A stretch of DNA of 64,000 bases, taken from NCBI GenBank assembly GCA_965249745.1, contig OZ252252.1:4965659-5029658 (forward strand), given 5' to 3'. The stretch comes from Deinococcales bacterium. GTDB lineage: Bacteria > Deinococcota > Deinococci > Deinococcales > JAAFIG01. Each line of letters opens with the position of its first letter. The stretch's first letter is position 1. A program made the translations under genes and the position numbers. Positions 1 to 64,000 of this stretch are shown here, one piece after another. The notes under the pieces were generated by a model. That model did no database searches, had not been told where the DNA came from, and saw only the letters and a program-made list of their open reading frames with translations.

Positions 1-744
1 GGGCGTGGCGCTGGCGCTGAGCGTGAGCTGACCGGGCGTCGTGACCGTGGACGGCGCGGCGCTCAGGTTGACAATTAGATTGGCGGGGTTCGGGGCGGTC
101 ACGGTAACGGGCTGTTCGGGACTGTCAGCGAAATTTCCGGCCGCATCAAAGGCGCGTAGCTGATACCGATGTTGCCCCACGTCCGTCAGGTCCAGGGCGC
201 GACTAAAGACATTCTGAGCCGCGTTGACCGATTGCAAGACTGTCTCCCCGTCGCGCAACTCGAGCCGCGTCACAGCGATGTTGTCCTGTGCCGCTCCAGT
301 GAGTTGCAGCGTGGCGGGCGCTTGGAGCTGCGCGGCGTTGACGCTCAGGGTGACGGCGGTCGGGGCTTGGGTGTCGCCGTTACCGCTCGCGCTCACGGTC
401 ACGGTTTCCTCGGGGCTTTCGGCGAAATTCCCGGCGGCATCGGTGGCCCGTGAGCGGTAACGGTGGGAACCAATGTCTTTGGATAGGAACGTCAGCTCGA
501 AGGTCGTCTGCGCGGCATTGACCGATTTCAAGACCGCGCTCCCCTCCAACAACTCGAGGGTCGTGACCCCGGTGTCGTCCTGGGCGGAGGCGGTGAGCTT
601 CAAGGTGGCCGATACGGCAAGCTGGGTGGCGTTCGGGATCAGCCGCACGTCACTGGGCGTTTGGTGGTCGGTGACAACGACACCTGAGCCGTTCCCGCAG
701 GCGATCAGCGCCCCTAACGCCACTCCGATGATCCACGACTTCAC
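1..744 (-). CDS. Lipoprotein with tandem Ig-like repeats (3' end lies outside the window)
   Basis: Own minus-strand translation from GTG at 744-742 (alternative GTG at 753-751): VKSWIIGVALGALIACGNG, with lipobox LIAC. Two ~96-aa repeats are visible: TLKLTASAQDDTGVTTLELLEG...ATDAAGNFAESPEETVTV and TLQLTGAAQDNIAVTRLELRDG...AFDAAGNFADSPEQPVTV. The frame stays open to position 1. It is absent from the ORF track because no stop lies in the window. Confidence 0.7.
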   Translation of the reverse strand, partial: MKSWIIGVALGALIACGNGSGVVVTDHQTPSDVRLIPNATQLAVSATLKLTASAQDDTGVTTLELLEGSAVLKSVNAAQTTFELTFLSKDIGSHRYRSRATDAAGNFAESPEETVTVSASGNGDTQAPTAVTLSVNAAQLQAPATLQLTGAAQDNIAVTRLELRDGETVLQSVNAAQNVFSRALDLTDVGQHRYQLRAFDAAGNFADSPEQPVTVTAPNPANLIVNLSAAPSTVTTPGQLTLSASATP

Positions 745-819
745 GGTCGCCACTATACCCGTGAGCGCCTATCCCTTTCCATGTCAGGGCAGAGGATTTC
801 TTCAAAAAACGAAGCCTGT

Positions 820-2757
820 TTAGCCGACGGCTCCCATCGTCTCGAGGCGCGGCGGTGAGACGGGGAACTGGGGTTCCAGCGGGTAGGCCTGAACCTGTTG
901 ACCGTCGGTCGCCAGACTGTAGGCGGACAGCTCGAGTTCCAGGATGCCCTGTTCCAGACGGCTGTGCAGGTGCAGCATCGCGTTGCGGGGCAACACGAAC
1001 CAGTGCTCGAAGCGTTCCGGGGTCGGCAGCAGCGGACGACCGTGCAGCAGGACCGGATGCTCTATGGAGACGAACCGCAGGGCTTCCGGCGAACCGAAGA
1101 CCCCGACCCCGAGCGGCATGGCGTCCCCGGAGAGGCCAAACCCGAAGATGTTTTCCAGGGCCGCCCGGCCGCTCAAACGCACCAGGGTCGTTTCGTCCAG
1201 GGCTGAAAAGACGATGCCGCTGGCCTCGGCGCTGCCACTCGTGCGGGCCACAGTGATCGTGCCGTGCTCGTGGGAAACCCCCTCGCCGTAGCGCAGGGAT
1301 TCCAGCAGGGCGTGTTCGCGGTTGCTGACCCAATGCGTTTCCAACGGTGGCGCGGGCAGGCTGGGCAGGTCGTAAAAGCTGTCTCGAGTGGCCGGGACTT
1401 GCAATTCCAGGTGCTGCCACTCCAAAAGAATCAGTTGCTGCTCAGGATTCAGGCATTCCAGCAGATGACCCCAGTTGACGCGCTCGGTGGCCAGCATTCG
1501 GTGATACGCCTCCTGGATGGCGTCGCCCTGTTCCAGGAAGTACTGCGCGGCCCGGCCGTGGGTTCTGACGCGTCGCCCAGGTTGCAGTCCCTCGTGCAAC
1601 ACGCGGCGCACTGACTCGTGGCTGAAATGCCAGTTGGTCGTGTACGAGAACCAGCCGCGCCGCTCGAATTCCTCTAAATGCGCCTCCGCCCCGAGCGCCT
1701 GGGCCAGACCCTCAGCGATATTGCCGGGCTGCACGGCCAGCTTTTCCAGTGCGATCCGGGCATCTAGGGACAGGTACCGCATCTCGAGTTGCAGTTTGCT
1801 GAGCGTCTTGGCGGGCGGTGGCCCGAGTTGCCCGAGTTCCAGCGGTTGCGGGTCGCCCGCCTGCAAGCGTTCACGCAGGTGAGCAGGTACGCCTTGACTG
1901 GCGATGTACAACCGCGCCGCGCGGTTGAAACGCTGATTGGCCAGCACGCCCTGGCGGACCTCTTTCCAGGTCAGCGGCGGCAGGCTGAGTTTGACAATGC
2001 GGTCGCTCGGGAGGATTTCCTCTATTTCTAAGAGCAGACGCGGCGTTTCCCCGAAGGCGCTCCTGGAAAACACGATTACCCCGCTGTTGTTCATGACCGC
2101 CTGACGCGCCTCTGGCGAGAACGGCGGCTTGCTGTATTTGAGCGCCAGATCTGGACCACCGAAGCCTTCCACGAACGGCAGGTTCAACTTGCGCGCCAAC
2201 CCTCGAGCGAACGAGGTGCGATCACTGCCCGGCAGACCTTGCAAGATCACCAGCCCCGGCACGCGCACCCGTCGGGCAGCACTACTGAGCAGGTCTTCAC
2301 GGTCACCCTGCTCCTGCTGATTGGGGTTGACCGCCCGTCTGCGCCACTCGAGCCAAGTTTCAAACTGTGGGCTGGCGTTTAGCATTCGTTCCAGTCCCGC
2401 GAGCGGCTCACCGGGAACACGTTCGTTTTCCAAGCGAATCTGGGCGGGTAATCGCAACGGGTTCTGGCCCCTGGGGAACGCGTTGATTTTCAAGCCAGTC
2501 AACATTTTACGCAGGTGATGCAGTTCCACCCGCAGATTCCCGTGGGGGTCATTGTTTTCCCACAAGAGTTCCGCCAACACCTGACGGTCCGCCTGGCCCT
2601 CAAACGCCAGGTAGTACAGGATCGCCAAGCTCTTTTGACGCAAGGAAAGTACGCGGTCCTTGAACTCGAGCCGGGCTGGGCCCCAGACGGGAAGGCGCAA
2701 TGACTTCAGATCGCGTGCCTGATTAGGTTTAGATGTGGTGGTTGATGGGTTTTGCAC
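820..2757 (-). CDS. Transcriptional regulator: N-terminal winged-helix (SARP/OmpR-like) domain plus degenerate P-loop domain
   Basis: 645-aa ORF. The N-terminus LRLPVWGPARLEFKDRVLSLRQKSLAILYYLAFEG...LLWENNDPHGNLRVELHHLRKML resembles SARP/BTAD-type wHTH activators. A Walker-A-like stretch VILQGLPGSDRTSF lacks the canonical lysine. The gene is divergent from the 3144-9414 operon. Confidence 0.6.
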   Translation of the reverse strand: MQNPSTTTSKPNQARDLKSLRLPVWGPARLEFKDRVLSLRQKSLAILYYLAFEGQADRQVLAELLWENNDPHGNLRVELHHLRKMLTGLKINAFPRGQNPLRLPAQIRLENERVPGEPLAGLERMLNASPQFETWLEWRRRAVNPNQQEQGDREDLLSSAARRVRVPGLVILQGLPGSDRTSFARGLARKLNLPFVEGFGGPDLALKYSKPPFSPEARQAVMNNSGVIVFSRSAFGETPRLLLEIEEILPSDRIVKLSLPPLTWKEVRQGVLANQRFNRAARLYIASQGVPAHLRERLQAGDPQPLELGQLGPPPAKTLSKLQLEMRYLSLDARIALEKLAVQPGNIAEGLAQALGAEAHLEEFERRGWFSYTTNWHFSHESVRRVLHEGLQPGRRVRTHGRAAQYFLEQGDAIQEAYHRMLATERVNWGHLLECLNPEQQLILLEWQHLELQVPATRDSFYDLPSLPAPPLETHWVSNREHALLESLRYGEGVSHEHGTITVARTSGSAEASGIVFSALDETTLVRLSGRAALENIFGFGLSGDAMPLGVGVFGSPEALRFVSIEHPVLLHGRPLLPTPERFEHWFVLPRNAMLHLHSRLEQGILELELSAYSLATDGQQVQAYPLEPQFPVSPPRLETMGAVG

Positions 2758-2907
2758 GGACTTCTCCGAGAGCAGGATAAAGGAAGGGTTATGTGGAATT
2801 TCTTACATCAGATCATAGAACCCGAATCCGGAAACGGATGTTCAAACTCAATTCCCCATGTGTGAGACGAAGGGAACCGATGGCTTCACGAGATTCAAAT
2901 GTATACC

Positions 2908-2948
2908 TCATGAATAAGAACGTTAAGCCTTCATGAACTGGTCATGAA
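2908..2948. promoter_or_regulatory. Three TCATGAA repeats in an AT-rich divergent control region (candidate operator)
   Basis: TCATGAA occurs at 2908-2914, 2931-2937 and 2942-2948, with spacings of 23 and 11 bp. Each copy contains the palindrome TCATGA, and the middle copy is TTCATGAA. They lie in the 386-bp low-GC gap between the divergent regulator and the secreted-protein operon. Confidence 0.4.
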
Positions 2949-3143
2949 TTTCTTGAATTCTAGGATTTCATAGGCTCTCATGTCCCGTTCTCCACAGTGA
3001 AAACGGGCTTCACGCCGGTTTTATGGCGCTCTCAGTAACCTCATGTCAGCCGCGAAACGTTGAACGCGTTTCGTGCTAGGTGTCGGTTCCAGAGACGCCT
3101 CTGGACAGTTCAAAGCCCTTTTGTGGAGTTACGGAGGAATGCT

Positions 3144-4064
3144 ATGAAGATTCACATGTTGGCAATCGCTGCGGGTGCAGTACTGATGGGTGCGACCGCC
3201 TTCGCACAAGCCGACCCGACCGTCATCAGCCCGACCACGGGCAGCGGCAAGGACGCCTTCGCCAAGAACACGACGGATAACTCCGCCAGCGTTCAACAGA
3301 CGATCACGCTGAAACTCCCCAAGGCGACCGCGCTCCACTTGGACGTGACCAGCCTGATCTTCGATCTGACCGATCTGGACGGCGCTCAGTGGGCCGCCCG
3401 CGCCGCCTCCGCCAGCCCAGTTGATTTCGGTGGCAAGATGGTCTGCGTCTACGGCTTTAGCGACACCGACGGCATCACCCCGTTGGATGGCAACTTCTAC
3501 AACCAGAAGCAGTACCTGCCGCTCGGCACGAGCTACAGCGCCGCTGGCTGGCCCAACGTCAAGGTCAACGGTAACGGCGTCGTCAACACCTACCCGCCCA
3601 TCCGCATCGGCGCGAACGGCGAGCTGGTCGAAGGCTCCAAGAACTACTTCGTCTGCTACCGCACCTTCAAGCTCCAGAAGTTCAGCAACGGCACGAGCTG
3701 GGACCTGACGGTTTCCCGCGTTGACAACCCCGCCACCAACCCACGCTCCATCAAGAACATTTACATGCAGGACAACCCCTGCGACACCTTCGGCGCTCCG
3801 ACCGGCCTGTACAAGCTCGGCGCTTCCGAAGCCCAGGGTCAGCCGCTGCACTTGGTCCCCCGCAACCTGAACTTCGGACCAACCGGCAGCCGCACCCCAA
3901 CCAACCGTGCCAACTGCGGTTACAAGAGCTGGTTGGATGACCTGATCATCGTGGCGCTGCCAGTGGACGGCGAACTCAACGGCGAGAACACCGCGCAGTT
4001 GCAGTACACGCTGACCACAACCGCCTGGGAACCAGTCGCCGAAGTTGCTTCCGGCAAGAAGTAA
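3144..4064 (+). CDS. Secreted protein of unknown function (first gene of the envelope operon)
   Basis: ATG at 3144 is preceded by GGAGG (3133-3137). Signal peptide MKIHMLAIAAGAVLMGATAFAQA. I recognise no motif. The track's upstream start at 3060 adds a non-signal extension. Confidence 0.75.
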   Translation: MKIHMLAIAAGAVLMGATAFAQADPTVISPTTGSGKDAFAKNTTDNSASVQQTITLKLPKATALHLDVTSLIFDLTDLDGAQWAARAASASPVDFGGKMVCVYGFSDTDGITPLDGNFYNQKQYLPLGTSYSAAGWPNVKVNGNGVVNTYPPIRIGANGELVEGSKNYFVCYRTFKLQKFSNGTSWDLTVSRVDNPATNPRSIKNIYMQDNPCDTFGAPTGLYKLGASEAQGQPLHLVPRNLNFGPTGSRTPTNRANCGYKSWLDDLIIVALPVDGELNGENTAQLQYTLTTTAWEPVAEVASGKK

Positions 4065-4072
4065 GCCCTTCA

Positions 4073-4101
4073 GGGGACTCGAGGGTTCTCCTCGAGTCCC
4101 C
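4073..4101 (+). terminator. Rho-independent terminator hairpin built from two CTCGAG copies
   Basis: GGGGACTCGAGG (4073-4084), loop GTTCT, then CCTCGAGTCCCC (4090-4101), a perfect 12-bp stem followed by the T-rich run TTCTCTTT. It starts 9 nt after the stop at 4064. Confidence 0.8.
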
Positions 4102-4163
4102 TTCTCTTTAGCTATGATTCATAAAAGAATTTATAAAACATTGGAATTACAAATTTGCTCTAC

Positions 4164-5001
4164 GATGAAGGTCACCATGAACAAAATTCTCAAACTCTTA
4201 ATAGGCACGATGCTAGCTGGAGCCGGACTCTTCGGTTCAGGCGCGCTGGCACAAACCACCCTCGGCGTGGAACCGCCTGTAGCTCTACACGATGGTGTTC
4301 CGGGGCAGATCATCACGCTCAACATCAAGGTCGGTAACCCCAGTCCCAAACCAGTCCGCGTCCGTGTCAGCTTGGGCGACTGGAATTACACGCAGCTTGG
4401 TGAGTTGCAGTACTTCCCAACTGGAAAATTGGCGCAAAGTGCCTCCACTTGGGCTAAAGTTTCCGATTCAGTGCTCGAGGTGGCCGGGAAGGATGTTGGC
4501 ACGGTTCGCTACACGATCACCGTCCCGAAAGACGCGACACCGGGCAGTCACTGGGGCATGATCTTTTTCACCGGAGAGGCGGATAACACCGCGCCCGGCG
4601 GTGTCAACACCTCGATGAGCCTGCGAGTCGCGCACACCTTTTACGTCAACGTTCCACCGACGAAAGCGAGCGGTAAGATCACCGGCATTTTCGGCAAGCC
4701 CGGTCAGAACCCGAGTAAGAATTTCGCCTTCGCAGTGCAGTACCTGAACACCGGTAACATCGCGCAGATTTTAGAGGGACGTATCGAAGTCCGTGACCGC
4801 AGCGGCACGGTCGTCACGGCCGCCGCCTTCCGCAAACAAGTGGTGCTGCCCGCCGCGACTCGAGTCATGCAATCCACGCTGAACGGACCGCTCCCAGCCG
4901 GGGATTACACGGCGCTCATTATCTTAAACTACGGCGATAAGAACCGCGATGTCGCGGGCGAGTACAACTTCACCCTCAAGGTTCCGCTCGAGGAACCCTG
5001 A
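4164..5001 (+). CDS. Secreted Ig-fold protein, possibly chaperone-like (PapD-like or DUF916-like resemblance is weak)
   Basis: Signal peptide MKVTMNKILKLLIGTMLAGAGLFGSGALAQ (alternative ATG at 4176). The beta-rich pattern PGQIITLNIKVGNPSPKPVRVRVSLGDW...VGTVRYTITVPKDATPGSHWGMIFF is typical of Ig-like surface or periplasmic modules. Confidence 0.6.
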
Positions 5002-5069
5002 GCGCAGTTCAAACGAACTGTGAACACGAACCCCTCGAGCAGTTCAAAACGCTCGAGAAGGAGGCTGCT

Positions 5070-5570
5070 GTGCGACGAACTCTGGTGATGGTACTGCTCT
5101 TGATTTGCACCGCCAGCGCCCAGTCCACCTGGTCGCGCCAACTGTTGTTCCAGGGAACGACGGGTCTGATCGAGGCCCGCACCCCGACCAACAGCGTGCT
5201 GTTCACGTTTGAAAAGGATTACCCTCCGGCCCAGTTCCCGGCGCGTTACCCGGCGACCACGCCGACGGACGGCATCCTGCCGTTTCAGATGCACGCAACC
5301 GTGGGCGGCGTCTGGAATCTGCTGCTGGAAATCGCGGACTTGCGCGACGGTAGCGGCCGTCTGCTGGTTCCCGCCCGGCAAATCATGGTGCGCGTCAACA
5401 ACGGCCCGTGGCTGCGCGGCAACGGTGCGCCACAAATTATTTTTACCAGGAACGGCAGCACGCGGGACTGGGAAAATTTGAAGATTGAGTTCGCCATAGA
5501 ACTGCTTGGAAACGAAGTCGCTGGTATGTACGCCGTGCAAACCTATTTCAGCGCCCTCGTGCAACCCTGA
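5070..5570 (+). CDS. Small secreted protein, possible fibre or pilin-like subunit
   Basis: GTG start preceded by GAAGGAGG. Signal peptide MRRTLVMVLLLICTASAQ. The C-terminal beta-strand motif AGMYAVQTYFSAL resembles fimbrial-subunit C-termini; this is a weak call. Confidence 0.55.
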   Translation: MRRTLVMVLLLICTASAQSTWSRQLLFQGTTGLIEARTPTNSVLFTFEKDYPPAQFPARYPATTPTDGILPFQMHATVGGVWNLLLEIADLRDGSGRLLVPARQIMVRVNNGPWLRGNGAPQIIFTRNGSTRDWENLKIEFAIELLGNEVAGMYAVQTYFSALVQP

Positions 5571-5571
5571 C

Positions 5572-8500
5572 ATGTTGCTGCTCGCGCCAGTTCTGGTCTG
5601 GCTGGCGGCGACGCTCGGCAGTATCGGCCTTCCAAACACCGTCTATCAGGCGGCCAACGACCTGAAGATTGAGTCTCCAACTCAGCAATCCGCCAAGCCC
5701 GGCGATTACGTGACGCTGGGCTTCAATGTCTCCGGCACGGGAACGTACACCTTTCAACTCGAGGCTCCCGAGGGCTGGGAGCCGCTCTCTAACAACAAGT
5801 CGCTAACGCTAGACGGGCCGCGCAGCGTGGCGTTCTCATTGCGAGTTCCCCTGGAGGCATTGGCGGATCAGACGGCCGTGTTCACCTTGAAAGCCGTGCA
5901 GGGAGAACGAGTCGTCGCCTCTATCACCGGCAGCATCCGCGTGCTGGCGGTTGGCGGAGTTCGGATGCGGGCCCCGGACGAAGTACGCACCCGGCCGGGC
6001 GACGCGGCCCAATTTGAACTGTTCGTGACCAACACCGGGAACCGTGCCGACACCTTCCGGCTGTCGCCGCAACGCTCCATCTGGCGCGTCAACCTCGAGC
6101 CGCAAGCCTTCGCGCTGAATGTCGGCGAGACGCGTACCGTCAAGGTCACGCTGGTTCCGCAAGGGCAGATTTCCAGCGGGTACATTTACGTCCTGCGCCT
6201 GCGTGGAGAGTCCAGCCTATCGTCTGATGCCGTGAGTGAGATTCAAGTGCTGTTCCGATTCGGGAAGAACGGCAGTGAGCGTAGCAGCACCACGGAACTC
6301 GAGACCGAACTGAATGTTAGGTTCAGTGTTACCCCCAGCGTCACGCTGCCGCCGTATGAGGCACCCGTGTTTGGTCTCAACATCGGAGTCTCGCCGGGGT
6401 TGAGCGGGCAACTCTCGGATTTCGTGACCGGCACGCTGGATACCTCCGGCTCAGGTTTCGGCTTGGATTTGCAGTCTGGCTTCAGCTTGCCGAGCGGCTT
6501 CAATCTAGGCTTGCGGTCGGTCAACTGGGACGCGGCGCTGCGTTTCTCCGGGAATGACACGGAGCTGAGCATCAGTTACGCCTGGAAGGACTGGCTGCTG
6601 GGCGGCAGCGTTGGGTACAGTCAAGCCAGCGGCGCTCAACGCCTGCGGTTCGGTTCGACGCTGACGAGTCTGCGCGACGAATTGAACCTTCAGCTCTACG
6701 CTAGCTTCAGCGGCACCTCGGGCGCGACCGTCGGCGGTGATGGGCGTTCCGATAGCATCGGGGTCACCTACGGCTTGCCACTCAGCCAAGGGCTTTCGCT
6801 GTCGCTGGGAACTGACCTGACGGGCAGCACCACCGCCGGGAGTCCATACACCATTGGCTTGTCGCTGAACGAGTCCTTGCGCTGGCAAACCGAGGCGCTG
6901 GAAGTCTTTCAGTCGTACTCTGGGGTTCCATTCAGCGGGCAGCACGGCCTGAGCCTGTTCGCGGGCTTACGCAACACCGCTCCGTTCGGCTTGCGCGGCG
7001 GCTCGTCGCTGAGTTTCACGCTGGGCGACCCGGTGCAGTTCACGTGGCGCAACACGGTGATCGCCAACGCCTCGGTTCTCTCCGGTCTGAATTTTTTCGT
7101 CACCGGCAGCTACGGCATCGTGACCAGTCCCAGTTACCTGATTGACTGGTCGGTCGGGGCGCTCGGGAGTTACAACTTCCTAATTCCCGGCATTCTCTTC
7201 GGCGGTCTGAACGCGGCTTACACGCACACCGGGGTGATCGTCGGCAACGCCCCTGAACGCGACAGCCTGACCCTTGGCGGGCAGATCAGCAGTGGGAACT
7301 TCAGTGCCGGAGTCAACGCCGGATTCGCCGTCAGCAGCGCCACTGGCAATACCGCTCGAGTCGAAACCACGACCGCCAGCACGCAACTCAGCTACCTGTT
7401 CTCGAGCGCGACTGGCTTGTACGGGCAGTACGATTACAAGCTCGAGGTGGCCGATACCGCGCGTGAGCAGCACAGTCTGACCTTCGGCTGGGCCCAGGTC
7501 TGGAGCGCTAGCCTGTCCACCACGGTGGCGTACACCAGAACCTTGACCGCTGATTTCGTCAATCCGAACCAGCAGGGCGACGCGCTGGGCGTGGGCGTTC
7601 TGGTGCAAGACCTGTTCACCGAGGGGCTGAGCCTGTCGTTCGGCTGGCAGTGGTCGGCCGCGAACGGGTCCATCTTCGACGGCTCGGTCGCCAGTCAGCA
7701 CCGTTTCAGCCTGTCACTGGGCTTCACCGTCAACTTGCCGTTCGTGACGCCCGCTCCGATCACCGAGATCTTCGGTGGTCGTCGCAGTGGCGAAATTAGG
7801 GGGGTCGCGTACCTGGATACGAATCTGAACGGCAAGCGCGACCCTGACGAACCCGCGCTGAAAAACGTGACCTTGCGCCTAGGACGCAACGTGACCGCCA
7901 CGACCGATGCCAACGGCAATTACAGCTTGCGCGCCCCCGTCGGACAGTACAGCTTTGACTTCCCGAGCGGTCTCGAGGCGGGCCTGGATCTGATCGGCGA
8001 GCGCACCGTCAACATTGTCCTGAACCAGACCGAGACCCGCGACCTGGCCTTCGCGCCGGTGACCAGCCTCGAGGTCAGCCTGTTCGACGATGCGAACAAC
8101 AACGGCAAGCGCGATGCCAATGAGATCGGGATCGCCTACGGCGGCGTGCGCTTGGAGGGCCCGATCTCCAAGCAGGTCCGGGTGGACGGAGACGGCAACG
8201 CCACGGTCAGCGGCCTGGTCAGCGGGTTGTACACTGTCGTCCCCGATCCGCGCCAACTCCCGGAGGGGTACCGTTCCACGACCGCACCCGTGGAGGTGAC
8301 GGTGAAAACCCCAGACGCGCCAGCCCCGGTCACGGTCGGCGCGGCACTGCCGCCACGGATTCAAGAAACGACCTTCGAGGCGGGCAACCTGTCCGTGTTC
8401 GCCAACGCTGAGGACACCACGCTGCCCGCCGGGGGCGATCTCAAACTCGAGGCGTTGACGCAGGGCAAGGTGGACCGGGTGACGGCGAAACTCGGTGACC

Positions 8501-8955
8501 TAGAAATCACGCTGCTCTTACAGGATGGGCGCTACCTGGGGACGTTACGCTTGCCGAAAGACATCGGACTGGGCGGACAGACCGTGGTCGTGACCGCCTT
8601 CAGCGGCACGCAGCAGGTCAGCTTCGAGGTCTCGATCATCGTCACCAACACGCCACTGTTCAGCGCCGGAAACTACAAGGCGCAGGTCAACACGGAGATC
8701 AGCTTCGAGCTGCTGACCTTCTACAAAATCCCAGCCGGTGATCTCGAGCTGGTCTTCCCGGACGGTCAACGCCTGAAGCTCGAGACAACCGACGGCTACA
8801 CCTGGCGCGGCCGCTGGCGCGCTCCGGCCACCTCGGGCCGGATTGAGGCGCGCCTCGAGGACAAGGGAACAGTTTTAGGGACGGTCAATTTCGCCGTGGT
8901 GCTGCCCACGACGGAATTGCTCTGGCGCGGATTTTTGTCCGTGCTGGGCATCTAG
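5572..8955 (+). CDS. Large envelope protein: N-terminal Ig-like (NEW3/CARDB-like) domains, Ser/Gly-rich predicted beta-barrel, C-terminal SdrD-B/Cna-B-like repeats
   Basis: ATG at 5572 lies 2 nt after the upstream stop and gives signal-like MLLLAPVLVWLAATLGSIG. PGDYVTLGFNVSGTGTYTFQLEAPEGWEPLS and FELFVTNTGNRADTFRL are NEW3/CARDB-like. The middle ~470 aa show an alternating S/G/L pattern ending in FSLSLGFTVNLPF. GVAYLDTNLNGKRDPDEP...TTDANGNYSL and SLFDDANNNGKRDANE are SdrD-B-like. Confidence 0.7.
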   Translation: MLLLAPVLVWLAATLGSIGLPNTVYQAANDLKIESPTQQSAKPGDYVTLGFNVSGTGTYTFQLEAPEGWEPLSNNKSLTLDGPRSVAFSLRVPLEALADQTAVFTLKAVQGERVVASITGSIRVLAVGGVRMRAPDEVRTRPGDAAQFELFVTNTGNRADTFRLSPQRSIWRVNLEPQAFALNVGETRTVKVTLVPQGQISSGYIYVLRLRGESSLSSDAVSEIQVLFRFGKNGSERSSTTELETELNVRFSVTPSVTLPPYEAPVFGLNIGVSPGLSGQLSDFVTGTLDTSGSGFGLDLQSGFSLPSGFNLGLRSVNWDAALRFSGNDTELSISYAWKDWLLGGSVGYSQASGAQRLRFGSTLTSLRDELNLQLYASFSGTSGATVGGDGRSDSIGVTYGLPLSQGLSLSLGTDLTGSTTAGSPYTIGLSLNESLRWQTEALEVFQSYSGVPFSGQHGLSLFAGLRNTAPFGLRGGSSLSFTLGDPVQFTWRNTVIANASVLSGLNFFVTGSYGIVTSPSYLIDWSVGALGSYNFLIPGILFGGLNAAYTHTGVIVGNAPERDSLTLGGQISSGNFSAGVNAGFAVSSATGNTARVETTTASTQLSYLFSSATGLYGQYDYKLEVADTAREQHSLTFGWAQVWSASLSTTVAYTRTLTADFVNPNQQGDALGVGVLVQDLFTEGLSLSFGWQWSAANGSIFDGSVASQHRFSLSLGFTVNLPFVTPAPITEIFGGRRSGEIRGVAYLDTNLNGKRDPDEPALKNVTLRLGRNVTATTDANGNYSLRAPVGQYSFDFPSGLEAGLDLIGERTVNIVLNQTETRDLAFAPVTSLEVSLFDDANNNGKRDANEIGIAYGGVRLEGPISKQVRVDGDGNATVSGLVSGLYTVVPDPRQLPEGYRSTTAPVEVTVKTPDAPAPVTVGAALPPRIQETTFEAGNLSVFANAEDTTLPAGGDLKLEALTQGKVDRVTAKLGDLEITLLLQDGRYLGTLRLPKDIGLGGQTVVVTAFSGTQQVSFEVSIIVTNTPLFSAGNYKAQVNTEISFELLTFYKIPAGDLELVFPDGQRLKLETTDGYTWRGRWRAPATSGRIEARLEDKGTVLGTVNFAVVLPTTELLWRGFLSVLGI

Positions 8956-8973
8956 ACGCAGCAAGGAGGCCGT

Positions 8974-9414
8974 ATGAAGCAGTTCGTGGTGTTGGGTTTG
9001 GCAATGGCGGCGCTGCTGGTGGCGTGTCCGGGCCAGTCAGTGTCCGGGGGACGAGCCAAGGTGCTCTCGAGTGTTTCGCAACCGGATCTCAATACCTGCC
9101 CGGTGATTCGTGGGCAGTACATCGCCATCAAGGGCGAGAACTTCGGCACAGCCGCCGACTGGACGAGCGGACAGAACAAGCTGATTTTCAACAGTGAAGT
9201 CAGCGTCAGCTCGCCCGATGTGGAATTGACCCAGGTGGGAAGCCCGGCCACGCTTCTCGTGAAGGTTCCAGCCGCCGCCGTGACCGGCCCGCTCGTGGTC
9301 GAGGTGGCTGGGGTTCGCAGCGACCCGATCAACGTCACTGTCAACGACTTTACACCCAACAGCCCCGTCGGTGAGTGCCGCTATCCCGCCTCACCGACCC
9401 CCTCGAGCCGCTGA
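8974..9414 (+). CDS. Lipoprotein with IPT/TIG-like Ig domain
   Basis: RBS AAGGAGG upstream. MKQFVVLGLAMAALLVACPG carries a lipobox. IRGQYIAIKGENFG...VTGPLVVEVAGVRSDPINVTV is IPT/TIG-like. Confidence 0.7.
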   Translation: MKQFVVLGLAMAALLVACPGQSVSGGRAKVLSSVSQPDLNTCPVIRGQYIAIKGENFGTAADWTSGQNKLIFNSEVSVSSPDVELTQVGSPATLLVKVPAAAVTGPLVVEVAGVRSDPINVTVNDFTPNSPVGECRYPASPTPSSR

Positions 9415-9434
9415 CGCAGCCGCTAGCAAGCCAT

Positions 9435-9488
9435 TCTCGAGAGGTATCGAAAAGTCGCCCGTGCCATGAGCGACCTTACCTCTCGAGA
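9435..9488 (+). terminator. Long nested hairpin downstream of the operon, with arms containing CTCGAG
   Basis: TCTCGAGAGGTA (9435-9446) and TACCTCTCGAGA (9477-9488) form a perfect 12-bp inverted repeat. An inner GTCGC/GCGAC pair lies in the 30-nt spacer. Confidence 0.5.
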
Positions 9489-9585
9489 TCACACTTCTCG
9501 AGATACTGGTCAGCCGCAAGCTCGGCTCAAAAGACGGGCTGACCTGTCTCAAAGTCTGGCTCGAGACCCAAACTGTCGTCAAGGA

Positions 9586-11067
9586 TCACGCCTCGATCCA
9601 GCTTTTGGAGCGCTCCACCGCCCGTTTCCAGCCCGCGTACAGACGGTCTCGAGTCGCGGCGTCGGAACGCGGTGTGAAGCGTTTCTCCAATTTCCAATGG
9701 TTCTTGATGCCCGCCAAGTCGAAGACGCCCGCCTGCAAGCCCGCCAGGTAAGCCGCCCCGAGCGCGGTCGTCTCGGTCACGACGGGCCGCTCCACGGGCA
9801 CGCCCAAGAGATCCGCCTGGAACTGCATCAGCAAGTCGTTGGCGGTCGCACCGCCATCCACGCGGAGCGCCTCGAGTTTGACCCCAGAATCCCGCTGCAT
9901 CGCTTCCAGCACGTCGCGCACCTGGTAGGCGATGGCTTCCAGGGCGGCCCGGGCGATGTGCGCCCGGCCCGTGCCGCGCGTCAACCCGATGATCGTGCCT
10001 CTGGCGTACGGGTCCCAGTAGGGCGCGCCGAGTCCGGCGAAGGCGGGCACGAGGTAGACGCCGCCGTTGTCGGGTACGCTCGCGGCCAGCGTTTCGACCT
10101 CTATCGCGTCGCGGAAGAATTTCATTTCGTCGCGCAGCCACTGCACGACCGCCCCCGCAATGAAGACGCTCCCCTCGAGCGCGTAGGTGGTCACGGTTTT
10201 CGCTGCCTCTTGAAGCTGCCAAGCGGGAGTCGTCAGCAAACCCGATTCGCTCGAGACGGCGGTTTCTCCGGTGTTCAGCAGCATGAAGCAACCCGTGCCG
10301 TAGGTGTTTTTCGCCATGCCCGGTTCCAAACAAGCTTGCCCGAACAGGGCCGCGTGCTGATCGCCCGCCACGCCCGCAATTGCTAAGCCGTTCAGCGCCT
10401 CCGCCACGCCGTACGCACCGCTCGAGGGGCGAACCTCGGGGAGTAAGGCACTGGGGAGGTTGAGAATCTCCAAGATTTCCGCGTCCCACTCCTGGCGGTG
10501 AATGTTAAACAGCAGTGTGCGTCCGGCGTTGGTGACATCGGTGGCGTGCGTCTTGCCGCCGGTCAGATTCCAGATCAACCAACTATCCACCGTTCCGAAC
10601 GCCAACTCGCCCGCTTCGGCTCTGGCGCGGACGCCCGGCACGTTTTCCAGCAGCCAACGCAGCTTTGTGCCGCTGAAGTACGGGTCTAGCAGCAAACCCG
10701 TTTTGGCTCTGAACAGCCTTTCAAAACCCCTGGCTTTCAACTCGTCGCAGAAGGCGGCGGTCCGCCGATCCTGCCAGACAATCGCGTTGTGAACCGGCTT
10801 TCCAGTGCTCCGCTCCCAGAGCACGGTCGTCTCGCGCTGATTGGTGATGCCGAGCGCCACGACCTCACCGAGCGCCCCGGACAGAGCCTCCCGAGCCGTC
10901 TGAAGCTGCGTGGACAGGATCTCGTTGGCGTCGTGTTCCACCCAGCCGGGTTGCGGGTAGAGCTGAGTCAACTCGCGCCCGGCCCGGCTGACGACGCGCC
11001 CGTCCTGGCTAAACACGATGGCTCGAGACGACGTGGTTCCCTGGTCCAGCGCGAGAATGTGTTTCAT
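9586..11067 (-). CDS. glpK: Glycerol kinase
   Basis: [19 protein letters not shown]..., [20 protein letters not shown] and GLGAPYWDP are canonical FGGY/GlpK motifs. I use the ATG at 11067 rather than the track start at 11313, which adds 82 non-homologous residues. Confidence 0.95.
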
Positions 11068-11118
11068 CGGTGCGCGAATTCTAGGGCTTTTCTCGGGCTG
11101 CGGTAAGCTCAGCGCGTC

Positions 11119-12828
11119 GTGATGCCGCCCGAGCCACCCTCCGAAACACTGCCACGGACCCTGAGCGCGAACCTCGAGCGGTTGCGGCAGCTCAGCCCGA
11201 GACTCAACGGGAAACGGCTGTTGCTGGCGGTTTCTGGCGGGCGGGATTCGGTGGCGATGCTGCACTTGAGTCTGACAGTGGGCTGGGCGGTCGCGGTGGC
11301 GCACTTGGATCACGGGTTGCGGGAAACCTCGAGCGAGGATGCCGGTTTCGTGCAGGGATTAGCGTCAGGCTTGGGTCTGGAATTCGCCTCGGAGCGGGTG
11401 GACGTGGGCAGTATCGCCGCGCGGCGCGGCTGGGGCATCGAAGAGGCGGCGCGGCGCGTGCGCTACGAGTTTCTAGCGAGGGCCGCAAAAAATTTGGGCT
11501 GCGACACGATCCTGACCGCACACACCTTGGAGGACAACGCCGAGACCGTACTGCTGCAACTCTTGCGCGGCTCGGGCCGGGCGAGCGGGATTCCAGAGCG
11601 GCGCGGACGCGTGCTGCGCCCGCTGCTGAACCTGTCCAAGCGCGACCTCGAGACCTATCTGGTCGCACAGGGTCTCCCCTGGCGCGAGGACGAGTCCAAC
11701 GCCGACCAGGGCTTCAACCGCAACTGGCTGCGGCTGACGGTCTTACCGCTTTTGGAGACGCGCTTCCCCGGCGCGGGTCGGGCGTTGGCGCGCTACGCGG
11801 GCATCAGCCGCGCCGAGGACAGTCTGCTCGAGGCGCAGACGAGCGCCGTGCCAGACTGGGCGGACTGGAACCTAGAATCCGAGGCGATTCAACGCCGTTT
11901 GATTCGGCGCAGGCTCGAGGCATCGCAGGTGACGGTGGATTTCGCGCATCTGGAGGCGTTGCGACTGGCGCTTGGGAACGCGGCGACGACTCGAGTCTCA
12001 TTGCCGGGAAATCGCAGCGGGGTCGTGCAGGCGGGGAAGCTGCACGTGTTCGGCGGCATGCCAAACGGCGCGAACCTCAGGTGGCCGGAAGGCTTTGATT
12101 TCTCTGCCTTCCCGGATGCCAGACTGCGGACTCGAGCGCCTGGGGATCGAATTCGCCTCTCAAGTGGCACGCGGAAACTCTCCGATGTCTTGATTGACCG
12201 CAAACTCCCCAGGGAACTGCGCGACCGCCTCACCGTCGTGGTCGCACAGACAGGCGAAGTTCTCTGGACGGATTTACAGCCGCCCGTGACAGACATTCGC
12301 ATCGGCAAAACACGGGACGCCGAACTGGACGCCATGAAGCTGGCATTGACGTTAGCGAGGGAAGCCCTGGACGCCCGAGAGGTTCCCGTGGGAGCCGTGG
12401 TGATGCGCCAGCTACAAACCGACTTCGCGCCGCTCCAGTTAGAAGACCAACCGAAATTCAAGCTCAAAGCCGCAGTCAGATACGAGATCGTCGGACGCGG
12501 CCGGAACCGCTCGAAGGTCGCAGGTGATATGACCCGGCACGCCGAACTCGAGGCGATTCGAGAAGCCACCGCCGCGCTAAAAACCCCGTACCTGAACGAT
12601 TGCACCCTGGTCGTCACCTTAGAACCGTGCCTGATGTGCCTCGGGGCGGCGATCGAAGCTCGCGTCGGTCGCATCGTCTTCGCCGCCCGCAACCCCAAGA
12701 ACGGTGCGCTCGGCGGGGTTATAGACGCGACTCGAGCGGCTTGGAACCATCACCCCAGCGTGCGGACCGGGCTGCTCGAGCGCGAGGCGAGCGCGTTGCT
12801 GACGAATTTTTTTGCCCTTTTACGATAA
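11119..12828 (+). CDS. tilS: Fusion of tRNA(Ile)-lysidine synthetase (TilS) and tRNA adenosine(34) deaminase (TadA)
   Basis: The N-terminus has the PP-loop [15 protein letters not shown] and TilS-like [14 protein letters not shown]. The C-terminal ~170 aa carry the CDA zinc motifs [10 protein letters not shown] and [12 protein letters not shown]. Confidence 0.9.
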
Positions 12829-12944
12829 GAGAGGAGGCTTCTAAACACTTTGATCTAACTGCGGGAAAAAACTCAAGATTTGCTGTCTCTGACACGATTT
12901 GAAACAATAGTGGCTACCAAATGCCGGTAAGGAAAGGTAACCAC

Positions 12945-13154
12945 ATGCAGCATAGACCCATCCAAGACGGGACGATGTCGTTACACTTTTGTCCCGTAGT
13001 TAGCACTTTGATTGCCTGGTCGCTGCTGACAGAAGACGATGTGATTCGGATTATGCAGTCACTGCACCATGTACTGGGCCTTAAGAAACTGTTGCAGAAA
13101 TATTTTCAGAAACAGCAAACGTTATTCGAAAAGACATCCAGATTGTTATGGTGA
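12945..13154 (+). CDS. Small hypothetical ORF at the island edge (doubtful)
   Basis: The ORF-track entry is 12921..13154. The internal ATG at 12945 follows AAGGAAAGG. I recognise no motif and it may be non-coding. Confidence 0.2.
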   Translation: MQHRPIQDGTMSLHFCPVVSTLIAWSLLTEDDVIRIMQSLHHVLGLKKLLQKYFQKQQTLFEKTSRLLW

Positions 13155-13159
13155 CAAAA

Positions 13160-13190
13160 AAATGCTAAATCTCAAAATCCGTTTAGAAAT
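13160..13190. repeat. Left copy of the island-flanking direct repeat
   Basis: AAATGCT (13160-13166), CTCAAAATCCG (13171-13181) and TAGAAAT (13184-13190) recur in the same order at 18280-18329. Confidence 0.55.
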
Positions 13191-14132
13191 CTATATCGAA
13201 ATTAAAATACATTTATCTGAGGGCGCGGAATAGCTGTCAGAATTATAAATTGCCATTTGAGAATAGCAAATTTGCACATCTTCCTTTTCGAGAGCGAGTA
13301 ATCCAGCCCCAAGAGTAGAAATTTTGTTATTCAATGGCACGATTACAGTTCCGTATTCATTAAAACGATCTAGTTGAGTGGCAATATCAAACTTTGTCCT
13401 TGCTGGATCTGCAAGTGAAAACGTAAATTCTTTCACACTTGCTCCGTAATAGCTGACCAATTCCGCAACAAAGTTGCTGTTACGCTCAAAGAATGTGGGA
13501 TTCATTGAATCTTCTTTTCTTCCTACACCGATAGAAATTAAGTCAGGTTCGAGAATATCAAGTGTGTCACGAGCGCGGTCTATCTCAAAGCCTGCTAGAA
13601 CTACAGCATGAAGTGGCTTTGCACTTCCTAGTAATCCAGAATACCCTACTACCGACCTGAGTTTGATCAAACGTTTACTAAGCCATTCATAGTTCATTTC
13701 ATCAGCAGGGTTGTAAACAAATATTAGTTGTTTACTTTGATCTTGTCCCTTCCAGTTCCAAAGCAGTTTTAACAACATTAACAACATTTCTCGCGTAAAA
13801 GTGGTGATGTCTGCTACTACAACGTTAGCGTTGTTAAGATTCGCATTTTGTAACCCATCGGATAATGCGTCTGCTGAGACTAATGGAGACACAGAACTGA
13901 ATCGAGTATGTATCAATTTTTCGCCTAAAGCCTGTTGTATCAATATGTAGTTTTCATTCGATAAATCTTCAAATTCTTGAACTTGACCAACAATACTTAC
14001 TCCAATTGCGTTCGGGTCGAGAGCTAGCGCAATTGATAGAGATCGCTTTTCAAAGCTGGCACAACAAATAAAGATATCAATCTCTTTAGGTAGTGAAGCC
14101 CTTGCGTCTTTAAGAAATACTGTATGAATCAT
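13191..14132 (-). CDS. Unknown protein, fourth gene of the island operon
   Basis: 313-aa ORF whose start overlaps the upstream stop by 4 nt. I recognise no catalytic motif. The pattern suggests two alpha/beta (Rossmann-like) halves: IDIFICCASFEKRS...NVVVADITTFTREML and HAVVLAGFEIDRARD. Confidence 0.75.
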   Translation of the reverse strand: MIHTVFLKDARASLPKEIDIFICCASFEKRSLSIALALDPNAIGVSIVGQVQEFEDLSNENYILIQQALGEKLIHTRFSSVSPLVSADALSDGLQNANLNNANVVVADITTFTREMLLMLLKLLWNWKGQDQSKQLIFVYNPADEMNYEWLSKRLIKLRSVVGYSGLLGSAKPLHAVVLAGFEIDRARDTLDILEPDLISIGVGRKEDSMNPTFFERNSNFVAELVSYYGASVKEFTFSLADPARTKFDIATQLDRFNEYGTVIVPLNNKISTLGAGLLALEKEDVQICYSQMAIYNSDSYSAPSDKCILISI

Positions 14133-15937
14133 TCGTCCTCCTCTATAGGAAAAAGACTTTCCATACGATGGTCTGGAACTGGCGTTCCCTTTACAATTCG
14201 TTGTCTTACAAACTGTTCTGAGTCAGTGCAAGCAATCTCGAGGTCATTTGCACTAACTTGAAGATATCCTGCATAGCCTGACGGATCAATCTTAAAATAT
14301 GGAGCGAGTCGTCTACTGAGAATATATTGACGCTTCCTACCAATTCCCTCTTTAGTTGTGACTGTAGAGATTTGAAGATAATTCCATTCAACTCCAAGTT
14401 TCAAAACACTCTCCACTAGAGGAGATAACTGATCTGAAACCATGATTGAAATGAGTCTACGTTCTGAAGCGTGTTCATCGAGAATACGAGTGCGGAAAGC
14501 TTTTCCGAGAGAATTTAAGAATGTCCTCAAATGTTCACTTATTTGACCCGCATGATCTATACGCTCTACTTGATTAGACTCTGACACTTTCAGTTTATCA
14601 AAATTTGAGAGTATAAACTCTTCAGACCACTGGGCAATTACTGTGTTCTGGATAGTATGAGGGATACTTATTACAGGTTCTGATTGTTCGTTTTGCGCTA
14701 CCACAGCGCTCCACATTAAAGATGCTGGTTCAAGAAACTGGCGGATAATTCCCGAAGAAATGTTCACTATACTTTTGAATCCTGCATAACTATAAGTTGC
14801 ACTATTTTTGCTCTTACCTGCTAATTCACGCATGTATTCTGGTCGAGCGTATCGAGTTGAATCATCTGATGCTCGATAGCCTCGTCCTTCCCCATCGTCG
14901 TGTTTTTGGCGAAGAGCTATACCAATTTGTTTAATTTTCTCTTCTTGCTCTTGATTCTGTGGGAAAAAATCAACTGGATTACACTGAATATTTGCAACTT
15001 CAAGACGACGTTTAACAATGGCTTCTACTCTTTGATAATAATGATTTATATTTGATGTATAAATCGTATTTACATTAATTTCATTATAATCATGAGGGCT
15101 TTCGATAAGCTGTCCAGAAACTGTACGATAAGTCTTATATCGATATTGTGTACTAATCTTAAGACATAAATACTTAGTTGTACGACAAGATACCCATGAA
15201 TTTAAAATTCGTTGCATATTTTCATCTAAAATATCAGCATCATCGAGCATTACAAAAATTGGCGCATCGGGTGTAAAACTTAATGACTGAATACTTTCAG
15301 CTAAAGGCACTAAAAAATCAAGATAACCAGCAAGAGTTCCCTGAAACGCTGGTAAATTCTTATTAAAAGATAGTAATTTTAAATAGCGTAACGCAGAAAG
15401 AATTTCTTTCTCACAGATTTGAGCCATTAAGTAAAAAATATTGCTTGATGAATTAGGAGGATTTTCGGGTTCTTGTAACCATCCAATTCCACTGAGTAAG
15501 TTTAAAAATGTCCGCGAGTATAGTTTCTGAATCTCAACACTATACTCATCAAGATTAAAACTTGTGCTCAAATCAGCAAATCCTAAAATAATTTTATGTG
15601 CAACTCGCATACACAAAATATGCTCTGCAAACGTAACAAATTGTGATCCTGCAAGACGTTCAAATTCTGGAACGGTGAGATTCGCTGAACGTAGCGGAAT
15701 ATGAAATGCTAGATGGTCAAGTTCCGAAAGTTTAGCTACTTTCCCTGCTGCAAGCTGCACTCGCGGCTCGAGATAACGTAACATCATGCTCTTACCTGTC
15801 CCCCTCGAGCCGTGAATAAAAGTATGACTAACCACTTTTAATTGCGGGTAGTCAGACATTGCTTCAACAATAAATAACTTAGCCACAAGTTCGGGAGTTA
15901 AAGATTCAGGAGTTGTAACACTAAATGGATTATCCAT
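14129..15937 (-). CDS. P-loop NTPase (AAA/ORC-Cdc6-like N-terminal domain) with a large uncharacterised C-terminal region
   Basis: Walker A is TFIHGSRGTGKSMMLRYL and Walker B-like is PIFVMLDDADIL. The 602-aa ORF overlaps the upstream gene by 8 nt (ATGGATAA). Confidence 0.85.
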   Translation of the reverse strand: MDNPFSVTTPESLTPELVAKLFIVEAMSDYPQLKVVSHTFIHGSRGTGKSMMLRYLEPRVQLAAGKVAKLSELDHLAFHIPLRSANLTVPEFERLAGSQFVTFAEHILCMRVAHKIILGFADLSTSFNLDEYSVEIQKLYSRTFLNLLSGIGWLQEPENPPNSSSNIFYLMAQICEKEILSALRYLKLLSFNKNLPAFQGTLAGYLDFLVPLAESIQSLSFTPDAPIFVMLDDADILDENMQRILNSWVSCRTTKYLCLKISTQYRYKTYRTVSGQLIESPHDYNEINVNTIYTSNINHYYQRVEAIVKRRLEVANIQCNPVDFFPQNQEQEEKIKQIGIALRQKHDDGEGRGYRASDDSTRYARPEYMRELAGKSKNSATYSYAGFKSIVNISSGIIRQFLEPASLMWSAVVAQNEQSEPVISIPHTIQNTVIAQWSEEFILSNFDKLKVSESNQVERIDHAGQISEHLRTFLNSLGKAFRTRILDEHASERRLISIMVSDQLSPLVESVLKLGVEWNYLQISTVTTKEGIGRKRQYILSRRLAPYFKIDPSGYAGYLQVSANDLEIACTDSEQFVRQRIVKGTPVPDHRMESLFPIEEDE

Positions 15938-16976
15938 TAGAAAAACCTTTCTCTAATCGATTATGCAGCACAACCCCACTCCATTCAGGGTATTTCGTCG
16001 ATATAGAATTTTGTAAATTTGGATATCCTTCATCTCTAAGTTGAAAAGTCTCATGCTCTATTGTATCTAAGCTAGAATCTGAGCATATTTCTACATGTGC
16101 ATGGATTAAATCCACCCGAACAGCTTCTAGCATAAATCTCGAGCAATATAATCTTTCCATATTCATTTTATCTAATCGTTCAAGAATAAAATCTATTAAG
16201 TAAATATTTTTTAAACCTAATGAGTATTTTCTTATGGTTTTTTCTTTCGGTATTTTAAATTCAATTCTAACCGATCTTCCTTCATAGTCATATTTTACGC
16301 TATCAATTGAGTTTGCATACTGATGATGCACTTCACTTTCTTGCAAAATGCCTGATTCGTCTTCAACTAGTGCCGAGCTAGTACGATATCGATCTTCGCA
16401 AATCTCATCCGCAAAACGTAAAATTGCCGCCAGCAGTTGAGGTCGATACGAAACACCCCCAAAATCTTTTGAAATGGCGAACGGATGCTGCCCGATTGTG
16501 TCTTTAGAATTATTTCTCATTCCGCCGTGAGCTTCTGCAACTATACTGATGTTTTTTGCTTCAAATCTATCAATTAAACCGTTGCCAAGATCGTTTAAAA
16601 TTCTAAAAACTTGACCTTCATGTCCCTCACGTCCATACAAATTTCCTGCATCGTGTATTAAAATTGCAACAAGTAGAACATATGTCTCATACGGCAATAA
16701 TTTATATTCTGACAAACTATTATTTAAACCCAAAAGCATACCTGCATGTTTAATTACTGTATCAATATGTTTTACACCATGATCTGTTAAAACTCTACTA
16801 CTATTATTTGTATATCCAATCCATTGATAATAGTTATCACATAGATATTTTTTAATTGATACATATTTAGCAAGGTATGTTAAATCACCATTAGGAAACA
16901 TTATGCCACTTACACTTTGCTCAATCAGTTTCCGTTCAAGTGGGAGCGTTAGCGTCGGGTGAGACGATTGATTCAT
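15930..16976 (-). CDS. HD-domain metal-dependent phosphohydrolase or nuclease
   Basis: The H...HD...H...D pattern is present: DHGVKHIDTVIKH, LVAILIHDAGNLYGREGHEGQ, VAEAHGG and RFADEICED. The 348-aa ORF overlaps the MTase stop by 4 nt. Confidence 0.85.
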   Translation of the reverse strand: MNQSSHPTLTLPLERKLIEQSVSGIMFPNGDLTYLAKYVSIKKYLCDNYYQWIGYTNNSSRVLTDHGVKHIDTVIKHAGMLLGLNNSLSEYKLLPYETYVLLVAILIHDAGNLYGREGHEGQVFRILNDLGNGLIDRFEAKNISIVAEAHGGMRNNSKDTIGQHPFAISKDFGGVSYRPQLLAAILRFADEICEDRYRTSSALVEDESGILQESEVHHQYANSIDSVKYDYEGRSVRIEFKIPKEKTIRKYSLGLKNIYLIDFILERLDKMNMERLYCSRFMLEAVRVDLIHAHVEICSDSSLDTIEHETFQLRDEGYPNLQNSISTKYPEWSGVVLHNRLEKGFSNG

Positions 16977-18025
16977 TGTGCATTGAGTCCTGTAATTTGC
17001 GAAAAGAGTGCTTGTGCTAAAAGGGGTGGAACAGCATTACCAACTTGTTGTTGTTGAAATCCGATAGAGCCAACAAACGTAAACGAATCAGGGAATGATT
17101 GCAATCTTGCTGCTTCACGAACTGAAAGACCCCTATCACTCCAAGGATGAACAAGCATATTTTTCCTAAAATTACCAATAACAACGGAGGGTCTATCAGC
17201 GTGTAGTCTTCGATAGATTCCTGTATGGCAACCATTGACATTTGTATAATTTTTCATAAGTTTTGGCGGTATATTTTCCCAATTACCACCTTGCGGAATG
17301 TGAGAGTAGCGCTCAAGAATCTGTGGTGCATTCCTAGTGACAAGGTGGTTTGAGCAAGATCGCAAATTTCCTCGAAGCACTTGCGCGTATGCAGATGGTG
17401 CAGTACGTCTGTAACGTTTCTTATCTTCATTTGCACCATTTTCTAGCACTGGAAGGTCATCAATAGCTTGAGCAACCGTGACAATTTCATCCTGCGCTAA
17501 TGGAGCTTCAATTGCGAGACCTTCACGTGAACCTATTACAAATAGCCTTGATCTATTTTGTGGAACTCCAAAATCCATTGCATTCAGAACAAAATCTGAT
17601 GTTGTATAACCTAAGTCATTTAACCCTTGAAGAATTTCGTCAAAAAACGAGCCGCCATCAGTTTCCAAGATGCCTTTTACATTTTCAAAAACTACCCAAT
17701 GTGGATTGATTTCCCTAACAATGCGAAGGTACTCGGTAAAAAGCCAGTTATCTGGATTTCCAACTGATCGAGTTTTTTGGTTGGATGTTGAAAAGCCTTG
17801 GCAGGGTGGTCCACCAAAAACAATGATTTCTTCGTCGCTTTCTGGTAGGGCAAGACCCGTCACCTTCCGAATATCTTGCTGAATCATGTTAACGCCTGAG
17901 TGATTTTGCTGATACGTTGCTGCCGCATAGAAATCCGCTTCAACAGCATGCAACACTCGTATCCCTGAAAGTTGAGCACCAACTGACATTCCTCCTGCGC
18001 CAGAAAACAAGTCAATGCCAATCAT
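16973..18025 (-). CDS. DNA (cytosine-5)-methyltransferase
   Basis: All canonical m5C motifs are present: I DLFSGAGGMS, IV GGPPCQGFS, VI ENVKGIL, VIII QNRSRLFVIG, IX REAARLQSFPD and X GNAVPPLL. A ~100-aa variable target-recognition region lies between VIII and IX. Confidence 0.95.
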   Translation of the reverse strand: MIGIDLFSGAGGMSVGAQLSGIRVLHAVEADFYAAATYQQNHSGVNMIQQDIRKVTGLALPESDEEIIVFGGPPCQGFSTSNQKTRSVGNPDNWLFTEYLRIVREINPHWVVFENVKGILETDGGSFFDEILQGLNDLGYTTSDFVLNAMDFGVPQNRSRLFVIGSREGLAIEAPLAQDEIVTVAQAIDDLPVLENGANEDKKRYRRTAPSAYAQVLRGNLRSCSNHLVTRNAPQILERYSHIPQGGNWENIPPKLMKNYTNVNGCHTGIYRRLHADRPSVVIGNFRKNMLVHPWSDRGLSVREAARLQSFPDSFTFVGSIGFQQQQVGNAVPPLLAQALFSQITGLNAQ

Positions 18026-18032
18026 TCGTAAA

Positions 18033-18063
18033 ATTTTAACATTTTGGATGTATCGCCTGTCAA
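18033..18063 (-). promoter_or_regulatory. Candidate promoter of the island operon, possibly producing a leaderless mRNA
   Basis: On the minus strand, TTGACA (18063-18058) is followed by a 19-nt spacer and TAAAAT (18038-18033). Only 7 nt separate this -10 from the MTase ATG (18025), and there is no Shine-Dalgarno. The spacer is longer than optimal. Confidence 0.35.
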
Positions 18064-18079
18064 AGGAATACCCTCGGTA

Positions 18080-18095
18080 AGAGTAAAATTACTCT
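18080..18095. promoter_or_regulatory. Palindrome upstream of the island promoter (candidate operator)
   Basis: AGAGTAA-AA-TTACTCT has 7-bp perfect arms and lies about 17 nt upstream of the putative -35. Confidence 0.3.
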
Positions 18096-18279
18096 GATCT
18101 ACCACGAAATCTCGAGCCTTATCTACTCGGCATTTAAAGGTCTGTTGCTCCCAAGTTACCCTCTACCAACGCGTCGAATCATTAACCGCTCGAGTTCGAG
18201 TATTCGACAAACTTGGTATAGCAGTCCCAAACACGAAAAAGTGAAGTGGTAGATTCTTGCATGAACATGCCATGACCAG

Positions 18280-18329
18280 AAATGCTTTAACTTAGCCAAG
18301 CCCTCAAAATCCGAAACTGCTCTAGAAAT
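18280..18329. repeat. Right copy of the island-flanking direct repeat (overlaps the rodA stop)
   Basis: AAATGCT (18280-18286), CTCAAAATCCG (18303-18313) and TAGAAAT (18323-18329) are collinear with 13160-13190 but carry two extra internal segments. Confidence 0.55.
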
Positions 18330-19380
18330 TATTGTTCCGATCCCGGTGAATCACGTACACGATGCTAAGCGCCGTGGAGGTCGCCAACAGGCTCGAGGGG
18401 CCGTAGCTCACGAGCGGCAGGGTTAACCCGGTGAGCGGGGCGACGCCAATCGCGGCTCCGATGTTCTCCAGGACTTGAAAGCCGATCAGCGCCAGCACGC
18501 CGCCGATCACTAGGCGGTCGTTGCTGAGGCCGCACTCGCCACCCATCATCGTGATGCGCCAGAACAGGGCGACGTACGCCAGCAAGAGCAGCGCACCACC
18601 GACGAAGCCTTGTTCCTCGGCCCAGGGAGCGAAGATGAAATCGGTGTGGTCCTCTGGGATGAAACCGCCCTGGCTCTGCGTGCCCTGCTTGTACCCCTTA
18701 CCGCTCAGGCCGCCGGAACCGATGGCAATGCGGCTCTGGATGTACTGGTAACCTTTGCCTCGAGGGTCCTTGTCGGGGTTCAGGAAGATCGTCAGGCGGT
18801 CCACCTGGTAGGGCTTCAAACGCGGCACGACCACCGTGGGGACCAGCACGACAATGGCAATCAGCGCGACGAGCGCGTGTCGGAACGGCATCCCACGCAC
18901 CAGCAACATGCCAACCACAATGGCAATCAGTACCAGCGCCCCGCCGGTATCGCCCGTGCCGACGAAAACAATCCCGATCATCGGCAGGGAAATCAGCGCC
19001 ACCGGCAGGTAATCCTTGAGGCTGCGAATCGGGTCGCGCATGTACCGCGCCAGCATCAGAATCAGGGCCAGCTTCCCAAACTCGAGCGGCTGGAATTGAA
19101 AGCCGGGCAGCGCGAACCAGTTGCGGTTGCCGTTGATTTCCACGCCGAAAACGCTGACCGCGACCAGCAACACCAGCGCAATCCCGTACAGCGGAAAGGT
19201 CAACTGGTAAATGCCGCGCCGTCCCAGGAACCAGATCACGACCGGCGGCACGAGCATCAACGCCATACCGAAGAGTTGCTTCTGTACGTTCTCAGGCGTG
19301 GCCACGCTCGAGACGGTCAACAAACCGATTCCCAGAATCAGGACGGTCATAAAGGGCAGGGCGACTTCGCGGTTCAACAC
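18322..19380 (-). CDS. rodA: SEDS-family peptidoglycan polymerase RodA/FtsW
   Basis: Multi-pass membrane protein with the SEDS signature GGFIPEDHTDFIFA and SGGLSGKGY. The start is a GTG at 19380, with an alternative ATG at 19350. Confidence 0.9.
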   Translation of the reverse strand: MLNREVALPFMTVLILGIGLLTVSSVATPENVQKQLFGMALMLVPPVVIWFLGRRGIYQLTFPLYGIALVLLVAVSVFGVEINGNRNWFALPGFQFQPLEFGKLALILMLARYMRDPIRSLKDYLPVALISLPMIGIVFVGTGDTGGALVLIAIVVGMLLVRGMPFRHALVALIAIVVLVPTVVVPRLKPYQVDRLTIFLNPDKDPRGKGYQYIQSRIAIGSGGLSGKGYKQGTQSQGGFIPEDHTDFIFAPWAEEQGFVGGALLLLAYVALFWRITMMGGECGLSNDRLVIGGVLALIGFQVLENIGAAIGVAPLTGLTLPLVSYGPSSLLATSTALSIVYVIHRDRNNNF

Positions 19381-19431
19381 GGCAGGATCACGCCGCCCAG
19401 TTTCGCCCTCAAAAGTGAGGGTTGCAAGGGG

Positions 19432-19971
19432 TCAGATCGCCATTGCCAAATGCAGCGCCCGCACCAACGCCGTCTCGAGCGGTTCGATAATCGTGAGATC
19501 GGGGCGGGCGGCGCGAAGTAATTCAGCCGTCTGCGCGTGTCCGGTCACGCCCAGCACGAGGACACTAACGTCCGGGTGGTCCTGAGCGGCGGCAATCGGA
19601 TCGTACAAACGCTCAGGTTTCAACACCGCCCACGAGCGGCCCGTGGCGGCGGCGGCCTCCAAGCTGGCTTCGCCCGCGCCGACCACGGGAATCCTCACCA
19701 GCCTGCGCGCTTTGAGGGCACCGGGTTGCGAGGTGCAATCAACGACCACCGCATCCATACCGTCACGTTCTGCCTCTAAGACGCGAGCCACGACGCCGGG
19801 CGCAGCGGCGAGCACGTCCTCCTCGGTTCGCACCCGAAGGGTCCCCGCCTCGAGCCAGACATGGGACAGGTGCAGGTCGGGGCGAGCGAGCTGTCGCAAA
19901 CTCTCACTGACCGCCGCCCGGTCTTCCGGGGTCGGATCGGCGTTCGGGGTGACGATGCGAATCTGGCGCAT
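19432..19971 (-). CDS. Asp/Glu/hydantoin racemase family protein (short)
   Basis: DAVVVDCTSQPGALKARRLVRIPVVGAGEASLEAAAATG matches the hydantoin/Asp-Glu racemase core pattern. The protein is 179 aa. Confidence 0.55.
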   Translation of the reverse strand: MRQIRIVTPNADPTPEDRAAVSESLRQLARPDLHLSHVWLEAGTLRVRTEEDVLAAAPGVVARVLEAERDGMDAVVVDCTSQPGALKARRLVRIPVVGAGEASLEAAAATGRSWAVLKPERLYDPIAAAQDHPDVSVLVLGVTGHAQTAELLRAARPDLTIIEPLETALVRALHLAMAI

Positions 19972-20145
19972 GGCGAAAGCATGTCACAGATCGCCTCCGA
20001 TGCCCGCGATCCCACCGCGACAGCGCCTGAGTCTCGAGCTTCACAGGTTGCTACGAGCACGTCAAAAACTATCTTTTCCCCGACCCCACAGCCCACCACC
20101 TCGAGCCGACTCACCCAAAGGCTTCAAGGTTTGTAAACTGCGCCC

Positions 20146-20505
20146 ATGACCATCTTCGAGAAAATCATCGCCCGCGAGATTCCGTCCAGCATCGTGTACG
20201 AGGACGAACATTTCATCGCCTTCAAGGACATCAACCCGAAAGCCCCGGTTCACGTGCTCTGCGTGCCGAAAAAAGTCTCGAGCCGCTTGAACGAGATCAC
20301 CGATCCATTGGAGTTGGGACAGTTGTTTCTGACCGCGAATCGGGTCGCGGGGAAATCGTTGGGACTGAGCGATTACCGCCTCGCGGTCAATGTCGGCGCG
20401 GGTGCGGGTCAGATCGTGTTTCACACGCACGTGCATATTCTGGGCGGTTGGGACAACGCGGACGCCGACGCCCATCACGACGCGCTGGCGGCCCGAGACG
20501 GCTGA
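20146..20505 (+). CDS. HIT (histidine triad) family nucleotide hydrolase
   Basis: MTIFEKIIAREIPS... and the triad VFHTHVHILGG. Confidence 0.9.
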   Translation: MTIFEKIIAREIPSSIVYEDEHFIAFKDINPKAPVHVLCVPKKVSSRLNEITDPLELGQLFLTANRVAGKSLGLSDYRLAVNVGAGAGQIVFHTHVHILGGWDNADADAHHDALAARDG

Positions 20506-20655
20506 GCTAGCATGGTGTATGACGAATTGTCGTTACTTTCTCGAGGGGACTGACGTGAGTCTGTCCAAGGCAATGCATCCGTAGTGCTTCGCCCGGCCGA
20601 ACCCGTCACCGATTTCAGCGTCTCACAAGAAAGTTCCTCGAGCACTCCACCCGCT

Positions 20656-21471
20656 TCACGTGTCCGGGTCACGGCGGCGAATCAGCAATCCCTCGCGCAG
20701 GAAGGCTTCGATCACGCCCTCCAGCCCCGCCACATCGCGCTCCAAGGTTTGCGCCACCTCGAGCGGCGTCTTGCCACGCCCGAGTTGCGCCAGCACTTCG
20801 ACATTGGGTTTGCCGTGCGTGGCGCGGGCGCGATTGTACTGATCGGTGATCGGGTTCACGGCGTCGCGGCCCCTGAGGGTGAAGGTGTAGCGCTCCGAGG
20901 CCCACGCGCCGATAATGCGCGGCAGAGTCAGCACGACTGGGCGGAGCGGCGCGGGGTAGGCACCGGATTCTCGCGTGCCAGTGTAAATCTTCCCGAGGGC
21001 CGCGCCATCGAAATGCAGGGATGTAAAGCCGTTGTTCAACCCTCGAGTCCCGGTGAAGCCCTCGCCGGGTTGCACCTTCCAGGCGCGCTCTTGCACGCCG
21101 GAGAGTGCGTGAACCACGGGACGTCCCAGGCGGATCACTTCGGCAATCCCGCCGGAGGTGAAGGCGAGCGTCAGCTCCAACAGGGCCGGGTCGCCCCAGA
21201 GCTGCTCAGAAGTTTTGACCGCGTTGGCGTTCACCAGATGCCCCTCAAACAGCAGCGCCACGGCGACCAGATTCCCCTCGAGGTGCATTGTCAGCGCACC
21301 GTCCAGTTCCAGCGTTTCCAGATGGGTGCACAGGCGGTCCAGAGCCACAAAGCTGCCGTGCAAGCCGCGCATGACCCGTTCCCCGTCGGGCAAGACCCGT
21401 ACCAGCGGCAGCTCGGCGTCGGGGTAGGCGCGTTCCAGGCTAGTCAGCGGGGATGGCTTCGCGGCGGACAC
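20656..21471 (-). CDS. Hypothetical protein (possible C-terminal wHTH, DUF4388-like)
   Basis: 271-aa ORF with normal composition. The C-terminus GKTPLEVAQTLERDVAGLEGVIEAFLREGLLIRRR looks HTH-like. The opposite-strand 310-aa ORF is Arg/Gly/Ala/Gln-rich in the way antisense ORFs are. Confidence 0.55.
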   Translation of the reverse strand: MSAAKPSPLTSLERAYPDAELPLVRVLPDGERVMRGLHGSFVALDRLCTHLETLELDGALTMHLEGNLVAVALLFEGHLVNANAVKTSEQLWGDPALLELTLAFTSGGIAEVIRLGRPVVHALSGVQERAWKVQPGEGFTGTRGLNNGFTSLHFDGAALGKIYTGTRESGAYPAPLRPVVLTLPRIIGAWASERYTFTLRGRDAVNPITDQYNRARATHGKPNVEVLAQLGRGKTPLEVAQTLERDVAGLEGVIEAFLREGLLIRRRDPDT

Positions 21472-21554
21472 GGCTTCACCGACTCGAGCCTGGGGTGCGG
21501 CGCTGGAGTGAAATGAACTTCACGGGAGAATCCGAGGGTTCGACATAGAGGGGG

Positions 21555-21962
21555 TCATTCTTGCACAGGCGCGGTGAGGAAGGCTGCCGCCTCGAGCAGT
21601 AGGGCCCGAGTTTCGGGATGGGTCAGTTTTTTGAGGGCGTCTTGCACCGGGAAGAACGCCGCCTCGAAGCCCGGTTCTGGAATTGCTTGTTCGCTCAAAG
21701 TTCGCATCAGGAACCAGTGAATTCGGCGCGCCTCGCCTCTGGGATTGGTGTACTCGGTCGGCTCGAGGCGGCGTTCTATGCGGGCCGTCACCCCGCCCTC
21801 CTCGAGCACCTCGCGCATGGCGGCCGTCTCTCTGGTCTCGCCGGGGTCAATGTGGCCCTTCGGGAAGTCCCAGGAGCCGCCAGGGTAGCGGATCATCAGC
21901 ACGCGGTCATTCGCGCCAAAGACCACACCGCCCGCGCCCTCGATCCGCTTCATGACAGGCAT
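21555..21962 (-). CDS. NUDIX hydrolase
   Basis: Nudix box GHIDPGETRETAAMREVLEEGGV. Confidence 0.9.
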   Translation of the reverse strand: MPVMKRIEGAGGVVFGANDRVLMIRYPGGSWDFPKGHIDPGETRETAAMREVLEEGGVTARIERRLEPTEYTNPRGEARRIHWFLMRTLSEQAIPEPGFEAAFFPVQDALKKLTHPETRALLLEAAAFLTAPVQE

Positions 21963-21998
21963 TGTAAAACCTCAATCCAGATATGCGACAATCTGGGC

Positions 21999-22280
21999 AT
22001 GATTACCGCGATCGTGCTGGTGCGCGCCGCTCGAGACCGCATCCCTGAAACCGCCGAGCGCTTGGCGGCAGTAAAATTCGTCTCAGAGTGTTACTCCGTG
22101 ACCGGTGACTGGGACATCGTGGTGGTGCTGCGCTTTCCACAGTTTGAAGACCTGGACGACATTGTGACCGGGCAGCTCAGGAAGATTCCCGGCATTGAGC
22201 GCACTAGCACGATGTTGGCCTTCAAGGCCTACAGTCAGGCGCTCTTGGACCAGGCGTTCAACATTGGTCTCGAGGGGTGA
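21999..22280 (+). CDS. Stand-alone Lrp/AsnC ligand-binding (RAM) domain protein
   Basis: MITAIVLVRAARDRIPETAERLAAVKFVSECYSVTGDWDIVVVLRF matches the AsnC_trans_reg domain. ATG 21999 is in frame with track ORF 21618..22280. Confidence 0.7.
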   Translation: MITAIVLVRAARDRIPETAERLAAVKFVSECYSVTGDWDIVVVLRFPQFEDLDDIVTGQLRKIPGIERTSTMLAFKAYSQALLDQAFNIGLEG

Positions 22281-22294
22281 GTCTCGAGGGGTGA
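22267..22294. repeat. Perfect 14-nt tandem duplication that includes a stop codon
   Basis: GTCTCGAGGGGTGA occurs at 22267-22280 and again at 22281-22294. The first copy ends with the TGA stop of the preceding gene. Confidence 0.9.
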
Positions 22295-22485
22295 CGGAAA
22301 GCGCCTGAACCGGGACATGCCGGGGACAGGTTTCAGCGTCCGAGCATGTTTTGCTCCGGCGAAACGAACCCGCCAACCCCGTCCTCTATTGCAAACGGCC
22401 GTTCGCCCTAGAGACCAAGGCAGGCTCGAGACTCATCTCGAGCTGCCCGTAGCACTTGAGATTGTCCTTAAACGTTGATGGCGTA

Positions 22486-24387
22486 TCAATCGGCGCTGCT
22501 AGGAATCAAGCCGTTGTTGTTGCGGTCGTTCTCCTCGAGCGGGCGCGGGCTTGCCTTCGGGTCACGCAGGGCTTCCAACAGGAACGGCGCGATCAATCCA
22601 AGTAAGAGTCCGACAACAGCGGCCAGCGCTATGGGCAAGGCCGCACCGTTAACCTTCCGGGTCGGTGGGAAAGCGGGCACTAAGAGCTGCGCCAGATTCC
22701 CGGCGCTGGAACGTTCGATCCGTAAATCGGTCAGTTTCTGATCTAGCAGCTTCAACTGGTCTCGAGCCAAGTCTAGGTTCTGCGTCAGCCTGGATGACCG
22801 CAGCGTCTGGTCACTGACCCGTTGCTTCAGCGTGCTGATCCGCCCATCGAGTTCCTGCGCGTGTTGCTGCAAGCTGGCCAGGTTGGCGCTGAGTTTGGAA
22901 CGGGTGGCGTCCAGGTCGCTGGTGAGGGAACGCAACCGCTGGTACTCGGGCGTGCCGCTGTCCAGGGTGCGCCCCGAAAGCGAAACACCGTTCAACCGAG
23001 CGGCCCGCGCTTGGGCGGCCTGGAAAGTCTGTTGGGCGCTCGACAAGTCCAAGTCCACGCGCCGCCCGTTTTCCTCCAATTGCGCTTGGCGGCTGCGGTC
23101 GGTGCTGACCTGCTGACTCAAACGGGTTTGCTCGGCGGTGATCGCGTCACGCTCGGCGGTGATGGCCTTCAAGTCGGTTTGTAATTGCACAGAGCTTTGT
23201 AGCAGCGTTTGATAGACAGGATTTAATTCTTGATTTTGAAGTTTCAGCCCGACCAAATCGCCCAGGTTTTGCTTGTTCTGCTGGATGGCAGCGGCAATCG
23301 CGGGATCGGCGGTGATCTCACGCTCTAAGGTCACGAGTTGCGGTTGCCCGGCGATCTGGCGCTTGGTCTCCGCGAGCCTGGCTTGCAGCGTCTCGAGGCG
23401 AGACTGATAGGTTTGCAGGGTCGCGTTGATCTGTACCAAGCGACCTTCACCGCTCGAGATTCTGCCTTGCAGCAAGGAACGATCATCGCTGGCGCTGAAA
23501 CCGCGTTTGGCTTCGGCGGCGACCGTGTATTTCGCTTGCGCATCTTTCAGGGCCGCTTGCACGTCACCTCGGACGGCGGCCAGATCGGTTCCGGTGGCCG
23601 CAAACCCGGCGGCGTCGCTCGAGTCGCTCAATCCAATTGCGCGCTGCGCGGAGTTCAGTTCCGATTGCCGCAAACTTAGTTCGGTGCGAGCCTGTTCCAA
23701 ACTGGCGCTGGTGTCGCTGAGTTTCGTGTTGAGCTGGCTGCGTTCTTCAATGGCGGCGTTCAGGGTAGCCTGATCCAAAGCCAGGGTCGTGGAGACGTTA
23801 AACGCCTGGTACTGCTTTTCGGCATCGGTCAGCGAACCCCGAGCCGTCTGCGTCTGCTTTTCCAGCGACACGATTGAATCCGAAAGCCTGATTTGCGGCA
23901 ACTGGTTCAACGCCTCGAGCGTGAGTTTACTCCACACGTTGGCAATCTCGGCCGCCTGCCGAGCGGTCTCGGCTTTAGCTTCCATCGTCACCAGCGGCGT
24001 GGCGCTGGGAGCGACCCGCACGGCCGTGGAAGCCTGCTGGACGAATTTCACTTTCAGGGTTTCCGCTAGACCCGTCGCGTCGCGCGGACGGCTGTCCTCT
24101 GGCTGGCTTTTCAAGACCGCTTCCAGGATCGGTCTCGAGAGCGCGATCGTCTCGATCTGTTCGCGGTTCAAGACCGGCGCGTCGCTGGTTTCGATCCGGT
24201 TTTCCAGCTTGGATTGAATCGTCGTGGTCTGAATACTGAGCGTGGTCGAGGCGCTATAGACAGGTTTGGCAAGAAACAGGACATACAACAGCGCCAACGT
24301 GGCCGCGATCACCGGTAGGACTACAATCAACCCCCAGTGCCTTTTCAAGATCAAATACAAGTCCCTGAGCGATAGTTCCTCTGACAT
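22486..24387 (-). CDS. Wzz/GumC-like polysaccharide chain-length determinant protein with a long coiled coil
   Basis: The N-terminal Wzz pattern is LRDLYLILKRHWGLIVVLPVIAATLALLYVLFLAKPVYSA. A long Q/L/A/S/T coiled-coil follows, then the C-terminal TM ALPIALAAVVGLLLGLIAPFLL. The ATG at 24387 is preceded by GGGGAGG. Confidence 0.75.
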   Translation of the reverse strand: MSEELSLRDLYLILKRHWGLIVVLPVIAATLALLYVLFLAKPVYSASTTLSIQTTTIQSKLENRIETSDAPVLNREQIETIALSRPILEAVLKSQPEDSRPRDATGLAETLKVKFVQQASTAVRVAPSATPLVTMEAKAETARQAAEIANVWSKLTLEALNQLPQIRLSDSIVSLEKQTQTARGSLTDAEKQYQAFNVSTTLALDQATLNAAIEERSQLNTKLSDTSASLEQARTELSLRQSELNSAQRAIGLSDSSDAAGFAATGTDLAAVRGDVQAALKDAQAKYTVAAEAKRGFSASDDRSLLQGRISSGEGRLVQINATLQTYQSRLETLQARLAETKRQIAGQPQLVTLEREITADPAIAAAIQQNKQNLGDLVGLKLQNQELNPVYQTLLQSSVQLQTDLKAITAERDAITAEQTRLSQQVSTDRSRQAQLEENGRRVDLDLSSAQQTFQAAQARAARLNGVSLSGRTLDSGTPEYQRLRSLTSDLDATRSKLSANLASLQQHAQELDGRISTLKQRVSDQTLRSSRLTQNLDLARDQLKLLDQKLTDLRIERSSAGNLAQLLVPAFPPTRKVNGAALPIALAAVVGLLLGLIAPFLLEALRDPKASPRPLEENDRNNNGLIPSSAD

Positions 24388-24639
24388 TCGTGCCTCCCCA
24401 TGCAAGCGTACTAATTTTACACCAGCCTGTACCCATCACTTAAATTGAAAAATGTACGTGCTATGTCAGGGCTTTATCAAGCTGTCCCAGCTCAGACCAC
24501 ATCTTTCTATCATAATCTGTGCAGAGTTGTATGTGTCGTCCTGGACAGAATTTCTCGAGGATTAGGATTCCTTGAAGAAATTCTCACTGAAGCTAGCTAT
24601 TGCTGATCCTGAATTTTAGGTCACAGGGGCTGGCTTATT

Positions 24640-25302
24640 TTAAGTCTGCACCGTCAACCTGAGGCCAAACCGAGGAACGCTGTGATGCTGACCGCAACGC
24701 GGTTCGTAGGCTTCCGAGGCTCCAACCATGATGACAGGATCGTCAAAGCGGGCTGGCACGCCGTTCACCAAGCGCTGCGTGCGTGTGGCGGGTGCGCCGC
24801 ACACGACGCAGATGGCGGTGAGCTTCTCCACGTGTTCGGCTCGAGCCAGCAGCTCTGGCATAATGCCGAACGGCTCGCCGCGAAAATCCAGGTCCAGCCC
24901 GCCACAGATGACGCGAACGCCCGCTCTGGAGAGTTCCAGCGCCAGCGGCACGAGACCGTCGTCGAAGAACTGCGCCTCATCGAAGGCCACCACATCCGGA
25001 AGCGTTAATTCCAGGGCATCCGGGTTTTCCATGCCAAACAGCGCCGGTTCTGGCGCGAGACCCAGATGCTCGCGGACCTCTAAGGTGGTACTAACAGGTA
25101 TTGCCCCAGCGGTGCGCCCGGCGTGACTGGCGACCTTCTCGGCGTGATAGCGGTCGTCCATGCCGGGTTTGAAAACGCGTACGTCCTGCTTGGCGATCAG
25201 GGCGCGGGTCACGCGGCGAATCAGCTCCTCGGACTTACCGGAGAACATCGGACCGCAGATGACCTCGATGTGACCGGCGGGAAAGAACGGCTCGAGCGGC
25301 AT
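24640..25302 (-). CDS. tdk: Thymidine kinase
   Basis: [21 protein letters not shown] is the P-loop, DEAQFF is present, and the C-terminal zinc ribbon is CVVCGAP...CGQHH. Confidence 0.92.
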
Positions 25303-25520
25303 GGGGAGCAGATTACCCTGGGGTGACGGGAAACTGGAAGCTGTGTCCCTGACAGGACCTCGAGTGAATTTGTGGCTTGAATCCGGAGGTCGTTGACGCA
25401 GATTGCAAACGCCTTCGGAGAAATGCGCGATAATGAACGGCAGACCGGGTTCAGACCCGGACGCACCGCGACGGCTCGAGACTTCACCCAGAGGGAACGA
25501 GCCTCGCCCAAAGGACTTTT

Positions 25521-26324
25521 ATGCGAACCCAGGCGATTCGCTTTTTCAACGGACCGAAACTCTACCCCTTCAAAACCGATCACGAGTACGCCGTGAACAT
25601 TCAGGTCGTCGTCAACTCCCGGCGCGGGCTGGAGCTGGCCACGGTGCGCGACGTGATTCGCGGTACGGGCGACAACGCCGCCGGAGAAATCCTGCGCCAA
25701 GCCACCCCGGACGACTTGCAAACCTGGGAGCGGCTGGAACTCGAGGCGAACGACCTGAAATGGTTCCTGCGCTCCAGGGTGAAAACCCAGAACCTGCGCG
25801 CCAAGATCGTGACCGCCGAGTTCACGCTGGACGGCGATCACCTGACCGTCTCCTATTCCAGCGAGGAGAAGGTGGAGTTGCGCGCTCTGATGCAGGAAAT
25901 CAACACCCGAACCGCCGCTCACGTGCAGTTCAGCGCGGTTGGCGCGCGCGATCAGGCGCGGATTCTAGGCGTGCTGGGCGTGTGCGGCAAGGAGAACTGC
26001 TCGAGCCACCACCTTCAGGAGTTCACGCCGGTCACGATTCGCATGAGCCGCGATCAGCAGCTCCCGATGAACCCGGAAAAGATCAGCGGTCCGTGCGGGC
26101 GCTTGCTGTGCTGCCTGCAATACGAGCACGAGATGTACCAGGAGATGTTGCGCGACCTGCCGCGAAAAGGCGCGAAGGTGTGCAGCACCGAGGACGAATC
26201 GCAGTGCGGCAAGGTCATGAAGCTGAACCCGTTAAAGCAGACCGTAGAAATTAAGAGCGACGAAGGGCAATGGTTCGAGATCCCCAGGGCCCAGATTCGA
26301 GCCGTCAAGGGCGGGCAGGGCTAA
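25521..26324 (+). CDS. ricT: PSP1/RicT (YaaT)-like protein
   Basis: PSP1 C-terminal domain with the cysteine motif GPCGRLLCCLQYEHEMY. Confidence 0.8.
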   Translation: MRTQAIRFFNGPKLYPFKTDHEYAVNIQVVVNSRRGLELATVRDVIRGTGDNAAGEILRQATPDDLQTWERLELEANDLKWFLRSRVKTQNLRAKIVTAEFTLDGDHLTVSYSSEEKVELRALMQEINTRTAAHVQFSAVGARDQARILGVLGVCGKENCSSHHLQEFTPVTIRMSRDQQLPMNPEKISGPCGRLLCCLQYEHEMYQEMLRDLPRKGAKVCSTEDESQCGKVMKLNPLKQTVEIKSDEGQWFEIPRAQIRAVKGGQG

Positions 26325-26532
26325 ACTCACTTGGGAGGCGTCCGCGTTGTGTGTGTTCCCTACTTGTGCGTACATTTGCTACTCAATGTGAGAAAACCCT
26401 GTCGGCCCGACCGTTCAGTCTCGAGCTGCGCAGCCTCCGAATCTTGGTTTCGTGTGTCGAATACTCGTGTCTGCCAGCCCTAGTTCGAGTTGAAGCGAAT
26501 TCCCGATAGCTCAGTTTTTACTCGAGAAACGC

Positions 26533-28392
26533 TCAGAGCCTGGGACGGATTCGCAATTCCGCCTCAATGTGCTTGGCGCGCTCCGATTCACCCCGCGTCA
26601 GGTACCAGACCTCGAACCGAACCCCTTTTTCGTTCCAGTGATTGACCAGACCGCGCAACTGGGCTGCCGTTTCCAGCGCGGTGTCGGTCGCATCGCCCCG
26701 AATGGCTCGAGCCTGGATGACGCGCTTGAAATTCTCGGAATAACCGCCGCTAAACGCCTCGAGCCAGACTTGCAGCGTGGATAGGGACAGCGTGAAGCGG
26801 GTCCAGCGATGGTCGTCGAAAGCCTGCCGATTGTTGGCGGTGAACTTGTTGACGAGCGTCTTCCCGGCGTACCAGCCGCGCTCCGATAAGCGGTTCAGCG
26901 TTGCCGGTTCCATGTTCAGATTCGCGCCGCCCTCGGCCGGGTTGAGCTTGACGTGAACGATCCGCTCGCGGAAGCCTTCGACAGGAACGAGCGTATTGTC
27001 CGACCAGTTCTGCAAGGTATTGAAGAGTTGCGATAGAAAATTGCCCAAGGAATTGATCTTACCCAGCGTCAGGAAGCGTCCCTGGCGGCGGTTGGCCGGG
27101 ATGAACACGTTTTTGGATTCGTCCTCGCTCTGCTCGTCGGAAGCACGAAAACCGCGCAGGTTGATGGCGAAGGTTGGGCGGTGCGGCAAGGGCGCGTCGA
27201 AAAAATGGACCGGGAAGTTGCTGGTCATACCGCCGTCACTGAACCAGCACGGCTCCGGGGCTTGTTGCTCCGTGGGACGGGTGCGGTCCACGGTGTAGAG
27301 CTTGACAGCGCTCACCAGGAGCGGAAAACTCAGGCTCAGCCGCACGGCCACCACGACCGGCAGGTCCCTCGGGTTGGGCAAGGCGCACAGTCCGAACTGT
27401 TCGGCGGTATCGGAGGCTCGAGCGTGCAGCACCAGCCAACTCACGACCCGCTCCGGGAACAGGGCGCGCATTTCATCGGGCTTGAAATACAGGTCTCTGG
27501 CCTCGAACGGAACCGTGTATGGCCGGGCGTGGGTCAGGCTGGTGGTGATGATCTGCAAGTTGATCTGACGGTGCGCGTCGTCCGGTCCCCAGAGATCACC
27601 GAAGGTCAACGGAGGGTGACTCGAGCTGGCGGCGGACTCGGGCGCATCGGACTTGCCCGAAACCTCGTCCAGTACATCTGTCAGCCAGGTCGTCAGGGCG
27701 GGTTCGCTCGGGTTCCCAGCACCCTCGAGACCGGTGCAGAGACCGTAGGCGTTGGCTGGCAGGGCGCGCACCAGGTCAAAGCCGACGAAGCCGACCAGGA
27801 ACAACACTTCCAACAGTAGCAGCACGAGTACGCCCGCCAGCAGGCGCAGCCAGAGCGGGATGAGGCTCTCAGCCAGCACGAAACCCACGATCAGGGCGGC
27901 GCTCGAGGCGGTCAAACCGAACCGCAAGGGTCGCCTCGCGTATGCCCACCAACCCCGAGCGAGTAGTCCCAGGCCGATCTCGAGCGCTCTTGGAAAACCG
28001 CTTTGTGGTTTCTGGCGCAACACCTCGAGCACCGCCAGCAGGAAGCCGAACAGGTGGCGCGTGCTGGGTTGCGGTTGGAACAGTCGCAGCAGTCCGGTCT
28101 TGCCAGCGACGCTTTTCCCGAGTTCATCCGGCAGTCGCGCCAGGCGTGAGAAACCGCCGCTCTGACTGGTTCTCCCCTTTTCGGCGGCCGCCGCCAGCGC
28201 CGCGGCCAGTGCGCCCGCGCTGGTTCCACCGAGGTTGCGAAACCGGTAGGTTTTAGCCAGTTCGCAGATTGCCAGCGGGTAGACCACGCCGCTGGTGATG
28301 CCGCCTTTCAGGACCAGATCGCACTCTAGCCCCGGCTGCTCGTAAGACTTTGCGTCTCGTAAGCGGTCTTTAGCAGAAGCAAAATCGTTCAT
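26533..28392 (-). CDS. Patatin-like phospholipase with an internal hydrophobic hairpin and a C-terminal extension
   Basis: Oxyanion motif LKGGITSGVVYP, nucleophile elbow GGTSAG and catalytic Asp motif FSDGGMTSNFP are present. Between them lies LIVGFVLAESLIPLWLRLLAGVLVLLLLEVLFLVGFVGF, which predicts two TM helices. Confidence 0.85.
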   Translation of the reverse strand: MNDFASAKDRLRDAKSYEQPGLECDLVLKGGITSGVVYPLAICELAKTYRFRNLGGTSAGALAAALAAAAEKGRTSQSGGFSRLARLPDELGKSVAGKTGLLRLFQPQPSTRHLFGFLLAVLEVLRQKPQSGFPRALEIGLGLLARGWWAYARRPLRFGLTASSAALIVGFVLAESLIPLWLRLLAGVLVLLLLEVLFLVGFVGFDLVRALPANAYGLCTGLEGAGNPSEPALTTWLTDVLDEVSGKSDAPESAASSSHPPLTFGDLWGPDDAHRQINLQIITTSLTHARPYTVPFEARDLYFKPDEMRALFPERVVSWLVLHARASDTAEQFGLCALPNPRDLPVVVAVRLSLSFPLLVSAVKLYTVDRTRPTEQQAPEPCWFSDGGMTSNFPVHFFDAPLPHRPTFAINLRGFRASDEQSEDESKNVFIPANRRQGRFLTLGKINSLGNFLSQLFNTLQNWSDNTLVPVEGFRERIVHVKLNPAEGGANLNMEPATLNRLSERGWYAGKTLVNKFTANNRQAFDDHRWTRFTLSLSTLQVWLEAFSGGYSENFKRVIQARAIRGDATDTALETAAQLRGLVNHWNEKGVRFEVWYLTRGESERAKHIEAELRIRPRL

Positions 28393-28738
28393 GGTTGAGC
28401 TTACCCGCCCGCCTCGTGAAATACATTATGTAAATGACGTAACAAGTGTGTACCTGCCCAACCCCAAGCCTTTGAGGGTTGCCTCGGAACTTTAGGAGAG
28501 TCAATCGGATCGCAAACCAGCTCCGCCAGAACCCTTCTTGAAAACGGCTCTAATTACCCTCGAGCCGGAATACAGAGCTTGGGAACCCATGCCACCAGGG
28601 ATGCAGATGCGCTCGAACCGATTTTGACCCATCAACCCTCGAGCCTCCAATGGACGGCGTTTGCGACACTAATTCCCGATTCTTGGAGCTATTTTGCGGC
28701 TCCCCGATTGAAGTCTCTTGCGAATGGGCAGCGATGGC

Positions 28739-28767
28739 TTGACAAAGCCTTTCGTGGGGATTACTCT
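28739..28767 (+). promoter_or_regulatory. Candidate sigma-70-type promoter of the sugar ABC / GH32 operon
   Basis: TTGACA (28739-28744), a 17-nt spacer, then TACTCT (28762-28767). Confidence 0.45.
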
Positions 28768-28771
28768 CTCC

Positions 28772-28785
28772 CGTAAGCGCTTACG
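28772..28785. promoter_or_regulatory. LacI-family operator (perfect palindrome)
   Basis: CGTAAGCGCTTACG is a 14-bp perfect palindrome matching the LacI/CcpA-type core (TGTAAGCGCTTACA-like). It lies 5 nt downstream of the putative -10, and a LacI gene closes the operon at 33780..34763. Confidence 0.65.
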
Positions 28786-28864
28786 AAATCACAATTGGTC
28801 GTTCCTCCCCGAAATTCGGAGAGGGCGGTTCCAGTGCATTCGTGGCGACCACCCAGGAGGAAGT

Positions 28865-30127
28865 ATGAAGAAACGTTGGTTGCTGATCGCAGGCTCGGCC
28901 GCTCTGACCCTGACTATGGCTCTGGCCCAGGGCACGAAAACCGTCAATGTTCTCGGGGCTTTCGGTGGAAACGAAGCCAAGGTCTTCCAGAACGTCATCA
29001 ACGCCTTTGAAGCCAAGAACCCGGAGATCAAGGTCAATTACGCCACGAGCGCCGATTTCAATACCGTGTTGAACGTGCGCGTGCAGAGCGGCGATTACCC
29101 CGACGTGGCCGCCATCCCACAGCCCGGCGTGATGAAGGACCTGGCCGCTCAGGGCGCGCTCGTGCCCCTGCCCGCCAACACCGTCAGCCAGATTCAGAAG
29201 GATTACTCGCCCGCCTGGGCAGAGTTGGGTCGTGGTAACGACCGCAAGATTTACGGCGTCTTCCACCGCGTCAACGTCAAGGGTCTGGTCTTCTACAACA
29301 AGCCCGCCTTCGAGGCCGCCGGATACAAGGTCCCGAAGACCTGGGTGGAACTGCAAGCGCTGACCAAATCCATGGAAGGCTCTTCCGCCGCGCCGTGGTG
29401 CGTTGGTATGGAATCGGGCGCAGCCACCGGCTGGGTCGCTACCGACTGGCTCGAGAACATCATGCTCCGCACCCAACCCGCCAGCGCCTACGACAACTGG
29501 ATCACCGGGAAGCTCGCCTTCACCTCACCGGAAGTCAAGAACGCCTTCAACATCGTGGACGGCATCTGGAACAACCCGAAAGCCGTGTACGGTGGTCGCA
29601 ATGCTATCGCCGCGACCAACTTCCTGGCCTCCACCAAGGGCTTGTTCACCAAGCCCAACCAGTGCTGGCTGCACATGCAGGGCAGCTTCGCCACGGATTT
29701 CATGCAGGACGACATCAAGAAGAACTTGGACGCCAACGTCGGCGTGTTCATGCTCCCAATGATTAACACCAAGCTGCCGGTCACGATTGAAGTCGGCGGC
29801 GATCAGTTCGTGATGTTCAAGGGCAAAAACCGTCCGGAAGTCACGAAGTTCTTGCAGTTCCTGGCGACTGGAGCCTCGGCTGACCCGTGGATCAAGGTCG
29901 GCGGCGGCTTGTTCCCACACAAGGACCAGACGGTCAGCCTGTACCCGACGAAGCTGGAACGCGACTTCGCCAATATCATCCTGAGCGCTCGAGTCGCCCG
30001 CTTCGATGCCTCGGATGCGATGCCGTCAGCCGTTAACCAAGCCTTCTGGAAGGGCACGACCGATTGGGTCACCGGCACACCGCTGGATAACGTGTTGAAG
30101 GACATTGACGCGGCGTACAAGAAGTAA
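28865..30127 (+). CDS. ABC transporter extracellular sugar-binding protein (CUT1 type)
   Basis: AGGAGG RBS and signal peptide MKKRWLLIAGSAALTLTMALAQG. Family-1 SBP-like sequence sits next to two MalFG-type permeases. Confidence 0.85.
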   Translation: MKKRWLLIAGSAALTLTMALAQGTKTVNVLGAFGGNEAKVFQNVINAFEAKNPEIKVNYATSADFNTVLNVRVQSGDYPDVAAIPQPGVMKDLAAQGALVPLPANTVSQIQKDYSPAWAELGRGNDRKIYGVFHRVNVKGLVFYNKPAFEAAGYKVPKTWVELQALTKSMEGSSAAPWCVGMESGAATGWVATDWLENIMLRTQPASAYDNWITGKLAFTSPEVKNAFNIVDGIWNNPKAVYGGRNAIAATNFLASTKGLFTKPNQCWLHMQGSFATDFMQDDIKKNLDANVGVFMLPMINTKLPVTIEVGGDQFVMFKGKNRPEVTKFLQFLATGASADPWIKVGGGLFPHKDQTVSLYPTKLERDFANIILSARVARFDASDAMPSAVNQAFWKGTTDWVTGTPLDNVLKDIDAAYKK

Positions 30128-30184
30128 GCGCTAGGTTCTGGGGCGAGGGGACTTCCCTCGCCCTTTGACATCTCGGAGGTTACT

Positions 30185-31291
30185 GTGGCGAACCCTACCA
30201 TTCAACGGCCGCCCGCCGAACTCCCTCGAGGCGCAGTCCTCGGTTTACTGACGGTCGCGTTGGCGGTAACGCTCGTGGCATACTGGTGGCTGTTCACGTA
30301 TCTGCGCGGCGGAACCGCCAGCGCCTGGGTGACGTTCGTGCTGGCGCTCCTCTGGGGCATCGGCGGGGCGTGGTTGCTGTTCGTGCTGGTGAGTTCCATC
30401 ACCGAACTCCTGCCGATGAAATTCAGGCAACGCATCATGCCGTGGGTCTTCGTGGCCCCAGCCCTGGCGCTGGTTTTCTATTACCTGCTGATCCCGACCT
30501 TTCGCACCTTCCAGCTCAGCCTGATGGACGCCAAGTCCATCAACTACGTGGGGCTGGACAACTACGTCTACGCCTTCACCAGCTCCGCGATGCTCGAGTC
30601 GTTTCGCAACAATGTGCTGTGGATCGTGTTCGGCGGTGGTTTGAGTGTCGTGCTGGGCTTATTTATTGCAACCTTGGCGGATCGCACAAGGCCCGGCTTC
30701 GAGGTCACGATCAAGACGCTGGTCTTCCTGCCGATGGCGATTAGCATGATCGGCGCGGCCGTGATCTGGCGGCTGGTCTACGCTTACGCCCCCGCCGGTG
30801 GTGGACAGATCGGTTTGCTGAACGCAATCCAGACGAGCTTCGGCGGCGACCCAGTAACGTGGTTGCAAACCAGAGGCTTAAACAATTACCTGCTGATCGT
30901 GATCCTGATCTGGATGCAAACGGGCTTCGCGGTCGTGGTTTTCTCGGCCGCACTGAAGGGCGTCCCGGCGGAATTGCTCGAGGCGGCCAGGATTGATGGC
31001 GCGACCGAATTGCAGTCCTTCTTTCGCATCATCGTGCCGTACATTCAGGTGACGATTATCTCCGTGACAACCACGATTGTGATTTTTACGCTCAAAGTCT
31101 TCGATGTCGTGTTCGCCATGACCGGCGGAAATTTCGGCACCCAGGTGATCGCTAACGAGCAGTACACGCAGATGTTCCGAAGTTTCGATTTCGGACGCGG
31201 CGCGGCGATCGCTATGGTGCTGCTGTTCACCGTGCTGCCAGTCGTGTACTACAACGTGCGCGATTTCGGTAAGAACGCCAAGGGCTTCTAA
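30185..31291 (+). CDS. ABC sugar permease (MalF-like)
   Basis: Multi-pass membrane protein with the EAA-loop region LEAARIDGATELQSFFRIIVP. GTG start follows GGAGG. Confidence 0.85.
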   Translation: MANPTIQRPPAELPRGAVLGLLTVALAVTLVAYWWLFTYLRGGTASAWVTFVLALLWGIGGAWLLFVLVSSITELLPMKFRQRIMPWVFVAPALALVFYYLLIPTFRTFQLSLMDAKSINYVGLDNYVYAFTSSAMLESFRNNVLWIVFGGGLSVVLGLFIATLADRTRPGFEVTIKTLVFLPMAISMIGAAVIWRLVYAYAPAGGGQIGLLNAIQTSFGGDPVTWLQTRGLNNYLLIVILIWMQTGFAVVVFSAALKGVPAELLEAARIDGATELQSFFRIIVPYIQVTIISVTTTIVIFTLKVFDVVFAMTGGNFGTQVIANEQYTQMFRSFDFGRGAAIAMVLLFTVLPVVYYNVRDFGKNAKGF

Positions 31292-31376
31292 ACCCAAAGA
31301 TTTTGAAGCTGATTGAACTCGAGGTGCGGCTGATCCGATCGGATCACTGGTCAGGCTCGAGGGAGAGGAAGGCAAG

Positions 31377-32264
31377 ATGGTCGCCAACAGACTCAATCCC
31401 GTCTCCAAATTCGTGATTTACGGTGCGCTGATTCTCATCGGGTTTTTCTGGACGATTCCGACGCTGGGCTTGCTGGTCACCTCGGTGCGCCAACCCGACG
31501 ATGCCTCCGCCAGCGGTTGGTGGACGGTCTTCACCGAGGGTAAGCTCAACCTAACGCTCCAGAATTACCTCGAGGTGCTGGGTACGGGCGGGAACGACGG
31601 TAGCAACGCGGCGTCGTCCAACAACCTGTCGCAAGCCATCGTCAACACCGCGATCATGGCAATCCCGAGCACCGTCATCCCGATCTTCTTGGCGGCGCTG
31701 GCGGCCTACGCCTTCGCCTGGATGAACTTTCCGGGGCGCAAATTCTTGTTCATGCTGCTGGTCGCGCTACTGGTGGTTCCGTTGCAGATGTCGTTGATTC
31801 CGATCCTGCGCGATTACCGCGTACTGGGATTGAATGGCACGTTCCTGGGTGTGTGGCTGGCTAACACCGGCTTCGGATTACCGCTGGCGACGTACCTTCT
31901 GTACAACTACGTGGTGACCCTGCCCAGAGAAGTCTTCGAGTCGGCAGTCATGGACGGAGCCTCGCACCCAATGATGTTCTCCAAATTGGTCGTCCCGCTG
32001 TCCATGCCAGCCTTCGCCTCGTTTGCGATCTTCCAGTTTCTCTGGGTCTGGAACGGCGTGCTGATTCCACTGGTGTTCCTGGGCGACCAGCAGAACCTGA
32101 TCGTGTTGCCGCAACGCATCTTGCAGATGATGGGGACCTACGCCTCTAACTGGACGCTGCTGACGGCGGGCGCGTTCGTTTCGATGGCGATTCCGCTGGC
32201 GGTTTTCATTGGGTTCCAGCGCTACTTCGTGCGCGGCATGTTGGCGGGAAGCGTCAAAGGCTGA
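31377..32264 (+). CDS. ABC sugar permease (MalG-like)
   Basis: Multi-pass membrane protein with the EAA-like region [25 protein letters not shown]. Confidence 0.85.
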
Positions 32265-33731
32265 TGGAAGCAGGGCTGATAGAAAAACAGGGAGCGGAGG
32301 CACTTGAGACCATCAGCCTTCGTCCTCGCTATCACTTCACCCCAGCCCGCCACTGGATCAACGACCCGAACGGACTGGTCTACTGGAACGGCGAGTACCA
32401 CCTATTCTTTCAGTACAATCCGCTCGAGTCGGTCCAGGGCAACCTCAGTTGGGGGCACGCGACTAGCCCGGACTTGCTGCACTGGCAGGAGTTACCGGTG
32501 GCCATCCCCTACCAGGATGGCGTGATGGCGTTCTCCGGGTCGGCGCTGGTGGACTGGCAGAACCTGAGCGGCTTCGGGCTGAACGCTCAACCGCCCCTGG
32601 TAGCGCTGTACACCGGGCATCACGTCAGGCAAGGGCCCGAACAGTCTGGTCTCGAGGATCAGCGCTTGGCGTACAGCACCGACGACGGGCGCACCTGGCG
32701 AGAGGTACGCGGGAAATCCGGTACTGGACATCGGGGAAACCGATTTCCGTGACCCGAAGGTGTTCTGGCACGCGGGCAGCGAGCGTTTCGTGATGTTGAC
32801 CGTGCTGGCGCACGAACGCCAGGTGCAGTTTTACGGATCAACAGACCTGAAATCCTGGACGCACCTCAGCAGCTTCGGACCGGCGGGCGCGACGGACGGG
32901 ATCTGGGAGGTTCCAGACCTGTTTGAGCTTCCCATCGAGGACGCTCGGGAGACGCGCTGGGTTCTGAAGGTGGACGTTGGTTACGGTGCGCCGAACGGTG
33001 GGAGCGGTGGGCAGTATTTCACGGGCGTGTTCGACGGAACGCGGTTCACGCCGGATCATCCCAACGCCGCACCGAATTGGTTGGACGGCGGCAAGGATTT
33101 CTACGCGGCCCTCTCCTGGTCTGACCTGCCCGCCAGCGATGGTCGGCAGGTCTGGCTGGGCTGGATGAACAACTGGCAGTACGCCAAACCCATGCCGACC
33201 GCACCATGGCGCGGCAGCCTGACCGTGCCGCGCAGCTTGAGCCTGCGACGCGATGGAAATACGCTGCGCCTCGTGCAGCGCCCGATCCATGAACTCGAGA
33301 CGTTGCGGAGAGAGCATCAGTCGTTCAGGGCCACCCGCTGGACCGGAAGCCTCGAGTTGCCGTTTCTGGCATTGTCGCTCGAGGTACGACTGCAAGTTCA
33401 ACTTGGGAGCGCGAGCGAATTCGGGGTTGACCTAGGAAACATTCGTCTGGGATACGACACCCGAACTGAAGAGCTGTTCGTTGAACGAGGCGACTCGAGT
33501 TTCAGCCCGGATTTCGCGGGTCGCCACGCCAGGGTGATGCCCTTGGTTGACGACGTGCTGGATTTACACGTGCTGATTGATACCCAGTCCATGGAAGTGT
33601 TCGCTGACGGTGGAGCGCTGGTCTTCACGGAGCTGAGTTCCCCGAGACTGCCACGGTCAACATTGAAGCTCTATTCCATGAATGGTGAGACAGAACTGAT
33701 ATCATTGGACCTTTGGAGTTTGGACCTCTGA
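32264..33731 (+). pseudogene. Glycoside hydrolase family 32 (beta-fructosidase/levanase-like) interrupted by a +1 frameshift near 32698-32703
   Basis: ORF 32264..32752 carries [23 protein letters not shown]. After ...[11 protein letters not shown] the homologous sequence [23 protein letters not shown] continues in the +1 frame, which is open from 32604 and joins ORF 32760..33731. Four nucleotides (CGAG) sit where three are needed. Confidence 0.85.
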
Positions 33732-33779
33732 ACCGCTTGAAACGAACCCCCCTTGAAAGCAAAAAACATAGAAGCTCCC

Positions 33780-34763
33780 ATGCAGACCATCAATCGCACA
33801 AAATTAACGATTCACGACATCGCCAGAGCCGCCGGGGTCAGTACCGGCACGGTCTCGAGGGCGCTGAACGACCGCGCCGGTGTCAACCAGCAAACCCGTG
33901 AACGCGTGCTCGAGGTGGTGCAAAGCCTTGGGTACGTGCCGGACGTGGGGGCACGCCAACTGGCGAAGGGGGCGCGCACGATCATCGGCGTGACCCGGTA
34001 CTCGGACACCTCGTTGCGAAACCCGTATTACACGCTGCTGGTGGATGTCGTGCAACAGTCCTTGGTCGGCAGCGGTTACAGCGTTCACATCCTCAGCAGC
34101 GACACCGAACTGGAACACGCCCGCTTCGCCGGGGTGATCGTGCCCGGCGTCCGACTGGAAGACTCGCGTTTGGCGCACCTGAGATTGCAACGCAGCCGCA
34201 CGCCGTTCGTGGCGATCGGCGTCGGCGCGGAGCAACGCGATATCGCCAGCGTGGAATTGAACAATCGGAGCGGTACCTTGGAGGTCATGCGTCACCTGAT
34301 CGCCAGGGGGCATCAGTGCATCACACACGTGACCGGTGCGCCGATCGGTCGGGACGCACAGCAACGCCTAGATGCTTACAGTGAGATTTTAACTGAAGCG
34401 AACCTGTCCCATCACGAGGTACTGGACGGCGGCTTCACCGAACTCGGCGCGTACCGCGCCGTCACCCGCGCCCTACATCAAGGCTCAAAGTTCACCGCGC
34501 TAATGTGCGCCTCGGACGAGATGGCTTTGGGCGCGATTCAGGCGATCAAGGACGCCGGGAAGCGCGTCCCGGAGGACATCGCCGTGACGGGCTTCGATGA
34601 TCTGCCCTTGGAGAGCTTCCAGGCGGCGAAACTGACCACCGTGCATCAGCCGCTCCGCGAGATCGGACATCTGGCGGCGCAATTACTGCTGGAGCAACTC
34701 GAGGGGATCAAGCCGCGCACGGTCACGTTCACGCCAAAGCTGGTGGTTCGGCACACCGCCTGA
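33780..34763 (+). CDS. LacI-family transcriptional regulator
   Basis: The N-terminal HTH is LTIHDIARAAGVSTGTVSRALN, followed by a periplasmic-binding-protein-like core. I prefer the ATG at 33780 over the TTG at 33753. Confidence 0.9.
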   Translation: MQTINRTKLTIHDIARAAGVSTGTVSRALNDRAGVNQQTRERVLEVVQSLGYVPDVGARQLAKGARTIIGVTRYSDTSLRNPYYTLLVDVVQQSLVGSGYSVHILSSDTELEHARFAGVIVPGVRLEDSRLAHLRLQRSRTPFVAIGVGAEQRDIASVELNNRSGTLEVMRHLIARGHQCITHVTGAPIGRDAQQRLDAYSEILTEANLSHHEVLDGGFTELGAYRAVTRALHQGSKFTALMCASDEMALGAIQAIKDAGKRVPEDIAVTGFDDLPLESFQAAKLTTVHQPLREIGHLAAQLLLEQLEGIKPRTVTFTPKLVVRHTA

Positions 34764-35068
34764 GTTGCTGTCAGGAATTTATTCCCACCCCTCTTGCGCT
34801 GTGCGACTTTCTGATCGGAATCCGACGGGTCGAATGTCTCAAGGGTCCCGAGGCTCAAAAAACGTTCGAGCGGTTTATGGGTTTTTGGTGTCCACAGCCA
34901 TCAAACAGAGCCATCAAGTATCCCGCTCATGTCGGGCAGCCCTCAAAAAGATTGAAGACCCAGACCATGCTTGAGAATGCACAACTGGCAAAGGTAGTGA
35001 GGCTTCCATAAAATGCTCTAACCTTCCTCGAGTTTTAACGCTGAGGTTTGAATACCAATGCGTAAGCG

Positions 35069-35527
35069 CTAAAGAACAGCGGCGATAATCGCCAGGACAA
35101 AACCAACCACGCCTGGAATGATTCGCAAGAGGTGAAATGACACCCAGGTGTCACGGAGCTTCTCCCAGTTTTCTGGTAGTTCTGAGACTGTTCTAGAATT
35201 AATTTTTCCGACAATCGGTACTTCAATCAATATCGTAACAGCGAGAGTCACGATGAACAGGACAAGGGCAATAAAAGTCAAGTAAAACATAGCGCTACTT
35301 CTGGCATAAGAAAATAACAAGACTGGTGCGGCTGAAAGCAGTGCAATTGGCGTCAATACAGTCATGAGCGGGCCCATATTCCGACCAAGACGCTTGATAA
35401 TTTCTAGAAAAACACTTGGCTCGAAGGTGGATAGGGATTTGGTGAGTGCCAACCACGGACTGATATACATACCTGCTAGGAAAGCGAATAGCACGATGTT
35501 GACTACTTCAAATATTTTTAGAACCAT
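35069..35527 (-). CDS. DUF1772 / anthrone-oxygenase-like membrane protein
   Basis: 152-aa protein with four predicted TM segments and a low-GC gene body. The family call rests on overall pattern only. Confidence 0.55.
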   Translation of the reverse strand: MVLKIFEVVNIVLFAFLAGMYISPWLALTKSLSTFEPSVFLEIIKRLGRNMGPLMTVLTPIALLSAAPVLLFSYARSSAMFYLTFIALVLFIVTLAVTILIEVPIVGKINSRTVSELPENWEKLRDTWVSFHLLRIIPGVVGFVLAIIAAVL

Positions 35528-35587
35528 GACTCAACCCCTATTTTATAAAAGTGAACTCGATTGGGTTTGCTGCGGTAGTTATCTGCG

Positions 35588-37075
35588 TCAGTTCACCTCG
35601 AGCACACCCATCATTCCTTTGTCTTCGTGCCCAGAAACATGACAGTGGTACACGGTTCTGCCCTTAAAATCATCGAAGCGCACCGCAATCCGAACGCGTT
35701 CATCGCCGCGCAGGTTGACGGTATCTTTCCAAGCCAGATACGGTTCTGGTTTCCAGACACCGTTACTCATCCGCTCGAGAACCTGGAATGGGTACGAGTG
35801 AATGTGAAACGGGTGGTCGAGCGGGCTGGAATTGATGATTTCCCAAACCTCGAGCGCCCCCAGGCTGGTTTTAATATCGGTGCGGTTCATGTCAAAGGTT
35901 TGGTTATTGATCGTGAAGCCCTGCAAAAAGCCCATATCGAAGTTGATTTCGCGTCTTGTCGCGCTGGCGCTCGGTTTGAGTCGCTCGAGGGTCAAGAGTT
36001 TTTCCGGCAGTGGGCCGGGTTTCAGGTCGGGCGCATCAATGCTCAGCAGGGTTTGGGCGGCGTTCGAGCCTAGAGAGAAAGGGCTGCGGCCGTACGGCAT
36101 TTGCAGCAAACGGTACGTGCCTTTGGCTGAGAACTGCACCATCACCTCGGCTCGCTCCCCTGGTACGAGGAGCAACGTTTCGAGTGCCACGGGTTGCTCT
36201 AAGTAGCCTCCGTCCGTGGCGATCAAGTGCATGAGGTGCTGCTCGAGTTGCAACTTGAAAGCTCGGGTGATGCTGGCGTTGACCAAACGCAAACGCAAAG
36301 TGGAGGCTCGAGCGAGCAGTTTGGGTTGGTGTTGCCCGTTGACGAGAAGCACCTCGCCTTCCTTGCCGAGTAGATCGAACGCGGTCTCGTCGGCAACTTT
36401 GCCACCGATGATGGTCAAATCCGAAAGCACTAACAAATGTTCTTCGGCTTGTTGAAAGGCTGGTTCTGCCTCGAGATTTCCTTTGACCACAATCGCACCG
36501 TACAGTCCAGCAAATTGTTGTTCTGCCACATGCCCGTGCGGATGTGGGTGATACCAGTATGTGCCAGCCGAATTCTTGGGAATCACAAATTCTTGCACCC
36601 GAGATTCCCCAGGCTCGAGCGTCCCGAACGGATTGTCCACGCTTGGGGCTATGTGCAACCCGTGGGTGTGCAAGTTGCTGGACTGAGGTCTATGATTCAT
36701 GCTGCCGCTCATGTCCTGCATGGGTTTTGAGAGTTGGTTGACAAACTTGAGGCGAACCCGATCGCCCTCGCGCAGGTTCAGCGTTGGTCCAGGAAAGCTG
36801 CCGTTATACGCCAGGGCTTCCAGGTTAACCCCCGCAACTCGCACGCTAGCGGGTGAGGCGACCAGTGTCGCTTCCACCAGATCAGGCTCGAGGCGGCGCG
36901 CGGGCAGCGTGGGCGGCTCCAAGAGCGGTTGGTCGGATTCGCCCACGGCTGCGCCCGCCACGCTGATGCCACCCAATTTGAACATCGCGCCGCTGCCGAG
37001 CGCGGCGAGGCCTACACCAATACCCATGCGGATCAACAGTTGCCTTCGGGTCATTTTTTGTTTGATGTGGGTCAA
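35588..37075 (-). CDS. Multicopper oxidase with Tat signal
   Basis: Twin-arginine signal MTRRQLLIRMGIGVGLAALG. Copper-binding motifs HTHGLH, WYHPHPHG, HPFHIHSYPF and HCHVSGHEDKGMMG are present. The start is TTG at 37075 after AGGAAGAAGGAG, with an alternative ATG at 37054. Confidence 0.92.
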   Translation of the reverse strand: MTHIKQKMTRRQLLIRMGIGVGLAALGSGAMFKLGGISVAGAAVGESDQPLLEPPTLPARRLEPDLVEATLVASPASVRVAGVNLEALAYNGSFPGPTLNLREGDRVRLKFVNQLSKPMQDMSGSMNHRPQSSNLHTHGLHIAPSVDNPFGTLEPGESRVQEFVIPKNSAGTYWYHPHPHGHVAEQQFAGLYGAIVVKGNLEAEPAFQQAEEHLLVLSDLTIIGGKVADETAFDLLGKEGEVLLVNGQHQPKLLARASTLRLRLVNASITRAFKLQLEQHLMHLIATDGGYLEQPVALETLLLVPGERAEVMVQFSAKGTYRLLQMPYGRSPFSLGSNAAQTLLSIDAPDLKPGPLPEKLLTLERLKPSASATRREINFDMGFLQGFTINNQTFDMNRTDIKTSLGALEVWEIINSSPLDHPFHIHSYPFQVLERMSNGVWKPEPYLAWKDTVNLRGDERVRIAVRFDDFKGRTVYHCHVSGHEDKGMMGVLEVN

Positions 37076-37106
37076 CTCCTTCTTCCTAAAACCAGCCTAG
37101 CATAAA

Positions 37107-37120
37107 CATAGGATCCTATG
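37107..37120. promoter_or_regulatory. Perfect palindrome in the divergent MCO/marR region (candidate MarR operator)
   Basis: CATAGGATCCTATG lies at 37107-37120. The 11-mer AACATAGGATC recurs at 37239-37249, immediately before the marR ATG at 37252. Confidence 0.55.
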
Positions 37121-37251
37121 CAAACTTACTCAATTGTGTTTTCCATTGAAATACATTCGTTTCGGGTCGATTTCTCAAATTAGTGGATATTTCGCAGAAA
37201 TCTATCAGTATTCTTTGCAAAAATAGCGAGAAAGTCTTAACATAGGATCTG

Positions 37252-37731
37252 ATGAAAACGAAGAAGAGCGTCGAGGACTGCGATCCACAACCAACCGAAG
37301 ATTGGCATCCGCAAGCGTCAGCTTCGTTCTGGATCAACCGCGCCTCGAAATTGTTGATGCAACTCCAAGATGAACGCATCCGCCCCCTGGGTCTCCGCGT
37401 GAGCCAAATTCCTGTCCTTTTCGCGCTCGAACACGATGGTCCGATATCACAAAAGGAACTCGCGCAACGCGCAAAAGTCGAACAGCCCACGATGGCGGAA
37501 ATGCTGGCACGACTCGAACGTGATGGCGTGATCGAACGCCAACCTAATCCCCAAGACAAGCGCGGCAGCTTAAACGCATTAACGCTCAAATCACGATTGC
37601 GAATTCCGGACGCTAAGGCAACCCTTGTTCAAATGGAAAAAGACATGACGACAGGGTTTAGCGAAGCCGAAAAAGTGTTGCTGGTGTCCCTTTTGCAGCG
37701 CGTGATACAGAATCTCGAGACACATAGCTGA
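37252..37731 (+). CDS. MarR-family transcriptional regulator
   Basis: The wHTH pattern is LGLRVSQIPVLFALEHDGPISQKELAQRAKVEQPTMAEMLARLERDGVIERQPNPQDKR. Confidence 0.9.
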   Translation: MKTKKSVEDCDPQPTEDWHPQASASFWINRASKLLMQLQDERIRPLGLRVSQIPVLFALEHDGPISQKELAQRAKVEQPTMAEMLARLERDGVIERQPNPQDKRGSLNALTLKSRLRIPDAKATLVQMEKDMTTGFSEAEKVLLVSLLQRVIQNLETHS

Positions 37732-37942
37732 AATGAATTCGCTGACAGATCATGCGTTCACTCTCAAGTTGAGTACCGCATGACAGGGGTGCTGCAAAAC
37801 GGCCTCGGAGGTTCAATGCTGAATCTCGCTATATTTTCTCCCGAATCCAACTATGAACTCAATCCGGCCCACTGGATTCTTGATAACCATTCCTCCCTCG
37901 AGCCGTACCTTTTTCTGCGCCATCCCGTACACTGCCAGCACG

Positions 37943-39043
37943 ATGCTGAACTATCTGCTGATCCTAGTCCCGGTCGCTTTCATCCTCGAGTGGTTCGTGC
38001 ATCCGGGCGACACGGTGATCTTCCTGATCGCGGCAGGCGCGATTCTGCCGTTGGCAGGACTGATGGGTAAAGCCACCGAGGAACTGGCCGCCAGGGCGGG
38101 CGCGACCGTAGGCGGTTTGCTCAATGCGACCTTCGGAAACGCCACGGAGTTGATTATCGCCTTCTTCGCGCTGTCGGCGGGGAAATTCGATGTCGTGAAG
38201 GCCTCCATCACCGGGAGCATTATTGGGAATTTACTCTTGGTGCTGGGACTGGCCGTGTTCCTGGGCGGCCTGAAATACCCGAAGCAAACCTTCAATCCCG
38301 CCAACGCCCGGATCGCCTCGAGCCTGTTGATCATTAGCGTGATCGCGTTCATGGTCCCGGCGCTGTTCGATCTCTCCGAACGTCAGTTCGGGATTGCGGC
38401 GGATGCGATCAGGATTGACGATGCGAATCTGGCGCTGGGGGTCAGCGTCGTGCTGCTGGGCTTGTACGCCGCGAACATCTTTTTTACCTTCGTGACCCAC
38501 AAGGACGTGCTTTCCGTGGCGGACGAAAATGCCGAGGAACATAGCGCCACCTGGAGCGTGCCATTGTCCCTGGGCGTCTTGCTGGGCAGCACGATCTTGG
38601 TGGGTTTCATGTCCGAATTCCTGGTGGGCAGTATCGAAGGCTTCACGACTACCTTTCACCTGTCTGAATTCTTCGTTGGATTAATCATCATTCCGATCGT
38701 CGGCAACGCCGCCGAGCACGCCAGCGCTGTGGTTTTTGCAATGAAGAACCGCATGGAATTGGCGGTCACGATCGCCATTGGCAGCACGATCCAGGTGGCG
38801 CTTCTGGTCGCGCCACTGCTGGTCATCCTGTCCTGGGTCATCAACAAGCGCATGAACCTAGTGCTGAATAACCCGCTGGAACTGGTGACGCTGGTCGGTG
38901 CGGTGCTGATCGCCAACAGCGTGGCGCAGGACGGCGAGACCAACTGGCTCGAGGGGCTGATGCTCCTAGGGGTCTACGCGATTCTGGCGATTGCCTTCTT
39001 CTTCCTGCCCAGTCCAGTCGGAGCGTTACCCACGCACGGGTAA
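37943..39043 (+). CDS. Ca2+/H+ antiporter (CaCA/ChaA family)
   Basis: The two alpha-repeat signatures GNATELIIAFFAL and GNAAEHASAVVFA are present. ATG 37943 gives MLNYLLILVPVAFILEW. Confidence 0.9.
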   Translation: MLNYLLILVPVAFILEWFVHPGDTVIFLIAAGAILPLAGLMGKATEELAARAGATVGGLLNATFGNATELIIAFFALSAGKFDVVKASITGSIIGNLLLVLGLAVFLGGLKYPKQTFNPANARIASSLLIISVIAFMVPALFDLSERQFGIAADAIRIDDANLALGVSVVLLGLYAANIFFTFVTHKDVLSVADENAEEHSATWSVPLSLGVLLGSTILVGFMSEFLVGSIEGFTTTFHLSEFFVGLIIIPIVGNAAEHASAVVFAMKNRMELAVTIAIGSTIQVALLVAPLLVILSWVINKRMNLVLNNPLELVTLVGAVLIANSVAQDGETNWLEGLMLLGVYAILAIAFFFLPSPVGALPTHG

Positions 39044-39286
39044 CTGCGCTCGAGGGAGAGTAGGTCTGCTGAAAATCTCGAGGGCGAGTGTTTGAGTGGA
39101 TGGATTTAAGGACATCCCTGTCTTGGATGGACGCGTTGAAGATTGTTCACAGGGCGCAACGTTCAAATCTTAGATGCCAAAAACGGTTTGTATGGCAGCA
39201 TTCTCGAGATTTGGATGACACCGCATCAGCTCAGGTTTAACTGGGAGATACGTAGATGCTGGCCTCGACGTTCTCAAGAAGTCCAG

Positions 39287-40720
39287 TCAAGCGCTGAGCT
39301 TATTGAAGACTGTTTTGAACCTCAGGTACGCCGCGTCCAGTTCTTCGTTTACCTGAGGTTCAGCCACCAGGGTGGTCGGCGTCTCCTGCCGCTCGAGGTC
39401 GGCCCAATTGATTTCCCCAACCGCCAGTGCGCCCAGCAGGGCCGCCCCTCGAGCCGAGGCGCTGGGGAGTTCGACAGCCTGCAAGCGGCAGTTGAGCGTG
39501 TCAGACAGGAGTTGCCGCCAGCGCGGGTCGGTCGTGCCGCCTCCGGCCAGGCGCAACTCGTTTGCCTGCACACCCACAGCTTGTAATGCTTTGAGACCAT
39601 CGCGGATGGCGAAGGCCACGCCCTCGAAGGCGGCGCGCATCAGGTGGGCGCGGCCGTGGTGCAGCCGCAAGCCAACCCAGGCCCCGCTGAGGTTTGGATT
39701 GTTGTGCGGCGAGCGCTCCCCCATCAGGTGCGGCAGGAAGGTCAGTCCGTCGCTCCCCGCGACTCCGAAAGCCAAGCTATACGCCTCCTCCCAGCCCAGC
39801 CCGAGCATGGTCCGCACAGCTTCCAGCGCCAGCCCCGCGTTCTGCATCGCCGCCATGCGGTACCACGACAGGACCGGCAGGCAGGACCGAAAGAGATGGG
39901 TGCGAAACTCCGGGTCAACGCTCAGTGCTGAACAAGGTGCGACAATCTGCGCTCCCGATCCGACCGTCAGTTGAACCGCGCCCGGCCGGAGCAGGCCGCT
40001 CCCCAACATGGCGGCGGCCGTGTCGGCCGCGCCAGCCGCGACCGGAATCCCGGCTCGCAAGCCGAGCGCTTCGGCGGCAACTCGAGTCAACCTTCCACCG
40101 ACGCTGTGCGAGGGTTGGATGTGCGGCAGGCAATCCATTCGCAATCCCAAGACGGAGATCACCTCTGCGTCCCAGGTGTCTCGAGTCAGGTCGTAGAGCA
40201 GCGTCGCCGAGGCGTCCGACGGATCGGTCAGGGTTTCTCCGGTGAGGCGCAGCCGGAGCCAGTCCTTGGGTTGCAACGCCCAGACCGCCGCGTCGTAGAC
40301 GGCAGGCTCGTGCTGCCGCACCCAGAGCAGGCTGGGACCCGTCATGCCCGTGACCGTGGGATTGCCAAGGCGCTGCCGCAGAGCAGGCGCTAGGTTCCTA
40401 TACCCCTCGAGTTGCGAGCCGCAGCGTGTGTCCGCCCACAGGATCGCGTTGCGGGCGACCCGACCGGCGGCGTCACAGAGAACGAGGCTGTGCATCTGCC
40501 CGGACAACCCGATGGCGCGTATCTCGTGGGCGTGCGGCCCGACGGCGGCTCGAGTGGCGGTCTCGGCGGCGCGCCACCAGTCCTCCGGGTCGGATTCCGC
40601 CCAGCCGGGGTGCGGCGCAGTCACGGTGTAGGAAGCGGATGCCTCGTGCAGAACGCGACCAGCGGCGTCCATCAGCAGGGCTTTCAGCGATCCCGTGCCC
40701 AGATCGAGGCCGAGGAACAT
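39287..40720 (-). CDS. FGGY-family carbohydrate kinase (xylulokinase-like)
   Basis: MFLGLDLGTGSLKALLMDAAGRVL...PHPGWAESDPEDWW and the C-terminal LRLAGGGTTDPRWRQLLSD. The alternative upstream ATG at 40741 adds 7 aa. Confidence 0.88.
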   Translation of the reverse strand: MFLGLDLGTGSLKALLMDAAGRVLHEASASYTVTAPHPGWAESDPEDWWRAAETATRAAVGPHAHEIRAIGLSGQMHSLVLCDAAGRVARNAILWADTRCGSQLEGYRNLAPALRQRLGNPTVTGMTGPSLLWVRQHEPAVYDAAVWALQPKDWLRLRLTGETLTDPSDASATLLYDLTRDTWDAEVISVLGLRMDCLPHIQPSHSVGGRLTRVAAEALGLRAGIPVAAGAADTAAAMLGSGLLRPGAVQLTVGSGAQIVAPCSALSVDPEFRTHLFRSCLPVLSWYRMAAMQNAGLALEAVRTMLGLGWEEAYSLAFGVAGSDGLTFLPHLMGERSPHNNPNLSGAWVGLRLHHGRAHLMRAAFEGVAFAIRDGLKALQAVGVQANELRLAGGGTTDPRWRQLLSDTLNCRLQAVELPSASARGAALLGALAVGEINWADLERQETPTTLVAEPQVNEELDAAYLRFKTVFNKLSA

Positions 40721-40896
40721 CAGCTCGCCCAGCTCACGCATCTGCCTATATCTAGAGGCTGATACACGACCCGTAGGGCGAAACACGCTCGAAGAAACCG
40801 CGTCATTTTGACCAGCTTAACCGGTTTCTCCGGTTCATCGTTCTTCGTCCGGTCTTGACAACTCGAGCCGGGTATGAGATATTTCTGCCATCACAA

Positions 40897-40910
40897 ATGA
40901 AATCGATTGC
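40897..40910. promoter_or_regulatory. LacI-type operator-like imperfect palindrome
   Basis: TGAAATCGATTGCA lies in the divergent kinase/LacI intergenic region. A related AAGCGCTT core is at 40929-40936. Confidence 0.45.
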
Positions 40911-40985
40911 AGTCGCTAACCTCCGGGCTAAGCGCTTGCGAGACGGCATAAATTCGCCCTAGGGTTTCTTGTTGTCGCCAGAAAG

Positions 40986-40999
40986 TGAAAACGATTGCA
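40986..40999. promoter_or_regulatory. Second LacI-type operator-like site abutting the regulator start codon
   Basis: TGAAAACGATTGCA ends at the A of the ATG at 40999 and shares 13 of 14 positions with the site at 40897-40910. Confidence 0.45.
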
Positions 41000-42066
41000 T
41001 GATTGGAATTGATGCCGTTGCCAAACTCGCCGGAGTTTCTCCCGCCACGGCCTCGCGCGCACTATCAAAACCTGACATGGTGGCTCAAGCCACCCGCGAA
41101 CGGGTCATGAAAGCGGCTCAGGAGTTGAATTACCAACCGAACGTACTGGCTCGAGGTCTGCGCCAGCGTAGCAGTCGTACCCTGGGCGTCATCATCAGCG
41201 ACGTGCTGAACCCCGGCAATGCCACCCTCGCCAAGGGTATTCAGGATGCCGCCGCACGGCGCGATTACACCGTGTTCATGTTTAACACCGACGAGGACGG
41301 GGACAAGGAGCGCCGCGCGATCGAATCCCTGCGCGGTCACCTGCCGCAGGGACTGATTATCATGCCGACCGCGCAGGCGAAGCAAAACCTGAAACTCGTC
41401 CCGAACCTGCCAACCGTAGAACTGGATCGCGCCAGCGGCCTACCCGATGCCCACACGGTCCTAGTGGACAACGCGGGCGGCGCACGCACGGCCGTGCAAC
41501 ACCTGATTGACCTGGGACACAAGCGGATCGGAGCAATCGTCGGACGGCTGGACATCACGACCGCCGTGGAACGCCTTGGGGGGTACCGCGAAGCGCTCGA
41601 GACCGCCCGCATCCCCTACCGCGAGGACTTCGTGCTGATCGGCAATCACCGCGAGGACGGCGGGCACGCCGCCGCGATCACATTACTCTCCAAACCGAGC
41701 AGTGAGCGCCCGACCGCGCTGTTCGTGGGTAACAACGAGATGACCATCGGAGCCTTGCTGGCCGTGCGCGAACTTGGGTTACGCATCCCGGACGACCTGT
41801 CCATCGTCGGCTTCGACGATTCGCGCTGGGCCAGACTGATGCAACCCGCGATCACCGTCGTGGCCCAACCCGCCTATGAACTGGCGTTTCTGGCCTGCGA
41901 AACACTGCTGAACCGCCTCGAGCGGGACTCCACGCAGCGCCCGGCCAACGTACGCCTGTCTACCACCTTCATCCCTCGAGCCTCGACGGGCGCACCCCCA
42001 CCCTCGGCGATCACCAAGCGTTCCACCCCTGAGGCCCTCAACACCGCAGCTCGGGAGCGCTCGTGA
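40999..42066 (+). CDS. LacI-family transcriptional regulator
   Basis: The HTH is MIGIDAVAKLAGVSPATASRALS, followed by a sugar-binding core. Confidence 0.9.
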   Translation: MIGIDAVAKLAGVSPATASRALSKPDMVAQATRERVMKAAQELNYQPNVLARGLRQRSSRTLGVIISDVLNPGNATLAKGIQDAAARRDYTVFMFNTDEDGDKERRAIESLRGHLPQGLIIMPTAQAKQNLKLVPNLPTVELDRASGLPDAHTVLVDNAGGARTAVQHLIDLGHKRIGAIVGRLDITTAVERLGGYREALETARIPYREDFVLIGNHREDGGHAAAITLLSKPSSERPTALFVGNNEMTIGALLAVRELGLRIPDDLSIVGFDDSRWARLMQPAITVVAQPAYELAFLACETLLNRLERDSTQRPANVRLSTTFIPRASTGAPPPSAITKRSTPEALNTAARERS

Positions 42067-42551
42067 ACAGTCTGACCGCGACCCGCCCGACCGCACAGAG
42101 CTTCGCGCCGTTCGGCACACTGCTGGACAAACCCGCTCGGCCCGCGACCACCCTGCGCGGCGATATCAGTTTCTGGCACGCCACGGGCGATCTGTCCGAC
42201 CTGAACGGTTCCGGCGTCACCGCCTACCTGACCGCCCACCAACGCGAAGCGCTGCTCGACAGAGTAGAGCGCCACAACCAGACCTGCGAGGCGTTCATCT
42301 CCATCCACGGTCAGAGCCTGTTCGTGGTCGCCCCGCCTGGGGATCTGGACCCGCTCCTGATTCGCGTCTTCCTGCTCGAGCCTGGTCAGAGCGTGCTGCT
42401 GCACCGTGGAACCTGGCACTGGGCCCCGTTTCCGATCCGCGCCACCGCCGACTTCTTGCTATTGCTGCGCGCCGAAACCCCCGATCAGGACATTGAAATC
42501 CAAGAGATTCCCCCGCTACGGCTCCTGCCCCTCGAGTCTGTCCCGAATTAG
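42063..42551 (+). CDS. Ureidoglycolate-lyase-like cupin protein
   Basis: FAPFGTLLDKP...RVERHNQTCEAFISIHGQSLFVV...HRGTWHWAPFPI resembles the AllA/ureidoglycolate lyase fold family. The GTG start overlaps the upstream stop. Confidence 0.55.
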   Translation: MNSLTATRPTAQSFAPFGTLLDKPARPATTLRGDISFWHATGDLSDLNGSGVTAYLTAHQREALLDRVERHNQTCEAFISIHGQSLFVVAPPGDLDPLLIRVFLLEPGQSVLLHRGTWHWAPFPIRATADFLLLLRAETPDQDIEIQEIPPLRLLPLESVPN

Positions 42552-42643
42552 TTCACCACTCGCTTTTTCCCGTCTGCCGCCTCGTGTGCAGATTCATGCC
42601 GCCCCGCAACCCGCCGCCCTCTCATGCTCACAGGAGAACCACC

Positions 42644-43651
42644 ATGCGTAAACAGCTCGCCCTACCCGCCCTGGCACTCGCTTCAGCCGCCGTGATCGTT
42701 GGACTGGCGTTGGCCCAGAACAAGCAGCCGATCATTGGGTTGATTACCAAGACCGAATCCAACCCGTTCTTCGTCAAAATGAAAGAGGGAGCCTCCAAGG
42801 AAGCGGCCCGCCTCGGAGCCAAATTCATCAGCGCCGCCGGGAAGCAAGACGGCGACAACGCTGGTCAGGTCGCCGCGATCGAAAACATGGTCGCCGCCGG
42901 AGCGCAAACCATCCTGATCACCCCGAGCGATTCCAAAGCGATCGTTCCCGCCATCGCCAAGGCTCGAGCCGCTGGCACGATGGTGATCGCGCTGGACAGC
43001 CCGACCGAACCGGCCGACGCGGTGGACGCGCTGTTCGCCACGAACAACTTCAAGGCGGGCGTTTTGATCGGTGAGTACGCGGCCGCCGCCACGAAGGGCA
43101 AGAAGCTGAAGATCGCCATGCTGGACCTGTTCCCCGGTCACCCGGTCGGCATTGCCCGTCACAACGGCTTCCTGAACGGCCTGGGGGCCGACAACATCAC
43201 CGAGGACACGGCTGACCTGGCCACGACCGCCGATGTCGTCTGCGCCCAGGACACCTTCGGCGACCAAGCCAAGGGCCAGACCGCGATGGAGAACTGCCTC
43301 CAGAAGAACCCGGACATCAACATGGTCTACACGATCAACGAACCCGCCGCTGCGGGCGCGTACCAGGCACTGAAAGCCGCTGGTAAGGAAAAAACCGTCA
43401 CGATCGTCTCGGTGGACGGCGGTTGCGAGGGCGTGCGCAACGTGGACAAGGGCGTGATCGCCGCGACCTCGCAGCAGTACCCGTTGAAGATGGCCGCCCT
43501 GGGCGTGGCTGCGGGCGTCAAGTACGCGCAGACTGGTCGGAAGACCAGCGGCTACGTGGACACCGGCGTGACCCTGATCGCCAAGAAAGCCTACGCGGGC
43601 ATCGGCAGCAAGGACACCAAGTTCGGTTTAGCAAGCTGCTGGGGCAACTAA
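42644..43651 (+). CDS. ABC transporter periplasmic monosaccharide-binding protein (RbsB/FrcB-like)
   Basis: AGGAG RBS and signal MRKQLALPALALASAAVIVGLALA. IGLITKTESNPFFVKMKEGA is typical of the CUT2 SBP family. Confidence 0.85.
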   Translation: MRKQLALPALALASAAVIVGLALAQNKQPIIGLITKTESNPFFVKMKEGASKEAARLGAKFISAAGKQDGDNAGQVAAIENMVAAGAQTILITPSDSKAIVPAIAKARAAGTMVIALDSPTEPADAVDALFATNNFKAGVLIGEYAAAATKGKKLKIAMLDLFPGHPVGIARHNGFLNGLGADNITEDTADLATTADVVCAQDTFGDQAKGQTAMENCLQKNPDINMVYTINEPAAAGAYQALKAAGKEKTVTIVSVDGGCEGVRNVDKGVIAATSQQYPLKMAALGVAAGVKYAQTGRKTSGYVDTGVTLIAKKAYAGIGSKDTKFGLASCWGN

Positions 43652-43802
43652 ACAGAGCTGAGGCGGAGCTGACAGCTCGAGTCACGAACAGAGCTGATTC
43701 CTCGAGTCACATCCATCTCAGCTTTGAACCTCAAAACGTAACGCTTTGAGACCGACGGGGGCGGGCAACAACCCGCCTCCACAGCAGCTCGCGGAGAAAA
43801 TC

Positions 43803-44792
43803 ATGTCCAACCCTGTTCTAGCCAAACCACAACAAAAGACACTGCTCGAGCGGCTGCCCGGCGTCACCGTGCTGGGCCCGGTGGTGGCGTTACTGCTCGC
43901 TTCAATTTTTTTCTCCACGCAATCGGATCGCTTTTTCAGTGGCAGTAATTTTTCGCTTATTTTGCAGCAAGTGATGGTCGTCGGCGTCATGGCGATCGGG
44001 CAGACGTTGGTGATTTTGACCGCCGGAATTGACCTCTCGTGCGGCATGGTCATGGCTTTGGGAACCGTGGTGATGACGAAGTTCTCAATGCAACTGGGCC
44101 TGCCGCCGGTCGTGGCGATCCTGTGTGGGATCGCCGTGACGACCGCCTTCGGCTTTCTGAACGGTTTGCTGATCACACGGATTCGTCTGCCGCCGTTCAT
44201 CGTGACCCTCGGCACACTGAATATCGCCTTCGCTCTAACCCAGATTTACTCGAGCGCGCAGACGATCACGGTCTCGCCGCCGGAGTCGGCGTTGCTGGTG
44301 TTCGGCAACACCTTCAACATCGGCGGCACGGTCCTCAATTACGGCGTCATCACCATGATTTTCTTGTACATCCTGGTTTGGTTCATCCTGTCGGAAACCG
44401 CGCCGGGGCGTCACCTTTACGCGGTCGGCAACAACCCGGAAGCCGCGCGTTTGACCGGCATCCCGACGCAGCGCCTGCTGTTAATCGTTTACACCCTGGC
44501 CGGGACCATCTACGGCGTCGCGGGTTGGCTGCTGGTCTCCCGCACGGGCGTCGGTGATCCGAACGCCGGGCAAACCGATAACCTCGAGACGATCACCGCC
44601 GTGGTGCTGGGTGGAACCAGTCTGTTCGGTGGGCGCGGCGTGATTTTTGGGACGCTCCTGGGAGCGCTGATCGTCGGTGTCTTCCGCAACGGTCTGACGC
44701 TGACGGGTGTACCATCGGTGTTCCAAATTCTCATCACGGGCATTCTGGTGATTCTGGCCGTAACAGCCGATCAACTCTCCAAGCGAAAGTGA
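43803..44792 (+). CDS. ABC sugar permease (RbsC/FrcC-like)
   Basis: Multi-pass BPD_transp_2-type membrane protein with GIDLSCGMVMAL and GGTSLFGGRG motifs. Confidence 0.85.
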   Translation: MSNPVLAKPQQKTLLERLPGVTVLGPVVALLLASIFFSTQSDRFFSGSNFSLILQQVMVVGVMAIGQTLVILTAGIDLSCGMVMALGTVVMTKFSMQLGLPPVVAILCGIAVTTAFGFLNGLLITRIRLPPFIVTLGTLNIAFALTQIYSSAQTITVSPPESALLVFGNTFNIGGTVLNYGVITMIFLYILVWFILSETAPGRHLYAVGNNPEAARLTGIPTQRLLLIVYTLAGTIYGVAGWLLVSRTGVGDPNAGQTDNLETITAVVLGGTSLFGGRGVIFGTLLGALIVGVFRNGLTLTGVPSVFQILITGILVILAVTADQLSKRK

Positions 44793-45646
44793 GCGTGACC
44801 CCCTTGACGGCAGTTGACACGACCCGAACCTCAGTCCCACCGCTCAGCTCCAACGCCAAACCCGTATTACAAGCTCGAGGTCTCGTCAAACGCTACGGTC
44901 AGGTCACGGCGCTCGATGGGGCGGATTTTGAACTCCTGGACGGGGAGATCCTGGCGGTGATTGGTGACAACGGCGCGGGCAAGTCCAGTCTGATCAAAGC
45001 GCTCTCCGGGGCGACGATTCCTGACAAGGGCGAGATTTTACTGGATGGGAAACTGGTCCATTTCCGCAGCCCAATAGATGCCCGACATCACGGCATCGAA
45101 ACCGTGTATCAGGATTTGGCGGTCGCACCCGCAATGACGATTGCCGAGAACCTATTTCTGGGGCGCGAAATTTTGCGCCCGAACCCGTTCGCCAAACTGT
45201 TCAGGATTTTGGACAAAAAGCGGATGCTCGAGGAAGCCAGCCGTCACATGCAGGATTTGAAAATTGGAATTCGCAGTATGCAGCAGGCCGTGGAAACGCT
45301 GTCCGGCGGTCAGCGTCAGGGCGTGGCCGTGGCACGCAGCGCCGCCTTCGCCCGGCACGTCGTCATCATGGACGAACCGACAGCGGCGCTCGGGGTCAAG
45401 GAAAGCAATATGGTGCTGGACCTGATTCGCCGCGTGCGCGACAAGGGCTTACCCGTCATCATTATCAGTCACAACATGCCGCACGTTTTCGAGATCGCCG
45501 ACCGGATTCACATTCAACGCCTCGGGCGACGCGCGGCCGTGGTCAACCCGAAGCTGGTCAGCATGAGTGACACGGTGGCGGTGATGACCGGCGCGATGAC
45601 CCCGGAACAACTCGGGGCGGGCGCGGTCCTGACCACGGGTGCTTAA
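44789..45646 (+). CDS. ABC transporter ATP-binding protein (single NBD)
   Basis: Walker A GDNGAGKSS, signature LSGGQRQ and Walker B VVIMDEPT are present. Confidence 0.9.
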   Translation: MSVTPLTAVDTTRTSVPPLSSNAKPVLQARGLVKRYGQVTALDGADFELLDGEILAVIGDNGAGKSSLIKALSGATIPDKGEILLDGKLVHFRSPIDARHHGIETVYQDLAVAPAMTIAENLFLGREILRPNPFAKLFRILDKKRMLEEASRHMQDLKIGIRSMQQAVETLSGGQRQGVAVARSAAFARHVVIMDEPTAALGVKESNMVLDLIRRVRDKGLPVIIISHNMPHVFEIADRIHIQRLGRRAAVVNPKLVSMSDTVAVMTGAMTPEQLGAGAVLTTGA

Positions 45647-45888
45647 ACCTACTCAGCTCGAGGAGATCTCGAGACGGGGTTGTTTTGGACTTGGTTTTCG
45701 GATGGCGTGGTCTGCCGGGTTTACCGTGGCAACCCCCTACGGAAGACCTGGGTCCTGACCGCGAAGTGATCTGTTGTTCAAGTAGCTCACGCGCCGTGGT
45801 CAATCTCGAGACATGGCTGCCTCCACACCTCGACGGGGTACAGAGTCGTACCCGCTCCCTAGACTGAACTCGCCGTAGACTGAACCTC

Positions 45889-46905
45889 ATGACCGCACCG
45901 CTCCCGACCAAGCCGCTCCGCTTTGGGATTCTCAGTGCCGCCCGCATTGCCGAAGCTCTGGCTCCCGCGATTCGCGCCGCCAGCAACGCCGAACTGGTCG
46001 GGATCGCCGCCAGGGACGAAACCCGTGCGCGGGCTTTTGCTGATAAATTTTCCATCCCAAACGTTTTCAAGAGTTACGACGCACTGCTGGAAAGCGATCA
46101 GATAGACGCGGTTTACATCCCGCTGACCAACGACTTGCACGCGCCCTGGGCAATCAAATCGCTCGAGGCGGGAAAGCATGTCCTCTTAGAAAAACCGTCC
46201 GCTATGAACAGCGCGGAGACCGCGCACATCTTGGAGGCCGCCAAAGCCCACGGGCGCGTCGTGTTTGAAGGCTTCATGTACCGCTATCACCCGCAGGTGG
46301 CCCGCGCCCTCGAGTTGGTGCGATCTGGCGCAATCGGTGAATTGCGCCTGGTACGATCCAGCTTTTCGTTTCCGCTCTCGCCCGGCGACGATCACCGTTG
46401 GTTGCGCTCGCAGGGCGGCGGCGCGATGTTCGACATCGGCTGCTATTGCCTGAACACGGCGCTGCTGTTCATGGGTGAAACTCCAGGGTCGGTCACGGCT
46501 CGAGCCACCTGGGGTTCCAAACCGGGCGCGCCCAGAGAAGAGTTCGTGGACATGGAACTGGCGGCAATTCTGGAGTTCAGCGATCGTAAACGCGCCATGT
46601 TCGACTGCTCGTTTCAACACGTCTTGCGTCAGCAGACCGAACTGGTGGGAACGACCGGAACGATTGGGCTGGGCGGCTTCGTGTCACCTCGCACGGAACC
46701 CGGAAAAGTCTGGCTGAACGGGTCACTGGAAGAGACCGCGCCCGCCGACCGATATCAGCTCATGGTGGAACACATGGCGCGGGTCGTCGCGGGCGAGGAA
46801 TCGCCGCGCTTCGACGCACCAGAGCAGGCCACGAGTGCGCTAAACCAGATGCGGACGCTCGAGGCGGTGCTGGAGAGCGCCGAGCGCAACACGCCACGCG
46901 GTTAA
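45889..46905 (+). CDS. Gfo/Idh/MocA-family oxidoreductase
   Basis: The N-terminal Rossmann pattern is LRFGILSAARIA...AVYIPLTNDLHAPWAIKSLEAGKHVLLEKP. Confidence 0.88.
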   Translation: MTAPLPTKPLRFGILSAARIAEALAPAIRAASNAELVGIAARDETRARAFADKFSIPNVFKSYDALLESDQIDAVYIPLTNDLHAPWAIKSLEAGKHVLLEKPSAMNSAETAHILEAAKAHGRVVFEGFMYRYHPQVARALELVRSGAIGELRLVRSSFSFPLSPGDDHRWLRSQGGGAMFDIGCYCLNTALLFMGETPGSVTARATWGSKPGAPREEFVDMELAAILEFSDRKRAMFDCSFQHVLRQQTELVGTTGTIGLGGFVSPRTEPGKVWLNGSLEETAPADRYQLMVEHMARVVAGEESPRFDAPEQATSALNQMRTLEAVLESAERNTPRG

Positions 46906-46969
46906 GTGATCGAGTCTCGAGTTGCAAGTGTTCCTGTTGTTGAAAATGGTGCTCGTCGTACAGTGACCC

Positions 46970-48772
46970 ATGAGCTTACCGAAACGCAGTCAGTTACCTC
47001 AGGAGCAAACCTGGAGCCTGGAGACGGTCTTCCCGTCAGAGGCAGCTTGGCGGGCCGCGCTCGAGGAGATACCGGGGTTTGGAACGCAGATCGCAGCGTT
47101 CTCCGGACGGCTAGGTGAGTCCGGGACGACGCTCTGGGAGGGCTTGCAACTGCGGGATGCGCTGTCTCTCCGCGCCGGAAAGGTGCGGCTGTACGCCAGC
47201 TTATTGAGCGACACCGAAGGCACGAATGCCCTGTACTCGGGGATGCGGGCCGAGGCGAACACGGCGGTCGCGGGGCTGGGCGGAGCGGCTGCCTTCATGC
47301 AACCAGAACTGCTGTCCCTGGGCGAGGATCGGCTCGAGGGGTTGATGCGGCAGGAACCACGTCTAGAACTGTACCGCCACAGCTTCGAGGTGCTGCGAGC
47401 GCAGGCGGCCCACGTTCGCAGCACCGAGGTCGAAACGCTGCTGGCGCAAGCCAGAGACCCGCTCGGGACCGCTGAGAGCGCGGCGAGTGCCGCGGCCGAT
47501 GCCGATATGAAGTTTCGCCCGGTCGAGCAAAATGGGATGACGCTCGAGGTCTCGCACACGAACGTCGGTGAACTGCTCTCCAGCCCGGATGCTGGGGTGC
47601 GCCGGGCCGCCTGGGAATCCTACGCGGATGGTCATCTGGCATTTCAGAACACGCTGGCCGCCACGCTTCAGGGAAGTATTAAAGCCTACGTCTTCAACAC
47701 CCGCGCCAGAGGCTATGCCAGCTCGCTCGAGATGTCGCTGTCCCGCAATCACATTCCGGTGGCGGTGTTTGAAAATCTGCTCAGTACCTTCGAGGCGAAC
47801 CTGCCGACCTGGCATCGCTATTGGAAGCTCCGGAAAAAAGCCATGAATGGGGCGTTGCAGACCTACGACATCCCAATTTACGATTCGCCCGCGCCGCTCA
47901 CGCCTAGCCCAAAGATGAGCTTTTCGGAAGCCTCGCAAACTATTCTGGACGGGATGCAGCCGCTCGGCGCGACCTATAACGACCCTATGCGGCGCGGATT
48001 GTCGGAGCAGCGTTGGGTGGACTGGGGGCAGAACGCGGGCAAAGGCGCGGGCGCATTCTCGAGCGGCTTGCAGGGCACGCATCCGTTCATCTTCGTGAGC
48101 TGGTCGGACGACCTGTACTCCATGTCCACGCTGGCGCACGAGCTGGGCCACTCGATGCACTCGTACCTGACGCGCGCCACGCAACCAACGGTCTACTCCA
48201 GCTACGGGCTGTTCGTGGCCGAGGTGGCCAGCAATTTCAATCAGGCGATGGTCCGGGCGCACCTGTTGAAGCAGACCGCCGACCCGACGATGCGCTTGGC
48301 AGTTCTCGAGGAGGCGTTCTCCAATTTTCACCGATATTTATTCGTCATGCCGACCCTGGCACGGTTTGAAAAGGAACTCTACGAGCGCGTGGAACGCGGC
48401 GGGGCGATCAGTGCGCCGGATTTGAGCGCGCGCTTGGTGGAGCTGTTCAGTCAAGGTTACGGCGGCGCGGTAACGATAGACGCGGAACGCCTCGGGTCGG
48501 GCTGGATGAACTTCGGGCATCTCTACGCGCCGTTCTACGTGTACCAGTACGCGACCGGCATCGCCGCCGCGAACGCGCTGGCCAAAGACGTAATGGAGCA
48601 GGGCGAACCGGCCGCGGCGCGGTACCTGGAGTTTTTGAAGGCGGGCAGTTCGGTCTACCCGCTGGACGCTTTGAAGATCGCTGGGATTGACATGAGCCAG
48701 CCGGAACCCGTGCAGCGAGGCTTCGACGTGTTGAAGGAAATGGTGGATGAACTCGAGGCGACGCTCGGGTAA
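46970..48772 (+). CDS. pepF: Oligoendopeptidase F (M3B)
   Basis: Zinc motif HELGHSMH, with M3B-like length and layout. Confidence 0.9.
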   Translation: MSLPKRSQLPQEQTWSLETVFPSEAAWRAALEEIPGFGTQIAAFSGRLGESGTTLWEGLQLRDALSLRAGKVRLYASLLSDTEGTNALYSGMRAEANTAVAGLGGAAAFMQPELLSLGEDRLEGLMRQEPRLELYRHSFEVLRAQAAHVRSTEVETLLAQARDPLGTAESAASAAADADMKFRPVEQNGMTLEVSHTNVGELLSSPDAGVRRAAWESYADGHLAFQNTLAATLQGSIKAYVFNTRARGYASSLEMSLSRNHIPVAVFENLLSTFEANLPTWHRYWKLRKKAMNGALQTYDIPIYDSPAPLTPSPKMSFSEASQTILDGMQPLGATYNDPMRRGLSEQRWVDWGQNAGKGAGAFSSGLQGTHPFIFVSWSDDLYSMSTLAHELGHSMHSYLTRATQPTVYSSYGLFVAEVASNFNQAMVRAHLLKQTADPTMRLAVLEEAFSNFHRYLFVMPTLARFEKELYERVERGGAISAPDLSARLVELFSQGYGGAVTIDAERLGSGWMNFGHLYAPFYVYQYATGIAAANALAKDVMEQGEPAAARYLEFLKAGSSVYPLDALKIAGIDMSQPEPVQRGFDVLKEMVDELEATLG

Positions 48773-48816
48773 CGGGCCCCGATGATGCTTCTCTTCAGGG
48801 ATGTTAGCGTGACACG

Positions 48817-49698
48817 ATGAGCCACCCACTCGAGACGGCTGCCGGCTTTCGAGCCGCGATGGTCGAAAAACTGAAAGCTCAACAGGACTTGACAGATCTA
48901 AAGATAGAGCGTGCCATGCGAGCCGTTCCGCGTCACACCTTCGGACACTGGCTATCGCTGGAAACGGTCTACGGTCGTGGGGCACACCCTCTGCCCGGCG
49001 CGACAGCGGCCACCATGTCTACCATTTCAGACCCGGCAGCCGTGGCGATCATGCTCGAGCCACTCGAGTTGCAACCCGGTCAGCGGGTTTTGGAGATCGG
49101 CGCGGGCACGGGTTACAACGCGGCGCTGATCGCGGAACTGGTCGGGGCGTCGGGGCGCGTGACGACGGTAGACATTGAACCGTACGTGGTGGCCGCCGCC
49201 AAGACGAACTTGCGAGCCACAGGCTTCGAGCGGGTAGAGGTGATTTTGGGAGATGGGGGCTTCGGGTTCGCTAGGAACGCACCGTACGACCGCATCACGG
49301 CCACAGTCGGACTCTGGGAGATTCCGTTGGAATGGTTCGGTCAACTGGCGGACGGCGGGCGAATTGTCGCACCGCTGCACCTGTACGGCCAGCCCTACGA
49401 ACACGTGTATGTCCGGCTCGAGGCGGAAGGCGAGCATTTGAGCGGCAAGGCGGTGAACTGGCTCAATATGGTGCTGATGCGTGGCGGTGCAGGGTCACAT
49501 CCTGAAAGCGTCTCGGCTGTTTTGAGTGAGATTGAAGTGCAGCCCGTTTCGATTGCCATCAAGGTTTATCGCCGCGACGATCCCGAAGCGCCTCAGCCGC
49601 ATCCCCTGGAAATTCATGGCAACCGCGCCTCGTGGGTTTTGGAGCGAGAACGAACACTGGTCGCGTTAGAGATGGGATTGTCAGCCACGAACTCTTGA
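48817..49698 (+). CDS. Protein-L-isoaspartate O-methyltransferase-like protein with a C-terminal extension
   Basis: The SAM motif VLEIGAGTGYNAALIAELVG and PIMT-like DRITATVG are present, plus about 90 extra C-terminal residues. Confidence 0.75.
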   Translation: MSHPLETAAGFRAAMVEKLKAQQDLTDLKIERAMRAVPRHTFGHWLSLETVYGRGAHPLPGATAATMSTISDPAAVAIMLEPLELQPGQRVLEIGAGTGYNAALIAELVGASGRVTTVDIEPYVVAAAKTNLRATGFERVEVILGDGGFGFARNAPYDRITATVGLWEIPLEWFGQLADGGRIVAPLHLYGQPYEHVYVRLEAEGEHLSGKAVNWLNMVLMRGGAGSHPESVSAVLSEIEVQPVSIAIKVYRRDDPEAPQPHPLEIHGNRASWVLERERTLVALEMGLSATNS

Positions 49699-49726
49699 AG
49701 CGGCGCTCGAGCCACGAATTCTGCCC

Positions 49727-50416
49727 TCAACCGTCTCGCGCCGTGAGCAGCACCTCCGGGTAATCCCCGATCAAGCCGTCCGTTCCCAGCTCCAGCAACC
49801 GCCGCGCCGTCTCAGGGTCGTTGACCGTCCAAGTGTTGACGCGCCAACCTCTCGCGTGAGCGCGAGCGATCAATTCCGGCGTGACTTGGCTGTGATGGGG
49901 GTGAATCGCGTTCACGAACAACAGATTCGCCGTCCAGCCGTCTTTCAAGTACCACTGCTTCAGGTCGGGCGCGTACAGCAACGCCGTTTGCAACTTGGAG
50001 TCCGCCCATTTGACTCGAGCCAGGGAGGCTGGGTTGAAACTCGAGACGATCACGGATTGGCGCATATCCAGCTTGCCGACGAGCGCGGCGGTTTCCCGTT
50101 CGCGGCCGTCGGTGGTGGGCGTCTCGAGTTTGATTTCCACGTTGACAGAGGCGTTTCGTTCTTTGGCGAGCGCTAACACCGATTCCAGCGTGGGGATGTC
50201 GTGTCCGTTCAGCTCGGAGAGTTTCAACGCGGCGATCAAGCGACCGTCAGCCAGGTGAAAGTCGTGGTGCGTCACCAGCACGGCGTCCAGTGTGCGTTGC
50301 ACGTCCAGTTCAAAACCGTCCAGGCCCGCGTCCAGAGCCGCCGCGAAGGAGGCGAGCGTGTTCTCGCGGAATTGTTTCGGGCTGCCACGATGACCCAACA
50401 GCAGAGGGCGTTTCAT
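49727..50416 (-). CDS. Glycerophosphodiester phosphodiesterase
   Basis: LLLGHRGSPKQFRENTLASF...FELDVQRT...THHD are GDPD motifs. I prefer the ATG at 50416 over the TTG at 50476. Confidence 0.88.
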   Translation of the reverse strand: MKRPLLLGHRGSPKQFRENTLASFAAALDAGLDGFELDVQRTLDAVLVTHHDFHLADGRLIAALKLSELNGHDIPTLESVLALAKERNASVNVEIKLETPTTDGRERETAALVGKLDMRQSVIVSSFNPASLARVKWADSKLQTALLYAPDLKQWYLKDGWTANLLFVNAIHPHHSQVTPELIARAHARGWRVNTWTVNDPETARRLLELGTDGLIGDYPEVLLTARDG

Positions 50417-50464
50417 GGTGGAAAGTGTAATGCCTTCATCCGTGGACGTTAGACTCTGAGGAGG

Positions 50465-51037
50465 ATGCAAGGGCAACTGAAACTGAACTTCGATCTGGAA
50501 CTCTCAGCCGATGTCCTGCGCCAACAACTGGGGCGAGCCGTGGCGGACCTGGACATCCCGTTGAAACTTCAGAAACCTGTGCCGCTGAACCTCGGACGCT
50601 TGCGAGCAGGCACGGTCAGGACGCTGGCGCTGCAACCCACCCGGATCAGGCTCGAGGTGATTTTCGAGCGCGGTTTGGGGTTGAGTCTGGAACTCAGCGA
50701 TCTGCAATTCAACGAGGCGCGGCAGAGCCTGTCGGCCCGCCTCGAGCGGTTCGCGCCGCAGGGCTTCCTCGGGGCTGGACTGGTCAACGGGTTGCGTGGC
50801 ATGTTGCTGGGCGGGGCCTCCAGAGCAGCCAACGAGCGGGTTCCAGGAGTGCTGGACGTGCAAGGCGACAAGTTGACGGTTGATCTGTCGGCGCTCGTGG
50901 CGCGCACCCTGCAAGACCCTGAGCTGCGAGCGAATCTGGTCAAAGCCTTGTCGGTGATGGCGCAGCCGGACCTGCGAATTTTGAACCTCGAGCTTCGTGA
51001 TGGCAGCCTGTGGGTGAGACTCAGCGCCTCTGCCTAA
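50465..51037 (+). CDS. Hypothetical protein
   Basis: 190-aa ORF with a strong RBS (GAGGAGG) directly upstream of the ATG. I recognise no motif. Confidence 0.55.
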   Translation: MQGQLKLNFDLELSADVLRQQLGRAVADLDIPLKLQKPVPLNLGRLRAGTVRTLALQPTRIRLEVIFERGLGLSLELSDLQFNEARQSLSARLERFAPQGFLGAGLVNGLRGMLLGGASRAANERVPGVLDVQGDKLTVDLSALVARTLQDPELRANLVKALSVMAQPDLRILNLELRDGSLWVRLSASA

Positions 51038-51041
51038 AAAT

Positions 51042-51572
51042 TTATTTCTCGACCGTCACCTCGAGGTTGACCGTGCTGCTGGGGCCGTAATCTGATGCCA
51101 GCACCGCCACGAGTCGGTAGACGCCCGGCGCGGCCGAGGCTGGAACACTGAGCTGGGCGCTGACATCCACGTCCCTGATAGTCACGCGGGTTCGCGTCAG
51201 AATCTCGTCGAAGCCGTTCAACTCGCTGCTCGAGGTGGCGCTCAGGTGCAGGGTGGCTGAGTCCAGGTGGAAGTCCCAGCCTTGCGGAAACTGAGTCTGC
51301 TGGGTGTGAATGAAATTGACACTGACGCCAGTGTTGCTGGAGCCGTTCAAGGGCAGGCTCGAGGCGCTTTTAGCGAAGTGCCCGGCGGCATCGCGCAACC
51401 TCACGACCGGATCTGACCCCAGATTCACCACCAAGCGCGGCTGGCCGCCCGCCTTGACGCGAATCGCACCTCGAGCCTCGGCGCGAAGCGGATTGAAGGC
51501 CCCACCGGGTTCCACGAGCGTGCAAGACGCGAGTAGGCAAAGCGACAGAAACGGCCACAGGAGAAATCTCAT
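51042..51572 (-). CDS. Hypothetical lipoprotein
   Basis: MRFLLWPFLSLCLLASC carries a lipobox. The beta-rich body ends in PGVYRLVAVLASDYGPSSTVNLEVTVEK, which looks Ig-like. Confidence 0.6.
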   Translation of the reverse strand: MRFLLWPFLSLCLLASCTLVEPGGAFNPLRAEARGAIRVKAGGQPRLVVNLGSDPVVRLRDAAGHFAKSASSLPLNGSSNTGVSVNFIHTQQTQFPQGWDFHLDSATLHLSATSSSELNGFDEILTRTRVTIRDVDVSAQLSVPASAAPGVYRLVAVLASDYGPSSTVNLEVTVEK

Positions 51573-51786
51573 ACCCGATTCAATCACAATTCAGAACCCG
51601 AGCGATCGTTGAACCGTGTCCAGATTTCAGGCGGGATACGTCTGACCTCGAGACCCTTAAGGACCGTCAAGATCGTTTCCAAAGGCGTTGCTGAAGCTCA
51701 AAGCAGCAAGCCAGACTCAAGTTTTTCCATGCTTAGATCAACCCTGTCTGAAGGTTTCATCCACCGTGCATTCACGCTTTCTGCGT

Positions 51787-52467
51787 ATGATTCGGCGCGT
51801 GAACTTCAACATCTTCTGGGTGGCGGCGCTGTCCTACCTGTTCGGAGCGATTCCGTTCGGGGTGCTGGTGGCTCGCACCTACCAGATTGATATTCAGCGC
51901 GTCGGCAGTGGCAACACCGGAGCCAGCAACGTGCTCCGGGCGGCCGGTTGGGGCCCAGCCATGGTGGTCGCGCTGGCTGACATCATGAAGGGAGGCATCG
52001 CCGTGCTGATCGCGCAGGCGCTCGGGATGCCCGGCTTGGAAATCGCCGTGGTCGGCTTCTGCGCGGTGCTAGGTCACAACTACAGCATCTTCCTGGGCTT
52101 TCGCGGCGGCAAGGGCGTGGCCACGAGCTACGGTACGGTGCTACTGCTGGACGTGGGTCTGGGATTAGCGATCCTGCCAATGTTTATTTCTACATTGTTA
52201 ATCACGCGCTTCTCGAGCGCCGCCAGCATGATCGCCAGCTTCAGTGGAATTATTCTGGGAATTGCCATGCACCGCGAATGGTGGAAGGTGCTGATGATGA
52301 GCTTGCTGTTCAGCATGATTATCTTCAAACACCGCGAGAACCTGGATCGGATTCGCTTGGGAACCGAGCGTCCCTTCGATCAACGCTTGCCGAAAACGGT
52401 TCCGGGCGATACCGCCAAAAATGAGGCGATCTCAGGCGAACTCGCCCAGCCCCAAGAGGCGAAGTGA
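51787..52467 (+). CDS. plsY: Glycerol-3-phosphate acyltransferase PlsY
   Basis: LSYLFGAIPFGVLVAR...GSGNTGASNVLRAAG...HNYSIFLGFRGGKGVAT are canonical PlsY motifs. Confidence 0.9.
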   Translation: MIRRVNFNIFWVAALSYLFGAIPFGVLVARTYQIDIQRVGSGNTGASNVLRAAGWGPAMVVALADIMKGGIAVLIAQALGMPGLEIAVVGFCAVLGHNYSIFLGFRGGKGVATSYGTVLLLDVGLGLAILPMFISTLLITRFSSAASMIASFSGIILGIAMHREWWKVLMMSLLFSMIIFKHRENLDRIRLGTERPFDQRLPKTVPGDTAKNEAISGELAQPQEAK

Positions 52468-53243
52468 CGCATCAGACCTACCCTGTCCCTTCGAGCAGCA
52501 TGACCTCGAGCAGCATGACTTTGAGCAATGGGGACTCGAGCGGTACAGCTTTCAGCGACGAAACAATCTCGCCTCTCGAGATGCTAGCCATTGCACCGCA
52601 CCCGGACGACGCCGAGATCGGCTGCGGCGGAACGCTGCTGCGAGCCGCAAGGGGCGGAAAACGCACTGGCATCCTGGAATTGACTCGAGGGGAGCTGGGC
52701 ACGCTCGGCACGCCTGAGATTCGTGATCTCGAGGCGTTGGAAGCGGCGCGGGAGTTGGGCTTGGCGTATCGGGGCAACCTGCGCTGGGCGGATGGGGGCG
52801 TGACCGACACGCCGGTCTACCGTTTTGAGCTAGCCCAGGCGATCCGTGACTTGAAGCCGAAGGTGCTACTGGTTCCGCACGAAACCGACCGCCACCCGGA
52901 TCACGCTGGCGCGGCGCGGGTCTGCGCGGCTGCTACCCACTTCGCGGGTCTACGCAACGCGCCGCTGTCTGGGACACCTCACCGGGTGGGCCAAGTGCTG
53001 CATTATCAGGGCAACGCACCCATCATTGCCAACGTCTTGGTGGATGTCTCAGGCGTGATGGAGGCGTGGGAACGGGCGATCATGGCGCACGCCAGTCAGT
53101 TCACCGGGGAGCGCATCTCGGAAACGGTGACGCCGGAAATTATCGAGCGACGCAAGGCCAGGCTGATGTACTGGGGAACGTTCATCGGCGTGCGGTACGC
53201 AGAAGCCTTCGAGAGTTTGCTGCCGACGCAGTGGCAGCCCTGA
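52464..53243 (+). CDS. PIG-L/LmbE-family N-acetylglucosaminyl deacetylase (BshB1-like)
   Basis: LAIAPHPDDAEIGCGGTLL and PHETDRHPDHAGAAR are present. The start is uncertain: a GTG at 52464 overlaps the plsY stop, and in-frame ATGs lie at 52500, 52515 and 52581. Confidence 0.8.
   Translation: MTHQTYPVPSSSMTSSSMTLSNGDSSGTAFSDETISPLEMLAIAPHPDDAEIGCGGTLLRAARGGKRTGILELTRGELGTLGTPEIRDLEALEAARELGLAYRGNLRWADGGVTDTPVYRFELAQAIRDLKPKVLLVPHETDRHPDHAGAARVCAAATHFAGLRNAPLSGTPHRVGQVLHYQGNAPIIANVLVDVSGVMEAWERAIMAHASQFTGERISETVTPEIIERRKARLMYWGTFIGVRYAEAFESLLPTQWQP
52491..52520. repeat. 15-nt tandem duplication in the 5' part of the deacetylase ORF
   Basis: TCGAGCAGCATGACC (52491-52505) is followed by TCGAGCAGCATGACT (52506-52520), then a partial third unit TTGAGCAATG. 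It encodes SSSMT-SSSMT. Confidence 0.9.
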
Positions 53244-53288
53244 GAGGTTTGAGAGGAACGCCAACTCTCCTCGGCCGGGTTGACGGTA

Positions 53289-53310
53289 GGGGCGAACGGC
53301 CGTTCGCCCC
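53289..53310. terminator. Bidirectional terminator hairpin between convergent genes
   Basis: GGGGCGAACGGCCGTTCGCCCC is a perfect 22-nt palindrome. Confidence 0.7.
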
Positions 53311-53442
53311 GTCATACATTCCCTGGCGACACCTCGAGTCACATGCCCATACCAAGCAACGAGGCTTGAGCTGTGTGTTAAAAGCCTGACCCTCGAGGAA
53401 AATCCGACGAGACCAACATGAACCGCCCCAACTCGATCCGTT

Positions 53443-54075
53443 TCAGCTCGAGACTGCGAAATCCACGGTCACGCTGACTTCCAGGTCGCGCTCGGCGCGG
53501 TACTCCATGCCAATGTCGGCGCTCGGGGCGCTCCTGGCTCGAGCCAGTGACATCGGGGCGGCGGACACCGCGTCGTACACCACGACGCTCTCCGGCATAC
53601 TCCAGGAATCGCTGGCGTTTCGCACACCGGTCACGGTCGCGCCGGAGGCTTCCGCCATCGCCACAGCTTTGCTGCGCGCCTTGCGCATCGCCTCAGCGGC
53701 CAATGGCACGCTGGCAGCGAAGTCGTCCCACTGCCACTCGAGTTGCTGTAACTCGGCGTTTTTGGTGTCACTGACCGCGCCGATGACCTGCGGGAGCCGC
53801 TCGAGTCGGCTTTCGGTGACGACCAGATTGAACTCGGCTTTGGAGGCTTTCAGCAGCCCACCCGGCGCGGAGACCCGCACCGCTTTCAGGCTAACCGCCG
53901 ATTCCTCGAGACCGAGCGCTTTCAGACGGGTCACGAACTCCTTGAGTTCTTTGGCTTGTTCCAGCGCTGCATTGCCGAAGATGGCGCGTTCGCCGTCTAT
54001 TTTCAGATGCAACCGGGCGCTGACGGCGGTGATCGTGGACTTGGCGCTGGCGGTGACGCGAATTGTGCCTTCCAT
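53443..54075 (-). CDS. SIMPL/DUF541-family protein
   Basis: 210-aa protein. Its pattern (IRVTASAKSTITAVSARLHLKIDGE...VTVDFAV) resembles the DUF541 family, and I recognise no other motif. Confidence 0.55.
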   Translation of the reverse strand: MEGTIRVTASAKSTITAVSARLHLKIDGERAIFGNAALEQAKELKEFVTRLKALGLEESAVSLKAVRVSAPGGLLKASKAEFNLVVTESRLERLPQVIGAVSDTKNAELQQLEWQWDDFAASVPLAAEAMRKARSKAVAMAEASGATVTGVRNASDSWSMPESVVVYDAVSAAPMSLARARSAPSADIGMEYRAERDLEVSVTVDFAVSS

Positions 54076-54128
54076 GCGCCCAGACTACACGCTCAGCCCG
54101 CACAGCTCGAGGCAAGCCGTGCCTTCAA

Positions 54129-54722
54129 TCAGGCTGTGCCAGGTTTTGGAGAGAGCAGCACGTGAACCCCGCGAGCCAGCAACACCGCCGTCATCAGGAC
54201 AGTTCCGACAGTCCCAGCCGCGCCGTGACCTCGAGTTTGGACCACGACCAGCAAGACGATCGGAGTGAGAATCCCCGCTAGCGGTTGCGGTCCGAGCGGC
54301 AAGAAGCGATTCAGTTTCAAAGCGCGATGCAAGCCCATAATCCCCAGCCCGACCAGCATGGCAGTCGCACCGACCACGGGGTCGGCCACAAGGAGCGCCC
54401 CCGTGGCGGGCGACAAACCCTGACCGCCGTTGAAACCGTGCCAGACCGGATAGCAATGCCCAAGGGCGGCAGTCGCCGGAGCCAGCCAGATCAGTTCCGG
54501 CGCGAACAGCCAGACCGCGCCAGCCGCCAGTGCGCCCTTCAACACGTCCACGACGGCGATTGATACACCGACCCGCCAGCCGAACTGCCGCCCCATGCCG
54601 CTCGCCCCGGCAAAATCCTTGGCTCTGACATCACCACCGTGCGACCTCGAGTACAGCACGGAGACCGATACGGCGGCGATCAGGTACGCGGGGATTAGGG
54701 CCCAGGCTCTGGAAAGGTCCAC
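54129..54722 (-). CDS. Diverged PlsY-family paralog
   Basis: The membrane topology and VDVLKGALAAG, HCYPVWHGFNGGQGLS match PlsY. The canonical GSGNxGAxN is replaced by GASGMGRQFG. GTG start. Confidence 0.65.
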   Translation of the reverse strand: MDLSRAWALIPAYLIAAVSVSVLYSRSHGGDVRAKDFAGASGMGRQFGWRVGVSIAVVDVLKGALAAGAVWLFAPELIWLAPATAALGHCYPVWHGFNGGQGLSPATGALLVADPVVGATAMLVGLGIMGLHRALKLNRFLPLGPQPLAGILTPIVLLVVVQTRGHGAAGTVGTVLMTAVLLARGVHVLLSPKPGTA

Positions 54723-54785
54723 CTCTGAAGTCTAGCCAAAAAAGGGACGCGAGCGATTCGCGTCCCCACTCGAGCGGCCGAGTAA

Positions 54786-55490
54786 TCAGCGCGGAATCTG
54801 AATCTTCTGACCGACTTTGATCATGTTCGCGTCGGCGATCCCATTCAGTTTCGCCAGTTCCGCGTACTTCCCAGAATCCCCCAGGTACTCCTGGGCGATC
54901 CCGGACAGTGTTTCGCCGGGTTTGACGATGTGCCACTCGTCGGGACGGTTGACGTAGGCGGGCTTGGCGGCGACGGCAGCTTTTTTCTCGTCGTCGGCTT
55001 TCTGCTTGGCACCCTCGACGATCTTCAGGTCGCCCGCATCCACGTTGGTGGCTCCCTGCGCCTCAGCGATTTGCACGGCCAGGTTGTACTCGTGCTGGCT
55101 GTCCACCGCACCGCTCAGCACCACCCCGCTGCCGCTCTGCGCGACATTGATCGGGTTAGCAGTCAGCTCACCGTTCTCGTCAATCGCGCGGAAGACCTTC
55201 TTGGCGAGCGCACTCGAGTCCACGGCCGCCTGGACCTCAGCTTCGTCCACGGCGGGTACCTCTGATGACGAGGCTTCCACGATCACGCTCGAGGTGTCCA
55301 CCGATTTGACGCCGCCGATGCCTACCGGCATAGTTTCCAGGAACTGCTTGACGCGATCGTTCGGAACCATACCGTTCCAATACACAGTTCCGCCGCGTTC
55401 GGTCACAGTGATCGGCAAACCGTTCAGGAACGAGTACTTCTTCATCTCGTCTTCGACACGCTGCTGGGTGCTCTTACCGAATGGCCACAT
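54786..55490 (-). CDS. BON-domain plus LysM-domain protein (Kbp/YgaU-like)
   Basis: The C-terminal LysM is HIVKPGETLSGIAQEYLGDSGKYAELAKLNGIADANMIKVGQKIQIP, and the N-terminal half has BON-like repeats. GGAGG RBS. Confidence 0.8.
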   Translation of the reverse strand: MWPFGKSTQQRVEDEMKKYSFLNGLPITVTERGGTVYWNGMVPNDRVKQFLETMPVGIGGVKSVDTSSVIVEASSSEVPAVDEAEVQAAVDSSALAKKVFRAIDENGELTANPINVAQSGSGVVLSGAVDSQHEYNLAVQIAEAQGATNVDAGDLKIVEGAKQKADDEKKAAVAAKPAYVNRPDEWHIVKPGETLSGIAQEYLGDSGKYAELAKLNGIADANMIKVGQKIQIPR

Positions 55491-55740
55491 AGGTGTACCT
55501 CCGTTTATTTCTGGGTGCGTCCTCGAGTGTACTCGCTTTTCGTAAGCCCGGCGTCAGTTGGCGGTTCTAGATCACCAAAACCATAAAAACACGTTTGGCA
55601 CGACACTCAATTAGGCTCGAGGATTTTGGGATGGTCCCATTTCCTGCTGAGGGACGCCTGATGCGCTGATTCTTCTAAAGGGGCCGGAAAGTTTGATCGT
55701 TAGACCCAGCGACAGGGTTGGTTGCCGTCAGATTCGTGGC

Positions 55741-58314
55741 TCAGGGCGTTTTCCGCCACCAGCGCCCCCAAACCGATCTAACCATGTTCCGAATTGAGTT
55801 CATGGTCGGCTCGAGCTGACCGAGTTCGCCCCTCAGGCTCAGACGCATTTCTTTCGATAGGTCCTGATCGGGTAAACCCAGCAGCTCGCGGTAAATCGTG
55901 ATTCGCTGTTGGAGCTGATCGGCTCGGTGATTACTGCGGGCCAGACCAATTTTGGCCTTGACGCATTCCGCTCGAATCCCAGAATCGGTTTCGGCCGCGC
56001 AAGCCGCCAATAGTTTTTCGTACGCCTCGACCGCCTCGGCGTGGCGTCCCAGAGTGCGCAGTTTCGCGCCGACGTTCACCAGTGCCTGCGCCGCTTGCAG
56101 GCGCACGACGGCGACTTCATCCCCCAGGCAACGACGGATGAGGTCTTGGTACACGGCGAATCCCGCCTCGGTATCACCGACTGCTTCGCTCATCAAGGTG
56201 AGCGCCTTGGCGTACAGCGCTTTGGCCACGCGTTCGCGCATGTACGCCAGATTGCTGGAACCGTAGCGACGCAGGATTTCTTCGTAGGTCTCAAGCTCCT
56301 CCGAGTGACGCCCCAACTTCTCCAACTGCCAGGCCTTGTTGGACAGCGCCAAGGCCACGTCCTTCTGAATGCTGGTACTCAGCTCCGCCCCGTAGGTGGC
56401 AATCTGGGTCTCGAGGACAGCTAGAGCCGCTTGGCGCTGAGCGAGTTGCGACAGCGAGTAGGCCTTGCGGACCAGGGCATCGCTGCACTGGCGGCGCAGT
56501 TCAGGGTGCAGCGATTGCCCGTACTGGGTCAGCACCTCGTCGTACAGCGTAACGGCCTCGCGGTGCTTGCCTTCGACACCCAGCACCCGGCCCCGTTCAA
56601 TCGTAGCCGTAATCGCATCCCGCTCGGTCAGGGGCAGGTCTTGGTACTGCGAGCCGTAGTGAACCTCTTTGCCAGCCCGTTGCAAACGATTCAGGCAGGT
56701 CAGGCGGCTGGCGGCACCTTTGGCGAGCGTTTCGCGCATCGCCGGGCTGGTGGCGTTTTGAAACCGCGCCATCAGCGAGTCATATACGCTCAAGGCCTCC
56801 TGTTCACGGTTCAAGAGCATCATCAGCAAATACCCTAGGTTCAGGTAGACGCTGGCGGTCGTACCCGTCTCCACGCCCTCGTCCTCGGCGAACGCGTCCA
56901 AATATGTCTGGTAGGTCTGCACCGCGTCCTCGAGATGGCGACGCTCGCGCTGGTCCACCCCGAGGTTGTACAGCGCCTGCGAGACGATTCTACGGATGGC
57001 AGCCTCGGGATCGGCTGCAAAGCGCTGACTTAAATCGCGTACCACGCGGGCGTGTTGAAGTTCAGCCTCGGTCAGCGGCTGCTCAGCCAGGTCACCGCTG
57101 TCGTCCGTGCTTTGCAGTTTGGGGGGTAGCTGTTGCTTCCAGATCTTGGCTTGCGTGTCCCCCGCCTCCGCAGCGGCACGGCGCTGATCGGCGCGACTGA
57201 CATCCGCCACCTCTGACTGGGTTTGCAGCACCTCGAGCGCGTCCCGCCAGCGACCCAGGTCACGCAGCACCCGCACCCGAAGTTGGCGACTGAGGATCAC
57301 CTGCCATTGCACCTCCGGGTCGGACGATCCTGCGAAACGGGTTTGCAACGCAGTCAGCCGCCCCAGAACATCATCCAGCCCCTCGGTGACCAGTAACGCT
57401 CGAGCCTGTCGTAGGTAGGTGTCAGCCAGCAAGCCCTGTAACGCGGGTGCCTGACTGCCACCAAACTGAGCCAGCAGGCGCTCAAAGAGGAGCCGTTCGG
57501 CAGACGGAGCCAGACCCTGGGTGCGCTCGAGCTGCGTTTTCAAGACCTTCGCCTGCACGTGGCTGTCTGGGTGAGAGGCGTAGCGCTCCCACTGAAGCGC
57601 GGCCAGCGCGCTAGCTTGGGTCTGGGAAGCCTGACTGCCCTCCCAGGCGAGCGCCTCGAGCTGGACACCGATAGACAGGTTGACGTTGAACAGCACCGTG
57701 GCATCGCTCAGGCTGCCGTACCGGTCCAGCATCGCCTGGCAGGTCGAGATCAACCGTTCAAAGGCGCTCGGCGTCTCCGACTTCGAGGAAAGGCTGTCTT
57801 GCGGCAATAGCTCTTCCGATGGGCTGTGAGGTTCCGTTTCAAGCTCCGAGAATTGCCAGCCCACCAGCACCGCCCCGGCTCTGGACTGAATGCGGCGCAG
57901 CTCGAGGGTCTCCCCTAAAAATCGGTGGTCTGATAACGCCTCGAGTTTCGATATTCCCTCCAATCGCCGCCGCCTTTGAGCCAGCAGTACCGCTGCCAGG
58001 AGTTGCGCCTCGGCTCCCACCGCGTTCAAATCCGCGTCACTGCCAAGGCTGCACTCCGCCTGCAACTGTTCGTAGATCGTCAGGGCCGCCTCAGATTGCT
58101 CGAGACCGACCAGTGCCTGAGCGTGAACCAATCGCGCTCGCGCCACCAGAATTTGGTCGAATGGGTCTGCGTTGCCAGCGAACCGCGCCCGCAACGACAC
58201 GGCCGCCTCGAGTGCGGCTGGCCACTGCCGGGTCGTCAACAGGGCTTGGCAGTGCTGATACAGCGATTCGAGAGTGTGACTGTTATTCGTATCCGAACGC
58301 GATTTCTCGGTCAT
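55741..58314 (-). CDS. Large TPR-repeat protein
   Basis: About 857 aa of degenerate Ala/Leu-rich TPR-like helical repeats. I prefer the ATG at 58314 over the track start at 58359. Confidence 0.65.
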   Translation of the reverse strand: MTEKSRSDTNNSHTLESLYQHCQALLTTRQWPAALEAAVSLRARFAGNADPFDQILVARARLVHAQALVGLEQSEAALTIYEQLQAECSLGSDADLNAVGAEAQLLAAVLLAQRRRRLEGISKLEALSDHRFLGETLELRRIQSRAGAVLVGWQFSELETEPHSPSEELLPQDSLSSKSETPSAFERLISTCQAMLDRYGSLSDATVLFNVNLSIGVQLEALAWEGSQASQTQASALAALQWERYASHPDSHVQAKVLKTQLERTQGLAPSAERLLFERLLAQFGGSQAPALQGLLADTYLRQARALLVTEGLDDVLGRLTALQTRFAGSSDPEVQWQVILSRQLRVRVLRDLGRWRDALEVLQTQSEVADVSRADQRRAAAEAGDTQAKIWKQQLPPKLQSTDDSGDLAEQPLTEAELQHARVVRDLSQRFAADPEAAIRRIVSQALYNLGVDQRERRHLEDAVQTYQTYLDAFAEDEGVETGTTASVYLNLGYLLMMLLNREQEALSVYDSLMARFQNATSPAMRETLAKGAASRLTCLNRLQRAGKEVHYGSQYQDLPLTERDAITATIERGRVLGVEGKHREAVTLYDEVLTQYGQSLHPELRRQCSDALVRKAYSLSQLAQRQAALAVLETQIATYGAELSTSIQKDVALALSNKAWQLEKLGRHSEELETYEEILRRYGSSNLAYMRERVAKALYAKALTLMSEAVGDTEAGFAVYQDLIRRCLGDEVAVVRLQAAQALVNVGAKLRTLGRHAEAVEAYEKLLAACAAETDSGIRAECVKAKIGLARSNHRADQLQQRITIYRELLGLPDQDLSKEMRLSLRGELGQLEPTMNSIRNMVRSVWGRWWRKTP

Positions 58315-58573
58315 GTCGTTTTTCCCGCCCTCACCATACCTTCGAGCCTCCAGAACCATCCAAGCCTAGAACCATCCAAGCTGGGTGGCGAATGTCAGAT
58401 GCCTCGAGGAAGCCCGAAACCCCAGATGGTAGACTTTGCGCGGTAGAGTCAACGTTGGTGTGGTTACCGCAACCCGGAGTGCCGCGCACGTCGAAATTCT
58501 GAATTTGTGGCACTGGCGCTGACCCGTTCAGCTCGAGTCCAGGGATTTGAGGTTCGACTGGGAGAAAGCAAAT

Positions 58574-60367
58574 ATGTCATCCAATCTGAGAAATTTTTCG
58601 ATCATCGCCCACGTGGATCACGGGAAGTCCACGCTGGCGGATCGAATCCTGGAAATTTGTGGGGCTATGACGGCTAGGGACAAGCGCGAGCAGACGCTGG
58701 ACACGCTGGATTTGGAGCGCGAGCGCGGCATCACCATTAAGGCCACGCCGGTGCGCCTGGATTACGTGGCTCAGGACGGGAAGCCCTACGTCTTCAACCT
58801 GATTGACACGCCGGGTCACGTGGATTTCAATTACGAGGTTTCCAAGTCGCTGGCCGCCTGCGAGGGCGTGCTGCTGTTGGTGGATGCCTCGCAGGGCGTG
58901 GAGGCGCAAACGATTGTCAACGCGTACCTGGCCGTGGACAGCAACCTAACGATCATCCCGGTGGTGAATAAAATTGACCTCCCGAGCGCTATGCCGGAGG
59001 AATCCGCCCAGGAGTTGGAGAGCGTCATCGGCATCCCCGCCGAGGATGCCCTGTACGCCAGCGGCAAGACCGGGCTGGGCGTCGCGGAAATTCTCGAGGC
59101 GATTGTCAGTCGCATCCCGGAACCGAAGAACGACACCGCCGCGCCGATCAAGGCGCTGGTCTTCGATAGCGTGTTCGATAGCTATCAGGGCGTGATTCCG
59201 TTCGTGCGCGTGCTCGAGGGGACGATCAAACCGGGCACGAAGATTCGTTTCTGGAACACGGACAAGGAATTCGTCGTGGACGGCGTGGGCTACTTCCGCC
59301 CGAAGTTAGAGAAGGCAGAGGAGTTGAACGCTGGCGAGGTCGGCTGGGTCACGGCCGCGATCAAGGACATTCACGATGCCCAAGTCGGTGACACGATCAC
59401 GGGGGCGCAACGCCCGACCTTGGAACCATTTCCGGGCTTCAAACCGGCGCAACCGGTCGTATTCAGCGGCTTGTACCCGACCGAGACGAACGATTACCCG
59501 AAGCTCCGCGAGGCCCTGGAAAAGTTGCAACTCAACGATGCCGCGCTGAATTTTGAACCGGAGACTTCTGAGGCGCTCGGCTTTGGCTTTCGTTGTGGCT
59601 TCCTGGGATTGCTGCACGCCGAGGTCGTCCAGGAGCGATTGGAGCGGGAATTTGACCTGGATCTGATCGCCACCGCCCCGAGCGTGGTTTACAAGGTCAA
59701 CCGGACCAACGGCGAGAGTTACATGCTGCAAAACCCGTCGGAACTCCCGAGCATGGACCGCGTGGCGAGCGTCGAGGAACCGTACATCAAATTGTCGGTG
59801 ATTCTGCCCGAAGAGTACGTCGGCAGCGCCATGCAGCTCTTGGTGGAAAAACGCGGTCAGATGAAGGATATGGTCTACGTCGGGCGGCGCGTCGAGCTGC
59901 GCTACGAAGTGCCATTCGGTGAGGTGCTGTACGATTTTCACGACCGCCTGAAGTCGTTGTCACGCGGCTACGCCAGCATGGATTACGAGCAGATCGGCTA
60001 CCGCGAGGACGATCTGGTGAAGGTCAGCATCTTAGTCAACAACGAGATCGTGGACGCGCTGGCGCTCGTCTGTCACCGCACCAAAGCGGATTACCTGGGG
60101 CGGCGAATCGTGGAACGCATGGCGGACGTGATCCCGCGCCAGATGTTCCCCGTACCGATCCAGGCGGCCATCGGCGGCAAGATCATTGCCCGCGCGACCG
60201 TCAAGGCGTACCGCAAGGATGTCCTAGCGAAGTGTTACGGCGGCGATATCAGTCGCAAGCGCAAGCTCTTGGACAAGCAGAAGAAGGGCAAGAAGCGCAT
60301 GAAGGCGATTGGCACGGTCGAAGTGCCGCAGGAAGCGTTCCTGGCAGTCCTCTCCGGCGACAGCTAA
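58574..60367 (+). CDS. lepA: Translation elongation factor 4 (LepA)
   Basis: [31 protein letters not shown] and the LepA C-terminal region are present. Confidence 0.97.
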
Positions 60368-60384
60368 ACCAAGGAAACTGGCCC

Positions 60385-60421
60385 TGCAAATACCCTCGGG
60401 ACAATCTCGAGGGTATTTGCA
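60385..60421 (+). terminator. lepA terminator hairpin
   Basis: TGCAAATACCCTCG (60385-60398) and CGAGGGTATTTGCA (60408-60421) form a perfect 14-bp stem with a 9-nt loop. No strong T-tract follows. Confidence 0.6.
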
Positions 60422-60497
60422 AGGCTGGTCATTTGGTACACCAAAAACCTCACAACAGATTTATCCTCGAGTTCAGAAAAGGCTCGAGGAGGCTGTC

Positions 60498-61457
60498 ATG
60501 AAAAGAGGCTTGGTTTTCGGACTGATACTGCTGAGCGCTGTGTTGCTGGCGTCGTTCTCGCAGGGTCAGACGGGTCGCAAGTACCGCATTATGGTCCCTT
60601 GCACCCCCGGTTGCAGTTGGGAGGTCATGGCGCAGCAAATGGCGCGGATCATGAAGGACGAGGGGCTGGCTGATAGCGTCGAGGTCTACTCCGTGACCGG
60701 GAACGGCATCCCGGCGGCACTGCAAAAGTTCACCGAGCAAAAAGGCAACCCGAACGAGCTGATGGCCTTCGGGGTCGGCGTGCTGGGCGCGACCGTGCTG
60801 GCGAACTCGCCGGTTCAGATGAGCGCTTTCACGCCCGTTGCCCGGATGGTGGCGGAGTACGAGACGGTCTTCGTGGCGAGCGACAGCCCGTACCTGACCC
60901 TGAACGATTTGGTGAAAGCCTGGCGCGCCAATCCGCAAAGCATCGCCTGGGGCGGAACCAGTAAGGGCAGCACCGCGCACATGGTGGCGGGACTGCTGGC
61001 CAAAGCGGCCGGGATAGAGCCGAACAAAGTTAAGTTCATTCCCTCGAACGGCAACTTGCAGGGGGCTAGAGCAATGGTCAATCACGAACTCGAGGCGATC
61101 AGCGCCAGTTACGCCGCCGTAGAGGACTTGGTGACTTCCAATCAGATTCGTCCGCTCGGGATTTCCGCCCCGAAACGCGTGGTCGGGCTGGGCATTCCGA
61201 CCTTCACCGAGCAAGGCTATAAGGTGCAGTTCCAGAACTGGCGCGGGGTCGTCGCGCCGCCCGGTATCACTGAGCGTCAACGCGCTCAGTGGCAAGTCCT
61301 GATGAGCCGCCTGAGCCGTGACCCGATCTGGAAATCCAATGCCGAGGCCAACAACTGGCTGCCGTACTTCCAGACCGGCAACAGCTTTCAGAGCTTCCTC
61401 GAGGACCAGCAGGGCGCCGTGACGACGCTGCTGCAATCGCTGGGCCTACTCAAGTAA
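60498..61457 (+). CDS. Tripartite tricarboxylate transporter substrate-binding protein (TctC/Bug family), orphan
   Basis: Signal MKRGLVFGLILLSAVLLASFSQG with Bug-like length and pattern. No tctA or tctB is adjacent. Confidence 0.6.
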   Translation: MKRGLVFGLILLSAVLLASFSQGQTGRKYRIMVPCTPGCSWEVMAQQMARIMKDEGLADSVEVYSVTGNGIPAALQKFTEQKGNPNELMAFGVGVLGATVLANSPVQMSAFTPVARMVAEYETVFVASDSPYLTLNDLVKAWRANPQSIAWGGTSKGSTAHMVAGLLAKAAGIEPNKVKFIPSNGNLQGARAMVNHELEAISASYAAVEDLVTSNQIRPLGISAPKRVVGLGIPTFTEQGYKVQFQNWRGVVAPPGITERQRAQWQVLMSRLSRDPIWKSNAEANNWLPYFQTGNSFQSFLEDQQGAVTTLLQSLGLLK

Positions 61458-61482
61458 ACCGCGATCAACTTCAAAGAACGCG

Positions 61483-61517
61483 CGGCTCGAGCGAATTTCT
61501 AAACTGCTCGAGCCGCA
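61483..61517. terminator. Bidirectional terminator built from two CTCGAG copies
   Basis: GCGGCTCGAGC (61483-61493) and GCTCGAGCCGC (61507-61517) form a perfect 11-bp stem with a 13-nt loop, between convergent genes. Confidence 0.7.
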
Positions 61518-61547
61518 GCCTTTATCAGTCAATCTTGTTCCTGTCGT

Positions 61548-63761
61548 TTACGGGTTTTTCGTTTTCCACTGTTGCAGCAGTTGCAGCAGGGCTTGTGGAG
61601 GGTTGCTCGGGGCTAGGTTTCCAGCCTGATCCTTGTCGGACAACCCGTGGCACGAGCCGCAAACGCGCACCTCGCCGGGTTGAAAGGTCAACCAGTACCG
61701 CTCACGCACGACACCCGCGCCGACCGGGTCGGTGAGCTGCCAGGTCATGGCGCGGCGGGCGGGCACGAAGGCCGCCATCGAACCGTCCTTGGCGACCGCC
61801 ACGCTGCCCGCCGGGCCGCCCGAGTTCGCCGGGTTGCTCCCGAGGGCCATAGGGTCGTGCAGCACCTGTGAGAGCACGCGCCGACCGGCTCGAGGGTCGG
61901 CTGTACCGCCCAGTCCGCGAAGCTGGTCCGCCTGAAAGAATTGCAGGTGCGCCACATCGTAAACCTTGCCCGGAGCGCCGACGGTCTTGACGCCGCCCGG
62001 AACCTGCAAGTTGAAGGGTTGCTGCTTGTCCAGATCGTCCCGCGTGGTGACGTTGCGCGCCACCGCCAGCGCTAGGTTGTTCTGCACCAGCCAGGCGCGC
62101 AACCCGCTCACGTCCACGCCCGCCTGTTGGAACATCTGCCGCTCTGGAGCCTCGAGCGTCACGGTGCGCTTCGTGGGACGGGAACGGGCCCTGACCTCAA
62201 CCGGGTTCAGCTCCCAGAGCGGACCGTCAAATTCCACTTTTTTATCGGGGTCCCAGTAGCTGAGCTTCTTCGTCAGTCCGCTCGTCAGATTTTTATCTGC
62301 GACCCAGTATGTGCCGGATAATTTTAGAGTCTTCAGCCGGAAATCGTAATTCCCGCCGTACTGTCCGCCCGTGGCGTGCGTTTCAACCGTGTGCGCTGCA
62401 ATCAGCGATCCGTCCGCGAGCGGCAGCGGGTCGCGGTAATGCCCGGAGTGGTTCGGGCTGGGCGTCTTGCCCTCTTCGGTGTACCCAGCCGTATCGCGGT
62501 GCGTCAGATACGTGACCTTCACACCGTCGGGACTCATTGAGGGCGGAGCCTCGAGACTGACGATCTGCCCCGAGGCGTGCGTGTAAAACTCTGGGGCATC
62601 CACCGCGAAGTAGCGCCCGGCTTTGGTCGGGTCCTCGCGGATTTGCAACATGTTCGTGATCTCGTTGGGATTGGTGCGCGGGTACTGCCTGTAATACTCC
62701 ACCAGATTCGGGTCGTCGTTGAAGCTCTGAGACATGTACCCCGCCAGCTCGTGCCGCCCGAGATGATTCAGTACCTCGCCCTCAGAGCCGTCCTCCAGGA
62801 TCGTCCACGGAAAGAACTGATTGAAGGTGTGGCGGTTCAGGTTCGTACCCGTCAGTTGTTTCTCGTCTCGAGGTTCGGGGAAAACCTCATCGCGGTTGCT
62901 CAGCTTCTGGGCGTCTGCCGCTTCGGAGGCGTAATTGAAGGTTCCGTAACTCCCGCCGCCCCGGTCGGCATCGGCTTGCTGGTCGCGTTGCAGGTGATCC
63001 CACTGGGTGAAGATGATCCGCCCGAAACTGTCGAGGCTGGGCGTGAAATTCCCGGACGGCGCGTGATTCAAGAGTTTCAGATTGCCGGTGGCAGGTTCCA
63101 AACTCCACAAGCCCGTCACGGTCGGAGCTTCCTCGTACTCGTCCAGTTGCGGGTAGAGGTGAGGCTCACCGCCCCTTGGACGATCGGTGGTGAAGATCAG
63201 GCGGTCGTCGCTGCCGTAGATCGGGGAAACGTTGTTGAACGCGAGCGGTTGATTCGGGACTTTCGTGATCTGCGGCGTTTCGTTCTTGCCGAGTCCAGTG
63301 ATCTCATAGAGCTGCCAGCGGTACTCCTGGTACTCGTACTGCTTTTCCGGCGCGCCGACGACCATGCTGAACACGGCTTTCTTCCCGTCCCAGTACACGC
63401 TCGGGTCTCGCACCGCGATCGCGTTGGCGTTCTGAAAGCCGTCCACGCCAAACCCAGCGGTTTTCGTCAGGTTCTTCAACCCTCCGTCCGGGTAGCGAAC
63501 CCACAGGTCGCCACCTCGAGCCACAGATTGCAGGTCGCCGCGTTGATTCCCAAACACCGAGCCAATCGTTGTGAAATCCCCAGGCACTGGAACCTGGGTC
63601 ACGAACAGGATCGGATTTGATGACGAGGGCGTTCCGCCCGCGCCTGGCCCTGTGCCCGGCCCAGAGGAGTCCTGGGCCGTACAAGCCACGGCCGCCACGG
63701 TCAAAATCAGCCCAAGGGTTTTCACTACACTTCCGAACACTGCCACTCTTCGAGGGATCAT
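61548..63761 (-). CDS. Secreted protein (likely beta-propeller-rich) with a single C-terminal CxxCH motif
   Basis: The N-terminal signal or lipoprotein-like stretch is VFGSVVKTLGLILTVAAVAC. The body of the 737-aa protein is rich in W/Y/G/D. The C-terminus reads VRVCGSCHGLSDKDQAGN. Confidence 0.7.
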   Translation of the reverse strand: MIPRRVAVFGSVVKTLGLILTVAAVACTAQDSSGPGTGPGAGGTPSSSNPILFVTQVPVPGDFTTIGSVFGNQRGDLQSVARGGDLWVRYPDGGLKNLTKTAGFGVDGFQNANAIAVRDPSVYWDGKKAVFSMVVGAPEKQYEYQEYRWQLYEITGLGKNETPQITKVPNQPLAFNNVSPIYGSDDRLIFTTDRPRGGEPHLYPQLDEYEEAPTVTGLWSLEPATGNLKLLNHAPSGNFTPSLDSFGRIIFTQWDHLQRDQQADADRGGGSYGTFNYASEAADAQKLSNRDEVFPEPRDEKQLTGTNLNRHTFNQFFPWTILEDGSEGEVLNHLGRHELAGYMSQSFNDDPNLVEYYRQYPRTNPNEITNMLQIREDPTKAGRYFAVDAPEFYTHASGQIVSLEAPPSMSPDGVKVTYLTHRDTAGYTEEGKTPSPNHSGHYRDPLPLADGSLIAAHTVETHATGGQYGGNYDFRLKTLKLSGTYWVADKNLTSGLTKKLSYWDPDKKVEFDGPLWELNPVEVRARSRPTKRTVTLEAPERQMFQQAGVDVSGLRAWLVQNNLALAVARNVTTRDDLDKQQPFNLQVPGGVKTVGAPGKVYDVAHLQFFQADQLRGLGGTADPRAGRRVLSQVLHDPMALGSNPANSGGPAGSVAVAKDGSMAAFVPARRAMTWQLTDPVGAGVVRERYWLTFQPGEVRVCGSCHGLSDKDQAGNLAPSNPPQALLQLLQQWKTKNP

Positions 63762-64000
63762 GCCCTCAGCCTGGGAAGTCGCATGGACTCGAGTCTATAT
63801 GTTTCTTCACGTTGGAGTCCCAGGGTTGCGAATCGCGTCATTCTGCCCGATTTGGACTGGGACCGCACTCGAGAACCGGTTCCCACCAGAATCGCCTTGG
63901 CTCTGCGGTCGCCCGAACTCTGGAAGCTTGCTCTGGAACTCTCTGCTTTACAACCGCTGCCCTTGCCCGTCCAGGCTTTCTCAGGTACACTTCTAAAGGC

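Follow-up and report, generated by a model that had tools for sequence, protein, structure and literature searches.

The hexamer CTCGAG is, in the Deinococcales bacterium analysed here, a bare six-base highly iterated palindrome and a genome-wide signature; it is neither a gene nor a repeat element, and codon usage does not produce it. In the window, by which we mean the whole 64-kb stretch analysed (contig OZ252252.1 of assembly GCA_965249745.1), an exact count gives 242 copies, or 3.8 per kb, against the roughly 240 given in the first-pass annotation of this DNA, and the enrichment is a trait of the Thermaceae and allied uncultured Deinococcota, as a group heat-loving bacteria. In cultured relatives, an N6-adenine methyltransferase for which no nuclease partner is listed modifies this hexamer, and we infer that the hexamer is such a target in this organism as well. 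On balance, we think that CTCGAG is probably a HIP-like methylation-site element, held at regular density by a genome-wide positive pressure, whether selection or a recombination-coupled drive.

Excess over chance expectation

Base composition predicts 20.3 copies in 64 kb, and dinucleotide-preserving shuffles give 23.8 ± 4.9, with a largest value of 35 and none of the 100 shuffles reaching 242, so that the roughly ten-fold excess first noticed, set against 20–24 expected copies, is borne out at about 12-fold over chance in the window, which reaches the HIP-class level of a palindromic oligomer at least about ten-fold over-represented. Markov models of order 2 and order 3 expect 22.5 and 52 copies, and the maximal-order model, which takes CTCGA and TCGAG into account, places CTCGAG at the top of all hexamers with z = +10.2. 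It is also the most frequent hexamer of the window, the runner-up having 109 copies, while many other 6-bp palindromes are present at 0–1 copies. CTCGAG is not under-represented in the host DNA, as an avoided restriction target should be; this 12-fold surplus beside so many nearly absent palindromes therefore implies that there is no active cognate restriction in the host.

The 18 one-mismatch neighbours have 2–34 copies apiece in the window, in keeping with the earlier impression that other TCGA-containing hexamers are far rarer, and 59% of the TCGA tetramers fall within CTCGAG. Overall, these neighbours are not depleted (observed/expected 0.4–1.2); the only over-represented ones are TTCGAG and CTCGAA, at about 2× (range 1.2–2.3×) on small counts, and the remaining outer-position variants stand at 0.4–0.9×, also on small counts. 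The deamination variants are not specifically missing, with CTTGAG and CTCAAG at 0.7–1.3×.

Reading frames, spacers and proteome

We give practically no chance to the idea that the excess follows as a by-product from base composition, from codon bias or from a proteome rich in Leu-Glu. It is true that 118 of the 242 sites, about half, read as CTC-GAG and that both codons are common, but the core genes (52.9 kb) contain 187 copies, whereas shuffling synonymous codons leaves 37 ± 5 and shuffling the codon order 20 ± 4, and all three reading frames are enriched (116/40/31 sites against 31/1.8/4.4 expected), as had been claimed in saying that Leu-Glu codon usage is not the cause. In the frame where a site requires CGA, a rare codon for Arg, the enrichment is 22-fold, with 40 of 136 CGA codons lying in the CT-CGA-G context, and the 6,376 bp of spacers, in which the hexamer had rightly been called common, contain 51 copies where 1.7 would be expected, an enrichment of about 30-fold that amounts to about two sites per spacer. 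Furthermore, relatives spanning 45% to 70% GC keep the excess, whereas high-GC Streptomyces and Nocardia DNA shows only 0.8–1.3×. The by-product explanation is refuted by the synonymous shuffling together with the excess in related genomes. Two outcomes had been set beforehand as telling against the excess, namely its vanishing under codon and dinucleotide correction and its confinement to this window; both were checked and neither occurred, and the excess recurs in related genomes.

Enrichment decreases in the order spacers, CGA (Arg) frame, TCG frame and Leu-Glu codons. Convergent spacers have the highest density and promoter-containing spacers are not enriched; therefore, the sites are not promoter elements. 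Within genes, where 79% of the sites lie, both examples originally cited from the tilS-tadA reading frame (SANLERL at 11173 and RETSSED at 11328) are confirmed by translation. The proteome carries the imprint of these sites: Leu-Glu dipeptides are doubled (235 against 116 expected), those encoded by CTC-GAG number 116 against 30 expected, and PepF orthologues contain 9–13 Leu-Glu in Deinococcota against about 5.5 elsewhere, some amino-acid replacements also creating Leu-Glu.

Sequence context and spacing

The ±5-bp flanks are unique for all 242 sites, flank information is below 0.13 bit per position, and the palindrome extends no further than chance predicts, in agreement with the absence of an extended consensus reported at first sight. 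We found no repeat family around the sites of the window and no extended conserved sequence or structure of the REP or MITE type. The possibility that the sites are copies of a dispersed repeat of this kind, or terminator hairpins containing the hexamer, thus deserves hardly any credence: in its favour there are three close pairs, two of them in convergent spacers, that extend into longer inverted repeats (Table 1), and against it stand the unique flanks with near-zero information, the lack of a repeat family, the chance-level palindrome extension, the intragenic position of 79% of the sites and the absence of the hexamer from all 13 terminators predicted in 20 kb. The claim that CTCGAG forms terminator stems holds, accordingly, for these few site pairs only and not for the predicted terminators. 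Repeat-element, extended-palindrome and terminator origins are ruled out by the flank, repeat and hairpin analyses.

Table 1. Segments and individual CTCGAG sites of the window.
Coordinates	Strand	Feature	Basis
1..12828		Native DNA, CTCGAG-rich (50 sites; 3.9 per kb)	
4078..4096		Two sites 13 bp apart, intragenic, inverted repeat GGGGACTCGAG...CTCGAGTCCCC	
11173..11178	+	Example site CTC-GAG (Leu-Glu), tilS-tadA ORF	Translation check
11328..11333	+	Example site xxC-TCG-AGx (Ser-Ser), tilS-tadA ORF	Translation check
12829..18100		Low-GC (38%) island, nearly free of CTCGAG (4 sites)	
18101..64000		Native DNA, 188 sites, 4.1 per kb, spacing more even than random	
22425..22442		Two sites 12 bp apart, convergent-gene spacer, longer inverted repeat GGCAGGCTCGAG...CTCGAGCTGCC, terminator-like	
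61486..61512		Two sites 21 bp apart, convergent spacer, inverted repeat GCGGCTCGAG...CTCGAGCCGC	

Site density is held even, at roughly one CTCGAG every 250 bp. In the longer native segment, the variance/mean ratio of counts is 0.74, 0.63 and 0.48 in bins of 250, 500 and 1000 bp, respectively, and the index of dispersion of 0.48 at 1 kb (p = 0.0013) is the lowest among 4–6-mers of similar frequency, for which the median is 1.1 and the minimum 0.65. When ten enriched segments are pooled, there are 28 gaps shorter than 0.1× the mean where 80 would be expected, and 28 longer than 3× the mean where 42 would be. A short-range exclusion of about 50–75 bp alone could account for this even spacing. 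The low-GC island was apparently acquired horizontally, and as an internal control it shows that the excess belongs to the resident DNA. It encodes a C5 methylase, which we rejected as the cause of the excess given that its DNA is a recent low-GC acquisition and that the enzyme is of the m5C type and most similar to M.HaeIII.

Distribution and turnover of the sites

CTCGAG is enriched 2.7–35-fold in every sampled locus of the Thermaceae and allied uncultured Deinococcota (Thermus, Meiothermus, Allomeiothermus, Oceanithermus and uncultured MAGs, at 45–70% GC), with related MAG loci at 17–35× and Thermus showing the weakest excess of the clade. Deinococcus stands at 0.43–0.47×, and all Deinococcus and Trueperaceae samples are at or below 2-fold; in other phyla, 69 of 70 loci are not enriched and none exceeds 3.3-fold. 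A lytic phage of Thermus has CTCGAG at 0.4×, a plasmid of Meiothermus (Allomeiothermus) silvanus is 3.7-fold enriched, and plasmid DNA of Nocardia farcinica, at 1.3×, has no general excess. In the literature searched, of which subscription journals were not part, we found no prior description of CTCGAG over-representation in Deinococcota.

Each lineage creates its CTCGAG sites independently wherever constraint permits. In the PepF alignment, 25 of the 47 site columns are singletons, and at shared Leu-Glu positions the probability of a site in one sequence is 0.63 when the other has a site and 0.61 when it has not, a comparison drawn from PepF only, at saturated synonymous divergence; thus, in this one gene there is no site-specific conservation beyond that of the amino acids. 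The relatives' loci have only PepF and one other gene in common with the window, which limits a synteny-based reckoning of gains and losses, and two M. taiwanensis contigs that are 99.87% identical show zero CTCGAG site differences.

In parallel, phage contigs in IMG/VR carry the same signature, and from these it may exist in further lineages. They have no nucleotide match to known phages, and their proteins match towards actinophages; one partial match is labelled Caldimonas sp. and the other matches are uninformative. The actinophage likeness is not borne out by enrichment, however, for CTCGAG shows no excess in Thermobifida phage P318, in Nocardia pNF1 or in Streptomyces SAP1.

Methylation of CTCGAG in relatives

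SMRT sequencing has revealed CTCGm6AG at 94–99.5% of the sites in Meiothermus ruber, M. chliarophilus and Marinithermus hydrothermalis, assigned to M.Mru1279II, M.Mch9957IV and M.Mhy14884I, respectively, with no nuclease partner listed for the CTCGAG methyltransferase in those species (Blow et al. 2016, PMC4752239, S3 Table). The same study shows no CTCGAG methylation in M. silvanus (PMC4752239), and the excess on its plasmid is either a relic or evidence against a dependence on methylation. The first-pass parallel with cyanobacterial HIP1 and the link to a methyltransferase are backed by the SMRT data for the relatives, while the 64-kb window itself contains no N6-adenine methyltransferase. 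A phmmer search of the reading frames of the window and of all fetched loci returned no such enzyme in the Deinococcota loci, its sole match being weak and in a Bipolaricaulota MAG locus, and in a search with M.TaqI, whose query sequence was checked against PDB, the matches listed (at least 120) were all TaqI-type and none lay on the contig of the window.

Comparison with known systems

HIP1 (GCGATCGC) and the alternate HIPs of cyanobacteria are, like CTCGAG, GC-rich palindromes over-represented 10–300-fold (Elhai 2015, PMC4390886; Xu, Lawrence and Durand 2018, PMC5861425). Both HIP1 and CTCGAG are dispersed lineage-wide over spacers and genes, in all frames and above the codon-usage expectation, with no larger repeat unit around CTCGAG; and both show non-random spacing. 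The HIP1 motif is what a solitary methyltransferase recognizes, as CTCGAG is in relatives and probably here. One-base variants of HIPs are biased to the outer positions, and CTCGAG may share this bias, although at small counts only TTCGAG and CTCGAA are in excess. CTCGAG is, however, a 6-mer of Deinococcota and not HIP1 proper, an 8-mer of cyanobacteria; in relatives it carries m6A set by a methylase with an Eco57I-type annotation, whereas the methylation of HIP1 is m5C plus a nested Dam-type GATC methylation; and its sites are not positionally conserved in PepF, while HIP1 sites are reported to be conserved (PMC5861425). HIP1 has a periodicity of 10–90 kb, and the window spans 64 kb.

The DNA-uptake sequences of Pasteurellaceae (USS) and Neisseriaceae (DUS) resemble CTCGAG in having about one or more copies per kb at even spacing, an imprint on peptide composition, occasional inverted pairs downstream of convergent genes and a build-up across the whole genome in bacteria that are competent and recombine; here, the corresponding values are 3.8 per kb, a dispersion of 0.48 and a doubled Leu-Glu. 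Unlike the bare 6-bp palindrome with flanks below 0.13 bit, they are asymmetric motifs of 9–12 nt with flank preferences that act unmethylated. In Campylobacter jejuni, CtsM reportedly methylates RAATTY (m6A) and provides a methylation-dependent discrimination of self-DNA in transformation. With CtsM and with HIP1 (bioRxiv 10.1101/2024.09.10.611283), a solitary methyltransferase acts on a very frequent short motif, and the mark, not restriction, sets transformation success; RAATTY is, however, frequent merely through an AT-rich genome whereas CTCGAG is actively enriched, and the likeness is drawn for Deinococcota by analogy.

In Nocardiaceae, an orphan methyltransferase recognizes the same CTCGAG without a nuclease partner, and a housekeeping role was proposed for it (Blow et al. 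2016, PMC4752239). In Nocardia, the motif forms clusters at the origin of replication, near dnaA, and the N. farcinica plasmid DNA stands at 1.3×, whereas here the excess is genome-wide. Finally, Dcm/Vsr (CCWGG) of E. coli also has a methylation target over-represented through repair bias, but below about 2-fold and with T-containing deamination products depleted, in contrast with the 12–35-fold excess of CTCGAG, whose methylation in relatives is m6A and whose deamination variants, which very-short-patch repair should deplete, are not depleted.

Possible mechanisms

Several possible roles had been listed at first sight, with none of them preferred. What speaks for a HIP-like element under positive pressure is the excess beyond composition and codons, the bare hexamer, the even spacing, the lineage distribution, the turnover of sites and the methylation in relatives. 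The pressure, selection or a molecular drive coupled to recombination, as has been suggested for HIP1 of cyanobacteria and for DNA-uptake sequences, would keep a regular carpet of methylated marks, to be read by the DNA-handling machinery for self-DNA recognition in transformation and recombination or for strand or replication marking, and sites would be lost mainly through C-to-T decay of the outer base. Against this, a "coverage" function would put only very slight selection on any one site, and amino-acid sequences have nevertheless changed. The absence of an N6-adenine methyltransferase from the window, the enriched plasmid of M. silvanus, the short-range exclusion that could explain the even spacing and the lack of the positional conservation known from HIP1 also count against it. 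DNA uptake by Thermus thermophilus is said to be sequence-independent, and this weakens the uptake version of the reading, at least for Thermus. Methylated HIP1, for its part, raises natural transformation more than 100-fold (bioRxiv 10.1101/2024.09.10.611283).

Alternatively, a methyltransferase-linked correction of the very-short-patch type, or biased gene conversion, may generate functionless CTCGAG by neutral drive, which we hold to be unlikely although still worth serious attention. Thermaceae-type bacteria are polyploid and recombination-proficient, the sites arise independently in each lineage at positions that are not conserved, the excess peaks where constraint is least, and foreign DNA and the lytic phage are without it, all as a biased repair would have it. 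Elhai, who proposed the biased-repair model for HIP1, described one-base HIP variants biased to the outer positions (Elhai 2015, PMC4390886), and TTCGAG and CTCGAA are here at about 2×. Nevertheless, local conversion predicts Poisson or clustered spacing, while the sites are under-dispersed with few very short and very long gaps; the one-off neighbours are not depleted overall, deamination products being present and TTCGAG in excess; and methylation in the relatives is m6A, not m5C, and therefore the deamination rationale for short-patch repair is inapplicable.

We regard as improbable that CTCGAG is the binding site of an abundant dimeric protein, nucleoid-associated or a global factor, acting independently of methylation. 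A palindrome fits a dimer, and the even spacing, with its effective exclusion of about 50–75 bp, is footprint-like; on the other hand, a 6-bp site without flank information is short for specific binding, promoter-containing spacers are not enriched, and the exact match to the methylation motif demonstrated in relatives would be a coincidence. We know of no such CTCGAG-binding protein. A nucleoid role is nonetheless the one favoured for HIP1 by Xu et al. (PMC5861425).

Very improbable, in our opinion, is a safe harbour in which TaqI-family systems purge TCGA and CTCGAG only survives, shielded by a resident methyltransferase. Methylation of the adenine (m6A) in TCGA blocks TaqI, and M.TaqI-type methylases are widespread in Thermus; moreover, 45 of the 49 TCGA on pTT27 of T. 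thermophilus HB8 and 28 of 31 in M. luteus lie inside CTCGAG, and Thermus phage P23-45 has 29 TCGA against 188 expected. This would account for the loss of other TCGA contexts but not for a 12–35-fold surplus or a doubled Leu-Glu; in addition, TCGA outside CTCGAG is only mildly reduced in the window (171 against about 216 expected), and plasmid DNA of O. profundus has TCGA enriched overall.

Returning to the HIP-like element, we tentatively raise the further possibility that the Thermaceae-related Deinococcota have independently evolved, with CTCGm6AG, a second system of the HIP type, in which an orphan adenine methyltransferase and its hexamer might form a genome-wide self mark read by the uptake, recombination or repair machinery, with a recombination-coupled drive strong enough to rewrite codons and amino acids.

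Significance

What hyper-abundant methylated palindromes do has been a question for some 30 years, with nearly all work on them confined to cyanobacteria. An independent case would allow a comparison across phylum, motif and chemistry (m6A against m5C), and would reveal which features are general: the solitary methylase, the even spacing, the imprint on the proteome, and the absence from foreign DNA and lytic phage. Thermus and Meiothermus are culturable members of the clade, naturally transformable and genetically tractable. With the 2.7–35-fold gradient of enrichment that the clade covers and one species that has apparently lost the methylation, the models of biased repair, self-DNA recognition and nucleoid organization are therefore directly testable. 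The abundance of CTCGAG also explains why XhoI either cuts the DNA of these lineages often or is blocked there, and in practice the signature could serve to spot DNA gained by horizontal transfer and to assist the binning of their metagenomic contigs.

Abundance of CTCGAG and Its Sequence Context

The first-pass annotation had tallied about 240 copies of the palindrome CTCGAG, and the exact count proved to be 242 in the 64,000-bp window (58.8% G+C), where base composition predicts 20.3, dinucleotide-preserving shuffles give 23.8 ± 4.9 (n = 100; largest 35), and the Markov expectation is 22.5 at order 2 and 52 at order 3. Under the maximal-order Markov model, which already includes the inflated CTCGA and TCGAG counts, it stands at the top of all 4,096 hexamers with z = +10.2. 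It is also the most frequent hexamer, the runner-up having 109 copies and its 18 one-mismatch neighbours 2–34 each, and it contains 59% of the TCGA tetramers. Since many other 6-bp palindromes are near-absent, classical restriction-site avoidance otherwise prevails in the genome, implying that many restriction systems have acted on it over a long time. CAGCTG, CTGCAG, GAGCTC, GTCGAC, and TCGCGA have zero copies and GGCGCC, GCCGGC, CCCGGG, GGATCC, GTGCAC, and GACGTC one each, with about 20–41 expected in each case; GAGCCC and GGGCTC likewise have 0 copies.

The unit is the hexamer itself. With ±5 bp of flank, all 242 sites are unique, flank information stays below 0.13 bit per position, the palindrome of the 242 sites extends past six bases no more often than by chance, and no repeat family was found around it in the window; a dispersed repeat as the source is ruled out by these unique flanks and the lack of a repeat family. 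It had also been proposed that the sites form terminator stems, and this holds for a few cases, given that longer inverted repeats include only three close pairs, but not generally, since none of 13 terminator-like hairpins in the 20 kb examined contains CTCGAG. The two pairs in convergent spacers resemble the inverted uptake-sequence pairs that serve as terminators in Haemophilus and Neisseria.

Coordinates of features in the window
Feature	Position	Strand	Remark
Close CTCGAG pair	4078/4091		in longer inverted repeat
Close CTCGAG pair	22425/22437 (22425-22442)		in 10-12-bp inverted repeat; convergent spacer
Close CTCGAG pair	61486/61507 (61486-61512)		in 10-12-bp inverted repeat; convergent spacer
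Four-gene cluster in low-GC island	13191-14132, 14129-15937, 15930-16976, 16973-18025	minus	
Glycoside hydrolase family 32 (GH32), first ORF	32264-32752	+	N-terminal domain positions 1-115
GH32, second ORF	32760-33731	+	positions 137-307 and C-terminal domain; frame differs from first ORF
TilS-TadA ORF	11119-12828	+	TilS (PP-loop ATPase and TilS C-terminal domain) fused to TadA-like cytidine/adenosine deaminase domain
FGGY kinase ORF	9586-11313	minus	long upstream extension overlaps 5' end of TilS-TadA ORF

Codons, Spacers, and the Low-GC Island

Across the 52 genes called by ORF length and GC3, the reading is CTC-GAG at 118 of the 242 sites, xCT-CGA-Gxx at 40, and xxC-TCG-AGx at 33, with the remaining 51 lying between genes or straddling a gene boundary. 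The native genes (52.9 kb) hold 187 sites vs. 37 ± 5 after synonymous-codon shuffling within each gene, which preserves proteins and codon usage, and vs. 20 ± 4 after codon-order shuffling; by frame, 116/40/31 were observed vs. 31/1.8/4.4, the second frame showing a 22-fold excess by way of the rare Arg codon CGA, of which 40 of 136 lie in the CT-CGA-G context. A codon-usage origin is excluded by both shuffles and by the enrichment of all frames; GC-rich codon usage is likewise ruled out, since actinobacterial DNA of high GC lacks the enrichment (Nocardia 1.3x, Streptomyces 0.8x). The proteins themselves carry 235 Leu-Glu dipeptides vs. 116 expected (reverse Glu-Leu, 132), spelled CTC-GAG 116 times vs. 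30 expected and only 13 times as CTG-GAG, the spelling expected to be commonest. In the spacers (6,376 bp, 52.7% G+C), there are 51 sites vs. 1.7 expected, typically two per spacer; a role as promoter elements is ruled out, since the convergent spacers are the densest, with 12.5 per kb vs. 6.6 per kb for the divergent ones.

The low-GC island (12,829–18,100; 38% G+C) works as an internal control, with 4 sites vs. about 21 at the native density. The island is evidently foreign DNA, with no tRNA nearby. Its four genes specify a C5 cytosine DNA methylase, an HD-CE protein, an ORC/Cdc6-like ATPase, and a product that matches the PADLOC "CARF6" model (E = 4e-80), a combination suggestive of a methylase-linked defence cassette, uncommon in its composition, that was gained by horizontal transfer. 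Because the foreign island is site-poor, the excess is a property of long-resident DNA. Elsewhere in the window, the split GH32 gene is either a pseudogene with a frameshift or the product of a sequencing error, TilS-TadA is a single ORF as previously noted, and the true start of the FGGY kinase ORF is probably further in.

Spacing and Turnover of the Sites

Gaps between sites look Poisson over the whole window (CV 1.0) because the site-poor island is included. In the native 18.1–64 kb, counts have a variance/mean of 0.74, 0.63, and 0.48 in bins of 250, 500, and 1000 bp (lower-tail p = 0.004 to 0.001), the lowest dispersion among similarly frequent 4-, 5-, and 6-mers (4- and 5-mer controls: median 1.1, minimum 0.65). 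In 837 gaps pooled from ten enriched segments of this and related genomes, 28 were shorter than 0.1x the local mean vs. 80 expected, and 28 exceeded 3x the mean vs. 42 expected; we estimate from hard-rod statistics an effective exclusion of about 50–75 bp between neighbours. These under-dispersed counts and the deficit of both short and long gaps show that CTCGAG density is regulated, with close neighbours avoided and long empty stretches rare. Spacing is Poisson-like in the weakly enriched replicons, Thermus pTT27 and the A. silvanus plasmid.

Turnover was followed in a codon alignment of oligoendopeptidase F (PepF) from eleven Deinococcota, in which CTCGAG occupies 47 columns, 25 of them lineage-specific. 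Conserved Leu-Glu columns are spelled CTCGAG in most lineages, several gains entail amino-acid replacement (e.g., Thr-Tyr to Leu-Glu in the two relatives' loci L012 and L014), and Leu-Glu occurs 9–13 times per PepF in Deinococcota vs. a mean of about 5.5 in PepF from elsewhere. When two distant lineages share Leu-Glu, the second is spelled CTCGAG with probability 0.63 where the first is too, and 0.61 where it is not. Together with the lineage-specific columns, this means that lineages fill available positions independently, without conservation of individual sites. Of the one-off neighbours, TTCGAG and CTCGAA alone exceed expectation (about 2x), consistent with C-to-T decay of the outer base; variants with CTAG in them are strongly depleted, and the remainder lie at 0.4–1.2x. 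The main rival explanation, in which purely local biased repair generates the sites, fits this turnover, but it fits neither the under-dispersed spacing nor the undepleted one-off neighbours.

Distribution across Lineages

The window's PepF is 71–76% identical to proteins of uncultured "Deinococcales" genomes (MAGs) and 62–67% identical to those of Meiothermus and other Thermaceae. GTDB species representatives supplied 80 orthologous loci. Ten of these are from Deinococcota other than a Trueperaceae MAG (2x), and all ten (G+C 45–67%) were enriched 4.3–35-fold, with 134 sites in 17.3 kb of L012 and 65 in 7.1 kb of L014. The other 70 loci, from Chloroflexota, Armatimonadota, Bipolaricaulota, and others plus the Trueperaceae MAG, showed ratios mostly of 0–1.5x (maximum 3.3x), and CTCGAG topped the palindrome ranking in one only, a Chloroflexaceae locus of 3 kb carrying 3 sites. 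Ratios were 7.8x in Oceanithermus profundus pOCEPR01, 5.7x in the M. taiwanensis chromosome, 4.4x in M. luteus, 3.7x in Allomeiothermus silvanus pMESIL01, and 2.7x in T. thermophilus HB8 pTT27, and 0.47x and 0.43x in Deinococcus radiodurans MP1 and D. deserti P3.

In pTT27 (L081, 1-50000) and M. luteus (L005), 45/49 and 28/31 of the TCGA tetramers, about 90%, lie inside CTCGAG; TCGA is thus purged save in this context, and the TaqI-type site avoidance spares exactly CTCGAG. A "safe harbour", whereby TaqI-family restriction purges TCGA and a resident methyltransferase protects CTCGAG, accounts for the loss of other TCGA in Thermus but leaves the CTCGAG surplus unaccounted for, and we regard it as a very improbable cause. 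Thermus phage P23-45 (L085, 1-50000) has 29 TCGA vs. 188 expected, with CTCGAG not spared (6 vs. 15); this phage has its own DNA methyltransferase gene, P23p14. On the conjugative plasmid pOCEPR01 (L084, 1-50000), total TCGA is 3.6x over expectation, opposite to the purge in Thermus.

The phenomenon may also exist outside Deinococcota. Viral IMG/VR contigs of 64–70% GC (L151, L201, L182, L200, L188, L117, L192, L134, and others) carry CTCGAG at 3.4–6.8 per kb (10–20x), in all three frames and beyond the synonymous-shuffle expectation. The terminase and portal of L134 are closest to proteins from phages of Thermobifida and Streptomyces; the amidase of L200 is similar to lysin A of Mycobacteriales phages. 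No enrichment was seen in the Thermobifida phage, the Nocardia plasmid, or the Streptomyces plasmid that were sampled.

Methylation and a Probable Role

Active Type II m6A methyltransferases on CTCGAG (cTcgAg), with no nuclease partner listed, are recorded in Supplementary Table S3 of Blow et al. 2016 (PMC4752239): M.Mru1279II (Mrub_2385) of Meiothermus ruber, M.Mch9957IV of M. chliarophilus, and M.Mhy14884I (Marky_0034, annotated as Eco57I-type) of Marinithermus hydrothermalis, with 99.5%, 94.1%, and 94.6% of sites methylated, respectively, and none detected in M. silvanus. The methylation in these three Thermaceae is on record only in that supplementary table, the CTCGAG orphan methylase being discussed there for Nocardia only, where the motif is clustered at the origin (PMC4752239). 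No candidate CTCGAG methyltransferase was found within the 64-kb window, and a search with M.TaqI as the query gave only TaqI-type proteins among the matches listed.

This anatomy matches the highly-iterated-palindrome class known in cyanobacteria, which likewise is hyper-abundant above codon usage, has sites in every frame and between genes, occurs throughout a lineage, coincides with the target of a solitary methylase (here known from relatives), and is spaced non-randomly (PMC4390886, PMC5861425); the bias of variants to the outer positions that marks this class may hold here too, on small counts. In contrast to the cyanobacterial case, the phylum and motif length are different, the chemistry known from relatives is m6A, and sites lack positional conservation. 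No description of the over-representation in Deinococcota was found in the openly available full-text literature.

A genome-wide positive pressure toward a regular density of methylated marks is the most likely cause, given that the sites are evenly spaced, that each lineage fills positions independently, and that foreign DNA and a lytic phage lack the excess. Either selection for coverage or drive coupled to recombination could supply this pressure, and uptake sequences have been modelled by a like pressure. In cyanobacteria, natural transformation is >100-fold higher with methylated HIP1, their highly iterated palindrome (bioRxiv 10.1101/2024.09.10.611283), and by analogy this suggests that something similar may hold for CTCGAG.
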